Shown: piece after piece, positions 1-64,000 of the stretch | How the letters are laid out: each line of letters opens with the position of its first letter | How positions within the stretch are numbered: the first letter of the stretch is position 1 | NCBI GenBank assembly: GCA_051530055.1 | Contig: CM121343.1 | Location: 1,334,389 to 1,398,388 of the forward strand | DNA: 64,000 nt | Reading direction: 5' to 3' | Source of the DNA: Neoechinorhynchus agilis | Taxonomy: Eukaryota; Animalia; Acanthocephala | Program-made: the position numbers and the translations under genes | The notes under the pieces: model-generated | Seen by the model: only the letters and a program-made list of their open reading frames with translations | Databases searched by the model: none | Told to the model about the DNA's origin: nothing

Positions 1-192
1 AAGCCAGCATTGCCTCCGTAAAACGAGCTTGCATAATCATTAGAATCTTGTTACAAGCTACATCTAATTTGCTCTCTAGCAGCTCCATGGTTACCACTTG
101 AGTAGAGGGCACGTTACCGGAAAATCCTGAGAAGTTAGAGTTGGCGTCTTGTCGAAAGGAGGATGTTGGAAGCAATGAATTGAGTTTAGGCG

Positions 193-1232
193 CTACTTGC
201 TTAGTTGTAGTAATGAGCTTTTTCCTTTTTTCCACCGCGTTAATACGAGAATTCTGAGCCCAGGCCCGGTAATTTTTGAATTCTGGGCATCTTTTGTAAA
301 AAGACGAATGCTGTCCTTGACAATTTGGGCAATGTTTATTTGAACTGGTACATTGATCCGAACCGTGAGAGGAATCCCGACAGTGACAACATCTTTGTGA
401 GAAGGATTGGGGCAGTGTTGGCACCAATGGCCCCAATGCTGACAGATATTGCATTGCGGAAAGATGAAATCATCTTGCTCATAGTTTGATTTCATTACGA
501 AGTTAATTTCGAAGCAGTTGAAGGAGCAAAATTGTTGAGAACATAAGTCATCACGCATATTCCTTTGTCCTTCCACCATGGCAATAGAAATAGGTTGGCC
601 CGTCCTTCTTGAGTTTAGAAAAACTTTATATTGCATCCAAAAGTTTGTTCGAACTCGTCCCGTTCTTCTTTGCTGAGAGAAGGTTCAACACCTTTATCCA
701 GAAATTGAACTTGTTGAGAACTGGGCGTAATATCGTAGGCTTCTTTAGGGGGGTTAGATTTCGAAAACTTGACAAGGTGATCCAACCAATTGTGTGAAGT
801 CAGGTAGATAGGTAGGGTGCCGGCGTAATATGTGATGTGATCGATCCTTTTAATACCATCGTTCTTGAAGGTACGAGTCCACGGACTTACTGCTTGGTCG
901 TACATGATTTGTTTGGGTAGGATAGGTTTGGTTTTAAAAATGGCTATGAAAGGCCATCTTTTTGTCGGTAAAGAAGAGTATTTTGGAATTTGTTGCTTTG
1001 TCGATGTCAACTGGGAATTGTTTACCAGGACTTGAGATTGATGCTCGAGATCAGAGAGCAACTGCTCTCGCTTCTCCAAGGACATTGGAATTCGCAAGTT
1101 GTTAGAGCTCAGCGAACCACCGACATCCAAACCTCCACGATCATCACGAGGATCGGAAGGTCTCGAAAGGAAATCACCAGAAACAACGCTTTTTTCGTTA
1201 CAACGAAAATTGCGCATGTCGGTTTTTGTCAT
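193..1232 (-). pseudogene. LINE ORF1 (gag-like) protein, frameshifted near 620-636
   Basis: ORFs 615-1232 and 193-636 overlap in different frames. There is a CX2CX4HX4C knuckle (CNICQHWGHWCQHC). The region before the knuckle resembles the ORF1-like proteins at 18825-19711 and 48489-49073. Confidence 0.7.
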
Positions 1233-1415
1233 CCGTAATAGATCTTAAATGCGTACATACGGTCGATTACATTATCGATCGGTTTAGTACCTGTTTGCAC
1301 AGTTAAATTGTCGTTAATTATTCGAACGTTGTTTTTTTGTTTAATAAAACTCTCCAAGTGCAGTACAATTTATTAAACAAAAAAACAAGCTGAACAACAA
1401 GAAGCAAAGACATTC

Positions 1416-2245
1416 ATGTCAAGTACGGTCGAGACAACCATGCTTAAAGTTACCGATAATCTATTGAAACCCGATAGATTACTCACAGTACCAATCGATA
1501 GCAACTCTCATGGAATATTCGGACACTGGTTTACGACTTTTGAGAATTATATCGAAGATCTTGAAATTGATGACAAAGGAAAATTGATTCGTTTGATAAA
1601 CTGCGTTGAATCGAGGGTGTATGCTCAAATCAAATCTTGCAAAGCATATGAGGAGGCAACAAGCTGTTTAAAAAAAGCATACTGCAGAATCACAAATGTC
1701 GTTGCAGCGAGGTATCGTCTAATAAATCGACGACATGCTGAATCAGAGTCCATAAGGGATTACGTGACCGAACTTAGATTATTAGGTAATAATTGGCAGT
1801 TTAACTGCGGATGATGCAAAGGAGGAAGCAATAAGGGAGTCATTAATTGCTGGGCTATGCTCCGACAGAATGAGACAAAAGCTGCTCGAAAAAGCGAATA
1901 TATCCTTAGAGGAAGCGATTCAGCAGGCATATATTATGGAATAAGCTGAAGCCGATTGCCGCTATTTCAATACCAATCAATACAATTACATCGGAAAAAA
2001 TGAAACCAACCATTGCAACTGTATTCAAAACGAAATTATGGCATCACTTAATAACCATCAAACCAGAGCTCCTGAATGTCTAGCAATCAATTACAACAAA
2101 CAAACGTGTTTTTTCTGTGGGAATAGACGCCATCCCAGATCAATATGCCCTGCAAAAGATTCCAAATGTAACAAATGCCAGAAGATTGGTCATTACTCAA
2201 GAGTATGTAGGTCCATGTCAAAGATAGCCGCAATCTCGTTACTAG
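1416..2245 (+). mobile_element. Ty3/Gypsy gag pseudogene
   Basis: N-terminus LKPDRL...HWFTTFENYI, then ARYRLINRR..ES, a frameshift near 1805, and tandem Zn knuckles CFFCGNRRHPRSIC and CNKCQKIGHYSRVC. No pol follows; the sequence fuses directly to an RTE RT. Confidence 0.85.
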
Positions 2246-2249
2246 CAAT

Positions 2250-2832
2250 TGAAGTGCCGAGAGAGACCTAATACGGACGTGCCTCAGAAAGAAGAACTGT
2301 CCCGAGGAATACATAAGGGCAATCCAGATCACGTACGAATGATCTTGCACTTGTGTCAGATGCAGTGTGGGAGAGAAACTATTTTGAGATTATAGTTGGA
2401 TTGCATCACGGATCAGCTCTCAGCCCGTTCCTATCCGTCACGATCATGGATGTGTTGGGTTCTAAGCAAATCGCCCGAAAGCCTCCATGGACACTATTGT
2501 TCGCTGATGACTTGATTGTGACAGCTGAAACACATGAAGCGGCTTAGCGAAGTCTGGAAGGGTGGCGTGAGGCATTGGAGGCCAGCGGTCTTAAGGTAAA
2601 CAGGTTGAAGACGATATGCATGGGACCAGAAACGCTAAAGTTAGAAGGTGTGGATTTGACGATGAGAAGAACAGTGAAATATCTAGGCAGCGAAGTAAAT
2701 ATGACAAATTCCCTCGGACCCGAAATAACTGTTCGTATACAAAGCGGGTGGCTCAAATGGAGGAAGATGTCTAGTGTACTATGCGACAAAAGGATCTCAC
2801 CGAAACTGAAAGGGCGGATGTTCGAGACCGTG
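2250..2832 (+). mobile_element. RTE-clade LINE reverse transcriptase, left part
   Basis: VGLHHGSALSPFL, PPWTLLFADDL, GLKVNRLKT, YLGS, RIQSGWLKWRKMSSVLCDKRISPKLKGRMFETV. LINE homology stops abruptly after FETV at about 2832. Confidence 0.9.
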
Positions 2833-5800
2833 TTTGAACGCTTTCATTGACTGAGTAACTATAATTTCCAACAACTTCAACCTTGAACGTGAACTAACTT
2901 CTCGAAGCCAGGTTGGCGTCGAGTCAACTGATGCTTCTGACACTGTTTCAGCGGTGACAGCTACAACGAATGTGGGACAATGTGGTAAGTACGCTATTGA
3001 TTGTGCTATGTACGCTATTGATGGTGCTGGCGTAAATGGGCATAAAATAGTGTGTTGTACACACATAGAGTTTTGTTGCAAAAAAGAGGTCCGCTGTTTG
3101 GTTCATCCACCATGTCAACAGACAGCAGGTCCAGGGCGCTACGTCCAGAGTAGACCCACCCTCCGAGGCGCAAATTCCGAGGGCACATGAGGAAGCTAGT
3201 GAAAATGCAACAAGTGTGGAACAGCAGGTTCAGGGCGCTACGTCCAGAGTAGACCCGCCCCCCGAGGTGCGAATTCAGGGGCACACGAGGGAACTAGTGA
3301 AGGAAGTGAGGTGGAGTCGATTGAGTTGGAGACTCGAGGGCGACATCTGCATTTGGTGAGAACTGTGGGCATGGCAGTCAGAGACGGAGTCAGGGTACCG
3401 ACTTTACAACTCAAGGAGGGCGAGATGGTACGTGCCCCAGATGGAATGTACTATGTGTACGATGAGGAAACTGAGGAGCTGCACCCCATGCGTCCGGCGG
3501 AGATGGCACTAGTGTCAGGGTTGCCACATTTTCGGGACACCACACATGGGAACGAACAGCTGGGAACTTCGATCAGGTTCGGGCCTCCAGCAACAGAGAC
3601 TGAATCATGTGGTGGGCTGGTTTTCATGTCCTCACGCTCGTGGATTGCTGCCCCGGTGAGCACGCACTGAGGAAAGAGATCCCTGTCTGTTAGCTTCAAG
3701 TTCACATGCCCAAAAACGTTTGAAGGTGTGCCCTCAAAAGAGTTTCTGACGACTTTTGACACGAAGGGATTGCTCGCAACTGAGCAGTTTCTGGCGCGCA
3801 TGAATATCGACCGCGGTACCCTTAACCTGCGACAGTTGTTCCAAGGGGAGCTTAAGGGAGTGACGAGATCACTGCGGTCCGTCGGAGGGTGTTGACCCGC
3901 CACCATTTCCAAGTGAGGGTTTGGGACACCTGGGAGAACGTGCAAACGGTGCTGCTGGTTGTGGAACCGCAGTACGCAGGCTCATTCGTCCTCACGGCGG
4001 ATGAGAGCACGGTCAAGACGAGACGAAATATCGCCTGTGCATTTGATGACGCGACCAATAATATGACAGAGGTAGCATCGGTCACGTGTCACGGGAGGCG
4101 GCTATTGGAAGAAGGAGCAGAACCGACCAGGTTCATTTTCAGATTGGCGGCCCTCTTCGCCGAAACGGTAATGCAGTCTGTGGACCGGAGGTACGCTGTC
4201 CGGTGGTTCATTGGTGGGAATCCACAACGTCAGTCCTTGGCATGATGACTAAACTTTCGTAATCGTATGAGTCACGATATTGATGATGGAATCTACATTA
4301 ACTACGTTCCTTGGTGGCCAATTGGAGAAAGCCTGGCACCGCATGAGCGGTTCCTGCTTTACATCATTAAGTTGGCATATGGAGACCTGCCAACCATGCA
4401 TTGCAATGGTGGAGTTGACCGATCTCCCATCCCATGGCCGGATATTCCCAACATTAGGTATGTGAATGGTCGCAAGAGTGCAGACGTGGCTGAAGTAGAT
4501 CGAATTGGCGATTTGACCACATCAGCCAACATGATCTATGAAACGGCAATGATCTGGTGCCACCGCCTTGCCAGGCAAGACATCTTTTTGCAAGCGGTGC
4601 AAGTGTACACCCAGCTTTACTGGAAGGTAACAGGAAGACCTAGGCACCTGGTGCTGGGGACAACCAACCTCACGATTGCTCTACCGAAAGCTGCAATGCG
4701 TGGGTACCTAATGTGTCCATTGTTGCAGTATCGGGATACGGCTGAGCAACTGGTGTCGGTAGTTGGACCATGTGCAGCGCATGACTTAGTGATTGAGGCG
4801 ACAATGTCCGCACTTCTAATCGGATTCTCGAGTGACATGATTAAATGGTCGCTGGTGGATTACGGTTTACTATACACTCGCCCCCGAGTGGATCAGGCCT
4901 CAGTCATGGCCTCCATGCTGACTGGAACAGGTGGAGGTGGTGGAGGAGGGGGAATCTGGGCTCTAGTGAATAAAAACCTAAATGATCTGGGATATAAGGG
5001 GGCCGTCGGCAAACACCTTCCCACGGTCTTCTCAATCAACTTACCTAGGACATTCCTTCATCAGGCCAAGATAGCGCGTGATTTTAGGATATTGTCCTAC
5101 GACTTACTCGGTTGGTTCCCGGCGTTACCAGAGGGATGTGCGGCACGAGAGTTATGCAAAGACGGAAATATGGTAATGTATTGGGAACTGCCAGATAACA
5201 AACGGTTGAATGCGATAGCTAGCATACATCATGTGGTCGGGGTGGAGTACGCCCTGCTTGTTCAGGAGCGAATGCTGCCAACTGCGACCAGATATACCAC
5301 TGCACCCATATGCGGGACCAGTTGACTACCCACACCAAGTGGTGACCTTGATTACAGGGGATCGCTTTAAGTATGGATTTAGGCCCAATGGTGACTCCCT
5401 CCCAGCGCTGTATCATGTTGACCACGACAGGTTCCATCTGGAATGGTCCCTCACGCACTATTGCCCGAATCTGCATTCTATAGCGCCCATGATGTACATG
5501 AGGATGACTGGGCTCCCGGATGACTATATGGAACAATTCGAACGACAGCAGCTTGACGTGGATCCTCCCCGGCTGAATGCTACGTAGAACGTGGACCTGG
5601 CGATCCGAGCAGTGGAGTTGCAACTGCGGGCTTGCGGAGGACCGCGCTCCCCAGCGAGAACCGAAGAGGTGTGCCAAAGGAGCGCGGCTCACGTAGAGGT
5701 AAGGTGCCAGTGCCGTGTGGTGTAAAGGATCGGGAAGGTCGGAGCGTGAGGTCCGAGGCGGAAACAAAGTTCCTTCAGGCCCGTCAGGAAGAAAGGCGTC

Positions 5801-6080
5801 TGGAGATTGAGAGCATGACCGAGCGGATGGGACGCAGACTAGATCAGTCCTTATGGCAGGGCTCTGAACTTAATGCAGACACCACGAGTTGTTTACTCCC
5901 GTCTGCCATGCTTGAAGTTGAGCAAGACGAACCGCAGTCACGAGCTGCGACAACGGGATTGCAGAGGTTGGCAGCAATGTTCACGGGGCTGACATTGACC
6001 GCGCCGCCCGCTCAAGCGACGGCTGGGCAGCCCACGCAGTCGCCGCAATCCTCGGTTACGTCACCTCCCCCCCTCCCCCC
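2833..6080 (+). pseudogene. Endogenous viral element: degraded totivirus-like (Ghabrivirales-type) capsid ORF, no RdRp
   Basis: Visibly GC-richer than the flanks. One long plus-strand reading path links ORFs 2954, 3311, 3889, 4267, 5231 and 5632 through stops and frameshifts. The segment SANMIYETAMIWCHRLARQDIFLQAVQVYTQLYWK...IALPKAAMRGYLMCPLL resembles the yeast L-A Gag segment SSKVMLSALRKYVNHNRLYNQFYTAAQLLAQIMMK...VNIPKFGSIRGRYPFLL (recalled from memory, not aligned by software). Pro/Ala/Thr-rich C-terminal tail. Confidence 0.65.
3122..3301 (+). repeat. Two-copy 99-bp (33-codon) tandem repeat inside the viral-like ORF
   Basis: acagcaggt(c/t)cagggcgctacgtccagagtagaccc... starts at 3122 and again at 3221. 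It encodes QQVQGATSRVDPP twice. Confidence 0.95.
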
Positions 6081-6415
6081 AAGCAAAACGACCTCAGAAT
6101 ATTAGAAACGAACGAGATGAGGATGCTGCAATGGGCAGCAGGGTACACTCTCAAGTATAAGAAAAGAAATGTGGACATCAGGGAGCTGTTCGGCACTTGC
6201 CACTGTTCAGAGTTGATCGTCCAAAGAAGGTTGCGCTGGCACGATAAAGTTCCGATGTGCGAAGCAGATCACATAATGCGCAGAACGGGAAATCGCCGAC
6301 TAGGAAGGCCGAGGAAAGGATGGGTGGATTGCATCAAACAGGATAAATTGGTTGTCTAGGGAACCACAACTTCTCGAGAGAGAAAAAAATGCGTGAGTGA
6401 GAAGAAGATGCTACA
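6081..6415 (+). mobile_element. RTE-clade LINE, right part and 3' end
   Basis: The frame KQNDLRILETNEMRMLQW...RRLRWHDKV...GRPRKGWVDCIKQD continues the RTE consensus after the 2250-2832 piece. A short gagaagaaga tail lies near 6405. Confidence 0.85.
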
Positions 6416-6870
6416 GACTGAAACGAATCGAATTTAGAAAAAAGCTAAAAAAACAAGGAGATACCTGCAATCAAATGAGATCGAGAACTTACATCAAAGT
6501 CGGAAATGTCGCAGGAACGGAGAAATCTGATCAACGTCCACCCTTTCCAATAGCGGCAGAACCTGAGAATCTAATGGAAACCAAGAGCATTCAACTTGCC
6601 AAGGAGATAAAAAACAAAAGGGCAAGATCGTTGCTGTGTCGTTTGGAAAAAAGTGTAATTCCTAGGTTTATGCTACGCTTACATGGGATCCTTCGATTTA
6701 CATGGAACCCCGTTTTATAATGTAAACTGATTGCTATTAAATAAAAACTCTCTCTGAGTATACAAATTCTGACGTTTTACAATTTTATTAAAACGCAAAC
6801 ACAATAAAGTTCAAGTAAAATAAGACATTCTTACAAAACAAAAACTTTTCTTGGTTTTACAATTGTTTCA
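6415..6870 (+). repeat. Direct duplication of 23035-23495 (retroelement fragment plus start of repeat M1)
   Basis: The sequence agactgaaacgaatcgaatttagaaaaaagc...gggcaagatcg...ggttttacaattg is shared with few differences. Confidence 0.9.
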
Positions 6871-7689
6871 TTCTCGCTGAAAAATCAGTCAGCAATTTTA
6901 GTTCTGAATAAAGTCAGATTGTTTCCGCATTTGAAAATATTACCGCAATTCCAAGGAAAAATTGGTTTCCTTTCTACTTGAACCTGAATATCTCCTCATC
7001 CTGAAAAGTCGAAATGCTCGAATTCATTTTCAATCACTCGAAAGAGCACATCGACGCCGTTCTAGAAAAATTGTAAAGCGAAAAGCGCACTCGATTCGAC
7101 GTTGAGAAAAGAAGCCGTGTAAACACGGAAGAAACACGGTTTTCTTTTAAAGCGTCGATCGAATCGTTTTGCTTTCGTCAGTGAATTACCAACGTTTCAC
7201 ATAATAAATCGTATTTCAGACTGAAAGCGTTGCTTACAATGTATAAGATTTTGTATACGATTGACCCGAAAGCAGAAAGTACTTAAAAATAAAAGTTTGG
7301 AAAAAGCCGAATTGTTGGACTGAAATAAGCTGCTAAATTTTATTTCACTAATGATGTTATGAAGTACTAAAGAACCGCAGTCGCAAAATAAAAATTAAAC
7401 GTTTTTGGTTTTTTGCTTACACTTCGCACTGAGATACTCATAGAAATTGGCTTTATTTGAGTAACTTTAGTTTGTTCTATACTCGGCGATGGACGAACTT
7501 TTAAAGATCTTACAGTCGCACATAAATCGATTTATATCGATGTGTATCCTATTATCACACGGCTGTAAATTTTTGGGCACACAGCCCCAGCCGTGTGATA
7601 ATATGCCACACATCGATATAAGTTACCGGCCGGCCAATCTTCATAAAAAAATAAATCGATTTCGAAACTTTTGTCAATTGAGATTTGCT
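6620..7689 (+). repeat. Dispersed ~1.1-1.2-kb non-coding repeat (here called M1), copy 1
   Basis: Starts gggcaagatcgttgctgtgtcgtttggaaaaaag. Other copies: 10195-11412 (-), 23249-23500 plus 24720-25155 (+, split), 34991-36207 (+), 50237-51060 (+). Confidence 0.92.
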
Positions 7690-8734
7690 CTTTATAAATG
7701 TAACAATCAAAAATAAATAATTTGTAGAATTAAAAGAAATATCGGCGTGCAAAAGCATTTTGTATTGTTGTTTTCGGGTCAAATCGTAATTCTTACGATA
7801 ATTTCAACGAATAATGCCGCCAAAGAATACACACTCAATATCCTGAAGACCGCATGAGAGTCTTCAGGTTTTATCACTTGATTTTATCCTCAAAATCGAA
7901 GCCAGTTCACATCTCGATAAATAATGATCGTATTCTCTTATTTGAATTGAGTAAGTATAATCAATAAATCAAGACAATATTATGTTTGTATAACACTTTA
8001 GATCATTCACACCACCGCTCTGGATCACTCAGCTGCCGCCTATATATTTACTTATCTTAAAGCGATAAAAATAACCGGAAATCACTCCTAAAGTAGAATC
8101 ACATTTGTTGAAAATGTGTACCGGGCGCATTTAACAAAATGTAATTATGAAAGTCCCCATAAAATGTAATCAATGTAGCGACCTATTTCACAAATACATT
8201 TCGTCTCTTTGCAAGTTAAAGGGCTGCCAGAAGAGAATCCATCGACATCTTAAAAATCTCTTTAAGTTTTTGCCTTCATTTCTGACATTTCCAGCATTTA
8301 ATTCTGGTGTTCCGGTTGGAAAATAATAAATGTTTATTGGTTTTTCGCGATGGTGCACCAATTACTTTCCCGCAAATAATTATATTTTAACAGTGAAAAA
8401 TCCGTTCAAATAGCAGCACTACATGAATAATCGATAACCACGTTCTTGGAAGAAGATCGTGAACCTCGTCAGTTCTAGCCTTACCAAAACGGTCGTATTT
8501 TCGAGAGAATTTACGAGATCTCCAATAACTAACAAAAGTGATAACTAATCGACAAGAAAAATATTTAATCCTTATACACGAGGTTCTGTTCCTGATGAAG
8601 AACACCCTCTTTATTCCAAAACTGCTATATAAGCTGCGCACAGCACCTTTTTTTAGACATAAGTATAAGCTGGCAAGGTGAAAGCCTCTCTCGAGAAAAT
8701 TTTAAATATTTAGCTGTCGGACGAGGCCTGACGT

Positions 8735-9090
8735 CAAGCGTCCTTGCTTGTGTCGTCCGGCTTTTTGGGTATCCGAAAAGCAACCAATATTTCTCTGCTG
8801 GCTTATTTGAGATCGTATGAATCAAGCCGCAAAATACTTCAATCCTTTCTTGGCGAGAATTACACTTTGGATGAAGATTTCGTGAAAGCTCTTAATCTTT
8901 GTGTGGAGATTCAGGCAGCAAGCAGGTACGTTTTAAGAAATTGAGACGAATCACTGGTGATCAGAGGGCAGGAGCATTCCTCCTACAAAACACTAGTCTG
9001 GTTGTGCAACGAGGAAACGCTGCATCCGTCTTTTCGACCGTTACACCAGGACAGCAGCTTTGTGATCCAGAGCGGTGGTGTGAATGATTT
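8735..9090 (+). mobile_element. CRE-like non-LTR retrotransposon remnant (RT thumb fused to REL-endonuclease C-terminus)
   Basis: SLLVSSGFLGIRKA resembles the LPVxxGGLGIR thumb. AFLLQNTSLVVQRGNAASVFST matches the CRE-type terminal Q(R)IS.A.QRGNAA motif. Confidence 0.65.
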
Positions 9091-9124
9091 CATGACAAAG
9101 AAAAAATGTTCTTTAGAAAAAAAA

Positions 9125-10060
9125 GAATAATTCAAAGAGCTATCATGAACTTCACTAATTCAAGACATAAGTGTTGCCTGCAGGTTCAGATCTCAAATTC
9201 CTATCTGCCTAGAAATCCCCGAAGAAACTGAGGATGGTTCTATTTAGAGCTCCCTGCTGTAGTTAAGTAGCCGTGAACGGTGGCGCTCAGTGAAGTATTA
9301 ACATTGATGCGATTGTTCGTGTGAGTTAGTTGTGATTAATGGTGGGGTTTGTTATTCGAAGAATAAAAGTGTTAACATTCAACCATCAGAAGGTACAACT
9401 TACGGCGACGAAATCCACGAAGGTGTCTCTTCAATGATGTTACAATTTCTCATGGAGAAACATCAAGAATTAATGGAGATGATGATAAAGCGGAAAGGGA
9501 CAAGTAAAATTAATGGAAGAGAATCAGAAAAACAAGGGTAGCGATATTCAGGTTTCTCGCTTCTTCGATCCGAAAAATGAGACGTGAAATGATCACGATG
9601 CGCAATTAGTCAACCATCTCGACTACTGAGGCGTAAGGTCACAGGATAGGAAAAAAGCAAAGATTTATGCTACAATCAGGAAAAAGTTGGAGAAATAGGA
9701 AACCTGAAAATCGAAGGAAACATGTTTTTCCCCGATTTGGCGAAATTTATTAAATTATTTAAAGTAAAAGGGTCAATTCTAGTCGATTAGATTAATTTAC
9801 AACATCCTGAAGAAGACTCACAAGCGAGTCGAAATATTGATCCTTTTACTTTAAATAATTTAATAAATTTCGCCAAATCGAGGAAAAAATAGGAAACCGA
9901 ACGATTGTTCTTTTGATGAATTGCAAAACACGAAAGCAAAGCTTTACACAGAGGAACCGCACCAGGTTCCTGGCCGATATCGATTCAGTAACGCAAGAAT
10001 GAAACAAGGACATAAATTTGACGAATGGGTTACAGATTTGTGCAAAGCATGGAAGGAGGT
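9125..10060 (+). repeat. Segment with an inverted copy at 51058-51961
   Basis: Identical 69-aa ORFs at 9332-9541 (+) and 51546-51755 (-). The second copy has a ~34-nt deletion. Confidence 0.92.
9807..9838 (+). ncRNA. Hammerhead-ribozyme-like motif (PLE pLTR type) in the loop of a ~53-bp inverted repeat
   Basis: CTGAAGA-A-GACTC-acaagc-GAGTC-GAAA-TATT. Flanking arms are 9725-9777 and 9836-9888. A second copy lies on the minus strand near 51275-51312. Confidence 0.65.
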
Positions 10061-10194
10061 TCATTTTGCTCAAGCCCGAAGAACAGGATAAGTCTACTTT
10101 AGGCGTAATTGAGTAAGTATAATCAATAAACCAAGACAACATTATGTTTGTATAACACGTTAGATCATTCACACCGCCGCTCTGGATCACTCAC

Positions 10195-11412
10195 AAGCAA
10201 ATCAAAATTGACAAAACTTTCGAAATCGATTTATTTTTTATGAAGATTGGCCGGCCGGTAACTTATATCGATGTGTGGCATATTATCACACGGCTGGGGC
10301 TGTGTGCCCAAAAATTTACAGCCGTGTGATAATAGGATACACATCGATATAAATCGATTTATGTGCGACTGTAAGATCTTTAAAAGTTCGTCCATCGCCG
10401 AGTATAGAACAAACTAAAGTTACTCAAATAAAGCCAATTTCTATGAGTATCTCAGTGCGAAGTGTAAGCAAAAAAATCAAAAACGTTTAATTTTTATTTT
10501 GCGACTGCGGTTCTTTAGTACTTCATAAAATCATTAGTGAAATAAAATTTAGCGGCTTATTTCAGTCCAACAATTCGGCTTTTTCCAAACTTTTATTTTT
10601 AGGTACTTTCTGCTTTCCGGTCAATCGTATACAAAATCTTATACATTGTAAGCAACGCTTTCAGTCTGAAATACGTTTTATAAATTTAAAAGAAAACATT
10701 TTTAATCATAACATAATAAAGTACAAAACGTGTAATCACCCCCGTCTGTAAAATTGGAGCTTCTCTCCTTTCTCGGCTGTCGCTGTCACGCCAACAACAT
10801 TGCCTCGTAGTACTGCGAGCGAAATATTACGCGAAACGTTGGTAATTCACTGACGAAAGCAAAACGATTCGATCGACGCTTCAAAAGAAAACCGTGTTTC
10901 TTTCGTGTTTACACGGCTTCTTTTCTCAACGTCGAATCGAGTGCGATTTTCGCTTTACCACTTTTCTGGAACGGCGTCGATGTGCTCTTTCGGGTGATTG
11001 AAATGAATTCGAGCATTTCGACTTTTCAAGGTGAGGAGATATTCAGGTTCAAGTAAAAAGGAAATCAATTTTTCCTTGGAACTGCGGTAATATTTTGAAA
11101 TGCGGAAATAATCTGACTTTATTCAGAATTAAAATTGCTGACTGATTTTTTAGCGAAAATGAAACAATTGTAAAATCTAGAAAAGTTTTTGTTTTGTGAG
11201 AATGTTTTATTTTGCTTGAACGTTATTGTGTTTGTGTTTTAGAGAAATTGTAAAACGTCAGAATTTGTATACTCAGAGAGAGTTTTCATTTAATAGCAAT
11301 CAGTTTACATTTTAAAACGGAGTTCCATGTAAATCGAAGGATCCCATGTAAGCGTAGCATAAACCTAGGAATTGCGCTTTTTTCCAAACGACACAGCAAC
11401 GATCTTGCCCTT
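10195..11412 (-). repeat. Repeat M1, inverted copy
   Basis: Reverse complement of 6620-7689, with an extra ~130-bp internal segment that is also present at 24960-25150 and 35570-35730. Confidence 0.92.
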
Positions 11413-11689
11413 TTGACCATCAACTCGAAAAAGACGGAATTCTTGACGATTCCGCATGTCGCGCATACAGTCTCTGGCGAAGGGCCGAATGGCGTTTAGC
11501 AATTAAAACAGATAGAGCGGTATGTCTATCTGGGAGCTGTCGTTCCTGAGGTGAGTGCGGATGTCAGCCGACGGAGAGCTAAAGCTTGGAGAGCAATGGG
11601 GCAACTTAAGCCACTCTTTGACAGTGAGTCTTTGCCGGATGAACTCCGTTCGGAGCTGTTCAGGGCTCTAATTGAGAGCATTCTCATGA
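11413..11689 (+). mobile_element. LINE RT C-terminal fragment (mirror copy 34712-34988, minus strand)
   Basis: LTINSKKTEFL...YVYLGAVV...DVSRRRAKAWRAMGQLKPLFDS...RSELFRALIESILM, which is the region downstream of YADD. Confidence 0.8.
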
Positions 11690-11785
11690 CCTGATTTTAA
11701 GAGACGCGAATTGCCCGCATAACAGGACTGCTGTCGTGTACTTTAGGTCCCTTGCGGAGTCTAATTCTATCTGACGGGCTAATAC

Positions 11786-13100
11786 CTACGGTGCAACGTA
11801 GGAAAGTACCGTTGCATACATACAATCGATAAGTGTCACCCAATCCTCGATACTTAAGGAAGGGGGTTCGCATTTCTCGTGTAATAAACTCGCGGTTAGT
11901 TTAGTCGCTTCTTTGAGTGGGATGTTGGTGAATAATGATTTTATGTCTGCCGTCATAAACCATCGGTTTTTAGGGTCCACTGTCCTGATAATATTCCCTA
12001 GTTGTGCTCACCTCATTTTTGAAGAGAACACTGTGGTGCATTGTTTAATCGGTCTTTCAAGATCTCAGATATTCCATTCTTTAAAACGCGAATTCGCATT
12101 TTGATGCTCTCAGTGTTGTTGAAACATTCACACTTTGAATAAATGGATCGCTTTTTTAAATAAACCATATCAACAAAATCGCAATGTTTAGAAAGTAAGT
12201 CAGGCGATAGTTCAATCGTTTTTGACTGTTGCATATTAGTGAAGCTGGCGTTACCATCGGCCTTCAACATCCTGTATTGGTCGACGTTAAGTTTCTTGAT
12301 CTCGATCACAAAAGTTGGGCCGTTCATCAATGTACGAGCCGGAGATTTGTAGGATTGATTCTAACAAAGCATTAATCTTTTTTGATAAACTGTTATCGAA
12401 GCACATATAACTGAGTATAATTGGAAGTTATTGAATGATGGGTTTGTTAATCTTCGGAAGTAGATACAGGATTGTATAATTGTTGGCCTATAGGAGGCGG
12501 GTTCAATGGGTACCTAAGGGAAATGTTAAAGTTGGACTCTCTGTTTTGGGTTGAGTCTTTGACCATCCCTTAAATTTATCTCAGCTCACAAGTCGCAAAT
12601 CCGCGTTGTTATAATCTTCAACATCCACCGCCATTAAAATACTCCTTTGTTAGGTTTGCAAATCCTTATTGCAGACACTTTCTTAAGGGGCCTCGTAATA
12701 ATTATTGAGATCGTTTATATATAAACACGTTTTATTAATTTAAGAAGAACGATCCATACACTTGCCAGCATCTATCTTTGCTGAGGTGTCTGGATGTCGG
12801 ATGTTGAGGCAGGGAGGTGGGACTTGTCTTTGAAGGAGTTTTACAGGAGAATGACCGATTGGGAGTCTTTCCTTGTTCTCCGGTTTCCAGCTTTGCTATC
12901 ATAGGCAATTACGGAGCTCGTCAGATCTGGGTTTGTGTTTATCAATAGTTCTGCATCACATCTAATATTGATACCTCGTATATTCTTCATAAAGTAGTCT
13001 GATACTTTGCTTAGCAAACCCAATTCACTTGGGGAGAACCTATGCAAGCTTGAGGCCTTACAAATCTCTGCATCCAACATTATAAAAAAGAACAAAGCAA
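11786..13100 (-). mobile_element. Penelope-like element RT and N-terminal fragments (mirror copy ~33310-34615, plus strand)
   Basis: FMTADIKSLFTNIPLKEA is the PLE-type RT motif. FSPSELGLLSK is a PLE N-terminal helix also seen at 55520. Confidence 0.8.
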
Positions 13101-13489
13101 ACTTTAGCTCAAAACTACTTGTCAGTGACCTATAAAAAGTCCATGGAAAAGGCCATACAACGCCGGGAGTACGAGCGGACATGCGGCCCGCTTATCCGAG
13201 CCATACAATACCAAATAATATATGACAAAACCTTTTTAGTTGACTGATGAGATAAGACTTCCTCGCGAAATATTTGATAACTCGAATCCACAGTACTGAA
13301 GCGCAAAATCATCTCACGAAAGGGGTAGTGAGTACTGAAACGAAAACAAATTATGGATCGAAGCAGAAAGCAAATGACGAACATGTAGAAAACGGATTGC
13401 AGTCAGCACGCAACAGTCAGTTTTCAAACCAAAAAGGGACTCATTGAACCAACACCAAACCCATACCCTTCCATTCTGGATAGCTCGCA

Positions 13490-14154
13490 TGGGGAAATAC
13501 GACAATGATGAAAGTAAAATCGACGAAGTTCGGCAAAACATTACAGAACGTTTTCCAGATAGTCATGGAAGAGAATTCATCGGTAGCCAGCCGGTATCAA
13601 TGACAGTTAATAATATTGAAACATTGCGGCAGTTAAATTATCGAGTAAGCTAGAAGGCCGACGGAACCCGGTACTTGTTTTTCATTCGAGAGAAAAACGA
13701 AATTTATATGATCGACAGGCGCAATTCAATCTTCAAAGTTACCAATCTTACGTTTGTGACGAACCGTGGCACTACAGATCATTTTCGTCAGATTTTGCTT
13801 GATGGAGAGATGGTGGAAGATATCGTGGTGGTACACAGATTCGTCGATTCCTTATATTTGACATCCTGGCATTCAACGGGCATTTTGCTGTAAGGAACTT
13901 AATTATGTCAAACGATCGGAACTCATATGGAGGGAGATTATGCAGCCTCGATGTCGTGCTATTATCGAATACAAAACTATAGACCGAAGTCGAGAGCCTT
14001 TTCGGATTCAAAAGAAGGATTTTGCGATCTCAGGTTCAATAAAAAAATTTTGAATGAAATGTTCCAAAATGACCTCCTTCAAGCAGACGGTCTTAAATTT
14101 CAGCCCGTTGATATGCCGTATATTTTTGGCACCTTCGACAAGCTGCTAAAATAA
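13490..14154 (+). pseudogene. RNGTT: mRNA capping enzyme guanylyltransferase-domain pseudogene, copy A
   Basis: FIGSQPVSM...YRVS*KADGTRYLFFI...YMIDRRNSIFKV...LLDGEMVED matches metazoan FPGAQPVSM..YKVSWKADGTRY..FMIDRDNSVF..LLDGEMI. TGG has become TAG just before motif I (KADG at 13654-13665), and frameshifts follow. Confidence 0.9.
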
Positions 14155-14889
14155 GGCATCAATTGGTAAATTTCAATTATGTATGGGTGTTAAATTTTCT
14201 TTTGCCAGTAATAATCACAAAAATTCATCTTATCGTTTATAGAAAAATCCAAAACCCGTCAGATCAATAGTATGAATGATTTTTGGACCATAAAAACTAA
14301 AATAAAGGATTTATGTTTTACCTCTTAGAATAAACTGAAAATAATTTAGTATAAAATTGAGTGGTTTTCTTTGTGAAACAATAGATTTTTCAAGAAAGTC
14401 AATCGAATTGCATTTGTGATTAATATTGAAAATATGCGTTTTTAAAGGCGCTAAGAGATAAACAAATGGCGAAGTAAAGGATAAAATATTATTATTTTTG
14501 ATTGCACTAAAGATCAAGAATTCGACAAAATGTATGAGCGCGAATTTTTTAGTTAAAAAGTTCTTTGTACAAATAGTTCATCAATTCTGACATTCATAAG
14601 TTTCCATTTCCAGTCGATGAAATTTTGGTTGGAATAGTGATCACAAGGGGTTAAAGAGGTAAGTGAAGGTTTTTGTAAATTACGCCATTCAGCCAGCAAT
14701 TTAATTCAAAATATCCATAAAGTAGTAACAAATCCGCCGTTTTTCAATATTAGTGATAACCATAAGACTCTTAATGATGACCATGGAATCTAGTAACCAT
14801 GAAAGGGTTACGAAAAAGTGTTAATGGCATGGACATCCTGTTATTTAGGACTATTTCACGCGAGTTAGCCGTTGATATATAAAGACAAT

Positions 14890-15830
14890 CTCTTACTTAT
14901 CTATAAAAGAAGTATCATTATTAAATCTTTTCTACAGAGAGAAAATTCTTTCAAAATGATATAAACTACCTCGGTAATTGATTCAATTTGTTATTTAGGT
15001 CTTCACCAGATAGAGAATATTTTATTACGGACGTTTGGTACCTCTTCGGTTTTATCATCAGTTCCACAAACAAGGGGTACATTAGTTGTTCTTGTTAAAC
15101 GCAACATTCGACGCTGCTGCCCTTCTCTGCATCTTGGTCCGCGTGTGTTCAGCCAATCTCGTCTTAAAATTCCGGCTTGTCTGACCGATTTATTTGCGCC
15201 CTCTTTTCTGTCTCCTTGTATTTTCGGGAAATGAGATTTTCTATCCTCATGAACGGTCGAAAGTAAAATTCGCATTTTATTTTCATACCGCTGCTAGTGA
15301 TTGTCTTCGAGATTTTGTGTCGATAAATGTTGGTCTGTGAACAACTTTCCGTCAATCCAATTCGCATTTCTGTTCGATTCGGAATCACAGTCGTTTCGCT
15401 TCGACTGGTTTATCTCCCTTGGCCTTTCTTGGATATCCCAACTTGCTAAAAATTCGCTCTTATCGCTAGAGTTCGTATCTGAGGCATTTCACACTGCAGA
15501 GGCTGAAGGTTGGACGCACAATGCCATTGAAAATGTCCTTTTTTGTTCTTGTTATGGGCACTAACCCAAAGTGAATAATTGTTCATTTCCGTGGACTTTT
15601 TATAAACTGAAGTGATCATTCGTGTATCCAGAAATGGTAATCCCCTATTCAGGTCAGGCCTAGTTCAAAAATAACGATTGAAAGTCTCAAAGAAGTTTGC
15701 GATTGCGGACTTGTTGCTGAGCAATGAGAAGCACAAATGAAAGTACCACAAAGTTCGATTGGTCGCAATAATTTCTTGGATAATGATGTATGAGAATTTC
15801 ATCCATCTGAAATTGGAATCAAAGAATAAT
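14890..15830 (-). mobile_element. PLE RT-thumb/linker fragment within a 4-copy module
   Basis: PFLDTRMITSVYKKSTEMNNY resembles the PLE thumb LPFLD...VYRKPT.T..Y. Copies: ~30830-31510 (-, internally deleted), ~40780-41710 (-), ~54020-54780 (+). Confidence 0.7.
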
Positions 15831-15971
15831 TCATTCTTTGATATAGTTTTCCCCACCGCCACAGTACAATAAGAAAACGTTTTATTGTTCGAAGTTAGCT
15901 TTTTTGCATATTTCACTCATTAAAAGTTATCAAAATGATTTTTATGAGTGTTGTTTAGGTCTTGGCCTTTT

Positions 15972-16112
15972 AAATAACTTTTTATTAGCTTTTTCGAACC
16001 TCACCGGGTTTAATCATTAGTTTCTTTGTAAGTTTTTCCAATCGCGAAAACTTACAAACAAACTGATTGTGAACCCGACGAGGTTCGAAACGCCATTAAT
16101 AAAAAATTATTT
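15972..16112. ncRNA. Fold-back palindrome with two head-to-head hammerhead-like motifs
   Basis: Right arm: CTGATTG-T-GAACC-cgacga-GGTTC-GAAA-CGCC (16063-16094). Left arm on the minus strand: CTAATGA..AAACC-cggtga-GGTTC-GAAA. A perfect inner IR tttgtaagtttt/aaaacttacaaa is present. Confidence 0.6.
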
Positions 16113-16153
16113 GCCGGGCCAACACCTAAGCAACACTTCTAATCATATAACCC

Positions 16154-16414
16154 AATCCGAAAAGGCTCTCGACTTCGGTTATAGTTTTATGTTCGATAAT
16201 AGCACGACAACGAGGTTGCATAATCTCCCTCCAACTGAGTTCCGATCGTTTGTCATAATTAAGTTCCTTACAGGCAGAATGCGCGTTGAATGCCAGGATG
16301 TCAAATTTAAGGAATCTAGGAATCTGTGTACCACCCACGACATCCTCCACAATCTCCCCATCAAGCAAAGTCTGAGGAAGATGATCTGTAGTGCCACGGT
16401 TCGTCACAAACGTA
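16154..16414 (-). pseudogene. RNGTT: Guanylyltransferase fragment, copy C (lacks motif I)
   Basis: QTLLDGEIVEDVVGGTQIPRFLKFDILAFN...WREIMQPRCRAI corresponds to motifs III/IIIa. Confidence 0.85.
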
Positions 16415-16859
16415 TGTAAACAATGGAAGCCAGCCGATTCTCTTTAAAACTACACTCGTTTTTTAACTAGCATAAACCGATATGAATTATCGGACTTCGC
16501 TGTCGCATTTAAAAGCTAGATTAGAGCGATTTTGAAATTCCCGAAAAATTGTAAATCTTCTTCTTGGTGAACAATCAAACCTGTAATATTCCTCGTTTTC
16601 TAATACTTCCACACGGAAACGATGTATTCACTTAGTCAACATGAATCTCTCATAACCGATCGAGCCGAGAATTGTGCGATCATCATATTTTTTAGCGGAC
16701 TTGAAATAGTGATTGGAATTGAAAGACCGATTAAATAATGCAACACCAAGCAGTGTTCTCTTCAAAAATTAGGTAAGCATCAATTGGGAATATATTCACG
16801 ATCTAATATTAAATTCAAAGATAAATCTCGAAATGTATTTTGACTATATCATTCGTGTG

Positions 16860-17950
16860 TGTGATAAAAGTCGTACTATTACAATTAAAAAGCCGAATTC
16901 ATAGATTGTACAAGAAAACAACTCCGTCGACCACGATTACTTTGACGAAGATTTTGAAAATGTAGAGCCAATTCCAAATACAACAGGTAAGTTTAAAATA
17001 TGCTTTAAATAAAAATTAATCAAATCTTTTTAGACGACGACCAAGAAGACATTGCAGATGAAAACTCATTTGAAGATTTGCATAGCGATTCCAGTAATGA
17101 CTGGTTAGGAATGGATAATTGATATAACCAAACACATCGAACCATACCATCAAGTTATATCGATTATGTTGTTATCGCTGAAACTTCAACCGCTATCGAT
17201 TGCAGTTCAAAAGACTTTGGCAACTATTCCGATGGAACTATAGAAGGAAGAATGCGGCCAGTACGATTATATAAAAACAAAATCGACCAAAATATAAGAT
17301 TCGAAGACAGTTGGGAAAAATGCTCTCTTCGTCCGAGGAATACGACGGAAAATATATTGAAGTAACTGAGTTGAAGCCACCAGGCGCTTTATCTACTTTC
17401 AGAAGCTACGAACGGGCACATATTTCGTGGATAAGACTAATGAAACAAAAGGAGGAAGACGATAAACATACCGATTGGTCCCACGATACTAAGAAATGCC
17501 GCGATTATGATTGGAGAATTTTTCAACAGCGGTGCAAATAGGAAAATCGAACAATTACAGCTTTTCGAGTTTGATTGGAAAATTCTATTTGGGGAATCAG
17601 ATTTGCAAGAAGCAGAAGTGGAAGAAGCAGAAAATTCATTATCAGTAAATGATGATAAATCTGATGGCAGCGAAGAATCTCCAGTGCAGAAACAATTGTG
17701 ATTCGTTCATTCGACCATTACGCCAAGACGGCAGCTAAGTTATCAAGAACGATGGCGTAAACGTTGACGAAGCTTGCTACGAAACCAGTAAAAATATATA
17801 GCGTTGAAAATGATAAGGATAAACAAATAAATATTTGTAAGTCGTACCTCGACACAAATATTTGGAATGATAGTGCATTTTTTTGGCAACCCAGAAATTC
17901 CAAGTATAACTCAAATAATGCCAACAACACAAAAATCTTTGAATGATACA
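16860..17950 (+). pseudogene. Intron-containing acidic orphan coding remnant (second copy ~43320-44400)
   Basis: A canonical 47-nt intron AG|gtaagt...tttttag at 16987-17033 (43437-43483) joins DEDFENVEPIPNTT to DDQEDIADENSFED. Several stops occur downstream. Confidence 0.5.
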
Positions 17951-18521
17951 TTTTCGTGCTTTCGCTTAATGGACGAATGATTTTATGCAGGCTGCCAGCT
18001 TTACAAGCAGGTTAAATCATAGCTTCGTGGTTCGTTTATTATTTTAGTTTTGAAAATTTATGTTGAATTTTCATTTATTTCATTGCATCAAGCTATCTTA
18101 AAGCATTAATAATTATCTCAATTAGAAGAAGATTTATCGATAAATTCAAATCGTTTTCTTCGTTCAATATGGTTTCAATTAAATGCTTGGAAAGAGGAGA
18201 GATATTGGATAACGATTTCCAGACAATTTTCGTTCGCGTTGCATCCTTGTAAAAATCTAATGAAATCCTAGCAAGAAATTTTTCAATTAAATCGAGGGTG
18301 GAAATTTCCGACCAACTTACATCATGAGATCTCAAATTGAAGCTGTGTTTTTGGTGTATTTTTGAAAGTAAAATCTGATGCCTCCACATATTTCGGAACA
18401 TCACGTGCATGGTTTCCTCAATGAAAAGTAGTCAATCAGCATGCGCCAATTACCTGTCTTTGTAAAAACATAGAATTTTAATGCTAAAGTAGTTGTAACG
18501 TATTAACAACAACTAAGTCGC

Positions 18522-19814
18522 TCACTGATACGTCGATTTAAGTCAATTTTTTAAGTTGACAACGTTTTCAGTCAGTGTCCGTTTAACTTGAGCGCTGTTT
18601 CGTCGATGCAAAATTGCGCTCCTTTCATCCAACAGATCAACTTTAATTCGGACATGTCCAGTTTAAGGTTTGTACCTACTATCCCCTCCCTGAGTGATTG
18701 CGAGGTTTTGAGTGATTGTGCACAAGTTTCCCAAGGGGATCAAATGTAACATTCTATTGACGCATCAAAGTTTAAGCGTCCGGTTAGAAAAGAAGACTTT
18801 GTTATTAAAATTCCCAAAGAAGCCATGAGTACTAAATCCCCCTCGTATTTTTCGCGTAATTACTACGAGAAGTACCTACAGCCTAATGGTCGAGAGAAGT
18901 CGATGAATTTTCTGATTAAGAGGTTCTCGGTGACTAAATTCCACATTCTATTTGCCTTCTTCGACGTGGCAGGCAAAGACCTCTTTTCTAAGATGTTGGG
19001 GGAGTTAAGCATACAGTCTATTGACCTTTCCCGTAGAGTCACCTTTCTTATGAGGAATCCTCCTCAAGACCTGGATTCTGTTGACTTTCGCAAAATTGAG
19101 GATGAGTTAGGAATTAAACTGGTTAAATATTTGTTTTGACCCAATGCCACTTCCGCCTACGCCATCAATGTTCAGCCACAATCAATGTCGCCGAGAGTTT
19201 GGCTAACTCCGGCAGGGGCTTCTTTTCATACTGGGTCACTTTCGACCGATATAAGGACTTTCTCTATGACTATAATTTGATAATCTGTCAGAAGTGTTCT
19301 AGATGGGGGCACCACGAATCGGACTGTGTATTTCCCTCCAGATGCATCTTTTGTGCAGGTCCTCACCACAAATCATCTTGCTCTCACTCCGATTCTGCCA
19401 CTTGTGCAAACTGTGGCAAGAGTCATCCGGCCTTTGAACGTTCTTGCAAGTTCGTGCAAAAATACCTTGACGATTCCTTATCATCGAAGCAGCGGGTCTA
19501 CTATAATAAAAATAATAGAGAAATCTATCCTCACAAAACTCCTCTCTATCCGGACGGCTTTTCCTCAAAGGAGTTGAAGACTCAATCTTCCTATCATGGT
19601 CACAACTCTAAGCTTCCCCATAAACCTCCGGAAAAATCTTTTTTTGATAGTTTAGTATCTTCCCGCTCGACTTCTCCACTTGGTACCGGTAAAGAAGTTT
19701 CCTTTCTTTAGGACATCCTTACTTGGATTCTTTATGCTGGAACGCATAAACTAAAGAATTAAGGGACTGATTTGTGTGTTTGTTTGTATGAGGCGTGAGT
19801 TTTAATAGTAATAT
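18522..19814 (+). mobile_element. ORF1-only non-autonomous LINE derivative with 11-bp TSD
   Basis: TSD aactaagtcgc at 18511-18521 and 19815-19825, with an empty site at ~46529-46539. ORF1 (18825-19711) has three knuckles (CQKCSRWGHHESDC, CIFCAGPHHKSSC, CANCGKSHPAFERSC), one stop and one frameshift. No ORF2 is present. Confidence 0.85.
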
Positions 19815-20270
19815 AACTAAGTCGCTTGTTCCGAAACGAATTTTCACGCCTCATTAGTTGTGTGTCATCAATTTTACGGTTCAATCGACAGATAAAAATC
19901 GACCTCTTTGACACGTATCGGTATTTCAACCGTAGACTCAATCCGTTAGTGATATCGTTTGTAACGTCTCGATAAGTGTCGAAAGCGACACAGTAAAGAA
20001 TTCCCCAATCAGAATGTTGCAAGTCAGCGGGGTTTTAGTGATATGAAATGTCATAAAATTTGCAGAAATTGCGTTAATTTTTATTTGGGATTATTTAAAA
20101 ATCACCAGTCATTCGAAGCGCTGCGGCAGGTTTATAGAAACATTTTGCTTTTAAGTTACTTATCTTTTTCGTAGATAATTAGAAGACCTGATAAAGAAAG
20201 TAAAGCCTCCAAAATCTCGACTAACCGTAGTTTCCTAATTTTAGATAGTTCAGAGCTACAGATTTGAAGT

Positions 20271-21015
20271 ATGACGACAAGACAACCATTCGGGATAAGG
20301 GCACCACCAATCGAGGAAAGCGCACAATTCCTGCGGAACTACATCTCTGGTCAAGCCAATAGTTTCAGTCATCCAGATCCACCAACGTTCGACATTATTC
20401 AACAAGGGCACCAAATATATAATCCCTTCGATGATGATTTTTACCTCGATCGAGAAGTCGAAAAAATTTTGGAAAACGCAGAAGATAATACTATAAATAA
20501 TTGTGCACCTTCGCCGGTTTTGAAAATTGCTCATTTACTCATTACGATAAGGAGCCCGAAAACGAAGGATACTTCTAAACTCCACCAGGTTTCGAGAACG
20601 TGACTTTTGATGATTACGATTCTCGATCAGGAATGGACGAATATGGCTCACCTGTTCTCTATTTTGAGAATCCGGCCTTTAATCACGAGGAGTCATGGAA
20701 TGGAAACGAAGATTACTACGAGTCGTTTCTCGATTTTCAGGAATCAACCGTTATATTTAATGAGTCGTCGTTGGAATTCGAAAAATACAGCGAGTTTTTC
20801 ACTTTATTTAGTGAAATCGAGTCAAAAGAACCTCAAGGTCCTTATGTACGCCCAGCGACTTGCAAGATAATAGATTTGCAAGACAGTAGCACGCAAACGG
20901 AGCCGAATATCGTATCGAAACCTTAGAATGGATTGACAACAATAAATAATATTATTGATGCCGTTTACCAAGTAGCCGTTACGGCATTCAACTACTTCAG
21001 AATGATATTTTTCTG
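20271..21015 (+). pseudogene. Orphan acidic/aromatic ORF, copy 1 (internal deletion, frameshift, W-to-stop)
   Basis: Compared with 46987-47842: a deletion between two PPGF-coding repeats, and ccttag here versus ccttgg. Confidence 0.7.
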
Positions 21016-21412
21016 ACCATTCAAAGTTAAGTATCGATTATTAATAAAATGTGCTAGTTTTGTAACTGTTCGTGAAATTAAAAATATTTCATATTCGAAC
21101 AAGGCCTTGGCTCATTAGCACTTATACAATCATACAAATCCTTGGGAGCACTTGGTTTTTATATCACACTATTTCTTTATTTGTGGTACCCAATCCTCCA
21201 ATGTTCTAAATTTGAATTAGTGAGAGCGTTGGTAAGTGTGTACGCGAATTTAGAGGTCAGGTCAGAGATCGACGAAGCACTCCAGAATCTCTAAACACCT
21301 TTTATTTCTAGACCAAACTTCGTTGTCCTATGCGCGTAAATCTTTTCGATAAACATTCTGATATGACTCTTTCCCTTAACAGAACGAGATTTTAAAATAA
21401 AATTTGTTTTAA

Positions 21413-22260
21413 ATGAGGTGTAAGGACTGTCAATATGCGAAGGCCACGGAACCAGAACATCCAATATTCAATTTCGAAGTGCCTGGCAAGTCTTGGAATA
21501 GACTATATGTTAACTTTACAGGTCCGCGTGATGGCGTTTCGAATTTGATAATGATTTCCTCATTAACGAAATGGGCTGAAGTGATATCAATGACAAGTAT
21601 GACAGCCGAGGCAGTTATCAAGGAAATGAGGGATGTATTCGGTCGATTAGGCATTCCCGAGAAGTTAGCATTAGCTCAAATCAATTTCGACGAATCCTGG
21701 ATGGGAATAAACCCCTATCATCCAAGATCGAATGGACTTGCTAAACGTTTCGTACAAACGTTTACAAATTTAGTAATCAAATCTTAACGTCATTCCAATA
21801 GATCTTTGAAATTCCAACATGTAATGGAAATGATTATTCTTTCCGCGCTAAACTTACCACTCTACTCCACTTACCATTTGACGTGCGTTTACTTTGCTGT
21901 AATTAAAACGCATTTCATTGCTTCAACACATTCATTGTTACGCCACACTACAGTTCTTGATATCATACCGCAATACACCCTAGGCAAAAACGGGAAAAAA
22001 CCGGCCCGAGTGAAACCCTTCAATAAAAGCGCGACATATAGAAAGCGCCGTGAATAGAAGGACAGACATGACATTCAAGCGAAACAAAGAACGTTTGACG
22101 TTGGAGATCTTGTGTGCTATAAGAGGAACGATTCGTCCGGTTGGATTAAAGCAAACGTCGATAAAAGGAGTAAAAACAATAAGATTCAGTATCCCATCGA
22201 TCAAGTCAATACGCTTCTTTTCCCGGCAACTTACAAGCAATTGAATTCCTCGGATATTTT
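21413..22260 (+). mobile_element. Ty3/Gypsy integrase fragments
   Basis: CKDCQ...WNRLYVNFTGP...VFGRLGIPE...PYHPRSNGLAKRFVQTF (21413-21787), then a C-terminal FDVGDLVCYK piece near 22090-22260. Confidence 0.85.
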
Positions 22261-23500
22261 AAAACTTACAATCAAAGATGCCGAGGCCAAATCGCGCAAC
22301 CACCAAGCTCGTTCCCTGCGACATGGACGATTGCCCTGTTACAACTCAAATATGCGTCTCAGCTACTTGGGCAGCAGGCCGGAAATTTATTTGTGGTTTC
22401 TGTGCAGCCGCCTTGCTCAAACCTTGTTCTCCGGTTTCCCCCTTCCCAATAAGTACGCAAACCCTAACCGCTCCCAAACCCCACCTAATCTGCCATCACC
22501 GTGCAACCATTCTCCTTTACAAAGCCTCCGATCCCACATCAACACCCCTTCAAAAACCAGTTCTACCTCCCTTGCCTTCAATATCCGTCATCCATACACC
22601 GTTTAGCAAAAAATTTTCCATAAATAAAAAACGTGTTTATATAATCACGAGAATGTGAATTCCAGGGCTCATAGCGACCAATTAAGACGCTTAATATCAA
22701 GCCATTCACTGATAGGTTAAAACAAAGAAGCGAAAGAGAAAACGGAATGGAGGCCGGAAGCAATAGATAGAGATTCCAGGAAATGACAAAATATGAAAAA
22801 ACGACAGCATCCACTTCTATCAAAAACCAACCAAGAAGAAATTAACGAAATCGAAAACGTCCTGGGAGACCTTATGAAGAATATCTTAAGGGGTAGGAAG
22901 AGGCGAAACTTAGTGGCACATTGAAGATTCCAATGGAACTCAGCAGAAAACTTTACTTGAAGACAACTAAAAGAGAAACCAAGCGCTTAAATCCAAAGCG
23001 AACTCAACAAATCGCAGCGCAAGAAAAGGCTCAGAAAGACTGAAACGAATCGAATTTAGAAAAAAGCTAAAAAAACAACAACAAGGAGATACCTGCAATC
23101 AAATGAGATCGAGAACTTACATCAAAGTCGGAAATGTCGCAGGAACGGAGAAGTCTGATCAACGCCCACATCGCCAATAGCGGCAGCACCTGAGAATCTA
23201 ATGGAAACCAAGAGCATTCAACTTGCCAAAGAGATACAAAAAACAAATGGGCAAGATCGTTGCTGTGTCGTTTGGAAAAAAGCGTAATTCCTAGGTTTAT
23301 GCTGCGCTTACGTGGGATCCTTCGATTTACATGGAACTCCGTTTTAAAATGTAAACTGATTGCTATTAAATAAAAACTCTCTCTGAGTATACAAATTCTG
23401 ACGTTTTACAATTTTATTAAAACGCAAACACAATAAAGTTCAAGTAAAATAAGACATTCTTACAAAACAAAAACTTTTCTAGGTTTTACAATTGCTTCAT

Positions 23501-24720
23501 CTACTCTGAAAAATTTGCACCTCTGACCCAGGAATGGATTGAGGACGCAATAGGCCAGGTGGTATTTGGGATAGATTGAAATAGCTGGCTAAGAAAATTT
23601 TGAAGTCGCCTTGATGTAAACAAAAACAACCTACGAAACTTAACTGACGATGATTGGTTGAAAATTACGATACTTGAAATAGAGAACAACGCTCAGATGG
23701 AACTGACGACAATCGCAAATCGTCATATCAAAAAACTACGGAATTTCGCGGAAGGTCATATTTTCGTTTCATCAGATAATGTGACGAATGTGATCAATTG
23801 ATCCGGTATTCTTCTACCAAAGAATGTCTTGGAGTTTCATTCCTTTGGAACTGATTTCATTCTTACTACCAGAGTCAACAGACTTCAGTGCAGAATGAAA
23901 ATGAAAGAGATGGTATATGATTTGTCTAACAAGATTGACAACATACCTTTATGGAAGTTTGAAAGGGGATATACTATGGCGGTCCAAAGGAATAATAGTT
24001 TTCATTGGAATGTAACGAGGAGTATACGCGACGGATCAATTTTGAGAGGGCTGAAATCCCTGCGAGGAACGTAAACCGTAGGGACAGGACTACGATGGAG
24101 GCCATTTTTATTAAACAATTAAACACGTTCACGCATAATAAGGCCGATTACACCCTCCACCTACGCGTTCCGCCTGATATATTCACGAGGGGGGCAAAGG
24201 ATTCAACAGTGACCGTGTGAATGTATTTTAGATTCTGAAGAAGGCCAGCGAGCAGGCCGAAAATTCACGTTGATAAATTACAATCTTTCTTCGCCGAGTC
24301 CTACAATAAATGTGGAACTTATTTTCAGAAGCTGTATCAGGACCTATACGTTACATGTGGCGTAAAGGAGTGTGGTGAATGTGCCAAGTGGAAACTATTG
24401 AATGTAGGTTATCGGGTTGGCACGATTGTTATGTCTAAAGACCATTCGAAAATTGTTAAGCAGGGTAGCTCACAAACAATCCGCGAAGACAGCAAAGGGG
24501 TTGTTTATAAGCAGAAATGGGCGGTGTTACTTGTCCCAAGAATCGAGACGATTACGACAAGACGGGCATGCGATAGATGCGGAAAGTACCATAAGCGTTA
24601 GGAAATGTAAAACAGCGGTTACGGAGCGATTCGACAAAGAAGACGAGGAGAGCCAAATAAAAGTTACTTTTGTCTTCCCCACAAAACAAGAGCTGGTGGC
24701 TAATCAAACTATAACACGAT
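23501..24720 (+). mobile_element. PLE fragments (GIY-YIG C-terminus, pLTR-like segment) inserted into an M1 copy
   Basis: M1 stops at ~23500 and resumes at ~24720. NFERAEIPARNVNRRDRTTMEAIFIK is a PLE endonuclease tail, and KGVVYK occurs at ~24495. Confidence 0.7.
24230..24286 (+). ncRNA. Hammerhead-ribozyme-like motif (type I layout) just after a PLE endonuclease stop codon
   Basis: Stem I agatt/aatct; core CTGAAGA (24235-24241); stem II GGCC/GGCC; GAAA (24259-24262); stem III AATT/AATT around a near-palindromic tcacgttga loop. Confidence 0.65.
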
Positions 24721-25792
24721 TTTAGTTCGGAATAAAGTTAGATGATTTCCGCAGCAATTCCACGGAAAAATTGATTTCCTTCTTACTTCAACCTGAATAT
24801 CTCCTCAGCTTGAAGAGTCGAAATGCTCGAATTCATTTTCAACCACTCGAAAGAGCACACCGACGCCGTTCTAGAAAAATGGTAAAGCGAAAAGCGCACT
24901 CGATTCGACGTTGAGAAAGGAAGCCGTGTAAACACGGAAGAAACACGGTTTTCTTTTGAGGCGTCTATCGAATCGTTTTGTTATCGTCAGAGAATTACCA
25001 AAGTTTCGCGTAATATCTCGCTCGCAGTACAGCGAGGCAATGCTGTTAGCGTGATAGCGACAGCCGAGGAAGGAGAGAAGCTCCAATTTTACGGACGGTG
25101 GTGATTTCACGTTTTGTACTTTATTATGTTATGATTAAAAAATGTTTTCTTTTAAATTTATAATACGTATTTCAGACTGAAGGATTTTCTTAAAATGGAC
25201 TGGTTTTCTTTTTTAAAGATAGAATTATTGAAAAAGTTAATCTTCCTTCAATTCTTATTTCGAATGTCTACGATTGATCGGAAAGCAGAAAGTACTCAAA
25301 ACTATAGAAGGTTTCGAAGAATTTATATTGTAAGACTTGTAAATTTGATGATCGTTATCCAGCCCGATTTCCATCTTCATTGAATAACATGCAAGTTTAA
25401 AACTTCTTAAACCCTTAGGCCACATGTGAGGCCGACTGTAAGGTGCATGTGTCCATCGGCGGCAATGCAAGATGGGAAATACAATGCGAAACAAATGCTC
25501 GGACACGTGCTTTCGCCGAAGACGGCATATGCTCCAAACATTTCATCCTAGGACAATTCGCGAAAAAAACGAAATTTGCTATGGTCACGAAGGCGTTTTA
25601 CGGAAAAGGTGCTGTTGTGGAGACCAAAGAATTCTGGGAAGCATTCAATGCCAAGAAAGCAGAGCATTGTAAGAAAATCAAAGAAGGTATTGATAAATAA
25701 CTAGACGGAGCAATGATCGATTTTCTAGAGTTGTTCTTCGATGAAAAAACTTCGACTTTACCTCGTCTAAGAAAAACATACGAGGGGATTAT

Positions 25793-27048
25793 TGTGGTGA
25801 CTATCGATCCATGTGGACGCATAATTATTGATTTATATGTGTGTACATTTACCGTGGGGTGTGCAGATGTGGGGGTAAAAACATTAAAAATACAACTTAT
25901 GGACAAAACAGAAGAAGTCTCATTCACGACATCTGACGACAAGGGTCTTAGGATCCCAATGGAACGACAAAGTCAACTTTTGGAGGTAATATCGAAATGG
26001 ATATTGTTGAAGGAAGAGAAGGAGTAGGCGAGGGTTCCGGCATTCCGTACGCTTTATGAGCAGGAGCAGAGGTGGGACAACTATGAAGCTCAAATGGAAG
26101 AACACTTTAAGATATATGGCGTAATAGATGCTACCATAAAAAGTGCGTGTTTGTTGTCATGGTTGAGTCCAAAAAGCTACGAGACCGCCAACAAGAGCAG
26201 AGGAGCCAGGCCGATCACGGATTGTGCGTACGAGGAGTTGATTCAAATCATGAGGAAGTTGGATGTAATAGAGGCTCAAGAGGTGATATGCCGATATAAA
26301 TTCTATAATACTAACATGAAAATCGGACAATCCTACAGAGAATCGTTTATTGAATTGTGGGGAGCTTCTAAAGGATGCAATTCCATAAAGCAGTGATAGA
26401 CAATGAGATAACGGCTGCATCATTTCACATTAGAGATATGATCCTGTTCAACACGCCGCACGATGAAGTTCCAAAGAGGGCTCTTCAAGAGCCCAATCTC
26501 ACATTAGATGTGCTCCTTAAGATTTCGACAACGTTCGAATCGACGAATAAGACGATCGAAATGCTGCGACAACCGAATCGACCAGAGATATTTTTCGACG
26601 TTTGAAAAGAGACAGACCCAGTTGAAATGCCCGAATCTTGGCAAGTGGAAGCATTCCAAGTTTTTCTGTGTCATGCAAGAAGTGCCATTTGTTTCAAGTG
26701 TCAGAAGAAGGGGCATTTTGCTCGATGTTGCTGCCTACAAGTTAATGTGTTAAAAAAAGAAGATGACGATATGAAATTAGATAATTCGAGTATCGTAAGC
26801 GATGATGGAATGGAAAACGTGAGCAGCATTAAGTCATTGCGAGGTGTTCGGATCGCGGATACGATTGCAACGCCATGGGAATTTTTCAGGTACAAACGCT
26901 TGCCTTTTGGAATATTAGCAGCCCACGCATAATTATTGATCTATATGTGTTTACATGTACAGTAAGGTGTGCCAGTGTGCAGATGTGGGGGTAAAAACAT
27001 TAAAAAATACAACTAATGGACAAAACAGAAGAAGCCTTATTCACGACA
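25793..27048 (+). mobile_element. Internally deleted Ty3/Gypsy element with ~139-bp LTRs
   Basis: LTR TG..CA at 25793-25931, followed by a degenerate PBS (tctgacgacaagg). Gag at ~26030-26760 (WDNYEAQMEEHF, IRDMILFNTP, CFKCQKKGHFARCC), an RT scrap TPWEFFRYKRLPFG, and a partial second LTR at 26925-27048. Confidence 0.75.
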
Positions 27049-28042
27049 ACTATAATTATTGACCTTGATTTATTTATGCACCGAGCAAGAATACCTGCAA
27101 GAAAGTCGCTATGACACGAAGGTTTACCCAATGACAAGTTACCATCATAAAGGACTAATTAGCGTGGCTCATATGAATGTGGCAGTTGATTTTGGCGTTG
27201 ATTACGGGTCACGTCGGGTGGGAAGTCCATTGATTGGGAATTGGTGGTTATGGTATGTAGTAGATTTTGTGAGGTTGGGCTTTTCCTCCGGTTAATTTCG
27301 TGTCTTGATATCCGTGAAAATTGGGCAGTATAATAGCACGTTTTATTTTGGTCAAAGTAGAGGAATCATGTACCTATGGGTCACCGCGATAAGAAACGCA
27401 AAGCTTCTCAGAATGACTGATCATTTCAGTTCGAGCTTCAAGACTTGTTCGTTGTATCATTTTAGCCGAAGAAAGTTTAGACATGAATTCAGAGTATCTT
27501 AGCCATGCTACTTGTGGTGGAATATCCGCTGTTGTAAACAAAACGACGGATTAATCAAGTCTAGTTCATCCAAGTCATCAACGAACTTTCTCACTGAAGG
27601 TAGACGACAAGGTAACCAGGCCCCGATGACATCCAAAAAATGGCACTGCAAATTCCGATTTAGGATTTAATGAAAATGAAGACAGCTTAGCCCAATCACA
27701 TTTAACATTCGAAGTCGTTACTAAGTAGTACTCACCCGACGAAACCTTAACTGAAAGATTACTATACTGAGCCTGGATTAATTTAGAGAACAAATACGCC
27801 TGAAGATCGGCGGGCATAAAGATGGAGGTGTGGAAATCTTTTCGTTGACGCTCATCATTAATAGAGTCGATCGTCCTCCTGACCAATGAAAGTTTAGGAG
27901 GTTAGCCAAACACATAAAATTGGTGATGACCGTCAAGCTGGCTCCATAGGATGATAATGGAGTGTCTAGGTAAGCAACCACTTTATAGGGACTAAAACTA
28001 CTCATACCAGCAATATCCTCCAGAAAGATAGTCATCAAGAGT

Positions 28043-28531
28043 TCTCTAACTCTGATATCCAATAGCATTTTCATCAACATAATCCAGTTCCAGATCCAGT
28101 ATAAACATCATAAAAGACTTCCTTCATCTTTGATTTCTACGGAATTCACTGAAAAAAGAAAGGGAGGGTTCACGTAGTTATACGAAGAGCATCTCTATAG
28201 CTAATTACAACGTATCAAATGCTTTTACGCTACCCTCTCACACTGTTCTTAAAATCTCGGAACTATTTTTTACAAGAGATTGGTCCGAGATTGTTGATCT
28301 CCGGAGATTCTCACGATGCTTTCTAACTCCATCTCAACATACAGGGAAATCTGTAAATGGCTTCTCTGGAGGCTTACAATCTGTTATCTTAAGAAAATGG
28401 AAACCGAAACTTCTTATACAAAAAGAGAACGGTGATTTTGCCTATCAAGTTCTATCGATGATCAATCCCTTTTATTCACACTTTCTTTCTCTAGGAATGC
28501 ACTTGATCATTGCGAATTTTTATGTTGCACC
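28043..28531 (+). repeat. Direct duplication of 36624-37113
   Basis: Shared tctgatatccaatagcatttt...tttatgttgcacct. It includes the start of a LINE AP-endonuclease-like segment. Confidence 0.88.
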
Positions 28532-29960
28532 TCAAAAAATTTCTTTATTTTTAAAATCAAACGCCAATAAGATTCAGGTATGGAATCAAGTCGTGGTTGG
28601 AGGAGATATTAACTCAAATTTTTTAGCCCCATTTTTTTTAAACTATTATAATTTCATAATCCTGTATTACCGAAATTTCCGTCTTTTCACAATTACCGGA
28701 AAGATTCCCATTAATTTTTAGATTGTTTATTCATTAAGAAATTTCTATTCAATTGACTTTCTACCCCACTCTACAAATGCAGTCTCAACAAATAATGGGA
28801 CACGGTTGTATTGATTTATCTGATTTCTCTCTTAGAAAATTTAATGAACAAATTACCCTATTAAAATTATCTTAGACTCTGCTAACTCATGCTTGGTAAA
28901 GAAAGCTTTTATACGTATAGAATTCAATTCTAAAAATGCTAATTTGATCTACAATTAAGCTCCAATCGCAAATCTTTGTAACATGACAGAAATGTACAAA
29001 TATTATATGTGGCAATTTTACATTATATTATATAACGAGGAATGGGAAATGGACAAGAAAGCTCTTTTTTATGTGAAGCCTACTCTAAACTCGGCTGGAA
29101 CATTATTTTAAAAAAGAAATCCATCAGCTGGAAAGCTAAAGCTGCAAGTTGGGTTGGTTCGGTATCTTATCCTTTGGTCGTTAAATCTACTCTTAACGCT
29201 CATACCTTTAATGCATTTATTAAACCTCCAATTCCCCCCCAGCAAAATATCGCAATAAATCAATATCTTTATTGTCCGGGGAGTAGGAATCACCTCAGTA
29301 ACAAATATTTTAGTTGGAATTTGAGTGAAGAAGAGTTACTAAAGGCTTGGAAATATAATTCATCCCTTGCAAATAATAATTATGCAGTTTCACCTTTTAT
29401 ATTATTCACTAGTGTGAATGAAAAGAACAAATTGCTATTTTTAAAACACTTTAATGGCAAAATCAACATTGATGAATTAATAGAACTACATGTTGTAAAG
29501 AATATCTTCATCTCGAAAAACGAAGCTAAAATCACTAATGCCTCCCATATTTGAATTATTACAATACAAAACCCTGCAATCTCGGTCCTTGAACGAGAAA
29601 TTGAACATAAATTAATGAGTGATCTGTTGAAGAGAAATTCTATTCCAAAATACTTTCACTCTATCAGACGAATTCTAAAAAAACATTTCAAGTTTCAATT
29701 GGACCCCGCAGTCATGTACAACGTATTATTAACATTTATTAGCGGATTGATTTGCTTTTTTGCACGAGGACGTCCCCCAGAACTTAGAATGTTCTTTTTT
29801 AATAAATGCAGAAATAAATTACAAACGATTTGTCGACAATTTAATTTTAGCTCTACTCTCCTCTCAGCACTTTATAGAATTTTTCCAAGGTTTATTTTTT
29901 CCGCTCTAGTAGTCCCCTTTCTAAATATATATTGGACTACAGTAACTTGTTTCTGATTTC
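28300..29960 (+). mobile_element. Degraded LINE ORF2 (AP endonuclease and linker)
   Basis: LIIANFYVAP...VVVGGDINSNF is the APE GDFN motif. 29488-29640 matches the LINE at 38161-38293/39071-39110. Confidence 0.6.
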
Positions 29961-31151
29961 ATGCTCACAGAATACCTCTTTTAGAGATTCCACACTTAGT
30001 AAGAAAAACAATTTTAGGGGGTGATATTTTTAATAATTTACTAGTCTGATTTTGCAAAATGACTGAAAAAGACAAAAATATATGTATGTTTGATTCTCAA
30101 AAGTAATTTTTAGTAAAAGAAGGAGAGTATGGGTATTGAGGAGCTTAGAGATCGCTCAAACTCAGCTCCTACTATCCTTTAGTCTCCTATTTTTCGTTTG
30201 GAGCTCAATAGAGTCGAACTCTCAAGCAATTAATTTTATCTGTATAACAGTACAACAGTATGCATGTGAAATAAATAAAAAAACGCAGACAAATAAGATG
30301 CCGATGAATAGCCGAGTAAAGAATGCTGGTCTTGTTCCAATCTTTATGTTAGACCTCAAATGGCAAGTTTCGGCCTTGTGCAAGGAGGGGTCGTTGTTTG
30401 GCAAATTAAAAGTGTTAACATTCAACCATCAGAAGGCATAACTTATAGTAAAGATGTTCATCATTTACTTTTTATAGCAAATTATAATAATTGATTTATT
30501 TGATAATTTCCGACATTGGTGTAGACCTTCTTCGGTCTATTGCTTGCAAGTTTTTTCAACTATGAATCGTCGACGAGGGTAAGATCCACGAGGCTGTATT
30601 TAACGCTGCTGCAATGTCTCATGGAGAAACAGCAAGAATTAATGGAGATGATGATAAAGCAAATTGTGATTTAAAAGAAAATGGAAACGCTGCGCAAGAC
30701 AGCATGTTACTGGAAATATTTGCTGGGCCAAAATAGAAAGTGTTTCAAATGTAGAAGGATGGGACACTTGGCAGCCTTCGAGTATATAAACATTAAAGCT
30801 GCTCGAAATTGTAACACGTATTAATTTAGTTTCGCTGACTATTTTATTGATCAATATGGCACAACTCAGAGCAAAAGAAACAATCCATTCCAACCAAAAT
30901 ATTCCTTTGTTTGCTAGATTTAAATTGCTCCCTCGCTCGCTCCATTCTGCGACTACATGGCCAACTGTGAATAACCAAAGACGATTTAAGAAACACTCGT
31001 TTGCAGAATTCGCATTCCTGACGCACATCCTTTGGGGTATCATTGCGGTCACTAAATCAATTTTGGTTAATAAAGGATTCTAATTTCAAATGGATGAAAT
31101 TCCCCTACCTCATTATGCAAGAAATTATTTCGACCAATCGAACTTTGTGAT

Positions 31152-34100
31152 ACCGTTCATGAGGATAGAAAATCTCATTTCCCGAAAATACAAGGAGACA
31201 GAAAAGAGGGCGCAAATAAATCGGTCAGACAAGCCGGAATTTTAAGACGAGATTGGCTGAACACACGCGGACCAAGATGCAGAGAAGGGCAGCAGCGTCG
31301 AATGTTGCGTTTAACAAGAACAACTAATGTACCCCTTGTTTGTGGAACTGATGATAAAACCGAAGAGGTACCAAACGTCCGTAATAAAATATTCTCTATC
31401 TGGTGAAGACCTAAATAACAAATTGAATCAATTACCGAGGTAGTTTATATCATTTTGAAAGAATTTTCTCTCTGTAGAAAAGATTTAATAATGATACTTC
31501 TTTTATAGATAAGTAAGAGATTGTCTTTATATATCAACGGCTAACTCGCGTGAAATAGTCCTAAATAACAGGATGTCCATGCCATTAACACTTTTTCGTA
31601 ACCCTTTCATGGTTACTAGATTCCATGGTCATCATTAAGAGTCTTATGGTTATCACTAATATTGAAAAACGGCGGATTTGTTACTACTTTATGGATATTT
31701 TGAATTAAATTGCTGGCTGAATGGCGTAATTTACAAAAACCTTCACTTACCTCTTTAACCCCTTGTGATCACTATTCCAACCAAAATTTCATCGACTGGA
31801 AATGGAAACTTATGAATGTCAGAATTGATGAACTATTTGTACAAAGAACTTTTTAACTAAAAAATTCGCGCTCATACATTTTGTCGAATTCTTGATCTTT
31901 AGTGCAATCAAAAATAATAATATTTTATCCTTTACTTCGCCATTTGTTTATCTCTTAGCGCCTTTAAAAACGCATATTTTCAATATTAATCACAAATGCA
32001 ATTCGATTGACTTTCTTGAAAAATCTATTGTTTCACAAAGAAAACCACTCAATTTTATACTAAATTATTTTCAGTTTATTCTAAGAGGTAAAACATAAAT
32101 CCTTTATTTTAGTTTTTATGGTCCAAAAATCATTCATACTATTGATCTGACGGGTTTTGGATTTTTCTATAAACGATAAGATGAATTTTTGTGATTATTA
32201 CTGGCAAAAGAAAATTTAACACCCATACATAATTGAAATTTACCAATTGATGCCTTATTTTAGCAGCTTGTCGAAGGTGCCAAAAATATACGGCATATCA
32301 ACGGGCTGAAATTTAAGACCGTCTGCTTGAAGGAGGTCATTTTGGAACATTTCATTCAAAATTTTTTTATTGAACCTGAGATCGCAAAATCCTTCTTTTG
32401 AATCCGAAAAGGCTCTCGACTTCGGTCTATAGTTTTGTATTCGATAATAGCACGACATCGAGGCTGCATAATCTCCCTCCATATGAGTTCCGATCGTTTG
32501 ACATAATTAAGTTCCTTACAGCAAAATGCCCGTTGAATGCCAGGATGTCAAATATAAGGAATCGACGAATCTGTGTACCACCACGATATCTTCCACCATC
32601 TCTCCATCAAGCAAAATCTGACGAAAATGATCTGTAGTGCCACGGTTCGTCACAAACGTAAGATTGGTAACTTTGAAGATTGAATTGCGCCTGTCGATCA
32701 TATAAATTTCGTTTTTCTCTCGAATGAAAAACAAGTACCGGGTTCCGTCGGCCTTCTAGCTTACTCGATAATTTAACTGCCGCAATGTTTCAATATTATT
32801 AACTGTCATTGATACCGGCTGGCTACCGATGAATTCTCTTCCATGACTATCTGGAAAAAGTTCTGTAATGTTTTGCCGAACTTCGTCGATTTTACTTTCA
32901 TCATTGTCGTATTTCCCCATGCGAGCTATCCAGAATGGAAGGGTATGGGTTTGGTGTTGGTTCAATGAGTCCCTTTTTGGTTTGAAAACTGACTGTTGCG
33001 TGCTGACTGCAATCCGTTTTCTACATGTTCGTCATTTGCTTTCTGCTTCGATCCATAATTTGTTTTCGTTTCAGTACTCACTACCCCTTTCGTGAGATGA
33101 TTTTGCGCTTCAGTACTGTGGATTCGAGTTATCAAATATTTCGCGAGGAAGTCTTATCTCATCAGTCAACTAAAAAGGTTTTGTCATATATTATTTGGTA
33201 TTGTATGGCTCGGATAAGCGGGCCGCATGTCCGCTCGTACTCCCGGCGTTGTATGGCCTTTTCCATGGACTTTTTATAGGTCACTGACAAGTAGTTTTGA
33301 GCTAAAGTTTGCTTTGTTCTTTTTTATAATGTTGGATGCAGAGATTTGTAAGGCCTCAAGCTTGCATAGGTTCTCCCCAAGTGAATTGGGTTTGCTAAGC
33401 AAAGTATCAGACTACTTTATGAAGAATATACGAGGTATCAATATTAGATGTGATGCAGAACTATTGATAAACACAAACCCAGATCTGACGAGCTCCGTAA
33501 TTGCCTATGATAGCAAAGCTGGAAACCGGAGAACAAGGAAAGACTCCCAATCGGTCATTCTCCTGTAAAACTCCTTCAAAGACAAGTCCCACCTCCATGC
33601 CTCAACATCCGACATCCAGACACCCCAGCAAAGATAGATGCTGGCAAGTGTATGGATCGTTCTTCTTAAATTAATAAAACGTGTTTATATATAAACGATC
33701 TCAATAATTATTACGAGGCCCCTTAAGAAAGTGTCTGCAATAAGGATTTGCAAACCTAACAAAGGAGTATTTTAATGGCGGTGGATGTTGAAGATTATAA
33801 CAACGCGGATTTGCGACTTGTGAGCTGAGATAAATTTAAGGGATGGTCAAAGACTCAACCCAAAACAGAGAGTCCAACTTTAACATTTCCCTTAGGTACC
33901 CATTGAACCCGCCTCCTATAGGCCAACAATTATACAATCCTGTATCTACTTCCGAAGATTAACAAACCCATCATTCAATAACTTCCAATTATACTCAGTT
34001 ATATGTGCTTCGATAACAGTTTATCAAAAAAGATTAATGCTTTGTTAGAATCAATCCTACAAATCTCCGGCTCGTACATTGCCCAACTTTTGTGATCGAG

Positions 34101-36314
34101 ATCAGGAAACTTAACGTCGACCAATACAGGATGTTGAAGGCCGATGGTAACGCCAACTTCACTAATATGCAACAGTCAAAAACGATTGAACTATCGCCTG
34201 ACTTACTTTCTAAACATTGCGATTTTGTTGATATGGTTTATTTAAAAAAGCGATCCATTTATTCAAAGTGTGAATGTTTCAACAACACTGAGAGCATCAA
34301 AATGCGAATTCGCGTTTTAAAGAATGGAATATCTGAGATCTTGAAAGACCGATTAAACAATGCACCACAGTGTTCTCTTCAAAAATGAGGTGAGCACAAC
34401 TAGGGAATATTATCAGGACAGTGGACCCTAAAAACCGATGGTTTATGACGGCAGACATAAAATCATTATTCACCAACATCCCACTCAAAGAAGCGACTAA
34501 ACTAACCGCGAGTTTATTACACGAGAAATGCGAACCCCCTTCCTTAAGTATCGAGGATTGGGTGACACTTATCGATTGTATGTATGCAACGGTACTTTCC
34601 TACGTTGCACCGTAGGTATTAGCCCGTCAGATAGAATTAGACTCCGCAAGGGACCTAAAGTACACGACAGCAGTCCTGTTATGCGGGCAATTCGCGTCTC
34701 TTAAAATCAGGTCATGAGAATGCTCTCAATTAGAGCCCTGAACAGCTCCGAACGGAGTTCATCCGGCAAAGACTCACTGTCAAAGAGTGGCTTAAGTTGC
34801 CCCATTGCTCTCCAAGCTTTAGCTCTCCGTCGGCTGACATCCGCACTCACCTCAGGAACGACAGCTCCCAGATAGACATACCGCTCTATCTGTTTTAATT
34901 GCTAAACGCCATTCGGCCCTTCGCCAGAGACTGTATGCGCGACATGCGGAATCGTCAAGAATTCCGTCTTTTTCGAGTTGATGGTCAAAAGGGCAAGATC
35001 GTTGCTGTGTCGTTTGGAAAAAAGCGCAATTCCTAGGTTTATGCTACGCTTACATGGGATCCTTCGATTTACATGGAACTCCGTTTTAAAATGTAAACTG
35101 ATTGCTATTAAATGAAAACTCTCTCTGAGTATACAAATTCTGACGTTTTACAATTTCTCTAAAACACAAACACAATAACGTTCAAGCAAAATAAAACATT
35201 CTCACAAAACAAAAACTTTTCTAGATTTTACAATTGTTTCATTTTCGCTAAAAAATCAGTCAGCAATTTTAATTCTGAATAAAGTCAGATTATTTCCGCA
35301 TTTCAAAATATTACCGCAGTTCCAAGGAAAAATTGATTTCCTTTTTACTTGAACCTGAATATCTCCTCACCTTGAAAAGTCGAAATGCTCGAATTCATTT
35401 CAATCACCCGAAAGAGCACATCGACGCCGTTCCAGAAAAGTGGTAAAGCGAAAATCGCACTCGATTCGACGTTGAGAAAAGAAGCCGTGTAAACACGAAA
35501 GAAACACGGTTTTCTTTTGAAGCGTCGATCGAATCGTTTTGCTTTCGTCAGTGAATTACCAACGTTTCGCGTAATATTTCGCTCGCAGTACTACGAGGCA
35601 ATGTTGTTGGCGTGACAGCGACAGCCGAGAAAGGAGAGAAGCTCCAATTTTACAGACGGTGGTGATTACACGTTTTGTACTTTATTATGTTATGATTAAA
35701 AAATGTTTTCTTTTAAATTTATAAAACGTATTTCAGACTGAAAGCGTTGCTTACAATGTATAAGATTTTGTATACGATTGACCGGAAAGCAGAAAGTACC
35801 TAAAAATAAAAGTTTGGAAAAAGCCGAATTGTTGGACTGAAATAAGCCGCTAAATTTTATTTCACTAATGATTTTATGAAGTACTAAAGAACCGCAGTCG
35901 CAAAATAAAAATTAAACGTTTTTGATTTTTTTGCTTACACTTCGCACTGAGATACTCATAGAAATTGGCTTTATTTGAGTAACTTTAGTTTGTTCTATAC
36001 TCGGCGATGGACGAACTTTTAAAGATCTTACAGTCGCACATAAATCGATTTATATCGATGTGTATCCTATTATCACACGGCTGTAAATTTTTGGGCACAC
36101 AGCCCCAGCCGTGTGATAATATGCCACACATCGATATAAGTTACCGGCCGGCCAATCTTCATAAAAAATAAATCGATTTCGAAAGTTTTGTCAATTTTGA
36201 TTTGCTTGTGAGTGATCCAGAGCGGCGGTGTGAATGATCTAACGTGTTATACAAACATAATGTTGTCTTGGTTTATTGATTATACTTACTCAATTACGCC
36301 TAAAGTAGACTTAT
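31152..36314. repeat. Right arm of the 5.2-kb inverted repeat
   Basis: Reverse complement of 10088-15257. By eye there are only scattered substitutions and one ~8-nt indel near 34080. Confidence 0.97.
32255..32919 (-). pseudogene. RNGTT: Guanylyltransferase pseudogene, copy B (mirror of A)
   Basis: Same stop and frameshifts as copy A; ITELFPD here versus ITERFPD in A. Confidence 0.9.
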
Positions 36315-37226
36315 ATTTGTTGAAAATGTGTACTGGGCGCAAAATTACAATAGTGAACTCAAATGCAACATATGATTTAAATTACATTTTGTTAAAATGT
36401 AATTATGAAAGTCCCCATAAAATGCAATCAATGTAGCGACCTATTTCACAAATACATTTCGTCTCTTTGCAGGATAAAGGGCTGCCAGAAGAGAATCCAT
36501 CGACATCTTAAAAATGTCTTAAAGTTTTTGCCTTCATTTCTGACATTTCCAGCATTTAATTCTGGTGTTCCGGTTGGAAAATAATAAATGTTTATTGGTT
36601 TTTCGCGATGGTGCACCAATTACTCTCTATCTCTGATATCCAATAGCATTTTCACCAACATAATCCAGTTCCAGATCCGGTATAAACATCATAAAAGACT
36701 TCCTTCATCTTTGATTTCCACGGAATTCACTGAAAAAAGAAAGGGAGGGTTCACGTAGTTATACGAAGAACGTTTCTATAGCTTATTACAACGTATCAAA
36801 TGCTTTTACGCTACCCTCTCACACTGTTCTTAAAATCTCGGAACTATTTTTTACAAGAGATTGGTCCGAGATTGTTGATCTCCGGAGATTCTCACGATGC
36901 TTTCTAACTCCATCTCAACCTAGATTGAAATCTGTAATTGGCTTCTCTGGAGGCTTACAATCTTTTATCTTAAGAAAATGGAAAGCGAAACTTCTCATAC
37001 AAGAAGAGAACGGTGATTTTGCCTATCAAGTTCTATCGATGATCAATCCCTCTTATTCACTCTTTCCTTCTCTAGGAATGCACTTGATCATTGCTAATTT
37101 TTATGTTGCACCTTCTAGGCCCGGACTTTGATTGAAGGTCCCGCCCGGAAATCAGAAAAAAGAGAATCGCAAATTATTTTGCGGAAATTCTCAATTCGCC
37201 ATTATCGTCTTTGGAAGTGAGTCCTG

Positions 37227-38150
37227 CACGTCGTCGGCATATGCCATGTAGGAGGCGCGTATCTCAGGATACCTGCGACCTCTTTTCTTCAACAGAAGAA
37301 ATCCATCTTCATCATTCGGTAGTGCCCATCTCATTACCCAATCAAGCACCAAGATGAAGAGGAAAGGAGCCAATTTGTCGCCCTGCAGAACACCTGAAGT
37401 GGTGGAAAAGTTTTCTGTCAAACCGTCAGCTGTCTTTACGGCGGACCTTGTGTTATTATATAATGCCATAATGGATGTGACAACGATCGGCGCACTCCAT
37501 ACTCCATTAAGATACCGCCAATCATCGTTCGATTTACCGAATCGAAAGCTCGACGGAAATCAACAAATACCAGCGTCACATTCGTTCGATAAATTCGTGC
37601 CTCCTCGAGGATCCTCCTCAAATCCAATATGTGCTCTGTCGGGCCTCGACCTTTCCTGGAGCCGTTCTGTTCAATTCTTAGAAACGGTTCGAGGATCGGC
37701 TGAATTCGGCGTCTCAAAATACTGCTGAAAAGTTTTGCCGTGTTGGACATCAAGGATATACCTCTGTAGTCCTCCACCTTTGTCGACTAGCATATCTTGG
37801 GGATTATTGTTAAATGCACCGTTTGCCAGATTTGAGGTACTGAGCCACCATTTATTATGCTATTCATTATCGGTATGATCTTCCCGGCAATAGATTCAAA
37901 CCTCAGTACCTCTGCAATTATCCCATCTGGACCTGATGCACGTCCCGCACGCATCATTTTCACCGCAGTTAATGGATTTGTGAATCTTCTTTATGAGGGG
38001 AAGGTCCCAGGCCGACTGCTTGTGATCATTTTCCGGAAGGTGCGGAATCTCTGTCCGGGATTGCCAAATCGATAAACCGTCCAAATAATGTTGCGAGTTT
38101 TGTCTCATGTTGGAAAGGGCTTCTGCGTACGTTTTGCTGACTCGGTAAGA
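37227..38150 (-). mobile_element. LINE RT N-terminal half (RTE-like)
   Basis: YRGISLMS, EQNGSRKGRG, VFVDFRRAFDSV, GVLQGDKLAPFLFILVLDW, MAYADD. Confidence 0.9.
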
Positions 38151-38293
38151 GGCGAGGAACGCTTACATGTTGTAAAGAATATCTTCATCTCGAAAAAAAG
38201 AAGCTAAAATCACTGCCTCCCATATTTGAATTATTACAATACGAAACCATATAATCTCGGTCTTTTAACGAGAAATTGAACATAAATTAATGA

Positions 38294-39070
38294 TGTCTTG
38301 GATTATTATCTTCGGGGGAAAAGATACTTTCTTTTAGTAGCTATACAAACCCGGATGTAAATTCCTGGATTTATTGCCGATATTTCGTCGGATAATTCTG
38401 ACATTATCAAGACTTATCATCTAAAACACAAGCGCACAAGTGTTATCCTGAGGACTCGTCTGTGAAACGTGGATAAGACGATCATTCTGTACGATACAAA
38501 GGTGGGCAACCTCGCAGGCATCCTTAAAAATAAGCCAAAATATGAGCAACATGAAGTTGTATACGAGGGCCGCTGCAAAGATTGTCCAACCAAATATGCG
38601 GGACAGACGAAACAAGGACTCAGCAAAAGGATCGCAAAACATAGATATGAGTGTAGGCGTTATGATGCTTCCTCAGCTATAGCCAATCACATGCTGAATT
38701 GCAAACATCAAATTGATTTTGATGACGCGATTATCATAAGCGTACAACTAAATTTAAGAAAAATCGACTAATAATGGAAGCCATCGAAATAGGCTGCTCA
38801 GTTCAACCTATGGAAGGCAAAAAAGCGAGCATCAGTTTGAAATTACCGATGAGAAAACAATGGTGCTCTTCTCCGGAGGTTTTAGTGGACAAAATGTCCA
38901 GAAACAAGGGTTTCTCGATCATATCGTATGATAATAACTAGTCTGCAGAATAACACTTGTGTGCTTGTATTTTGGATGATAGGTCTTGATAATGTCGGAA
39001 TTATCCGACGAAATATCAGCGATAAATCTATGAATTTAGATCCGGGTGTGTATAACCATCAGAAGAAAAT
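38294..39070 (+). mobile_element. 5'-truncated PLE (GIY-YIG) flanked by ~117-bp inverted pLTR-like repeats, inserted in a LINE
   Basis: VVYEGRCKDCPTKYAGQT...SAIANHMLNCKHQIDFDDA. IR arms at 38342-38458 and 38938-39054. Imperfect TSD aatta(a)atga. Both arms carry CTTGATAA-T-GTC(G/A)G-aattat-CCGAC-GAAA-TATC. Confidence 0.8.
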
Positions 39071-39076
39071 AATTAA

Positions 39077-39800
39077 ATGAGTTATTTGTTGAAGAAAAAT
39101 TCTATTCACGGATTTATCCCTGGTAGGGGTGTTCATACCCTACTAGAAGATCTTAACACTACGAATAATGATTTTATTAATGTTAATAAATTTTTACTTC
39201 AGTTGGATCTCAATAAGGCTTTCGACTGTGTTAACCGTAACGTCATTTATGAGGCTTTAAATTTTCCCTAAATCCCAATTGATCTAATCTTTAAAATTAA
39301 TAAATTAATAGAATCCAAATCTTTTTACTATGAGGTGGACCCTGATGGTACTTAACTGACTTTCCTCCTCTCACCGAATGCCTTGAAACTATTTTCATGA
39401 AACAATCAAAACGCCTCTCAGCCCTACCACCACAATATCTTCAACATATCGCTCCTTTTTCACATGAGCACAACACTCGAAATCCTAATTCGTTTTACCC
39501 TCCTTCGACCTCGCACCACCCTATACTTGCGCTCCTTTTTCTGTGCTGCCGAATCTTCGGGAATATCATACCTTGAAATGAACCTGAGGAAATACCAACC
39601 TTACAAGCGCTTCTGCAAACAATAACCACCAATTCCCATCAGAACGGGCCTTCCAACCCAACTGGATATTGCCGCCTGCCCGGACTCGTAATCCGCTCCA
39701 AAATAATTTGTTCAATCAGAACTCGAGTGTTTATGAGGACCCAAAGGTACAAGGATCCTCTTCCTTGTGAATCAACTAATAAAACGTGTTATTATTATAA
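39077..39800 (+). mobile_element. LINE RT fragment plus 3' UTR-like end
   Basis: HGFIPGRG...LQLDLNKAFDCVNR, then a C-rich tail, a hairpin and AATAAAACGT. 39505-39790 is related to 53690-54005. Confidence 0.7.
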
Positions 39801-39829
39801 CTACCTCGCTTCAAATCTTTTTATTTACA

Positions 39830-40170
39830 ACAAACAGGGCGCATCCATTGCGGGTATTCTCAAGAGGAAAAACAAACAAGAGACCAAATCAGGGATCTAC
39901 AATATTCCATGTGCGGAATGCTCAAGTGTATACATTGGACAAACTATGCAAGGGATCAAGAAACGGATCTCGCAGGATAAACAGGCTTGCAAGACTTTCG
40001 ATAAATCCTCAGCAATTTCGAACCACCAGCAAACAATCCAACACAATGTGGAATTTGGAAAAGCGGCAAACTTACCCGCGAACCGGATCTAAGAAGAAAA
40101 CTGATTCTTGAGGCCATTCACATCTGAGGAAATCCGACGATGGAAGGCAAAAAATCAAACCAAAAACTGA
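39830..40170 (+). mobile_element. PLE GIY-YIG endonuclease fragment
   Basis: SGIYNIPCAECSSVYIGQT...SSAISNHQ...LEAIHI. Confidence 0.88.
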
Positions 40171-42453
40171 AGCTGCTCGAAATTGTAACAAGATGCATTT
40201 AATTTATAATACTTGAAGACCAGGAATCGCACTTATTACAAAAAAGTAGTTAACAAGCGGGGCACTCGCAATTCTGCTTCTTGAGAACAAATTTTTAGGA
40301 TTTCTGGAAAAGCCTAAAACGACCTCTTTTACTAAGTATCGATGAAATCATGGAAGTGCTCGCGTTCCTTTGTCCAATTGTCACAAACAGACATTAAAAT
40401 ATGGTTTTATTTCCTGACTAACAATTAAAATCAAAAATCTATTCGGTAGCGTTTTCGTTTTCTTCGTTCAACGGAACGCTCCTTTCAGAAGTCTTCTTCT
40501 CCAAAATAAATTTCATAAAATCCATTCTAGAACTTCTCCAATCTGGAGCGTCCAAGCGAACATTTGTTGGCCTTGCATCAAAATAACTTAAAACATCCTT
40601 TCCAGCCAAAATATTCCTTTGTTTGCTAGATTTAAATTGCTCCCTCGCTCGCTCCATTCTGCGACTACATGGCCAACTGTGAATAACCAAAGACGATTTA
40701 AGAAACACTCGTTTGCAGAATTCGCATTCCTGACGCACATCCTCTGGTGTATCATTGCGGTCACTAAATCAATTTTGGTTAATAAAAGACTCTAATTTCA
40801 AATGGACGAAATTATCCTACCTCATTATCCAAGAAATTATTTCGACCAATCGAACTTTGTGATACTTTCATTTGTGCTTCTCATTGCTCAGCAACCAGTC
40901 CGCAATCGCAAACTTCTTTGAGACTTTCAATCGTTATTTTTGAACTAGGCCTGACCTGAAATAGGAGATTACCATTTCTGGGTACACGAATGATCACTTC
41001 AGTTTATAAAAAGTTCACGGAAATGAACAATTATTCACTTTGGGTTAGTGCCCATAACAAGAACAAAAAAGGGCATTTTCAATGGCATTGTACGTCCAAC
41101 CTTCAGCCTTTGCAGTGTGAAATGCTTTAGATACGAACTCTAGCGGTAGGAGCGAATTTTTAGCAAGTTGGGATATCCAAGAAAGGCCACGGGAGATAAA
41201 CCAGTCGAAGCGAAACGACTGTGATTCCGAATCGAACAGAAATGCGAATTGGATTGACGGAAAGTTGTTCACAGACCAACATTTATCGACACAAAATCTC
41301 GAAGACAATCACTAGCAGCGGTATGAAAATAAAATGCGAATTTTACTTTCGACCCTTCATGACGATAGAAAATCTCATTTCCCGAAAATACAAGGAGACA
41401 GAAAAGAGGGCGCAAATAAATCGGTCAGACAAGCCGGAATTTTAAGACGAGATTGGCTGAACACACGCGGACCAAGGTGCAGAGAAGGGCAGCAGCGTCG
41501 AATGTTGCGTTTAACAAGAACAACCAATGTACCCCTTGTTTGTGGAACTGATGATGAAACCGAAGAGGTACGTAACGTCCGTAATAAAATATTCTCTATC
41601 TGGTGAAGACCTAAATAACAAATTGAATCAATTACCGAGGTAGTTTATATCATTTTGAAAGAATTTTCTCTCTGTAGAAAAGATTTAATAATGATACTTC
41701 TTTTATAGAAAGTAAGAGATTGTCTTTATATATCAACGGCTAACTCGCGTGAAATAGTCCTAAATAACAGGATGTCCATGCCATGAACACTTTTTCGTAA
41801 CCCCTTCATTGTTACTAGATTCGATGATCATCATTAAGAGTCTTATGGTTATCACTAATATTGAAAAACATCGGATTTCTTACTACTTTATGGATATTTT
41901 GAATTAAATTGCTGGCTGAATGGTGTTATTTACAAAAACCTTCACTTACCTCTTTAGCCCTTTGTGATCACTATTCCAACCAAAATTTCATCGACTGGAA
42001 ATGGAAACTTATGAATGTCAGAATTGATGAACTATTTGTAAAAAGAACTTTTTAACTAAAAAATTCGCGCTCATACATTTTGTCGAATTCTTGATCTTTA
42101 GTGCAATCAAAAATAATAATATTTTATCCTTTACTTCGCCATTTGTTTATCTCTTAGCGCCTTTAAAAACGCATATTTTCAATCATAATCACAAATGCAA
42201 TTAAATTGACTTTCTTGAAAAATCTATTGTTTCACAAAGAAAACCACTCAATTTTATACTAAATTATTTTCAGTTTATTCTAAGAGGTAAAACATAAATC
42301 CTTTATTTTAGTTTTTATGGTCCAAAAATCATTCATACTATTGATCTGACGGGTTTTGGATTTTTCTACAAAAGATAAGATAAATTTTTGCGCTTATTAC
42401 CAGCAAAAGAAAATTTAACACCCACACATAATTGAAATTTACCAATTGATGCT

Positions 42454-42865
42454 TTATTTTAGCAGCTTGTCGAAGGTATCAAAAAATATATGGCATATCA
42501 ACGGGCTGAAATATAAGACCGTCTGCTTGAAGGGGGAGGTCATTTTGGAACATTTCATTCAAAATTTGTTTATTAAACCTGAGATCGCAAAATCCTTCTT
42601 TTTAATCCGAAAAGGCTCTCGACTTCGGTCTATAGTTTTGTGTTCGATAATAGCACGACAACGAGGCTGCATAATCTCCCTCCATATGAGTTCCGATCGT
42701 TTGTCATAATTAAGTTCCTTACAGGCGGAATGCCCGTTGAATGCCAGGATGTCAAATTTAAGGAATCTAGGAATCTGTGTACCACCCACGACATCCTCCA
42801 CAATCTCCCCATCAAGCAAAGTCTGAGGAAGATGATCTGTAGTGCCACGGTTCGTCACAAACGTA
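42454..42865 (-). pseudogene. RNGTT: Guanylyltransferase fragment, copy D (lacks motif I)
   Basis: TLLDGEIVED...PRFLKFDILAFNGH...REIMQPRCRAI...IDRSREPFRIKKKDF, compared with the human IDKTQEPFSVRNKPF. Confidence 0.9.
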
Positions 42866-44483
42866 TGTAAACAATGGAAGCCAGCCGATTCTCTTTAAAA
42901 CTACACTCGTTTTTAACTAGCATAAACCGATATGAATTATCGGACTTCGCTGTCGCATTTAAAAGCTAGATTAGAGCGATTTTGAAATTCCCGAAAAATT
43001 GTAAATCTTCTTCTTGGTGAACAATCAAACCTGTAATATTCCTCGTTTTCTAATACTTCCACACGGAAACGATGTATTCACTTAGTCAACATGAATCTCT
43101 CATAACCGATCGAGCCGAGAATTGTGCGATCATCAGATTTTTTAGCGGACTTGAAATAGTGATTGGAATTGAAAGACCGATTAAATAATGCAACACCAAG
43201 CAGTGTTCTCTTCAAAAATTAGGTAAGCATCAATTGGGAATATATTCACGATCTAATATTAAATTCAAAGATAAATCTCGAAATGTATTTTGACTATATC
43301 ATTCGTGTGTGTGATAAAAGTCGTACTATTACAATTAAAAAGCCGAATTCATAGATTGTGCAAGAAAACAACTCCGTCGACCACGATTCCTTTGACGAAG
43401 ATTTTGAAAATGCAGAGCCAATTCCAAATACAACAGGTAAGTTTAAAATATGCTTTAAATAAAAATTAATATAATATTTTTAGACGACGACCAAGAAGAC
43501 ATTGCAGATGAAAACTCATTAGAAGATTTGCATAGCGATTCCAGTAATGACTGGTCAGGAATGGATAATTGTGATAACCAAACACATCGAACCATACATC
43601 AAGTTATATCGATTACGTTGTTATCGCTGAAACTTCAACCGCCATCGATTACAGTTCAAAAGACTTTGGCAACTATTCCGATGGAACTATAGAAGGAAGA
43701 ATGCGGCCAGTACGAGTATATAAAAACAAAATCGACCAAAATATAAGATTCGAAGACAGTTGGGAAAAATGCTCTCTTCGTCCGAGGAATACGACGGAAA
43801 ATATATTGAAGTAACTGAGTTGAAGCCACCAGGCGCTTTATCTACTTTCAGAAGCTACGAACGGGCACATATTTCGTGGATAAGACTAATGAAACAAAAG
43901 GAGGAAGACGATAAACATACCGATTGGTCCCACGATACTAAGAAATGCCGCGATTATGATTGGAGAATTTTTCAACAGCGGTGCAAATAGGAAAATCGAA
44001 CAATTACAGCTTTTCGAGTTTGATTGGAAAATTCTATTTGGGGAATCAGATTTGCACGAAGCAGAAAAATCATTATCAGTAAATGATGAGAAATCTGATG
44101 GCAGCGAAGAATCTCCAGTGCAGAAACAATTGTGATTCGTTCATTCGACCATTGCGCCTGGACGGCAGCTAAGTTATCCAGAACGGTGGCGTAAACGTTT
44201 ATAAACTCTCGGGCATTATATTATGGTGGCGATGCTTGCTACAAAGCCAGTAGAAGTATATAGCGTTGAAGATGATAAGGATAAAAAAATAAATATTTGC
44301 AAGTCGTACCTCGACACAAATATTTGGAATGATAGTGCATTTTATTGGCAACTCAGAAATTCCAAGAATAACTCAAATAATGCCAACAACGCATAAAATC
44401 TTTCAATGATACATTTTCGTGCTTCAGCTTGATAAACGAATGATTTTATGCAGGCTGCCAGCTTTACAAGCAGGTTAAATCAT

Positions 44484-46140
44484 AACACAGATTTATTCGA
44501 GAAAAGGACATATACTTGACGGAAACAAGAGCTGTAGATAAAGACTGATCTTTGAAAGATCAAACCACTTTGACGAGTTCTTGTCGACCCAGACGGAGAT
44601 CACAGCCCAAGAATTGGGGAGTTTGAATAGAGCGTTGAGAAAGCTGCGCAGGAACTGCAAGCGTTTGTCAGGCGATCGGCCTCTGGAGTAAAAGACGAGG
44701 CCGGGAATAGCCCATGAATTCCAGATTGTTTTAATTGTCTTAGTTATTTAAGTCGTTCTTGACTGTGAGATTTTTGGTGAAAGTATAACCCAGAATGTTG
44801 ATTTTTAGTAATAAGGAGGAGTATCTTTATGTAGAAGGTCTGCGAAAAATTCTCGGATTTTACGTCTACCCAGAGCGAACTTGGATTTGATAAAAAAAGT
44901 GGGTCTTTTTAAGTTTAGTGAGAGACCCATTTTAGCGAGAGATTGTCGAAGAAGGTCAAAAAGAGAGGATAGGCTCCAGATGGCAGCCAAGTAGTTGGAT
45001 TTCTTTAATTACTACCGTAAGATCGTCCGCATAACGATGAATTGGATAGCGAGGCAAAAATGATGGGAGATAGCCTTGTGGCACCCTTTCACTTGATAAA
45101 AGATCTTATGTGAAGGATCATCTTGAAAATAAAAATGTTTCGACCGACGCGAGCCATGATGTTGTAAGGAAAGTTAAAAAATCTTAAAATATTAACGATA
45201 AAGTCTAAATTCAGATTATCAATAGCTTTCAAGTTATCCACAAGTGATTAAAATATTCATCGACCCGACGTTTGTTGTAAAATTGTGAATGATTTCACGT
45301 AAACAGTATGTACCGATATTCGGGGAAGAAACCCGTGACAGCGTTGATCGATACAATTGTGCTCTCGAATGAAAAACGTATTTCGATGAAGATTACGGAG
45401 TTCTGAATAGAGATGGGCCTCACATGGTCAGCCGAAGACATGACCTTGCGTTTGTTTTTTAGTAGGAAAATCCTCTTGGCCATGTTAATTTCGGCCCACT
45501 CTTCAAGTGGAGCGGAAATCATAAATTTGGAAAGGCTTTTGATATTTGCCGTATTGAAAACATTAGTAGCCTTGAAGGGCAAGAAGGAGCCGTTATTTGA
45601 TGAAAGATTTTTCGAAGGCCAAGATTCCACTATATCAGTCGATTTAAGGTCGAAACGTATATGTAATAAAGGAATAAAGCATTGAGCTGCAGAGAAGGGA
45701 CTGGATCCTTCGGAATGGCGTCAGATGAGAGTCAACCACCGTGCTCAGACCAGGGCACAGAGCTAGCAAAGTGAGTCAGTAGGGAAATACTTATATTGGT
45801 GAGATAGTCACTGAATTCTTTGATAGTATCGAATTTAAGAAATCGACCAAAAAATCAGTTGCGGAATTAAAAAGATGATGAATGTTAATTGCAGAATGCT
45901 AAAATTTCCGAGTAAATATATTTGCGTCGAAATCCCAGACAATCGCATCGTGGCCCGACAAACGAAAAGCGCTGCATGCCTAGGAGCAATAGGTTTAATC
46001 GTGCAATTATTCCTCCAACGGCACAAGTCCAGAAATGAGAAGATTGACCTGGCCGTAAAGGATGGATGCGGCGCTAACAGAATCATTTGTGATTTAGCAG
46101 GTTCAAAATTAGCGTCCACATTTGCATTTCAGCTGCGGGG
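44484..46140 (-). mobile_element. Degraded LINE RT insertion present only in the second copy of the duplicated segment
   Basis: IFLLKNKRK...HVRPISIQNS and MGLSLNLK. It replaces the ~120 bp found at 18020-18140. Confidence 0.6.
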
Positions 46141-46986
46141 GCTGAATTCAAATCTTTTTCTTCGTTCAATGACGACAAAACGATTTCAATTAAATTAAAT
46201 GCTTCAAAAGAGAAGAGATATTGGATAACGGTTTCCAGACAATTTTCGTCCGCGTTGCATACTTTCAAAAATCTAATGAAATCCTAGCAAGAAATTTTTC
46301 TATTAAATCGAGGGTGGAAATTTCCGACAAACTTACATCATGAGATCTCAAGTTGAATCTGTATTTTTGGGGTATTTTTGAAAGTAAAATCTGATGCCTC
46401 CACATATTTCGGAACATCACGTGTATGGTAACCTGAAATAAAAGTAGCCAATCAGCATGCGTCAGTTACCTGTCTTTGTAAAAAACATCGAATTTTAATG
46501 CTAAAGTAGCTGTAAGGTATTAACAACAACTAAGTCGCGTGTTCCGAAACGAATTTTCACGCCTCATGAGTTGTGTGTCATCAATTTTACGGTTCAATCG
46601 ACAGATAAAAATCGACCTCTTTGACACGTATCGGTGTTTCAACCGTAGGCTATCAATACGTTAGTGATATCGTTTGTAATGTCTTGATAAGTGTCGAAAG
46701 CGACACAGTAAAGAATTCCCCAATCAGAATGTTGCAAGTCAGCGGGGTTTTAGTGATATCAAATGTCATAAAATTTGCAGAAATTGCATTAGTTTTAATT
46801 TGGGATTATTTGAAAATCACCGGTCATTCGAAGCGCCGCGTCAGGTTTATAGAAACCTTTTTGATGTTAAGCAACTGATCTTTTTCGTAGATAATTAGAA
46901 AACCAGATAAAGATAGTAAAGCCTCCAAAATCTCGACTAACCATAGTTTCCTAATTTTAGATAGTTCAGAGCTACAGATTTGAAGT

Positions 46987-47842
46987 ATGACGACAAGACA
47001 ACCATTCGGGATAAGGGCACCACCAATCGAGGAAAGCGCACAATTCCTGCGGAACTACATCTCTGGTCAAGCCAATAGTTTCAGTCATCCAGATCCACCA
47101 ACGTTCGACATTATTCACCAAGGTCACCAAATATATAATCCCTTCGATGATGATTTTTTACCTCGATCGAGAAGTCGAAAAAATTTTGGAAAACGCAGAA
47201 GATAATACCATAAATAATTGTGCACCTCCGCCCGGCTTTGATGATTTCACTTTTATTTTCAATGAGTCACCACCAAGCATAGGTGACTTCAGTAACAATC
47301 ATTCATCGATCGGAAATGCAGAATATTGCTTACCTCCACCTGGTTTTGAAAATTGCTCATTTACTCATTACGATAACGAGCCCGAAAACGAAGGATACTT
47401 CTCAACTCCACCAGGTTTCGAGAACGTGACTTTTGATTATTACGATTCACGATCAGGAATGGACGAATATGGCTCACCTCTTCTCTATTTTGAGAATCCG
47501 GCCTTTAACCACGAGGAGCCATGGAATGGAAACGAAGATTACTACGAGTCGTTTCTCGATTTTCAGGAATCAACCGTTATATTTAATGAGTCGTCGTTGG
47601 AATTCGAAAAATACAGCGAGTTTTTCACTTTATTTAGTGAAATCGAGCTAAAAGAACCTCAAAGTCCTTATGTACGCCCAGCGACGTGCAAGATAATAGA
47701 TTTGCAAGACAGTAGCACGCAAACGGAGCCGAATATCGTATCGAAACCTTGGAATGGACTGACAACAATAAAGAATATTATTGATGCCGTTTACCAAGTA
47801 ACCGTTACAGCATTCAACTACTTCAGAATGATATTTTTCTGA
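46987..47842 (+). CDS. Orphan acidic low-complexity protein (~284 aa if one extra T in a homopolymer is removed)
   Basis: ORFs 46987-47205 and 47147-47842 join if T6 near 47155 is T5, as in copy 1. Motifs YNPFDDDF, PPPGF x2, TPPGF, DSSTQTE and a hydrophobic C-terminus. AATAAA lies ~30 nt after the stop. Confidence 0.55.
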
Positions 47843-48049
47843 CCGTTCGCAGTTAAGTATCGATTGTTAATAAAATGTGTTATTATTATATAGTTTTGAA
47901 ACTGTTTGTGAAATTAAAAATGTTTCATATTCGAACAAGGCCTTGGCTCATTAGCACTTGTACGATCATATAAAATTCACATCGTAGCTCCAGCAAATAT
48001 TATTCAAACGGAGGATTAGGAACCTCCGGATCCTTATGGTGATAGAGGA

Positions 48050-49660
48050 GGAATGTCAATGGACATTGAGGAACAGGTGAAACAGGTTGGTCCGTGTGAA
48101 TGTGAGACGGGCGTCTTAATTGACCACGCCGTAGATGAAAAGCTAGAGGATGTTAAGGTTAGTAAGATTAGTTATTCCACAAGCTCCCGGGGTATAATAA
48201 AGGAAGAAAGGGAGAGTGACCTGCGGTTTTCCAAGCTAAGATATCAGGTGCCCATTTATTTAAGATAGAAGGAATATACAGAAATAATGAATTTACCAAA
48301 GGTGAAGATTTTTGCCCTAGACTCCCTCGTGTTAAAGATTTTGGAATAAGAATAAAAAGAGAAAATCTTCAAAGTTATATTTTCAATGATTTGGTTAAGA
48401 CATATTACGGGGAAGCTATCGAACCAAAAGATTATTCAGGAACAAGAAATTATCAAATCAAAAAACGGCTAGCTCCAAGTGGGCAATTATGGTATTGTTC
48501 TTTGGGTTGAAGGGTTTGAGCTCATTAAGGTTATTGTTAACAAAAAAAGGGAATCGACTTTTTGATATATCGAGAAAATCTTTATTAATGCTAAATCCGC
48601 CACCTAATTTAAATAATCAAGAAATGATAGAGATAAAGAAGGTATTTGGGGTGGAACCGATTAAATATTTAAGGAGAGATAACAGGGAGGAACCTTATGC
48701 GATTTTGGTTTCAGGAATTTAAGACATTGTGCATAAACTAAGTGGTGAAGAATTTGGTTTCCATGCATATTGGATAAAATTCTCTGACATTCAAAAATAT
48801 TCTATTTATGACTTTATTCTAACCCAATATCAGAAATTTTGTAGGTGGGGACACAGATCCTGGGAATGCAGAGGAGATACGAAATGCATGATCTGTTCTG
48901 GAGCTCATATGCAAAATGAATGTGAATTTAGAACGAATATCTGTTGTCCAAATTGTGGAGTTAATCATGAAGGTTTTCGACGGATATGCTCGGCTGCAAA
49001 AAGATACTGGAATTTGGCACAAGTTTCTTCAACCCAAGATAATGTCTGGTTAAAAAATAAAGAATCTGATTGACCACAGACTACTTTACATGGAGACAAA
49101 AATTCTGAGTTTTCAATTCTTTCAAAAAAAGTAGGGGAACTTGAGAATCAAATGATATTTATTGTTGAGGAAATTAAATAAAAAGGATGCAACAATTGAA
49201 AAATTAAAATTGGAAAATGAATGTTTGATTCGAAATGGGAGAAAAAGAGTTTCAGATTTAGTTAGTTTGGATAGTGGTTCTGAAACAGAAGTGCAAATAA
49301 CAACAAATTTACAGACAGAATTCAATAAAAAACTGTTTCTTAATGATAAATTAGAAAGAAGTAAAAATCTGGTTGTTTTCAATAAGAACAATAATGGTAG
49401 GTCCAGAAGAGGGAGACCTTCTAAACCCTAACATGAACCGAAAAGATATTATCTCCTATAAATTATCTAAAGCGTTGAAATTATCACATTTTATATTAGA
49501 AGTTATAAATTGGGACTTAGTAAAAATATTATGTATACAGGAAGCAGGAAATGAGATCTTAGTTCAAAGAGGCGAATTCATGGAGTTTATTCTAGGACCC
49601 AAGGGAGGAGGTGAAATTAATCCAACTATAGAGTTTACCACAAAGAAATGGTGCGATATA
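48050..49660 (+). mobile_element. LINE ORF1 (three Zn knuckles) plus start of AP endonuclease, degraded
   Basis: CRWGHRSWEC, CMICSGAHMQNEC, CPNCGVNHEGFRRIC, then KILCIQE. Confidence 0.8.
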
Positions 49661-49739
49661 AAAATCAGGTGCTCCCAAGGATTTGTATGATTGTATAAGT
49701 GCTAATGAGCCAAGGCCTTGTTCGAATATGAAACATTTG

Positions 49740-50236
49740 CGGATTCGCTTTAAGATATTCTGAGGTAGCATTTTGTGAATAAAATAAAAGACGTGTTTTG
49801 GCTACGAGGGGAAGATTGGTAAGAATGTGGGGGTAAAGAAGACCTGTGCAGCGGGAATCTTTGGGCACATGTACTCTGAGGACGCCCATTTTCGTCAACG
49901 AATAAATACCGTTGCAAACCGAACAGCATGAGGTGGGAACGTATGGAGCCTGCTGCTGGGAATCCAGAGGTGCGTTCAACTCGATATTGCCGTCCTGGGC
50001 TAGTCGGTCGATGTGAATAACGAGATACTCGACGTCCAAAGGTTTGCTTATGATTGCCTGTTGTTCAAAAGAAGACTTGGTTTTCCGGAACCTGGGCAAC
50101 GAGAGTTACGTTTGCCATGCGAACGTACGAGTCCGCTCGATAAAGGTTCGAAAGTCCTTTGGCAGGTTCCACATTGAGCCTTTGCAATTTGGAGATCGCA
50201 GAGGCGGAAATGCTCACCTGCTTGCCGGCAGGCGGA
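49740..50236 (-). mobile_element. CRE-like retrotransposon N-terminal Zn-finger fragment
   Basis: CSVCNGIYSLTKMGVLRVHVPKDSRCTG resembles the CxxC..LTKxGxLxxHG....CxGS finger of CRE-like elements. Confidence 0.5.
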
Positions 50237-52040
50237 GTGTCGTTTGGGAAAAAGCGCAATTCCTAGGTTTATGCTACGCTTACATGGGATCCTTCGATTT
50301 ACATGGAACTCTGTTTTAAAATGTAAACTGATTGCTATTAAATAAAAACTCTCTCTGAGTATACAAATTCTGACGTTTTACAATTTTTCTAAAACGCAAA
50401 CACAATAACGTTCAAGCAAAATAAAACATTCTCACAAAACAAAAACTTTTCTTGGTTTTACAATTGTTTCATTCTTGCTGAAAAATCAGTCGGTAATTTT
50501 AGCATTTCAAAATATTACCGCAGTTCCAAGGAAAAATTGATTTCCTTTTTACTTGAACCTGAATATCTCCTCAGCTTGAAAAGTCGAAATGCTCGAATTC
50601 ATTTCAATCACCCGAAAGAGCACATCGACGCCGTTCCAGAAAAGTGGTAAAGTGAAAATCGCAATCGATTCGACGTTGAGAAAGGAAGCCGTGTAAACAC
50701 GGAAGAAACACGGTTTTCTTTTGAGGCGTCTATCGAATCGTTTTGCTTTCGTCAGTGAATTACCAACGTTTCACACAATAAATCGTATTTCAGACTGAAA
50801 GCGTTGCCTACAATGTATAAGATTATGTATACGATTGACCGGAAAGCAGAAAGTATTTAAAAATAAAAGTTTCTAAAAAGCCGAATTGTTGGACTGAAAT
50901 AAGCCGCTAAATTTTATTTCACTAATGATGTTATGAAGTACTAAAGAACCGCAGTCGCAAAATAAAAATTAAACGTTTTTGCTTACACTTCGCACTGAGA
51001 TACTCATAGAAATTGGCTTTATTTGAGTAACTTTAGTTTGTTCTATACTCGGCGATGGACCGCCTTCCATGCTTTGCACAAATCTGTAATCCATTCGTCA
51101 AATTTATGTCCTTGTTTCATTCTTGCGTTACTGAATCAATATCGGCCAGGAACCTTGTGCGGTTCCTCTGTGTAAAGCTTTGTTTTCGTGTTTCTCAATT
51201 CATCAAAAGAACAATCGTTCGGTTTCCTATTTTTTCCTCGATTTGGCGAAATTTATTAAATTATTTAAAGTAAAAGGGTCAATATTTCGACTCGCTTGTG
51301 AGTCTTCTTCAGGATGTTGTAAATTAATCTAATCGACTAGAATTGACTCCTTTACTTTAAATAATTTAATAAATTTCGCCAAATCGGGGAAAAACATGTA
51401 TCCTTCGATTTTCAGGGCATAGATCTTTGCTTTTTTCCTATCCTGTGACCTTACCCCTCAGTAGTCGAGATGGTTGACTAATTGCGCATCGTGATCATTT
51501 CACGTCTCATTTTTCGGATCGAAGAAGCGAGAAACCTGAATATCGCTACCCTTGTTTTTCTGATTCTCTTCCATTAATTTTACTTGTCCCTTTCCGCTTT
51601 ATCATCATCTCCATTAATTCTTGATGTTTCTCCATGAGAAATTGTAACATCATTGAAGAGACACCTTCGTGGATTTCGTCGCCGTAAGTTGTACCTTCTG
51701 ATGGTTGAATGTTAACACTTTTATTCTTCGAATAACAAACCCCACCATTAATCACAACTAACTCACACGAACAATCGCATCAATGTTAATACTTCACTGA
51801 GCGCCACCGTTCACGGCTACTTAACTACAGCAGGGAGCTCTAAATAGAACCAACCTCAGTTTCTTCGGGATTTCTAGGCAGAGAGGAATTTGAGATCTGA
51901 ACCTGGAGGCAACACTTATGTCTTGAATTAGTAAAGTGCACGAGAGCTCTTTGAATTATTCGTCTTTTCTTGTTATTAAAGAAATAAGGATTAAATATTT
52001 TTCTTGTCGATTAGTTATCACTTTTGTTAGTTATTGGAGA
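50237..52040 (-). repeat. Inverted, internally deleted copy of 8520-11410
   Basis: M1 (50237-51060) is joined to the reverse complement of 9125-10060, then to that of 8520-8575. Confidence 0.88.
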
Positions 52041-52629
52041 ACATGTTAAATTTAGACGAAAGTTAAATTGCAAAACGCCTTTTTTATTTAAAAAACTACT
52101 CATTTCCATTGCGGCGCTTCATCACAACGGACGAGGGATGCTTTCATTCGTCCTCGGTACGAAGCTCGTTTCATAGCTAAAAATATATTTTAAATCTCTT
52201 TTTTTAGCAGTCAGAAACTTGTATTATTAATTAGGCAGACGAGAAAAAATTATCCTTCTAGTTGCTATTTTTCCTCCGCATAATCATTAAATCGCATGCT
52301 GTTTCGTCAATCAACTTTGCAGTTTTTTACCGAGTCCACAACAACAACTCCTTTCTTCATGCTTTTCCCTTCTCGGAGTCGCACAAAAGCTTGCAGTCCT
52401 AAGACTTCACACAGCCCTTCGCCCCGTTTCTCCCAAACGTCGGTCCTGGGCCACAAAATCTTTCCATCGTTTTCCCGGCCTTCCGCGCCTCCAGGTCCCT
52501 TCGATTTCCATTTCCTCAACTTTTCGAATAAATCGATTCGGCTCTTCACCCTTCACCTTATCGCTCTATTTGATCCTCCGTTTCGCGATAGCTTCCTTCA
52601 CGTCCTCCACCTTCGCTGAGCCCCAGACC

Positions 52630-53690
52630 GCATTATTTGGGATCATCTCTTGCCTGGTAACCCCACACATCCACTTCATCATGTTCAATTCGGCTCCCTG
52701 CATTCGCTTGATGTGATTGGCAGTGGTGTTCAATGTTAGTGACTACAAACAAATAAGTGCTCAAAACTGAACCTTGATGCAATCGTACGTTCACCGAGAA
52801 GCTATTCGTATCACCAACTGGCGTGATTATATTCACTTTGCTCTACCTGTACATGTTATGAATCGCTGTGATATAAGTCTCGGGCAGAGTTTTCTTCTAA
52901 GACAGTTCCATACCAGTTTTCTAGGAACAGTGTCATAGGCTTTTTCGAGGTCGATGAACACGCTGCGTATATCTCTTGGCTTTTCATGACATTTTTCATA
53001 TAACTGACGTAACGCAAATACAGCTTCGGCAATACTTCTACCGGGCATAAATCCTCTCTACTCCTCTGATATTGACATTTCGCCCCGCAGGCGTTAATCG
53101 ATTATCTTTTCGTATAGCTCCATCGTGGAGCTCAACAATTTGATTCATCGATAGCTTGAACAATCTCTAATATTTCCTCTCTGTTTATATATCAGTACCA
53201 GTGTGATCTGCATCCATTCGTCTGGCATCTTTTCAGTGGTAAATATTCGCTGGAAGAGATTTGTTAATAGTGGAACAGCATCAACTTCAAGCACTTTCCA
53301 GACTTCTATGGGTATTTCGCCTGGGTCCGTCGCTTTCCCGTTTTCATCTTGGAAAGTGCTGTTTCAATTTGACCTCGAATATTACGTCGACTAATCCTTC
53401 GTTAGGTTCCTGCTCTTCCACATTTTCTGCTCCATTCTTACTATACAGCAGTTGATCAAAGTATTCTCTCTAGCTTTCTTTAACTTCTTTTTCTTCTCTC
53501 AAAATGTTCCCATCCTTGTCCTTAATTTGCTTTACCGTCGTAATGTCCTTCATTCCCTAATCTTTAATCTTCGCCACTTTAAACACGTATGACATTGTTT
53601 TGTCTTCTTGTAGCTTTGAATAGAAGATCGAATTTGCCTCTTGCTTCCCTATCGCCACAGCATTCTTGGCTCTTTTTCTCGCCTTCACCC
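52630..53690 (-). mobile_element. RTE-clade LINE RT, degraded
   Basis: GKATDPGEIPIEVWK, FMPGRSIAEAVFALRQL, FIDLEKAYDTVPR, RLHQGSVLSTYLF. Confidence 0.9.
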
Positions 53691-55145
53691 CGCACCTCCC
53701 TATACCTACGCTCCTTTTTCCATGCTACCCAATCTTCTCGGATATCATAACTTGAAATGAACTTGAGGAAATACCAACCTTACAAGCGCCCCCGCAAACA
53801 ATAACCACCAATTCCCATCAGAACGGACCTTCCAACCCAACCGGATATTCTCAAACGAACGGACATAGTCTCACCCGAAAGGACATTCCCCGGCTGGATA
53901 TTCCCATCCTAACGGATACACTTTTTGAACAATTCTGAACTCGCGTGCTTATGAGGACCTAAAGGTGCATGGGTCCTATTCTGTATTTTTTTACCAATAA
54001 ACGTACTATCATTAATCTCTTGCTATCTATAAAAGAAGTATCATTATTAAATCTTTTCTACAGAGAGAAAATTCTTTCAAAATGATATAAACTACCTCGG
54101 TAATTGATTCAATTTGTTATTTAGGTCTTCACCAGATAGAGAATATTTTATTACGGACGTTACGTACCTCTTCGGTTTCATCATCAGTTCCACAAACAAG
54201 GGGTACATTGGTTGTTCTTGTTAAATGCAACATTCGACGCTGCTGCCCATCTCTGCATCTTGGTCCGCGTGTGTTCAGCCAATTTCGTCTTAAAATTCCG
54301 GCTTGTCTGACCGATTTATTTGTGCCCTCTTTTCTGTCTCCTTGTATTTTCGGGAAATGAGATTTTCTATCCTCATGAAGGGTCGAAAGTAAAATTCGCA
54401 TTTTATTTTCATACCGCTGCTAGTGATTGTCTTCGAGATTTTGGGTCGATAAATGTTGGTCTGTGAACAACTTTCCGTCAATCCAATTCGCATTTCTGTT
54501 CGATTCGGAATCACAGTCGTTTCGCTTCGACTGGTTTATCTCCCTTGGCCTTTCTTGGATATCCCAACTTGCGAAAAATTCGCTCCTACCGCTAGAGCTC
54601 GTATCTAATGCATTTCACACTGCAGAGGCTGAAGGTTGGACGCACAATGCCATTGAAGATGCCCTTTTTTGTTTTTGTTATGGGCACTAAACCAAAGTGA
54701 ATAATTGTTCATTTCCGTGGACTTTTTATAAACTGAAGTGATCATTCGCGTACCCAGAAATGGTAATCTCCTATTGCGAGCGAGGGAGCAATTTAAATCT
54801 AGCAAACAAAGGAATATTTTGGTTGGAAAGGATGTATTAAGTTCCTTTTATCGAAGGCCAACAAATGTTCGCTTGGACGCTCCAGATTGGAGAAGTTCTA
54901 GAATGGATTTTATGAAATTTATTTTGGAGAAGAAGACTTCTAAAAGGAGCGTTCCGTTGAACGAAGGAAATGAAAGCGCTACGAAATAGATTTTCGATTT
55001 TGTTTTAATTGTTAGTCAGGAAATTATACTATATTCTAGTGTTTGTTTGTGACAATTGGACAAAGGAATGCGAACACTTCCATGATTTTATGGACGCTTA
55101 GTAAAAGCGGTCGTTTTAGGCTTTTCCAGAAATCTTTACAATTTC

Positions 55146-55345
55146 GGATTCGCGGTGGCTCAAGTGGTTGCGCACTTGGCTATCACTCGTACGACCAGGG
55201 TTCGATCTCCGTAATCGTTACCCAGTTGACCAAGGTGAGAATTGGTACAGGGAATCCCCTTTGGGCTAAAGGCGGTCGAGTGCAGAGCTAACCGCACTGC
55301 CTCATTCAATGACCGAGGTTAATAAGAAACAGAGGGGCGTGACGG
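55146..55345 (+). mobile_element. tRNA-derived SINE
   Basis: Pol III A box TGGCTCAAGTGG (55156-55167) and B box GGTTCGATCTCC (55199-55210). There is no proper acceptor stem. The body ggtacaggg..gggctaaaggcgg..agctaaccgcac..ccgaggttaa resembles invertebrate CORE-type SINE bodies (recalled, not searched). Confidence 0.75.
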
Positions 55346-56060
55346 AATTCGTGATTCGTACATTAGATGATAAAGATATCAGAATGGTTAATAAATACAT
55401 CAATTTACGAATTTATTTTGCTGAACAGCAGATAGCTATGAATGGCACGAGGAAACTCGATCAACTGAGACTTCAGACATTCGAACATCATGGGTATTTC
55501 GTAAATAGATCCAAGCACAGTTTCTCCCCAAGTGAAATGCAATTGTTGAGCAAAAGTCCTGACTACATTATGAAGAATATACGATGTTTGTCGATAGGTG
55601 AGATAAATGAAATTAAGATTTTATTGGATATTTTGATCCACTATCTCGGATCTTCTTCAGCGATTGTTTGTTAGTAATAGGCTGAAGAAGATCCGAGATA
55701 GTGGATCGAAATATCCAATAAAATCTTAATTTCATTTATTTTCTCCTATCGACAAATAACAATGAATTATCTTTTCAACAATATACGATGTATCAATATT
55801 AGATGTGATGCAGAGTAAGCTCGGATTCAGAACGATCTTATTAAGAATGGCGAGACAGCAATCACAAGGTCGCTTAAGGAAGTGCAAGCAATATGGCAGG
55901 AACGTAGCATTGAAATTGCTGAACACAGACAAATTCGAGAGGCTGGCAAAAGATCCCACTCGAAACAGAGAGACGGAGTTTAATAGCATCCTTAGGTCTC
56001 TATTGCACCAATCTCTTATAAGTCCACAATTCTATAATGCGACAAGTTTGAAAATTGTGA
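55345..56060 (+). mobile_element. PLE N-terminal ORF fragment interrupted by a palindromic insertion
   Basis: FSPSEMQLLSKSPDYIMKNIR|..|INIRCDAE matches the uninterrupted copy at 33370-33460, followed by KFERLAKDPT...FNSILRSL. Confidence 0.7.
55587..55779. mobile_element. 193-bp fold-back mini-element with two inverted hammerhead-like motifs and an 11-bp TSD
   Basis: TSD aatatacgatg at 55576-55586 and 55780-55790. Arms 55587-55661 and 55681-55756, 19-nt loop. CTGAAGA-A-GATCC-gagatagt-GGATC-GAAA-TATC at 55682-55715. Confidence 0.85.
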
Positions 56061-56329
56061 CGATCGCAGTGACACGAAAATCTCGAGGAACGCGTCCGGT
56101 TTGTTTAGCCTGGATGCTTACCTAGTGATTTGCTGTTTTTACTCTTTTTGATGAAATCTTGAATTTCCCTCAGATTGGGTGGTGCATTCATCCATAGTTG
56201 AACTGGATGCTGAGGAATGAATTCTTAAAATTCCGAGGCTGTGTTCGCGGGTTGATTAAGTTGGGATTCGTAATGCTATGCCCCTCTCTTGAGAATTTCC
56301 TCTTTGGTTATGATCGTATGACCGTCAGC

Positions 56330-58060
56330 AGCCTTGATTCGCCCAGAGGAGTTATTCCTTGGCCCATAGATTGCACGTAAAGGTGCATGAGAGAAAAACG
56401 AAAAGTACCATACGTTTCTCCGGGACAGAACACACCTAAACTGGCAGAAATACAAAGAAGCCAAGCGTAGTACAAAGAAGGCGATTGCTGCCGCAAGAGC
56501 TGCTCAATAAGATAAAATCATTCCCGACCTGGAACATAGAAGCGGACATCGATCACTCTTCGGACTGATGAAATTGAGGCATTGGCAGACGCAAGGCGTT
56601 GAAAAATTTCACTGCGTCAATGATGGAAATGGTAGGATGATATCGTGAAGCAGCAAGAAGAGAAACACGGCGCTGCTATTTTGAGGAAATTTCGACCGAG
56701 AAGTTCCCGTACCTACCAATTGAGTCGACACCACCAATCGACCTATTTATTCTATACATCGATGCAGTTGAACAAGCCATCAAAACAATGAAGAACGGCA
56801 AATGAACAGGTCCGAACGATATAGCTGCCGAGTTTTGGAACCCAGCCGCGTGACCTGCAGCCTTTTTCAAACTAAAGCGATAGAAGCGGAAATATCTCCG
56901 ATTGAGTTGCAAATTAGCACCACAGAACCAATATGGAAAAGGAGGTGAAATCCAGCCGAATGCAACAATTACCGATCGATCCAACTAATATGAAAATCTA
57001 TGAACGAATTATCGAAGCGCGCATCCGTAATATTATTGGAATCAGCGCCAATCAAACAGGTTTCGTGTGACTTTTTGAGAAATATCGTGAGAGAAACCTA
57101 CCGATCCACGCAGCCTTCCTCGACCTCGAAAAAGCGTTCGACCGTGTACCGCACAAACTCATCTGGCACGCGTTACGTAACCACAGAGTTCCAGAGGGAC
57201 CCGTAAAATGCGTGAAACTGCTATATACAGATCCTAAGAGCAGAGTACGAAGTGCGGTGGAGATATCAAATGCTTTCAAGATCTCGGTTGACGTTCATCA
57301 GGGAAGCGCGATTTCCCCCTTATTATTTATACTTGTCATGGACACAATCAGCCAAGGCATACAGCGCGTCCTACCCCATTCACAATCCTTTATACCGACG
57401 ACGTCTTCCTGTATTCAGAGGATAAAGATGTCCTCGAAAAATTGGTACAGAAATGGCACGATAAACTTTCAAAATACGGATTGCGCCTAAATCTTGGCAA
57501 GTCAATCTAACAACCAAGGCAAACGAAACCGGCACTAATTCGCGAATCTCGTCCGACGGTGAGTTGAAAACATAAATCAATGAACGAATCAATGCAACGT
57601 GGCTAAAGTGAAGGAGGACGGCAACAGGTGTCCCATGTTATCGGAAATTAAAAACCGCATCCAAGTCAGTGATGTACAGAACAGTAGTCCGATCTGTCGC
57701 GCTGTACGGCGCCGGTTACGAAGGCCGCTGGATAAAGATTGACCAGCATGGAATCGAAGATGTTACGCTGGACTAGTGGACACACTCACGCGCCGATCGT
57801 CGATATACTCGGAGAAAGCCGTCTCCGCTGATATGGTCATGTGATGCGCTCGAACGAGGGTGCATTAGCGAGGGCTTGTCTAAAAATCGAGGTTATAGGC
57901 AAACGAGTCCGAGATCGACCAAAACAACGCTGGCTCGATACCATTCGAAGCGATCTTCGCACGACTAAACTCATTCCGGACGAAGCTAGTGATCGAATAA
58001 AATGGCGGACACTATCAAAAGTAGCCGACTCCTCATCCGAACGGGACAAAGGCTGAAGTA
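56330..58060 (+). mobile_element. RTE-clade LINE ORF2 3' part, degraded
   Basis: AIKTMKNGK*TGPNDI, FLDLEKAFDRVPHKLIW, VHQGSAISPLLFILVMD, RPKQRWLDTIRSDL...DRIKWR. Confidence 0.9.
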
Positions 58061-58270
58061 AAATAATTAAGACAGATTTGGAATCTTCGAATTGGAGAAT
58101 CGTCGTCGTTGTATACCACAATATTACCTGGGTCCAATCGTCGAAATTTTTTGAACGTCTCGTGGATAAATTAACCAACATATTAGCATCCAAATTGACA
58201 GATTCTACATTTGAGACGTTCGTGAATAAAGACACCACATCAACGGCATGAACTCTTAGTCCTTTCATAG
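58060..58270 (-). mobile_element. PLE RT fragment
   Basis: AVDVVSLFTNV is the PLE RT motif. Confidence 0.7.
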
Positions 58271-59819
58271 TCTGTCGGTGAATTTACTTGGCAAAAGTAG
58301 TACCATCTTTAATGTTATGTTCATATTCGTCCACGTTTAAGCTAAGCAAGCGATTAATGTCCTTTGCCATCGAGTGGGTAAATTACATGTTGGATGCTTT
58401 TAATCAGATGAAAGTTGAGTTTTGTTTGATGAACCTTTGGAAAGACGTATGAAAAAGTATTTTTGCCGTTTGTTGATCTATTACATAATTTGTCATCCCG
58501 CAATCGTTTTTTTTTCAAGAAGGCGTTAAATTGTCTGTCAGGAGATATAGTTGGATTCCTTTTTTTAGCCATGTGAATTTAGTATTACCAAGTAACAAGA
58601 GAGCGTGGGAAACCAGCATCTTTCCCTTATCCGCTGCGTAAATTCTGTTGTTATCATCGTTATACGGATTTTCCAGAACGAATATTTGAATGCAACGTTC
58701 GATTTGCGATCATGATCGAATACGCACAAAGGAGATCGATGTAAACGCGAAAATCGGAGTCATTTGCTAATAGCTCCATGTTTGGTGACCGAAAGTCAGA
58801 AACTAACCTACGGTACATCGGACAAGGCTTAGCAATTTCAACGAAATCAAGTACCAAAGGCACCCTGTAGGCCGCATGGCAATGCGCAAAGTTTTGTTGG
58901 TTAGTTTTGCCGAATGAAGTCTTGGAGCTGCTCAGCTATGGTTCGGATATTGTTCCGTACAATGCACCGAGGAGAATCGACTATAGGATCAGGTTAGAGA
59001 CGATCGCAATGAGAACGGAATGTGATAATCTAAATATCCCGATAAGGAAACTCGAGTGTTTCTATGAATCTGCCTTCAAGAGGAGTGGAGTGAATTCCAA
59101 TGTATCACAAAGGATGTTAAGAGGGGTCAATATGCTCAAGTCGCTCACGCAGATAGTTCCAGTAAATCGATGTTGCGGTTCTTAACGAAATCAGACGTGC
59201 AGATGAAGAATAACTTTCCGAATTGGGAAACGGATGCAACTTTTTCTGGAAATTAACAACGGAGCCATGCATTTATAACGTGTGACGGGCTATTAAGACC
59301 TTACTAGTCTCGAGGTACAATCTACAACCAATCCATGTGAATGATGGGATAACCTCTATCCGTATCCCTCTCCAGCTTGGGAACAACATCTCCATTATCT
59401 CTGCATACGCTTCAAGAAGGACGAAGTTCGTCGGTCGTACACAGTTCCAAGATCGATGAACAACTTCAGCAAACCCCTCATTCCATTGAAGAACCAACAA
59501 CCCCATGGTACAACATCAAGTCAGCAATCACGACTGCTGCTATGAATGTCCTGGGCTTCGTTGAGAAGAAACATCCAGACTCTTTTGATGCGCACGATGA
59601 CGAGATCTCAGAATTCAGGGCCCGGCTTCGTTGAATGAAAAACAAAATGAGTATCGAAAGCTGAAATCGGTAGCTCTCACTGGTCGAGCCACCAACCGTC
59701 CCATTACAAAATCACAGCGGTAACGTCCTACTTCAAGAGGGCCAGGATGATTTCTTCAGAAAGCAGATATTGGATAGAAGGCAGGTCTCGCTGATTGGCC
59801 TTCCTTTCATTCACTAGAG

Positions 59820-60150
59820 AAATTCTTTTCTTCTACTTTGTTCACATTATCCACCGATTGCTGCACTCTTCCTTGTTGTCCTCTCTTCACCTTCACTTCG
59901 CTTGGGTCAATCTTTTCGACAATTTCGTCTAATTTCCAGTAATGTCCTCAATGCCACCTTCTTTCGTTGTAAGCCAACTTTCATATTTCTTCATGTGGGC
60001 AATTCAGCACTATGACATCACGAATTTGGGTTCTGTCGTGTGTAATTCGTTTGTTAATTCACCATCTTTCTTCACTGTCGGAGCCCCTGTCATATTTGAA
60101 CTGCAATCTCAAACAATTCGACTAATAAGTCAGGTTCTACTTTCGTCGCC
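59820..60150 (-). mobile_element. Ty3/Gypsy gag fragment
   Basis: The minus-strand IRDVIVLNCPHEEI parallels IRDMILFNTPHDEV of the gag at 26375. Confidence 0.5.
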
Positions 60151-62342
60151 GTGTGACGGAACGCGTTCGATACGCAATGAATCGACGAATTTAGTGAATA
60201 AGTTAACTTTGTAGAACAAGTTTAAGGGTGTTAGTAACTCGAACAAAAGTGTGGTCGATAGCGCACATCATTTTCTTTACACTAAAGAAATTCAAAGTGT
60301 AATGCTTTCGCTTTCCTGTGTAAATTCTTTTTACATTGAACATTTGCTAATTTTTTCCACTTAAAAGAACAACCGCCCAAACTAGCCATTTGTAGACCAT
60401 TTTATAATTTAAATTGAGAAATTGCCAGCGTGAATCTGGATTTATGCATTAGTGGGTTTTGGTTGTTAAAATAGAACAGAATAAATTGTAGCACTATTAA
60501 ATCATTGCATCTGGCGACGAGGGTTATTATATCTCACGAACATTAGGAGAATATATATACGTGACAATTTAAATTTGACACATTCACTCTTCCTCGCCCA
60601 ATCCATATTGATAATTATCAGACCACCGTGGAGGATTCGATATGCTTCTATGGTATCAAAATGACAAAAATTTGGATATCAACAAATGACTTACTTGAAT
60701 GCGAAAAAGCTGATTACAATCACTCTTTTAGGATTTCTGCAGTATATAATGACATTTTTTGAATCAACTAGATCTTCGCTTCGATATGGATCATCTCTAA
60801 TTACCGGATCACCCATGGCTTTCTTATTGTTCGTTGACATGTACCTTAGTGCACTTTCTTTAACCGTTCCAAACACCGAGACTTACGAATAAAATTCGGA
60901 TCGACCAAGATGAACGATATTGTCTATTTCCGACCATAGATCACAGCTTAATCGTCTAGTACTGAAATCGTTGGAATAAAAAAGATCACATGCCATATTA
61001 ATGCATTCATTGATTGATTTACGGGCTTCCTTTCCCAATCAACGATTAACCAGTGTCTTTATCATACACTTTTAACTTACCGTCAGACTGTCAAAACGCA
61101 CAAAATCTGTGCTGTGACATTTGCCTGTAAGATCGTATTCCTTCTCAAATGCTAATGTTAAAACACATGATAGAATGAAAACTTTTCTTCGAGTGATCAA
61201 CGGTACATCGGCCTGGCATGATTCGTCGCTTTCTGAGTCATTTTCATCTCTTCTAGTATTGCGAATGGCCAATGGCTAACGGAAAGACCGAGGTTAGTAA
61301 AAGTGCCGCTTGCTGGAAATTTAAAATAATTCTGGCAATTTGCTTCATCGATTAAAACGAATGGTGGTCATTTTCTTAATTATCGCTAAGTCACTATTCA
61401 TAGGAATGGTCTAAGAGCAATCAAATATTTCATACAAAATCAGTTGAATATAAAGAATTCTAATCTGCATCTCTGCTTAAACAACTGATAGATTAACTCT
61501 TCGTAACATGGCAGAAGCTATTTCTCGCAAGAAGCACTGCAAATTAAGTCCTCATTTGTACCTTTCGATACAAATACAGACCCCTCCCCACAATTGATAG
61601 AAATCCTTTAGTCATAATCATTAACTAAAGCGAACATTCTAGTGATATTTTGAAATAGATAACTCATTTCTTATAAAATCAAACCTCCAGTTGTTCAGGG
61701 CATCCATTACGGCAGAAAGTCTTATACATCCTTTTGTAATCACTTTTTATACCATAACTAAAAGCCCTGCACCTATAAATCGAGAACTGAATGAAATCGA
61801 AGATGAATGCGCTTACAGAAAGTAGGGAATCGAACTCTTTGGAGTACTCCTTATAAAAGGATCTATGTACTCGCCAGTGCACAGACACGGTCGATTTATT
61901 GAGGTGCACAAATTGATTGAAAGATTTCTTTCAATGTTTTTCAATACTTCGCTCTTGTAAGGTATCATCCAAATCTATAATCAATATGACATTCTGAGGA
62001 GCATGCTCTTGATCGAAATTTTACGCAATTGATAATAAAAATAGCACCAATAATGAAAAAACATTATAAGTCCAATACAAAACTTAAATCATAATGATGG
62101 AAACGATGAAATTTTTTTTCGAAACTCAGTCATATAAACTAAAAAGAACCGCATTCTAAGCATCCAATTGCTCTTCATTATTCCCGCATTTATATTATAG
62201 CGAATCGTAATTCAAGTGCCATATAGCAACCGCAAAACCTTTGCAGGGGAACATAAAATTTGTAAGATAAAAAACCGCTCAACGAATTGCAATTGTCCGT
62301 TTCAAAAATTGTCAATATGGGAGGTACCGTGGAATGTGATTG

Positions 62343-62535
62343 GAATTATTGTTTAGGTCTACACCCGGTAAATGATTTCATTTATTAAAGCCGTTCTGCG
62401 AACCACGTCGGGTTCATCATCAGTTCTAAAACGCAAGTGGATGAGTAATTTTTTCGGGTGATGATCCCGACGAGGTTCGCAGAACGTCTTTAATGAATAA
62501 TCATTTACCGCGGGTGTAGATCTAAATAATAATTC
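62343..62535. repeat. ~80-bp inverted repeat with hammerhead-like arms
   Basis: Arms 62343-62423 and 62459-62535. Minus strand CTGATGA-T-GAACC-cgacgt-GGTTC-GCAGAAC is the same stem II as the 16063 motif, but GAAA is altered. Confidence 0.75.
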
Positions 62536-62559
62536 TGCTTCAAAAAGCCCATGATAAAA

Positions 62560-64000
62560 GGGACTTAATCACCACATACTCGGAACTTTAAATTTATGGC
62601 TAAATATCCGAATACAAAACGCTCAAGGTGCTGCATTATCCGCTAAAGAAACGCCCCAGATAAAAAACGCTCAAAGAGCCGTATTACCTGTTAAAAAAAG
62701 ATTCCAGATAAAAACGCTCAAAGAGTCGTATTATCAGTTTAAAAAGATTCCAGATAAAAAACGCTCAAAGAGTCGTATTATCAATTTAAAAAAGATTCCA
62801 GATAAAAACGCTCAAAGAGTCGTATTATCAGTTTAAAAAAGATTCCAGATAAAAAACGCTAAAAGAGCCGTATTACGGGTTAAAAAAAGATCTCAGATAA
62901 AAAACGCTAAAAGAGCAGTATTGTCCGTTAAGAAACGCCCCAGATAAAAAACGCTCAAAGAGTCGTATTATCCGTTTAAAAAAGATTCCAGATAAAAAAC
63001 GCTCAAAGAGTCGTATTATCCGTTTAAAAAAGATTCCAGATAAAGAACGCTAAAAGGGCAGTATTATCCGTTTAAAAAAGATTCCAGATAAAAACGCTTA
63101 AAGAGCCGTATTATCCGTTTAAAAAAGATTCCAGATAAAGAACGCTAAAAGAGCCGTATTACCTGTTAAAAAAGATTCCAGATAAAAACGCTTAAAGAGC
63201 CGTATTATCCGTTTAAAAAAGATTCCAGATAAAGAACGCTAAAAGAGCCGTATTACCTGTTTAAAAAGATTCCAGATAAAAACGCTCAAAAAGTCGTATT
63301 ATCCGTTTAAAAAATATCTAGACAAAATGTACTTAATCGCCACATATTCGTAACTTTAAATTCATGATTAAATATCCACATAGAAAACGCTCAAAGAGCA
63401 GTATAATCCGTTTAAAAAAGATCTCAGATAAAAAAACACTAAAAGAGCAGTATTACCAGTTTAAAAAAGATTCCAGATAAAAAACGCTCAAAGAGTCGTA
63501 TTATCCGTTTAAAAAAGATTCCAGATAAAAAACGCTATGAGAGTCGCATTATCCGTTTAAAAAAGATTATAGATAAAAAACGCTCAAAGAGTCGTATTAT
63601 CCGTTCAAAAAAGATTCCATATAAAAAACGCCTAAAGAGTCGTATTATCCGTTTAAAAAATATCTCGACAAAATGTACTTAATCGCCACATATTCGTAAC
63701 TTTAAATTTATGATTAAATATCCACATAGAAAACTCTCAAAGAGCAGTATTATCCGTTTAAAAAAGATCTCAGATAAAAAAACGCTAAAAGAGCAGTATT
63801 ATCCGTTAAAGAAACGCCCCAGATAAAAAACGCTCAAAGAGTCGCATTATCCGTTTAAAAAAGATTCCAGATAAAAAACGCCCAGAGTCGTATTATCCGT
63901 TTAAAAAAGATCTAAGATAAAAAACGCTCAGAGTCGTATTATCCGTTTAAAAAAGATTCCAGATAAAAAACGCTCAAAGAGTCGTATTATCCGTTTAAAA
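62560..64000. repeat. 47-48-bp tandem repeat array with a higher-order interruption, running off the window
   Basis: Unit ccagataaaaaacgctcaaagagtcgtattatccgtttaaaaaagatt, roughly 25 copies. A ~70-bp interrupting unit (..acttaatcgccacatattcgtaactttaaa..) occurs at ~63315 and ~63661, 346 bp apart, with a diverged copy at ~62560. Confidence 0.97.

Follow-up and report, generated by a model that had tools for sequence, protein, structure and literature searches.

L1-mobilised bornavirus-like elements are RNA-virus genes that were fixed in the germline with the help of a LINE, and they carry a poly(A) tail and a target duplication without any LINE sequence. Toti-like endogenous viral elements of arthropods and yeasts, as far as the cited accounts describe them, are capsid-derived and frameshifted and occur as several independent copies per genome (PMC10636211, PMC13756089). 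In the LINE template-switch chimeras that these reports describe, including U6-L1, U6-RTE, and tripartite forms, co-oriented pieces are joined directly (PMC4476161, PMC2104539), and the 3' part of the LINE has a foreign RNA upstream of it, with switching documented for the RTE clade (PMC4476161). Within the cases described there, U6 copies made by RTE- and L2-clade LINEs occur only as template-switch chimeras, and switching onto U5 is internal (PMC4476161). Double switches are documented but rare in the described set, with one tripartite against 33 bipartite chimeras (PMC2104539). A sandwich layout is described for LTR-mediated retrocopies between discontinuous LTR elements, where the account given invokes two template switches (PMC5131818).

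Here, we describe what is almost certainly a decayed capsid gene of a toti-like (Ghabrivirales) dsRNA virus, located at 2833–6078 between two halves of one LINE in Neoechinorhynchus agilis. The window, which is the whole 64,000-nucleotide stretch of contig CM121343.1 that was analyzed, is repeat-dense. The viral insert and the LINE are co-oriented, both lying on the forward strand. Compared with toti-like viruses, the insert is a broken host DNA copy without an RdRp, and unlike the bornavirus-like elements, it has no poly(A) tail or target duplication and is enclosed by LINE sequence. It resembles the toti-like elements of arthropods and yeasts in being capsid-derived, frameshifted, and one of several copies; unlike those elements as they are described, it has no signs of domestication and lies between the collinear halves of a LINE (PMC10636211, PMC13756089). 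With the template-switch chimeras, it shares directly joined, co-oriented pieces and a LINE 3' part with foreign RNA upstream. However, in contrast to the chimeras covered by these reports, the foreign RNA comes from a virus and measures about 3.1 kb, upstream of it the same LINE picks up again with 40 nt skipped, and an outer target duplication was not found at the insert-bearing LINE (PMC4476161, PMC2104539). The layout is that of the LTR-mediated retrocopies, whereas here a non-LTR element carries a viral cargo, a combination that differs from the cases set out there (PMC5131818). No LINE-virus-LINE sandwich was found among the open-access papers listed in the literature searches, and supplementary tables of viral insertions may contain such cases. 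Most non-retroviral viral fossils bear no trace of genome entry, whereas here both LINE breakpoints are base-exact (at most two C's are ambiguous at the right junction), which makes the entry route testable.

In a full HMMER scan with phmmer, the insert matched best to the N-terminal region of the polyprotein of Hubei toti-like virus 5 (E 1e-39), and 24 proteins among 1.84 billion matched with E up to 0.001. When 20 relatives were looked up, nine were virus-named, one was a same-species copy, and ten were unnamed or hypothetical, and none of the 20 bears the name of a protein from a cell or a transposon. One relative is named 'capsid protein', which is a prediction in the account given of it (PMC8973213). 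RdRP_4 occurs in eight of the 23 scanned relatives and always lies downstream of the matched part, while tblastn of the relatives gave no match to the RdRp region anywhere in the window. The same tblastn, which had been proposed as a check, places toti-like relatives on the insert in three successive frame blocks spanning 3542–5524, with one match reaching 5728. Together with the capsid fold, these results bear out the initial annotation, which had claimed a dsRNA-virus capsid truncated before the RdRp. The span 3542–5524 represents the conserved core of the broken capsid gene, as seen by tblastn, phmmer, fold, and stop map. Identity to the toti-like viral relatives is 33–34% in the homologous N-terminal capsid region. 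In a FastTree analysis of 21 rows (P0002, P0003, the short P0020, P0024, and cluster near-duplicates were left out), the insert is the sister of Hubei toti-like virus 5 with an SH-like support of 98 and a long end branch of 1.37. Hubei toti-like virus 5 is unclassified in the NCBI taxonomy. The toti-like lineage has been recorded in samples of crabs, insects, molluscs, and oomycetes, and no acanthocephalan virus of this clade was among the matches listed. Only the full HMMER scan found the viral relatives: word-based protein searches did not recover them, sequence searches of the PDB with the insert were negative, the viral-contig scan found nothing, and Pfam gave no family for five of six insert pieces and just MelC1 below the cut-off for the piece at 3203–3667.

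Outside the region of shown homology, we infer that the ends of the insert are viral as well. The start (2833–2980), where protein homology is absent, probably comprises the 5' end or leader of the virus and the beginning of the capsid ORF, and an open low-complexity frame at 5557–6078, which ends in a C-rich tract, is likely a viral linker following the capsid. With the nested element taken out, the insert has room for about 326 codons upstream of 3955, at least as many as the 127–305 residues in the N-termini of the relatives, leaving aside the N-terminally short P0010; with the tandem copy also removed, the figure is 293. This length is consistent with copying that ran up to the viral 5' end. 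The insert had earlier been described as an ~3.2-kb GC-richer degraded ORF; the high GC content (0.54 in 3121–6078, compared with 0.47 for the two halves of the LINE and 0.39 for the window) and the decay hold, but it is not one ORF, as a 140-bp element and a 99-bp tandem duplication lie inside it.

The read-through gene model was predicted with a pLDDT of 77.7 and a pTM of 0.80, values that depend on the alignment, since the single-sequence fold reached a pLDDT of 31.5. A structure search of the PDB returned nine dsRNA-virus capsids at Z 13.6–6.1, followed by the next row at 3.8; the best matches were 3j3i (Z 13.6, rmsd 4.9, 347 aligned) and 1m1c (Z 12.5, rmsd 5.5, 331 aligned). Foldseek, another check suggested at the outset, ranked dsRNA-virus capsids at positions 1–10, at TM values of only 0.32–0.45, so that nothing but such capsids stood at the top of the PDB searches. 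Against BFVD, the top five matches had TM values of 0.77–0.81. The predicted capsid fold is shared with L-A, chrysovirus, Omono River virus, and Giardia virus.

The conserved core contains stops at 3668, 4243, and 4246 and frame changes near 3887 and near 5290–5320, with one more frame change near 3260–3300, upstream of the core. The 99-bp tandem duplication occupies 3122–3301 on the forward strand, and its copies are about 88% identical. The 140-bp element (2981–3120, no strand assigned) is multi-copy and solo-LTR-like with TGT...ACA ends, reaching a depth of 6631 in bin 3009–3120 of run X1. It is bordered by a 5-bp target duplication with one mismatch (2976–2980 / 3121–3125), its other copies have different flanks before 2979–2981 and behind 3120–3121, and contigs of X2 and X5 skip 145 bases (2975 to 3121). 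The 140-bp element entered the viral sequence later. X1 depth over the insert is flat and single-copy at about 90–100, with values of about 91–100 over 5557–6078. Because of the stops, the frame changes, the nested host repeat with its target duplication, the flat depth, and a contig across the left junction, the insert is identified as a non-retroviral endogenous viral element resident in host DNA. The insert does not work as a protein gene. In a 424-aa database gene model, a 46-nt intron is placed over a frame change, and viral homology continues across that intron. We rejected a domesticated toti-like gene with an intact ORF on account of the three stops and two frame changes in the core and the nested element. 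A heptamer at 3709 was likewise rejected as a frameshift signal, being the only slippery-type one but lying inside the capsid.

Frame reading confirmed that the LINE RT frame runs as ...PKLKGRMFETV up to 2832 and resumes with KQNDLRILETNEMRMLQW at 6081. The upstream half (2254–2832, forward strand) is a 5'-truncated RT gene with two frame changes and two stops (RVT_1, E 1.4e-4), and the downstream half (6079–6406, forward strand) extends to a short GAA-type tail near 6406, behind which, at 6406–6407, other copies diverge. Judging by its motifs, the LINE is of the RTE type and a putative member of the RTE clade. A single unrelated, unnamed LINE protein (P0033) is collinear with both halves (2554–2838, E 3e-21; 6042–6275, E 2e-9). 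In five of five runs, contigs from other copies of the LINE connect 2832 (or a nearby position) with 6079–6082, and three such contigs (X2, X3) have exactly 40 letters between 2832 and 6079, so both flanks belong to one LINE family, as had been claimed, and the 13–14 codons reported missing at the join correspond to 13 1/3. The insert replaces 40 bp of the LINE, a 40-bp deletion without target duplication. No duplication of at least 3 bp was found around the insert, in line with the initial annotation, and no tail of its own was found; in both respects, the insert is unlike a separate target-primed insertion. The stop of ORF 5632–6105 (6103–6105) does fall in LINE sequence, whereas the LINE itself stops at about 6406 rather than at 6415, where another repeat begins. 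The upstream half is multi-copy, with an X1 depth of 3715–5951. The depth ratios of the family are roughly 40–100, which is not a copy number; assuming 1–3 kb per copy, they suggest that the family makes up well under 1% of the 46.2-Mb genome (PMC12690905).

The outer flanks of the LINE are different repeats that do not match each other, and the original site may be lost; a search for a target duplication of the whole LINE yielded just 4-bp candidates at chance level. On the left lies the broken gag-like region of an LTR retrotransposon (1377–2253, forward strand; zf-CCHC E 4.9e-4, with weak Retrotran_gag_2 and PNMA matches). It is cut at 2253, behind which other copies of this flank continue differently. 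A 21-mer of that continuation has no match in the window, and the flank is not resumed to the right of the LINE.

As the best mechanism, we propose a one-step double template switch, in which the LINE RT moved onto viral plus-strand RNA and back. We give this an even chance, about level with a repair-type capture. The RT would start at the LINE tail (about 6406), copy up to 6079, and jump to an internal C-rich site in the viral mRNA, about 3.1 kb from the viral 5' end. It would then copy to or near that end (2833), re-enter the LINE RNA 40 nt beyond its exit point, and stop at 2254 as an ordinary 5' truncation; germline inheritance, decay, and the later gain of the 140-bp element would follow. 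In this scheme, we infer that the RT jumped between templates, that it reached the viral 5' end or its vicinity, and that the whole arose in a single event. The LINE family is a small target, which speaks for the double switch, although this argument is weakened by the repeat-dense window and by the case having been picked for lying in a LINE; co-orientation adds a factor of only two. Given only the 4-bp candidates and a left flank that is not resumed on the right, the single insertion event is tentative, and denser lesions in the LINE, a related copy without the LINE 3' half, and the rarity of double switches also count against the double switch. If template switching is true, the carriers known to enclose viral RNA would include a non-LTR element besides the LTR elements, and the endogenization of a virus by a LINE that mostly copies its own RNA would be explained.

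Double-strand-break repair leaves small deletions without duplication just as typically. Viral cDNA or RNA may have been patched into a break in an existing LINE copy; resection would have removed the 40 bp, and the LINE would be the target and not necessarily the copier. We regard this as a serious contender, at slightly less than an even chance. It accounts for a deletion without duplication, and it accords with the repeat density of the region and with the other viral copies, one apparently without the LINE 3' flank. The LINE halves carry five lesions in about 295 codons versus five in about 660 for the viral core, a difference that leans to an older LINE but is not significant (one-sided P 0.17). 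However, repair requires a chance strike on a small LINE family in the sense orientation, and it leaves without reason the start of the insert near the putative viral 5' end.

The genome contains at least two further copies related to the viral insert, one with about 90% and one with about 80% identity to it. Since the differences of the ~80% copy are mostly at silent sites, it is probably a separate integration. No joint of this copy to the LINE 3' half was found, though its X2 contig extends 2.36 kb further, so the virus group apparently also entered the genome without such a flank. Whatever the mechanism, these copies imply repeated past infection of the acanthocephalan germline by a toti-like lineage. 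The ~90% copy covers at least 3231–3619 at single-copy X1 depth, with 38 differences and 17 gap letters in 374. The 140-bp element is bypassed in an X2 contig that shares one of the indels of this copy (by depth). If this copy were a sister, the viral piece could have integrated elsewhere and been moved into the LINE by DNA-level duplication or rearrangement, which would also suit the mismatched outer flanks. We consider such a move very unlikely, as no host flanking DNA was brought along at either junction and the ~90% copy is visible for the 5' part only (about 3230–3790 in X1). Should the ~90% copy instead have the same LINE junction, the RTE LINE may have taken up about 3.1 kb of viral mRNA repeatedly, or a LINE-capsid chimera may have spread, which we hold to be unlikely. 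Either course would mean that RTE repeatedly carries viral capsid sequences into regions that produce piRNAs. N. agilis is described as retaining piRNAs with ping-pong (PMC12256650), so data types that already exist would allow a putative antiviral role of small RNAs to be examined.

The left junction is bridged by an X1 contig (2780–2987) with 0 differences, and the X1 contig at the right junction extends 30 letters past it, one below the 31-letter criterion. X2–X5, which are contigs presumably from RNA, contain insert pieces, none of which bridges a junction among the pieces listed. A misjoin of a viral contig to a repeat is highly improbable: among the pieces listed, junction contigs come from X1 only, which may be the assembly source, but the signs of host residence (stops, frame changes, and the nested repeat with its target duplication) and the flat X1 depth stand against it, insert pieces with 0–1 differences occur in four runs of a second study, and a precise 40-bp collinear gap is untypical of a misjoin.

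The decayed toti-like capsid gene at 2833-6078 is a real viral fossil, resolved to the base, in an unusual layout: it lies inside one RTE-type LINE copy. In a six-frame reading, the LINE reverse-transcriptase frame runs from about 2254 to 2832, ends abruptly after ...MFETV, and has its C-terminal continuation from 6081, as the initial annotation had described. The upstream half carries an RVT_1 domain (Pfam, E = 1.4e-4), and one unrelated LINE protein matches both halves in order. That the halves belong to one family, which had been proposed as a check, is borne out by other LINE copies that connect the 2832 and 6079 breakpoints in contigs of all five public sequencing runs compared (X1-X5). 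Exactly 40 letters separate the breakpoints in three contigs (X2 and X3), and the insert therefore stands in place of 40 bp in one LINE copy. No flanking duplication of 3 bp or more was found, in agreement with the earlier remark that no TSD was visible. X1 depth is 3715-9441 over the LINE halves versus 90-100 over the insert. The LINE had been extended to 6415; in the run contigs, other copies diverge beyond 6406-6407, which marks its 3' end, and 6415-6885 is a different repeat with a further copy at 23037.

Pfam and word-based protein searches with the insert were negative. A HMMER scan using the 358-aa ORF at 4249-5322 as query against 1.84 billion representatives gave 24 matches, namely the window's own protein, P0003 (same species, another contig; 86% over 66 residues), and 22 others. 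Hubei toti-like virus 5 ranks first with its polyprotein (E = 1.1e-39, 34%), and the insert pairs with this virus on a long end branch (FastTree, 21 rows, SH-like 98); the virus adjoins the "ditoliviruses," a bipartite group in which the second segment matches the N-terminus of the Hubei virus protein (PMC10868552). Among the 20 matches looked up, nine are virus-named and 10 either lack a name or are hypothetical; the remaining one is P0003. RdRP_4 is present in 8 of the 23 non-self matches, in every case downstream of the matched part. By local tblastn, viral protein homology spans 3542-5524 in three frame blocks, and no RdRp match was found within the window. The window's own protein is entered in the database as a 424-aa hypothetical protein of the acanthocephalan Neoechinorhynchus agilis, in which a 46-nt intron bridges a frame change; because viral homology runs on through this intron in the original frame (tblastn), we read the gene model as a gene-finder artefact. 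P0003, another annotated host "hypothetical protein," is a partial member of this viral capsid family, and the gene counts of Neoechinorhynchus agilis therefore include viral fossils. For the related P0008 cluster and P0012 (oomycete-associated), database names along the lines of "putative RNA dependent RNA polymerase" look wrong, since these proteins are without RdRP_4 and match the capsid region.

For fold prediction, a read-through of 489 residues, two stops being written as X, was aligned with 27 relatives, yielding a model with pLDDT 77.7 and pTM 0.80. Foldseek rows 1-10 against the PDB are all dsRNA-virus capsids, albeit at TM 0.32-0.45; VIA-align gave nine dsRNA-virus capsids (Z 13.6-6.1; next row 3.8), and in BFVD the five best rows reach TM 0.77-0.81. 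As the model rests on the alignment, the predicted fold shows that the insert's protein family is a capsid family. The proposed comparison with capsids by Foldseek and tBLASTn was thus positive on both counts, and the HMMER matches, the fold, and the lack of an RdRp match in the window uphold the claim of a dsRNA-virus capsid gene without its RdRp.

The left junction is spanned by one X1 contig (2780-2987, 0 differences), and the right by one X1 contig over 30 letters, one short of the criterion for spanning; X1 may be the source of the assembly itself. X2-X5, from a second study, contain insert pieces with 0-1 differences, none of those listed bridging a junction. The decay of the insert and a nested host repeat argue for its residence in host DNA. 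This repeat, a 140-bp element at 2981-3120 that begins with TGT, ends with ACA, and is flanked by a 5-bp duplication carrying one mismatch, is a later insertion that we infer to be solo-LTR-like; its X1 depth is 6631, and its flanks differ in other copies. The element is passed over by contigs from X2 and X5, which may come from a related copy or from an allele that lacks it. The insert also contains a 99-bp tandem duplication.

The initial annotation recognized the capsid gene and overlooked both the nested element and the related viral copies, of which the run contigs hold at least two besides the insert. The first shares about 90% identity with the insert over 3231-3619, and the second about 80% over 4643-4853 and 5287-5508. 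Among the differences listed for the latter, third codon positions take 26 of 32 (P = 3.5e-8), and the encoded amino acid is unchanged in 26 of the 29 codons affected. Judged from these codons, its divergence from the insert took place under selection on the protein, and the two would most simply be two viral strains, separately integrated; the copy may alternatively be a maintained host gene at another locus. Its 3350-nt X2 contig extends about 2.36 kb downstream past 5508, and despite this length no joint to the 3' half of the window's LINE is among the X2 joints listed. That contig may extend into the linker or RdRp, which would allow a better placement of the virus. The X1 and X2 contigs of this copy stop at the same upstream point.

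Template switching of the LINE reverse transcriptase onto viral RNA would give co-orientation, direct joins, and an insert with neither tail nor duplication, all of which are seen, and would often copy as far as the 5' end of the foreign RNA. Copying probably did reach the viral 5' end, because about 293-326 codons' worth precede 3955 (versus 127-305 residues in most relatives; tblastn) and Hubei toti-like virus 5, a 7505-nt contig with a 2461-aa ORF, has only about 120 non-coding bases. We give a template switch about an even chance of being the origin of the insert. Repair capture of viral sequence into an already existing LINE copy, a serious contender at somewhat below even chances, is also expected to yield a deletion without duplication. 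The 40-bp deletion and absent duplication are thus common to both origins named in the initial annotation. Lesion density leans toward repair capture (5 in 295 versus 5 in 660 codons), not significantly (P = 0.17), and the LINE's outer target site is not recoverable at the locus. As for template switching, RTE-clade LINEs are reported to produce U6 copies only by this route (PMC4476161), double switches are documented, albeit as 1 versus 33 single ones (PMC2104539), and LTR elements show the same sandwich layout as the LINE-virus-LINE insert (PMC5131818).

Animal genomes commonly carry toti-like viral fossils (PMC10636211), and Mononegavirales fossils have been noted in an acanthocephalan, Pomphorhynchus laevis (PMC12548735). 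The literature searched, incomplete in coverage, yielded neither a precedent for the LINE-virus-LINE sandwich nor a toti-like element from acanthocephalans. Neoechinorhynchus agilis keeps piRNAs (PMC12256650).

Elsewhere in the window, 10088-15257 and 31152-36314 form a 5171-bp inverted duplication (99.7% identity), either very recent or an assembly artefact. A non-coding repeat, about 1.1 kb long, is dispersed over several copies in either orientation (6615-7689, 10196-11415, 34986-36206, 50237-51060, and 23244-25197) and includes a palindrome of 90 bp (7532-7621). Tandem units of about 95 bp make up 62553-64000, and this array runs past the window end. On the minus strand of 1-1244, broken frames with cysteine-histidine knuckle-like motifs resemble LINE ORF1 by eye, with no Pfam match in these frames. 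Further decayed LINE reverse-transcriptase fragments of other, distantly related families lie at 57269-57849, 52440-52736, and 60291-60365.

Follow-up and report, generated by a model that had tools for sequence, protein, structure and literature searches.

Inverted, near-identical blocks in a repeat-rich region of a Neoechinorhynchus agilis chromosome are probably older paralogs matched by gene conversion

Contents of the arms and spacer

Neoechinorhynchus agilis (Acanthocephala) is a parasite of fish. In the window analysed here, a 64-kb stretch of record CM121343.1, two long blocks of sequence are present in opposite orientation. The left arm (L) occupies positions 10088-15257 (5170 nt) and matches the reverse complement of the right arm (R) at 31152-36314 (5163 nt). 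Between them lies a spacer of 15,894 nt (15258-31151) made up of decayed repeats. Reverse-complement alignment gave exact limits for both arms, 10088/36314 on the outside and 15257/31152 on the inside, which agree with those proposed in a previous sequence-only reading of this DNA. An arm match of such length is impossible by chance.

The arms had been described as differing very little, and the exact count is eight differences. Six are substitutions (L positions 10741, 12245, 12296, 12784, 12812 and 13550), one is an 8-nt indel at 12320-12327 whose nucleotides are present in L only, and one is a 1-nt indel near 10698 that corresponds to a homopolymer length difference (T5 versus T6). Identity is 99.88% over aligned bases, equivalent to a divergence of 0.12%, or 99.71% when gaps are counted. 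The central 2.85 kb of the arms is only marginally enriched in these eight differences (P=0.06). Beyond the outer edges, the identity between L and R falls at once to noise level.

The arms are a non-coding mosaic of a multi-copy repeat, remnants of retroelement reverse transcriptase (RT) sequence and a 0.6-kb piece of a capping-enzyme gene. Specifically, they are arranged in the order repeat A, retroelement debris, capping-enzyme gene fragment and repeat Y. Apart from the frameshifted capping-enzyme fragment, no intact open reading frame or domain was found in the arms, and the public annotation calls no gene in the left arm.

The outermost ~108 nt of the left arm (10088-10195) include a 27-nt motif at 10164-10190, which recurs in inverted form at 9062-9088 and is also found at 36212-36238 and 8002-8028. 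Repeat A follows at 10196-11415 (minus strand) in L and at 34986-36206 (plus strand) in R. Other copies are located at 6615-7689 (in the paralog c1), at 50237-51060 (c4) and, in two parts, at 23037-23514 and 24754-25197 (c5). The earlier label M1 could be matched to no defined family, but the arms do include a multi-copy repeat that occurs five times in the window. An Rfam scan of the whole window returned no family.

The RT remnants in L (11825-12469, minus strand) consist of two collinear pieces, 12469-12302 and 11956-11825, and are mirrored in R at 33940-34576 on the plus strand. They match RVT_1 with an E value of 0.006, which is under the curated cut-off, and they yield collinear tblastx matches (E=2e-9) to an RT-bearing element of N. 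agilis with Penelope-like motifs, whose relatives carry RVT_1. These matches lend weak support to RT remnants of the kind that had been called PLE fragments. In addition, a LINE RT tail had been proposed at 11500-11619, for which Pfam gave no confirmation. A large-database search using the putative LINE tail and the RT fragments as queries produced no match at E<=0.001.

The best defined component is the capping-enzyme (guanylyltransferase) gene fragment, which is found at 13570-14151 (plus strand) in L and as the same fragment at 32258-32839 (minus strand) in R. Its assignment as a capping-enzyme pseudogene is borne out by a match to PF01331 (E=3e-25), but the sequence is merely a mid-exon fragment of ~0.6 kb. 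The L fragment retains a KxDG motif, breaks off mid-exon and is disrupted by one in-frame stop and no fewer than three frameshifts. It is 78% identical at the nucleotide level to the functional N. agilis gene and falls wholly inside one exon of that gene. Because the fragment sits within a single exon, it does not discriminate between a processed and a genomic origin.

Pfam queries were constructed from stop-free segments joined by X, an approach that is sensitive only to segments of 38-50 amino acids or more; searches with isolated long open reading frames were uninformative. No transposase, integrase, polymerase, pPolB or capsid domain was detected in the arms or on either strand of the spacer at E<=0.1. 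The earlier statement that the spacer holds no transposase, pPolB or capsid gene is therefore correct for both strands at the sensitivity of Pfam.

The sole Pfam domain in the spacer belongs to a second capping-enzyme fragment (16126-16407, minus strand), which is less degraded than that of the arms. It lies in or near a segment at the left of the spacer (S, 16154-21138) that comprises the capping-enzyme fragment and ~4.7 kb of further sequence, and that is a direct paralog of 42604-47974 (92-98% identity). The spacer also contains copies of repeats present elsewhere in the window. One additional segment, at 23607-24284, shows collinear coding similarity to sequence upstream of the N. agilis capping-enzyme gene. 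The possibility that it represents the missing N-terminal exons of a processed capping-enzyme pseudogene was considered and rejected, since this segment is a retroelement fragment with Penelope-like motifs.

Paralogous copies that cross the arm edges

The outer flanks of the two arms, GAAGAACAGG immediately to the left of L and ATTTGTTGAA immediately to the right of R, are unrelated to each other. A comparison of these flanks revealed no direct repeat, and the absence of a target site duplication (TSD) around the whole unit, as noted earlier from the same flanks, was confirmed. Moreover, the arm edges are not the termini of an element, because copies in the window that have diverged by 2-4% run collinearly across them.

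At the inner edges, the informative copy is a paralog (T, 40591-42865) that is 96% identical to the inner ~1.5 kb of the arms and continues collinearly past both inner edges. On the left, sequence beyond the arm (15258-15820) is collinear with T. On the right, sequence beyond the arm (30878-31151) is collinear with T (40591-40871) after a gap of 487 bp. The missing sequence corresponds to L positions 15258-15744, and R lacks it relative to both L and T. The sequence-only reading had noted that the right inner edge coincides with a ~490-bp deletion relative to a copy at 40865-41355, and this observation holds. The joint at the R inner edge has a microhomology of 2 nt (GT).

Past the gap, L 15745-15820 is homologous to R 31151-31076, with 68 of 76 positions identical (89%) and R nearer to T. 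The inner limit is therefore not the end of homology, as L and R can be aligned for 76 bp further, although this diverged homology spans just those 76 bp. Since L is in register with T to 15820 and R is so after the gap, with 68/76 identity between the two, diverged homology surrounds the near-identical block.

At the outer edges, two paralogs are informative. The first, c1 (6615-8366), consists of repeat A, an inverted 87-nt arm end (7945-8031), a segment at 8080-8129 and then the flank of R (flank B). Positions 8080-8129 of c1 correspond to R 36292-36341 and hence span the R outer edge, and flank B at c1 8136-8366 is 98% identical to 36394-36624.

The second, c4 (50237-51968), has an inverted L-type arrangement in which repeat A is joined to the left outer flank (flank D, 9118-10087), whose inverted paralog lies at 51968-51061. 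A clean 331-bp deletion in c4 covers the L outer edge. This deletion removes the L junction itself, and c4 thus speaks to the age of that junction indirectly. Global alignment of c4 with L gave 96.4% identity within the arm and 97.6% within the flank, a difference that is not significant (p=0.16). An apparently far greater divergence of the arm side, seen when separate BLAST pieces were compared, disappears in this alignment.

We also considered whether the inverted 27-nt motifs at 9062 and 10190 could mark a small element with terminal inverted repeats (TIRs) that straddles the L edge. This reading was rejected: only 27-66 nt are alike at the far end, and the arm-end segment also recurs inverted in c1.

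Origin of the arm identity

The near-identical block corresponds to the longest stretch over which two older inverted paralogs are homologous without a break. The structure as a whole is best read as a passive, non-mobile pair of inverted blocks within a repeat- and duplication-rich island of the N. agilis chromosome. The explanation that we consider probable is that older inverted paralogs were made near-identical by recent gene conversion from arm to arm. The previous reading had left a very recent inverted duplication and homogenisation by conversion as alternatives, and the paralogs favour conversion and make the very recent duplication less likely. The outer arrangements are found in copies that are 2-4% diverged (directly in c1, by extrapolation in c4), as compared with 0.12% for the arms, and homology beyond the inner edge stands at 89%. 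Consequently, neither outer junction appears to be as young as the identity of the arms would suggest. These lines of evidence on age and conversion are drawn from paralogs inside a single 64-kb window of one assembly.

From these sequence comparisons, we infer that conversion caused the identity, in which direction it ran and in which order deletion and conversion took place. An inverted segmental duplication, old enough for several per cent of divergence to have accrued since, would have created two mosaic copies in opposite orientation ~16 kb apart. The right copy would later have acquired the 487-bp deletion, and the copies would also have come to differ in what lies past the outer end. 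Recent non-allelic gene conversion could then have copied one block onto the other, most likely from right to left, as one long tract or as several tracts. A length of 5.2 kb is long for a single conversion event.

The limits of the homogenised stretch would be set on the outside by the points at which outer-flank homology stops (10088/36314) and on the inside by the edge of the 487-bp deletion (15257/31152). Indeed, the identical block ends on either side at a structural heterology, and it is at such places that a conversion tract would be expected to terminate. Elsewhere, multi-kilobase conversion tracts and inverted-repeat arms kept more than 99.9% identical by conversion have been documented (PMC3723533).

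Several sites suggest that the right arm is the likelier donor. The L flank is identical to T at 161 of 161 positions (15258-15418), beginning exactly at 15258, and both arms carry two mismatches to T in the last 12 bp inside the edge. At the outer end, the final 18 nt of the arm and the R flank are contiguous and collinear in c1. Furthermore, the paralog c5b has the R state at two of the eight differences between L and R. A repeat A tree was rejected as a guide to the donor, for the repeat is a mosaic in which the arms are closer to c4 in some 150-nt windows and closer to c1 in others. The direction of transfer consequently rests on few sites, because the repeat A tree is mosaic and uninformative.

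Other paralog pairs in the window also contain perfect runs that exceed the expectation under uniform divergence. These include 397 bp between L and c4 in flank D (P=1e-4) and 235 bp between R and c1 (P=0.002), as well as a run between S and T (P ~0.01). Such long perfect runs are as expected if ectopic conversion is active in the region, which they suggest.

The foremost alternative is that the arms stem from one very recent inverted duplication, underwent no conversion afterwards and are alike because they are young. Such a duplication could arise by replication template switching or by a staggered-break inversion that duplicates the sequence at its breakpoints. The latter model is known from Drosophila inversions, in which an inverted duplication of the breakpoint region flanks the inverted segment; it predicts arms that are as old as the inversion and no prior homology at the new site. 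The N. agilis structure resembles these inversions in having two ‘ancestral’ and two ‘novel’ junctions. Specifically, the L inner and R outer junctions are collinear with paralogs and the L outer and R inner junctions look novel, which is the pattern of a one-step inversion with duplication. The sharp edges, the unrelated outer flanks, the microhomology of only 2 nt at the R inner junction and the mere eight differences between arms are also consistent with this route.

However, both outer arrangements are already held by older paralogs, unlike in a staggered-break inversion. The L-type arm and flank are present in c4 at ~3% divergence and the R type runs across the R edge in c1 at 2-4%, so that under a clock the age of both outer junctions would exceed that of the arm divergence more than 20-fold. 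Likewise, the 89% homology between L and R past the inner edge requires that homology pre-existed at the left site, as opposed to a chance landing. We therefore give a one-step duplication a small though real chance of being correct. A variant in which each arm is an independent recent insertion of one large element was rejected, as there is no TSD for each copy, the ends are not common to the paralogs, and identity past the 487-bp gap reaches only 89%.

An assembly artefact, by which one arm was falsely duplicated or diverged copies were over-homogenised during hybrid correction or polishing of pooled reads, is unlikely. The genome was assembled with MaSuRCA as a hybrid of Illumina reads and of nanopore reads obtained from ~50 pooled worms, and was then processed with purge_dups and scaffolded with Hi-C data (PMC12690905). 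A hybrid assembly of pooled nanopore and Illumina reads could understate the true divergence of the arms (PMC12690905). A precedent in favour of an artefact comes from Adineta vaga, a related rotifer, for which the palindromes of an early assembly turned out to have been produced when phased haplotypes were scaffolded (PMC8494291). That one of the eight arm differences is a homopolymer length change counts in the same direction.

Nevertheless, the window contains no N, and no arm edge falls at a DpnII or HinfI site as used by the scaffolder. The surroundings differ from one arm to the other, and on both sides they are corroborated by independent diverged paralogs. The joint at the R inner edge, with its 2-nt microhomology, is of the deletion type and not a join at a repeat overlap. 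Because substitutions and the 8-nt indel were kept between the arms, the assembler must have resolved two copies, and other paralog pairs at 2-4% divergence were kept apart in the same assembly. Mis-scaffolding of haplotypes predicts allelic flanks or a gap between the arms. Neither is seen, and the flanks are non-homologous.

Another reading assigns the pair a function: in an animal without an RNA-dependent RNA polymerase, it would form the centre of a locus that gives rise to small RNAs. Read-through double-stranded RNA would target the repeat families of the arms themselves, conversion would preserve the match between the arms, since poorly matched ones would work less well, and recombination would let the spacer alternate between two states within the population. 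We regard this proposal as improbable. The piRNAs of N. agilis show a ping-pong signature, and their loci are clustered (PMC12256650); small-RNA data for the species exist under PRJNA1127840. Like hairpin-RNA loci and dual-strand small-RNA loci, the inverted transposon-derived copies could form double-stranded RNA, but a loop of 15.9 kb greatly exceeds those of known hairpin-RNA genes.

Finally, a giant transposon with 5.2-kb TIRs and 15.9 kb of cargo is highly improbable, in agreement with the sequence-only reading: the two inverted arms with a core recall the outline of Maverick/Polinton-type elements, and the 27-nt motif does form inverted pairs near the left edge, but there is no TSD and Pfam detected no mobility gene in the arms or spacer. 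In addition, the R outer edge is crossed by c1 and the L inner edge by T, and the arms themselves are pieced together from debris of unrelated repeats and part of a host gene.

Relation to known inverted repeats and consequences

The inverted pair is a known and fairly ordinary kind of structure, and it represents no new kind of biology. Its closest parallels include the palindromes of primate sex chromosomes (human Y palindromes P1-P8 and those of the X), in which near-identical inverted arms likewise enclose a non-duplicated spacer. The arms of these palindromes are more than 99.9% identical, undergo intrachromosomal conversion with multi-kilobase tracts, and can invert the spacer by crossing over (PMC3723533, PMC8327919). 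The operational cut-off for a palindrome specifies arms of more than 8 kb (PMC8327919). In N. agilis, identity exceeds 99% and the spacer is shorter than 500 kb, but the arms, at 5.2 kb, fall below this length. They also differ from the primate arms, which carry (testis-expressed) gene families, in holding debris and a gene fragment with no intact gene. The chromosome is not known to be a sex chromosome, and conversion has been deduced from the paralogs of one window rather than from orthologous palindromes or pedigrees.

A second parallel is provided by the inverted low-copy repeats around FLNA-EMD at human Xq28 (palindrome P24), which are near-identical, of kilobase scale and tens of kilobases apart. 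An inversion polymorphism at these repeats was reportedly described by Small et al. in 1997. Through non-allelic homologous recombination, repeats of this type can reverse the orientation of the segment that they enclose (PMC8327919). Unlike the FLNA-EMD segment, the N. agilis spacer has no recognisable gene.

Plausibly, crossing over between the arms would reverse the orientation of the spacer, and read-through transcription of the arms would yield long double-stranded RNA. The locus is one where the assembly merits scrutiny with long reads and where the orientation of the spacer may be polymorphic.

The practical value of these findings is modest, and includes the removal of a candidate ‘giant transposon’. 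They also offer a worked example of how a young duplication might be distinguished from concerted evolution in a single sequence, by means of older paralogs that cross the edges of the arms. More broadly, the observations suggest that ectopic gene conversion may be active in the repeat islands of this parasite, whose genome is very small (46 Mb). If so, the dating of repeats and duplications would be affected there, because the identity between copies will understate their age.

Arms of the inverted structure and their contents

A reverse-complement repeat search and a self-BLAST of the window place the two arms at 10088-15257 (left, L) and 31152-36314 (right, R), spaced by 15,894 nt, exactly where the sequence-only reading had put them. 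Direct alignment of the arms, each extended by 300 nt of flank at both ends, reveals within them six substitutions (three transitions and three transversions; 0.12% divergence over aligned bases), a T run of five versus six, and a single 8-nt indel. Beyond the outer edges, the aligned sequences match little better than random. The 8-nt difference is a deletion with 1-nt microhomology, and only one of the differences is a homopolymer length change. These look like genuine mutations. The flanking decamers are as quoted in that earlier reading, which was also right that the outer flanks of the whole structure carry no target-site duplication (TSD). The window as a whole is eukaryotic, repeat-rich and poor in ORFs, contains no N, and yielded no Rfam families. 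A protein 99% identical to its one long ORF is encoded on N. agilis record CM121343.1 (7.8 Mb, GCA_051530055.1), and the sequence of that locus agrees at 100% with window 1-15587, which places the window in this chromosome-scale record.

Pfam scans, for which stop-free segments linked by X served as input, gave a sole match in the arm, to the catalytic domain of mRNA capping enzyme (PF01331, E=3e-25). The matching sequence (13570-14151) has the KxDG motif but, read frame by frame, carries one in-frame stop and at least three frameshifts; its nearest protein is from N. agilis (58% amino acid and 78% nucleotide identity). Because comparison with the N. agilis gene shows part of a single exon, with an identical cut-off point in all four window copies, the reported capping-enzyme pseudogene is present only as a 0.6-kb gene fragment. 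A second, less degraded fragment (Pfam) lies in the spacer at 16126-16407, and apart from it the spacer has no detectable Pfam domain on either strand, which bears out the earlier statement that no transposase, pPolB or capsid gene is located there. The capping-enzyme frame is open for 93-116 aa across the copies in the spacer-left segment (16154-21138) and in a further paralog, T (40591-42865), whereas the arm copies are frameshifted.

Each arm also shows two collinear tblastx matches, in L at 12469-12302 and 11956-11825 (E=2e-9), to a retroelement from L001, an N. agilis locus that also holds a capping-enzyme gene. The nearest database relatives of this element bear RVT_1, its motifs are ones we take to be Penelope-like, and one arm fragment has a sub-threshold RVT_1 match (E=0.006). 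The LINE reverse transcriptase tail proposed at 11500-11619 was not recovered by Pfam scans or database search. An internally deleted copy of the L001-type element was found by tblastx in the spacer at 23607-24284 (+). Both it and the L001 element (6903-8969) carry Penelope-like N-terminal and endonuclease-like motifs; the reverse transcriptase part (about 1.4 kb in L001) is absent from the window copy, where the two ends adjoin. Two further places in the window, 58086-58247 and 58901-59080, match more weakly. Repeat A, which has five copies within the window, makes up the outer 1.2 kb of each arm.

Arm edges in older paralogs and the origin of arm identity

Judged from their paralogs, the arm edges are not element termini. 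The key evidence is that older copies of arm parts in the window cross the edges or share their arrangement. In c1 (6615-8366), repeat A is followed by an inverted copy of the arm's last 87 nt, then by 50 nt matching R 36292-36341, which pass straight over the right outer edge, and then by the right outer flank at 98% identity. In c4 (50237-51968), repeat A is joined to the left outer flank in the same order and relative orientation as in L, but the edge itself has been lost in a clean 331-bp deletion (L 10061-10391); identity to L is 96.4% in the arm and 97.6% in the flank (p=0.16). The right outer-edge arrangement is thus directly shared with a 2-4% diverged copy, and we infer that the left arrangement is common to another such copy, c4.

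A 27-nt motif, GTGATCCAGAGCGG[CT]GGTGTGAATGAT, is found at four sites that form inverted pairs (9062-9088, 10164-10190, 36212-36238 and 8002-8028), and the 87-nt segment bearing it is inverted in c1 relative to the arms. A MITE-like end or a local inversion of small size could explain this pattern.

At the inner edges, T is about 96% identical to arm sequence and runs collinearly with L past the arm edge as far as 15820. Its collinearity with R is interrupted by 487 bp missing from R (L 15258-15744), after which R runs on to 30878. Past this gap the two sides can be aligned for 76 bp at only 68/76 identity, and there T is nearer to R than to L. The right inner junction has 2-nt microhomology. 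Relative to T, the left inner edge is seamless, and by this comparison the two sides past the right-copy deletion are old, diverged homologues.

Since the arms differ by 0.12%, yet their outer arrangements occur in 2-4% diverged copies and diverged homology continues past the deletion, the simplest account is pre-existing inverted paralogs and recent non-allelic gene conversion. Two inverted paralogous blocks would already have been in place, and conversion would have homogenised the stretch of uninterrupted homology between them, bounded outside by the point beyond which the flanks are unlike and inside by the 487-bp deletion. Such heterologies are where a conversion tract would be expected to end. 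The donor was probably the right copy, because the arm's last 18 nt are contiguous with right-type flank in c1, because the L flank is identical to T at 161/161 positions from the exact edge whereas the 12 nt just inside the edge differ from T at two positions in both arms, and because a further paralog has the R state at two of the L/R differences. Perfect runs far exceed expectation from mean divergence in several older paralog pairs (L-c4, 397 bp, P=1e-4; R-c1, 235 bp, P=0.002; spacer-left segment and T, P about 0.01), a pattern consistent with frequent ectopic conversion in this island. Human Y palindrome P6 offers precedent both for conversion tracts of several kb and for arms kept >99.9% identical in this way (PMC3723533).

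A recent inverted duplication in a single step would account for the sharpness of the edges and for the two junctions that look novel, but we consider it unlikely, as it leaves unexplained both the presence of the outer arrangements in diverged copies and the diverged homology running past the inner edge. Of the origins proposed by the sequence-only reading, conversion is therefore favoured over recent duplication by the edge-sharing paralogs, and that reading's rejection of a TIR transposon stands.

An assembly artefact, whose most credible form would be arms made too alike by read correction, is quite improbable. It merits attention, since the 46-Mb genome is a MaSuRCA hybrid assembly of nanopore (about 50 pooled worms) and Illumina reads, to which purge_dups and instaGRAAL Hi-C scaffolding were then applied (PMC12690905), and since palindromes of the first Adineta vaga assembly proved to be scaffolding artefacts (PMC8494291). 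Here, however, no gap is present, the arm edges lie away from the scaffolder's restriction sites, and diverged paralogs confirm the context of each arm. In addition, the joint at R's inner edge is of deletion type and not a repeat overlap, and other copies that are 2-4% diverged were kept separate in this same assembly. A giant TIR transposon is scarcely credible, since a TSD, detectable mobility genes and true termini are all missing. The idea that one large element inserted twice, recently and independently, was rejected on the same grounds and on the 89% identity past the gap.

Neighbouring features of the window

In a direct segmental duplication of ~5 kb (16154-21138 and 42604-47974, 92-98% identical and about 26.4 kb apart), both copies begin at one shared derived breakpoint inside the capping-enzyme fragment. 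One copy holds a 231-aa ORF (47147-47842, +) with repeated PPGFEN-type motifs and no Pfam match, and its spacer paralog (about 20271-20926) is split into shorter ORFs. About 1.1 kb before the window begins, at 4567-4710 of L002 (a locus extending upstream), there is a 93% identical second copy of 145 nt (11686-11829) from the middle of the arm, a part that is otherwise unique. Because it falls partly within an annotated 205-aa gene model, that model may be repeat-derived.

A GC-rich island at about 2000-6100 (GC 0.49-0.52, versus about 0.38 elsewhere) includes a 99-nt unit repeated 1.8 times (3122-3301) and a feature at 3889-5518 (+) with a 352-aa ORF (4267-5325) that has no Pfam match. Toti-like viral polyproteins of 2000-3000 aa, which bear RdRP_4 farther downstream, are distantly related to this ORF around their residues 224-779 (24-34% identity); the RdRp-like part is absent from the window. 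The feature, a host gene of 424 aa in the public annotation, has the look of a fragmentary endogenous viral element. An inverted repeat at 38325-38459 and 38937-39071 (135 nt, 84% complementary, 477 nt apart) is possibly a small TIR element, and a satellite array (62656-64000; 48-nt unit, 94-nt dimer, about 28 copies, 79% matches) runs off the window end.

Expected consequences and relation to known palindromes

Arms of such size and identity would be crossover substrates, and crossing over would invert the 15.9-kb spacer. Because of the arm identity, the 487-bp deletion can be assigned to one arm or the other only for the present spacer orientation. Read-through transcription would yield long dsRNA. 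A small-RNA role of the inverted pair is conceivable but improbable; N. agilis has kept piRNAs with a ping-pong signature and clustered piRNA loci, and lacks RNA-dependent RNA polymerase (PMC12256650).

Near-identical inverted arms, a unique spacer and putative conversion liken the structure to mammalian sex-chromosome palindromes and inverted low-copy repeats. Unlike those palindromes, it has arms below the operational length of >8 kb (PMC8327919) and carries no genes. The structure adds one more example to a known kind, from a phylum that has received little study.

Follow-up and report, generated by a model that had tools for sequence, protein, structure and literature searches.

Guanylyltransferase pseudogene fragments in duplicated blocks of a Neoechinorhynchus agilis chromosome

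Results

Four guanylyltransferase fragments and their extent

The window, by which we mean the whole stretch of 64,000 nucleotides analysed here, was placed exactly at positions 1,334,389-1,398,388 of Neoechinorhynchus agilis chromosome CM121343.1. All four of the stretches examined (A to D) translate to the nucleotidyltransferase domain of mRNA-capping guanylyltransferase; the four disabled copies reported in a preliminary description of this DNA are thus borne out by translation and by matches to Pfam PF01331. Copy A (13490-14154, plus strand; domain part 13494-14154) matches this profile, once frame-corrected, over positions 1-192 of 194 (E=1.1e-48). Its twin, copy B (31994-33094, minus strand), consists of a linker remnant (33028-33094), the domain (32255-32919) and a 3' flank (31994-32259), delimited by blastn to the related loci L006 and L007; its profile match is comparable (E=1e-48, positions 1-192 of 194) and it retains KADG. 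Copy D (42118-42865, minus strand; PF01331 and blastn) runs from a breakpoint at TACGTTTGTG to codon LLK (42454-42865) and into a 3' flank (42118-42458), with a match at E=7.5e-27 over profile positions 58-192. Copy C (16154-16414, minus strand) is truncated at both ends and retains only motifs III and IIIa, as seen in its translation, in self-comparison and in alignment. Copies C and D are both confined to profile positions 58-192 and are without motif I. Judged by these scores, the PF01331 matches are far beyond chance.

The true extent of homology around copy A exceeds 13490-14154. Upstream lies a remnant (13315-13381, plus strand) of the long K/S/R-rich linker of an RNGTT paralogue, which contains the motif 'NYGSKQKANDE' and matches L006 10450-10515 and L007 9995-10060 at 90-91% (blastn); this motif also occurs in P0052, P0053 and P0135. 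Downstream, a stretch of the paralogue's 3' flank is joined directly to codon LLK (14150 to about 14545, plus strand; blastn to L006 12147-12433 and L007 11666-11963, and alignment); the 3' flank kept in the window fragments amounts to some 390 bp. A fifth copy (L002, at about 1.264 Mb) lies outside the window, roughly 84 kb upstream of copy A, and the five copies span 113 kb of one chromosome.

Lesions and missing domains

Copies A and B read S*KADG, a TAG replacing the Trp codon before motif I. They also share two private 1-nt deletions; copies C and D, being without these deletions, read straight through motifs III/IIIa. The translations therefore reproduce the lesions described earlier, namely a stop before KADG in A and B, and a missing motif I with cleaner motifs III/IIIa in C and D. 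Copy A carries one further frameshift beyond the two private deletions. With at least three frameshifts plus the TAG in A and B, and frameshifts in D too, these copies offer no uninterrupted reading frame, and no annotated gene lies over copy A. The preliminary description had further placed the divergence of A/B from C/D at TACGTTTGTG. On the sense strand this split is exact (13748/13749, 16414/16415 and 42865/42866), and the same breakpoint is found in the fifth copy.

In alignment with L006 and L007, a gap of about 508 bp marks the internal deletion that removed the OB domain. Neither this domain nor motif VI was detected in the window by comparison with the OB domain of P0008 (E<=1e-3 and relaxed searches), and tblastn of P0053 and P0054 residues 1-190 returned nothing in the window for the triphosphatase domain (HCxxGxxR). 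No intron crosses the guanylyltransferase domain. Comparing the fragments with one another gave dN/dS values of 0.55-0.69; comparison with L001 gave 0.27-0.42. The window fragments encode no enzyme and are relics of the host (metazoan RNGTT) type.

Duplicated blocks

Copies A and B represent a single copy within a 5.17-kb inverted duplication of 99.7% identity, the A block (10088-15257, plus strand) corresponding to 36314-31152 (self-blastn 99.71% over 5171 bp; partner 31152-36314). Copies C and D represent one structural variant, embedded in colinear blocks of at least 5 kb (16154-21138 with 42604-47974). The four copies are consequently not independent. The D block (39356-47974, plus strand), defined by self-comparison and by comparison with L002, is a multi-kb mosaic in which 40788-42865 is common to the A block, 42604-47974 to the C block and 39356-44425 to L002. 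Besides the 5.2-kb pair, duplicated blocks of 2-8 kb occur at 96-97% identity. The assembly is a hybrid, Hi-C-scaffolded one, and the A/B pair, at 99.7%, could be an assembly artefact.

Identity declines with chromosomal distance (self-blastn and blastn). Blocks within the window share 96-99.7% (copy C 91.6% with A and B over the domain), and identities to more distant copies are 96-97% for the L002 blocks, 89% for L007, 87% for L006 and 78-81% for unplaced contigs. Copies occur at 1.264, 1.348, 1.351, 1.367, 1.377, 1.430 and 1.633 Mb of CM121343.1, a cluster of about 370 kb on one chromosome. The blocks carry non-genic mosaic flanks and their end points vary between copies, the end of L002 being cut by the insertion of an LTR retrotransposon. 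Multi-kb blocks, non-genic flanks, confinement to one chromosome and a relation of identity to distance, as expected of a segmental or tandem duplication cluster, were thus all found.

A Penelope-like remnant beside the fragments

Tail-to-tail with copy A lies a 5'-truncated Penelope-like 3' remnant (14887-15820, minus strand), recognised by pairwise match and by IGQTSRNFKTRLAEH, a sequence at about 15230-15000 resembling the GIY-YIG motif of the Penelope nuclease, on the strand opposite to copy A and 730-1080 bp past its 3' end. The remnant was copied beside B and D too, and in A, B, D and L002 its end corresponds to position 14887 and is separated from the guanylyltransferase by 730 bp. An association of A, B and D with a Penelope module had been reported, and a remnant does adjoin all three; its identity is less secure, the nuclease match being weak (pairwise E=4e-5 to Penelope ORF P0049) and no Pfam match having been found for the GIY-YIG-like remnant. 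A short reverse transcriptase-like fragment ('DIKSLFTNIPL') lies 1.5 kb upstream, antisense as well.

A separate Penelope 3' piece (54014-55144, minus strand) has no guanylyltransferase beside it. It is 96.7-97.4% identical to 14887-15649 and 40960-41721, its part 54014-54775 matching the GIY-YIG remnant piece, and its homology stops at the equivalent of 14887. Among the loci compared, the Penelope-guanylyltransferase junction occurs in five copies within 113 kb and is absent at L001, L006, L007 and L008. The window's Penelope piece does not adjoin L006 or L007, whose shared homology comprises only the gene and its 3' flank; the L001 and L006 copies do have other Penelope remnants no more than a few kb away.

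Palindromic junction and neighbouring gene

The inverted A and C blocks meet at a palindromic element (15947-16137; self inverted match 76%), 16 bp from copy C. Its predicted DNA fold reaches -54 kcal/mol (z=-12.4), its core is degenerate (CTGATGA...GAAAC-like) and a related copy lies at 62383-62495. The palindrome reported here is therefore real; its designation as a hammerhead is not supported, since no Rfam hammerhead model matched at gathering score, or at E<=5, over the window, nor at E<=10 in the small regions 12900-16700 and 62200-62560. The C block, read on the Penelope sense strand, resembles a 5'-truncated copy placed head-to-head with the A block.

The annotated gene ACOME3_008825 (KAL7668110.1, 160 aa; 16279-17365, plus strand; reconstructed exon model, exact look-up) has its first exon antisense to copy C. 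Its introns measure 506, 47 and 51 nt, and the 47-nt intron (16987-17033) agrees with the earlier remark that introns of this length occur near an intron-free domain.

The RNGTT family of N. agilis

RNGTT genes of metazoans have many introns as a rule. In N. agilis, RNGTT forms an intronless multi-copy family. A search for the functional host gene had been proposed, and the canonical gene, P0054, was found 3 Mb from the window: it encodes 597 aa in a single exon of 1794 bp, has all three domains (triphosphatase, guanylyltransferase, OB), and its motifs are intact. P0055, on CM121341.1, is also a single exon, intact and situated in a gene-dense region, and has the guanylyltransferase and OB domains only. 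Some members of the family lie on other chromosomes or contigs. L005 and L006 contain the triphosphatase domain, L007 contains part of it, and L001, L008 and P0055 lack it.

A 'long-linker' subfamily includes two full-length but decaying copies on the same chromosome as the window. L007, 52 kb away, is near full-length, lacking about the first 100 codons, and keeps one frame with at least seven stop codons. L006, 255 kb away, is full length, with frameshifts, WEADG for WKADG and the phosphatase P-loop arginine lost. The unit shared by L006 and L007 is gene-sized (about 2.5 kb) and includes about 520 bp of 3' sequence. Graded 5' truncation (L006 full, L007 short of about 100 codons, and L001, L008 and P0055 without the triphosphatase), together with this gene-sized unit, would also fit retroposition.

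The window fragments share 87-89% DNA identity with L006 and L007 over linker remnant, domain and 3' flank (blastn), and on this similarity they are assigned to the 'long-linker' subfamily. The best matches of the copies are animal RNGTT proteins, N. agilis paralogues foremost. In a tree with the enzymes of other animals, to which they are 40-44% identical, all N. agilis copies fall in one clade.

Discussion

The 'long-linker' RNGTT subfamily was repeatedly duplicated along CM121343.1, with most of its copies decaying, and we consider it likely that the window fragments are dead relics of one decayed, lineage-specific paralogue, spread by local duplication of blocks at the DNA level. The ancestral fragment would already have lost the triphosphatase domain, some of the linker and, through the 508-bp internal deletion, the OB domain, while about 390 bp of 3' flanking sequence were retained. 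The neighbour of this dead fragment, on the opposite strand, would have been a Penelope insertion, 5'-truncated and unrelated to it; duplication of multi-kb blocks would then have copied the fragment passively. A rearrangement at TACGTTTGTG would have separated the A type from the D type. Copy D may be the source of copy C as well as of the copy at 1.264 Mb, and copy A that of copy B in a recent event, either an inverted duplication or gene conversion.

Comparison with known systems is instructive. As in the metazoan bifunctional enzyme, copy A has motifs I, III, IIIa and IV followed by the beginning of motif V, all in canonical order, with an interdomain linker ahead of the guanylyltransferase; unlike that enzyme, the copies are without triphosphatase, OB domain and motif VI, and C and D are without the catalytic lysine motif. 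Local clustering, co-duplicated flanks, birth and death of copies, and nested lesions (an OB deletion in all copies, then private frameshifts) recall a cluster of duplicated, unprocessed pseudogenes. Departures from such a cluster include the mixed block orientation and palindromic junctions, as well as an intronless parent, which makes processed and unprocessed routes indistinguishable for the founders.

The preliminary description had read the copies as a retrocopied or captured fragment amplified as cargo of a composite repeat, and had remarked on the missing intron. Since P0054 and P0055 are themselves single exons, that absence is uninformative as to retrocopying. Retroposition of RNGTT mRNA by a LINE or Penelope reverse transcriptase, giving rise to the paralogue units and the fragment ancestor, with local duplication later, nevertheless deserves consideration: all family members seen are intronless, the units are gene-sized with 3' sequence and variably truncated 5' ends, members occur on other chromosomes or contigs, and in view of the many introns usual in metazoan RNGTT the canonical gene may itself be a replacement retrogene. 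Against this, in L006, L007 and the window alike the units lack a poly(A) tract at their 3' limits, which fall at different points, the subfamily is clustered on one chromosome, and the intronless parent removes the usual diagnostic of intron loss. We regard this origin as unlikely. Capture from a large DNA virus bearing a metazoan-like capping enzyme, to which the occurrence of guanylyltransferase-only proteins without triphosphatase among the top matches might point, is far less plausible still and can hardly be entertained, because the fragments nest in the one N. agilis clade, which includes the canonical triphosphatase-guanylyltransferase-OB gene; the upstream linker is moreover homologous to that of bifunctional animal enzymes, and viral genes were not seen in the flanks.

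Penelope-like elements feature pseudo-LTRs, hammerhead ribozymes and, typically, inverted 5'-truncated partners, the head-to-head arrangement being a known one (Craig et al. 2021, PMC8557442); they are abundant in acanthocephalans, making up 8.9% of the P. laevis genome. Read-through past the 3' end of such an element, carrying the antisense guanylyltransferase flank along as 5'-truncated composite copies, would account for the recurrent 730-bp spacing and for a C block that starts inside the guanylyltransferase, head-to-head with A over the palindrome. The truncated GIY-YIG remnant, inverted blocks and palindromes are indeed Penelope-like. Yet the guanylyltransferase has the opposite orientation, and neither an in-frame reverse transcriptase nor, beside the cargo and in its transcript orientation, reverse transcriptase plus GIY-YIG was found. 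The piece at 54 kb occurs without guanylyltransferase and the full-length relatives without the Penelope piece. The carried segment would need to exceed 6 kb, the blocks have no single visible 3' end in common (that of L002 is hidden by the LTR insertion), and the five copies found are confined to 113 kb. A host fragment just past a retroelement 3' end and recurring with it also recalls LINE-1 3' transduction, which differs in that here the copies found are all local, the segment is too long, and neither poly(A), a target-site duplication nor a shared 3' end was seen. With no hammerhead found and a weakly matching nuclease remnant, read-through seems to us improbable. Of the composite-repeat reading, what stands is that the copies multiplied inside multi-kb mosaic blocks holding a Penelope 3' remnant; cargo status and a Penelope or retrocopy mechanism are not supported. 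The preliminary description had itself named an intronless parent and local duplication, with no general Penelope association, as findings that would speak against it, and this is largely what was observed among the loci compared.

The fragments are ordinary pseudogene debris from local duplication, and the RNGTT expansion in N. agilis is mildly unusual. There is a slim chance that this expansion exceeds junk, whether through a new role for a guanylyltransferase-only enzyme, regulatory RNAs derived from the fragments or a real Penelope read-through. Were this so, a P0055-type enzyme could have acquired a new role, and the decayed fragments could yield antisense or small RNAs acting on the RNGTT family, as the antisense position of ACOME3_008825 exon 1 may illustrate.

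Capping-enzyme fragments and their duplication blocks

Translation of the four intervals described earlier as disabled copies of a guanylyltransferase domain (A, 13490-14154, + strand; B, 32255-32919, - strand; C, 16154-16414, - strand; D, 42454-42865, - strand) yielded recognisable capping-enzyme sequence in every case. The description is further borne out by matches to Pfam PF01331 (mRNA_cap_enzyme), both for frame-corrected A (E=1.1e-48, profile positions 1-192 of 194) and for D (E=7.5e-27, profile positions 58-192). A and B read ...NYRVS*KADGTRY..., a Trp codon having been replaced by TAG, and share two private 1-nt deletions. These deletions do not occur in C and D, which therefore stay in a single frame across motifs III/IIIa; the stop before KADG and the cleaner III/IIIa of the second type are thus both seen in the translations. 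The upstream breakpoint between the two types also proved exact, lying at TACGTTTGTG (sense strand). The flanks beyond it (W in the A/B type, X in the C/D type) have a 76-bp piece alone in common, which rules out a simple deletion in the A type as the origin of the D type.

A and B are contained in a 5.17-kb inverted duplication (10088-15257 = 36314-31152) of 99.7% identity, as read from the assembled sequence of a hybrid, Hi-C-scaffolded assembly. Beyond 15257 their homology goes on at just 88%, so some degree of gene conversion between the inverted blocks is possible on sequence grounds. C stands at the head of a block (16154-21138) colinear with 42604-47974 at D, while A and D have a segment in common (13749-15820 = 42865-40788) at 96%. 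A fifth, D-type fragment was found at CM121343.1 1,263,981-1,264,388 (locus L002), within a unit of 5 kb or more whose identity to window 39356-44425 is 96-97%. Window 11413-31787 is identical to locus L004, and exact look-up of ten window ORFs returned one match, 21413-21787, an annotated N. agilis gene.

The RNGTT family of N. agilis

Copy A, used as the query in an exhaustive profile search, retrieved four N. agilis proteins, at 68-69% and 53-55% identity; matches from other species fell far below these, at 44% or less. The host gene, with whose intron positions a comparison had been proposed, was found at 4.379 Mb on the same chromosome as the window (L005 3001-4794): the canonical enzyme P0054 (ACOME3_009513, 597 aa), a single 1794-bp exon encoding the triphosphatase P-loop HCTHGYNRSG, the motifs KADG, DGEM, DGLIFQP, KWKP and RIRSDK, and an OB domain. 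P0055 (421 aa), also of one exon, comprises guanylyltransferase and OB only, lies among ordinary genes on CM121341.1 (L009 6001-7266) and has intact motifs except for K to R in motif VI. P0053 (locus L006, 1.633 Mb), which has an expanded K/S/R-rich linker, is decaying although full-length: it bears frameshifts, WEADG for WKADG and a lost P-loop arginine. P0135 (locus L007, 1.430 Mb) marks a second copy of this kind, nearly full-length but without approximately the first 100 codons, which can be read in one frame interrupted by seven or more stop codons. A third group, consisting of linker, guanylyltransferase and OB, is represented by P0052 and P0008 on unplaced contigs (L008 and L001, respectively), which from their sequence are probably uncollapsed haplotigs.

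In a neighbour-joining tree without bootstrap support, all N. agilis sequences form one clade, in which the window fragments group first with L007 and next with L006; enzymes from Seison, insects and other animals (40-44% identity) fall outside it. Capture from a capping-enzyme-bearing virus, which had been entertained as a source of the domain, was rejected on the basis of this tree and is unsupported.

Comparison with the full-length relatives at L006 and L007 resolves copy A into a piece of the linker ('NYGSKQKANDE', 13315-13381, ~90% identity), the end of the linker with the nucleotidyltransferase domain (13494-14153, 87-89%), and sequence which in those relatives lies 3' of the stop codon (14150 to ~14545, 76-81%). 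As aligned, an internal deletion of ~508 bp appears to have taken out the OB domain and fused codon LLK with the 3' flank of the same gene; a further ~345 bp is missing from the linker. Truncation by Penelope insertion at the domain end (14154) was ruled out, since the gene's own 3' flank comes after the deletion. No OB domain (PF03919) was found in a search of the whole window and downstream of A, and the triphosphatase domain is absent from the window copies. The OB deletion is common to B, D and the L002 copy as well, from which we infer that all five copies descend from one already-dead ancestor. The four copies of the preliminary description are thus real, although they are not independent and their homologous stretch is longer than reported. 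They are inert, and amount to ordinary pseudogene debris.

Probable local duplication and its alternatives

Blocks within the window are 96-99.7% identical to one another (over the domain, C reaches 91.6% against A/B), and the L002 copy, which lies at a distance of 84 kb from A, matches at 96-97%. Identity to A is 89% at L007 (52 kb from the window), 87% at L006 (255 kb from the window) and 78-81% for the unplaced contigs; P0054 and P0055 gave no match at the DNA level. The blocks hold mosaic non-genic sequence and their end points vary among copies; an LTR retrotransposon insertion truncates the L002 block and obscures its true end. No poly(A) was found at the ends of units. Values of dN/dS among the fragments (0.55-0.69) are consistent with relaxed constraint on few sites, while those against L001 (0.27-0.42) reflect past constraint in the RNGTT family. 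The identity gradient, variable block ends, lack of poly(A) and dN/dS together point to DNA-level copying, and we consider local segmental duplication of a dead fragment the likely route by which the copies multiplied. An ancestor already deprived of its OB domain would have been copied within local DNA blocks to give all five copies. The earlier proposal of a capping-enzyme domain amplified as retroelement cargo is consequently unsupported at the loci examined, local duplication of a decayed pseudogene taking its place.

Mobilisation of the fragment by Penelope read-through nevertheless keeps some weight. In the Penelope sense strand, the C block has the look of a 5'-truncated copy placed head-to-head with the A block, a layout known for Penelope elements. 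A remnant reading IGQTSRNFKTRLAEH does occur beside A, at about 15230-15000 on the opposite strand within repeat piece 14887-15649, and is co-duplicated next to B, D and L002. Its resemblance to the GIY-YIG region of the full-length Penelope ORF P0049 is a weak call (pairwise E=4e-5), and a Pfam search of the nuclease remnant gave no match; the end at 14887 would be in keeping with the 3' terminus of a Penelope element whose nuclease is C-terminal. Against the proposed association, another copy of the piece (54014-55144) has no guanylyltransferase adjoining, and the piece does not adjoin the guanylyltransferase copies in L006, L007, L001 or L008. The unit common to the window and L006/L007 is the gene and its 3' flank only, and homology between L006 and L007 spans only about 2.5 kb. 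Most of the 10-20 kb loci studied, the gene-dense P0055 locus among them, contain about one other Penelope remnant, and such elements form 8.9% of another acanthocephalan's genome; proximity alone therefore means little. Retroposition as founder of the RNGTT paralogues likewise keeps some weight, the paralogue units being gene-sized with a series of 5' truncations. The guanylyltransferase region does lack introns, and 47-nt introns do occur nearby, as previously remarked. However, neither the canonical gene nor any of the paralogues examined has an intron in this stretch, and the missing intron is thus uninformative on retrocopying.

The finding itself therefore matters little, pseudogene decay in local duplications having replaced an attractive retroelement-cargo story. 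Animal RNGTT is normally single-copy, intron-rich and essential. The most interesting residue is that in N. agilis it is an intronless, multi-copy family with an intact guanylyltransferase-only paralogue. In this parasite, known otherwise for gene loss (PMC12690905), the intronless canonical copy, this paralogue and the decaying subfamily hint at retrogene replacement and gene-family turnover; P0054 could itself be a retrogene that replaced the original gene.

Further Penelope searches and the palindrome near C

Pfam searches of stop-masked frames of 10088-13500 gave no match, the fragments being too broken, and neither did a word-index search with the reverse-transcriptase fragment 'DIKSLFTNIPL'. 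A concatenated Penelope-fragment query matched P0048 and P0049 only, the latter being too divergent for mapping reverse-transcriptase remnants in the window.

The palindrome near C, previously read as a hammerhead, is real (15947-16137, 190 bp, z=-12.4) and belongs to a small repeat family including 62383-62495. Its identity as a hammerhead did not hold: no Rfam hammerhead model matched the whole window or two small regions at gathering score or relaxed E-values, and the arms' consensus retains just a degenerate CUGAUGA...GAAAC-like core. The very stable hairpins of this family drew only spurious microRNA-hairpin matches from Rfam. The pattern CTGATGA..CGAAA occurs three times against 0.64 expected, none with a convincing helix II.

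Gene models and other features

ACOME3_008825 (KAL7668110.1; 16279-17365, + strand), whose exon model we reconstructed and confirmed by exact look-up, has short introns of 47 and 51 nt and a first exon antisense to copy C. It contains no Pfam domain, and the model is probably artefactual or represents a non-coding antisense transcript; as a singleton in 90% clustering it carries no information on copy number. ACOME3_008883 (L006 10001-12081), ACOME3_008844 (L007 10001-10694) and ACOME3_010455 (L001 10001-11586) lie over decaying RNGTT paralogues, and their introns are short and apparently placed to avoid stops or frameshifts. These three annotated 'hypothetical proteins', and probably ACOME3_008825, are pseudogene-derived or antisense models.

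The near-identical paralogues of L001 and L008 have 98% identical flanks (L001 13696-18240 against L008 5577-10132). Directly upstream of each is a tandem array of period ~120 bp (L001 ~9390-9770; L008 1-357), situated where motif I homology degrades.

A GC-rich island at 2000-6000 (0.49-0.52 against about 0.38) contains an unannotated ORF of 352 aa (4267-5325, + strand) with no Pfam or PDB match and no record on exact look-up. Part of the island (2484-2764) recurs at L002 1-281 at 98.6%, and this repeat could be an endogenous mobile or viral element. Mobile-element debris at 11431-11700 (+), ~39000 (+), 193-636 (-), 1416-1814 (+), 38535-38762 (+) and 39838-40074 (+) comprises LINE reverse-transcriptase thumb and motif-A fragments, gag-like ORFs and two further GIY-YIG remnants; part of the N. 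agilis protein ACOME3_008807 is 95% identical to one such piece. A 48-bp satellite (~28 copies, 79% match) occupies 62656-64000 and continues past the window end.
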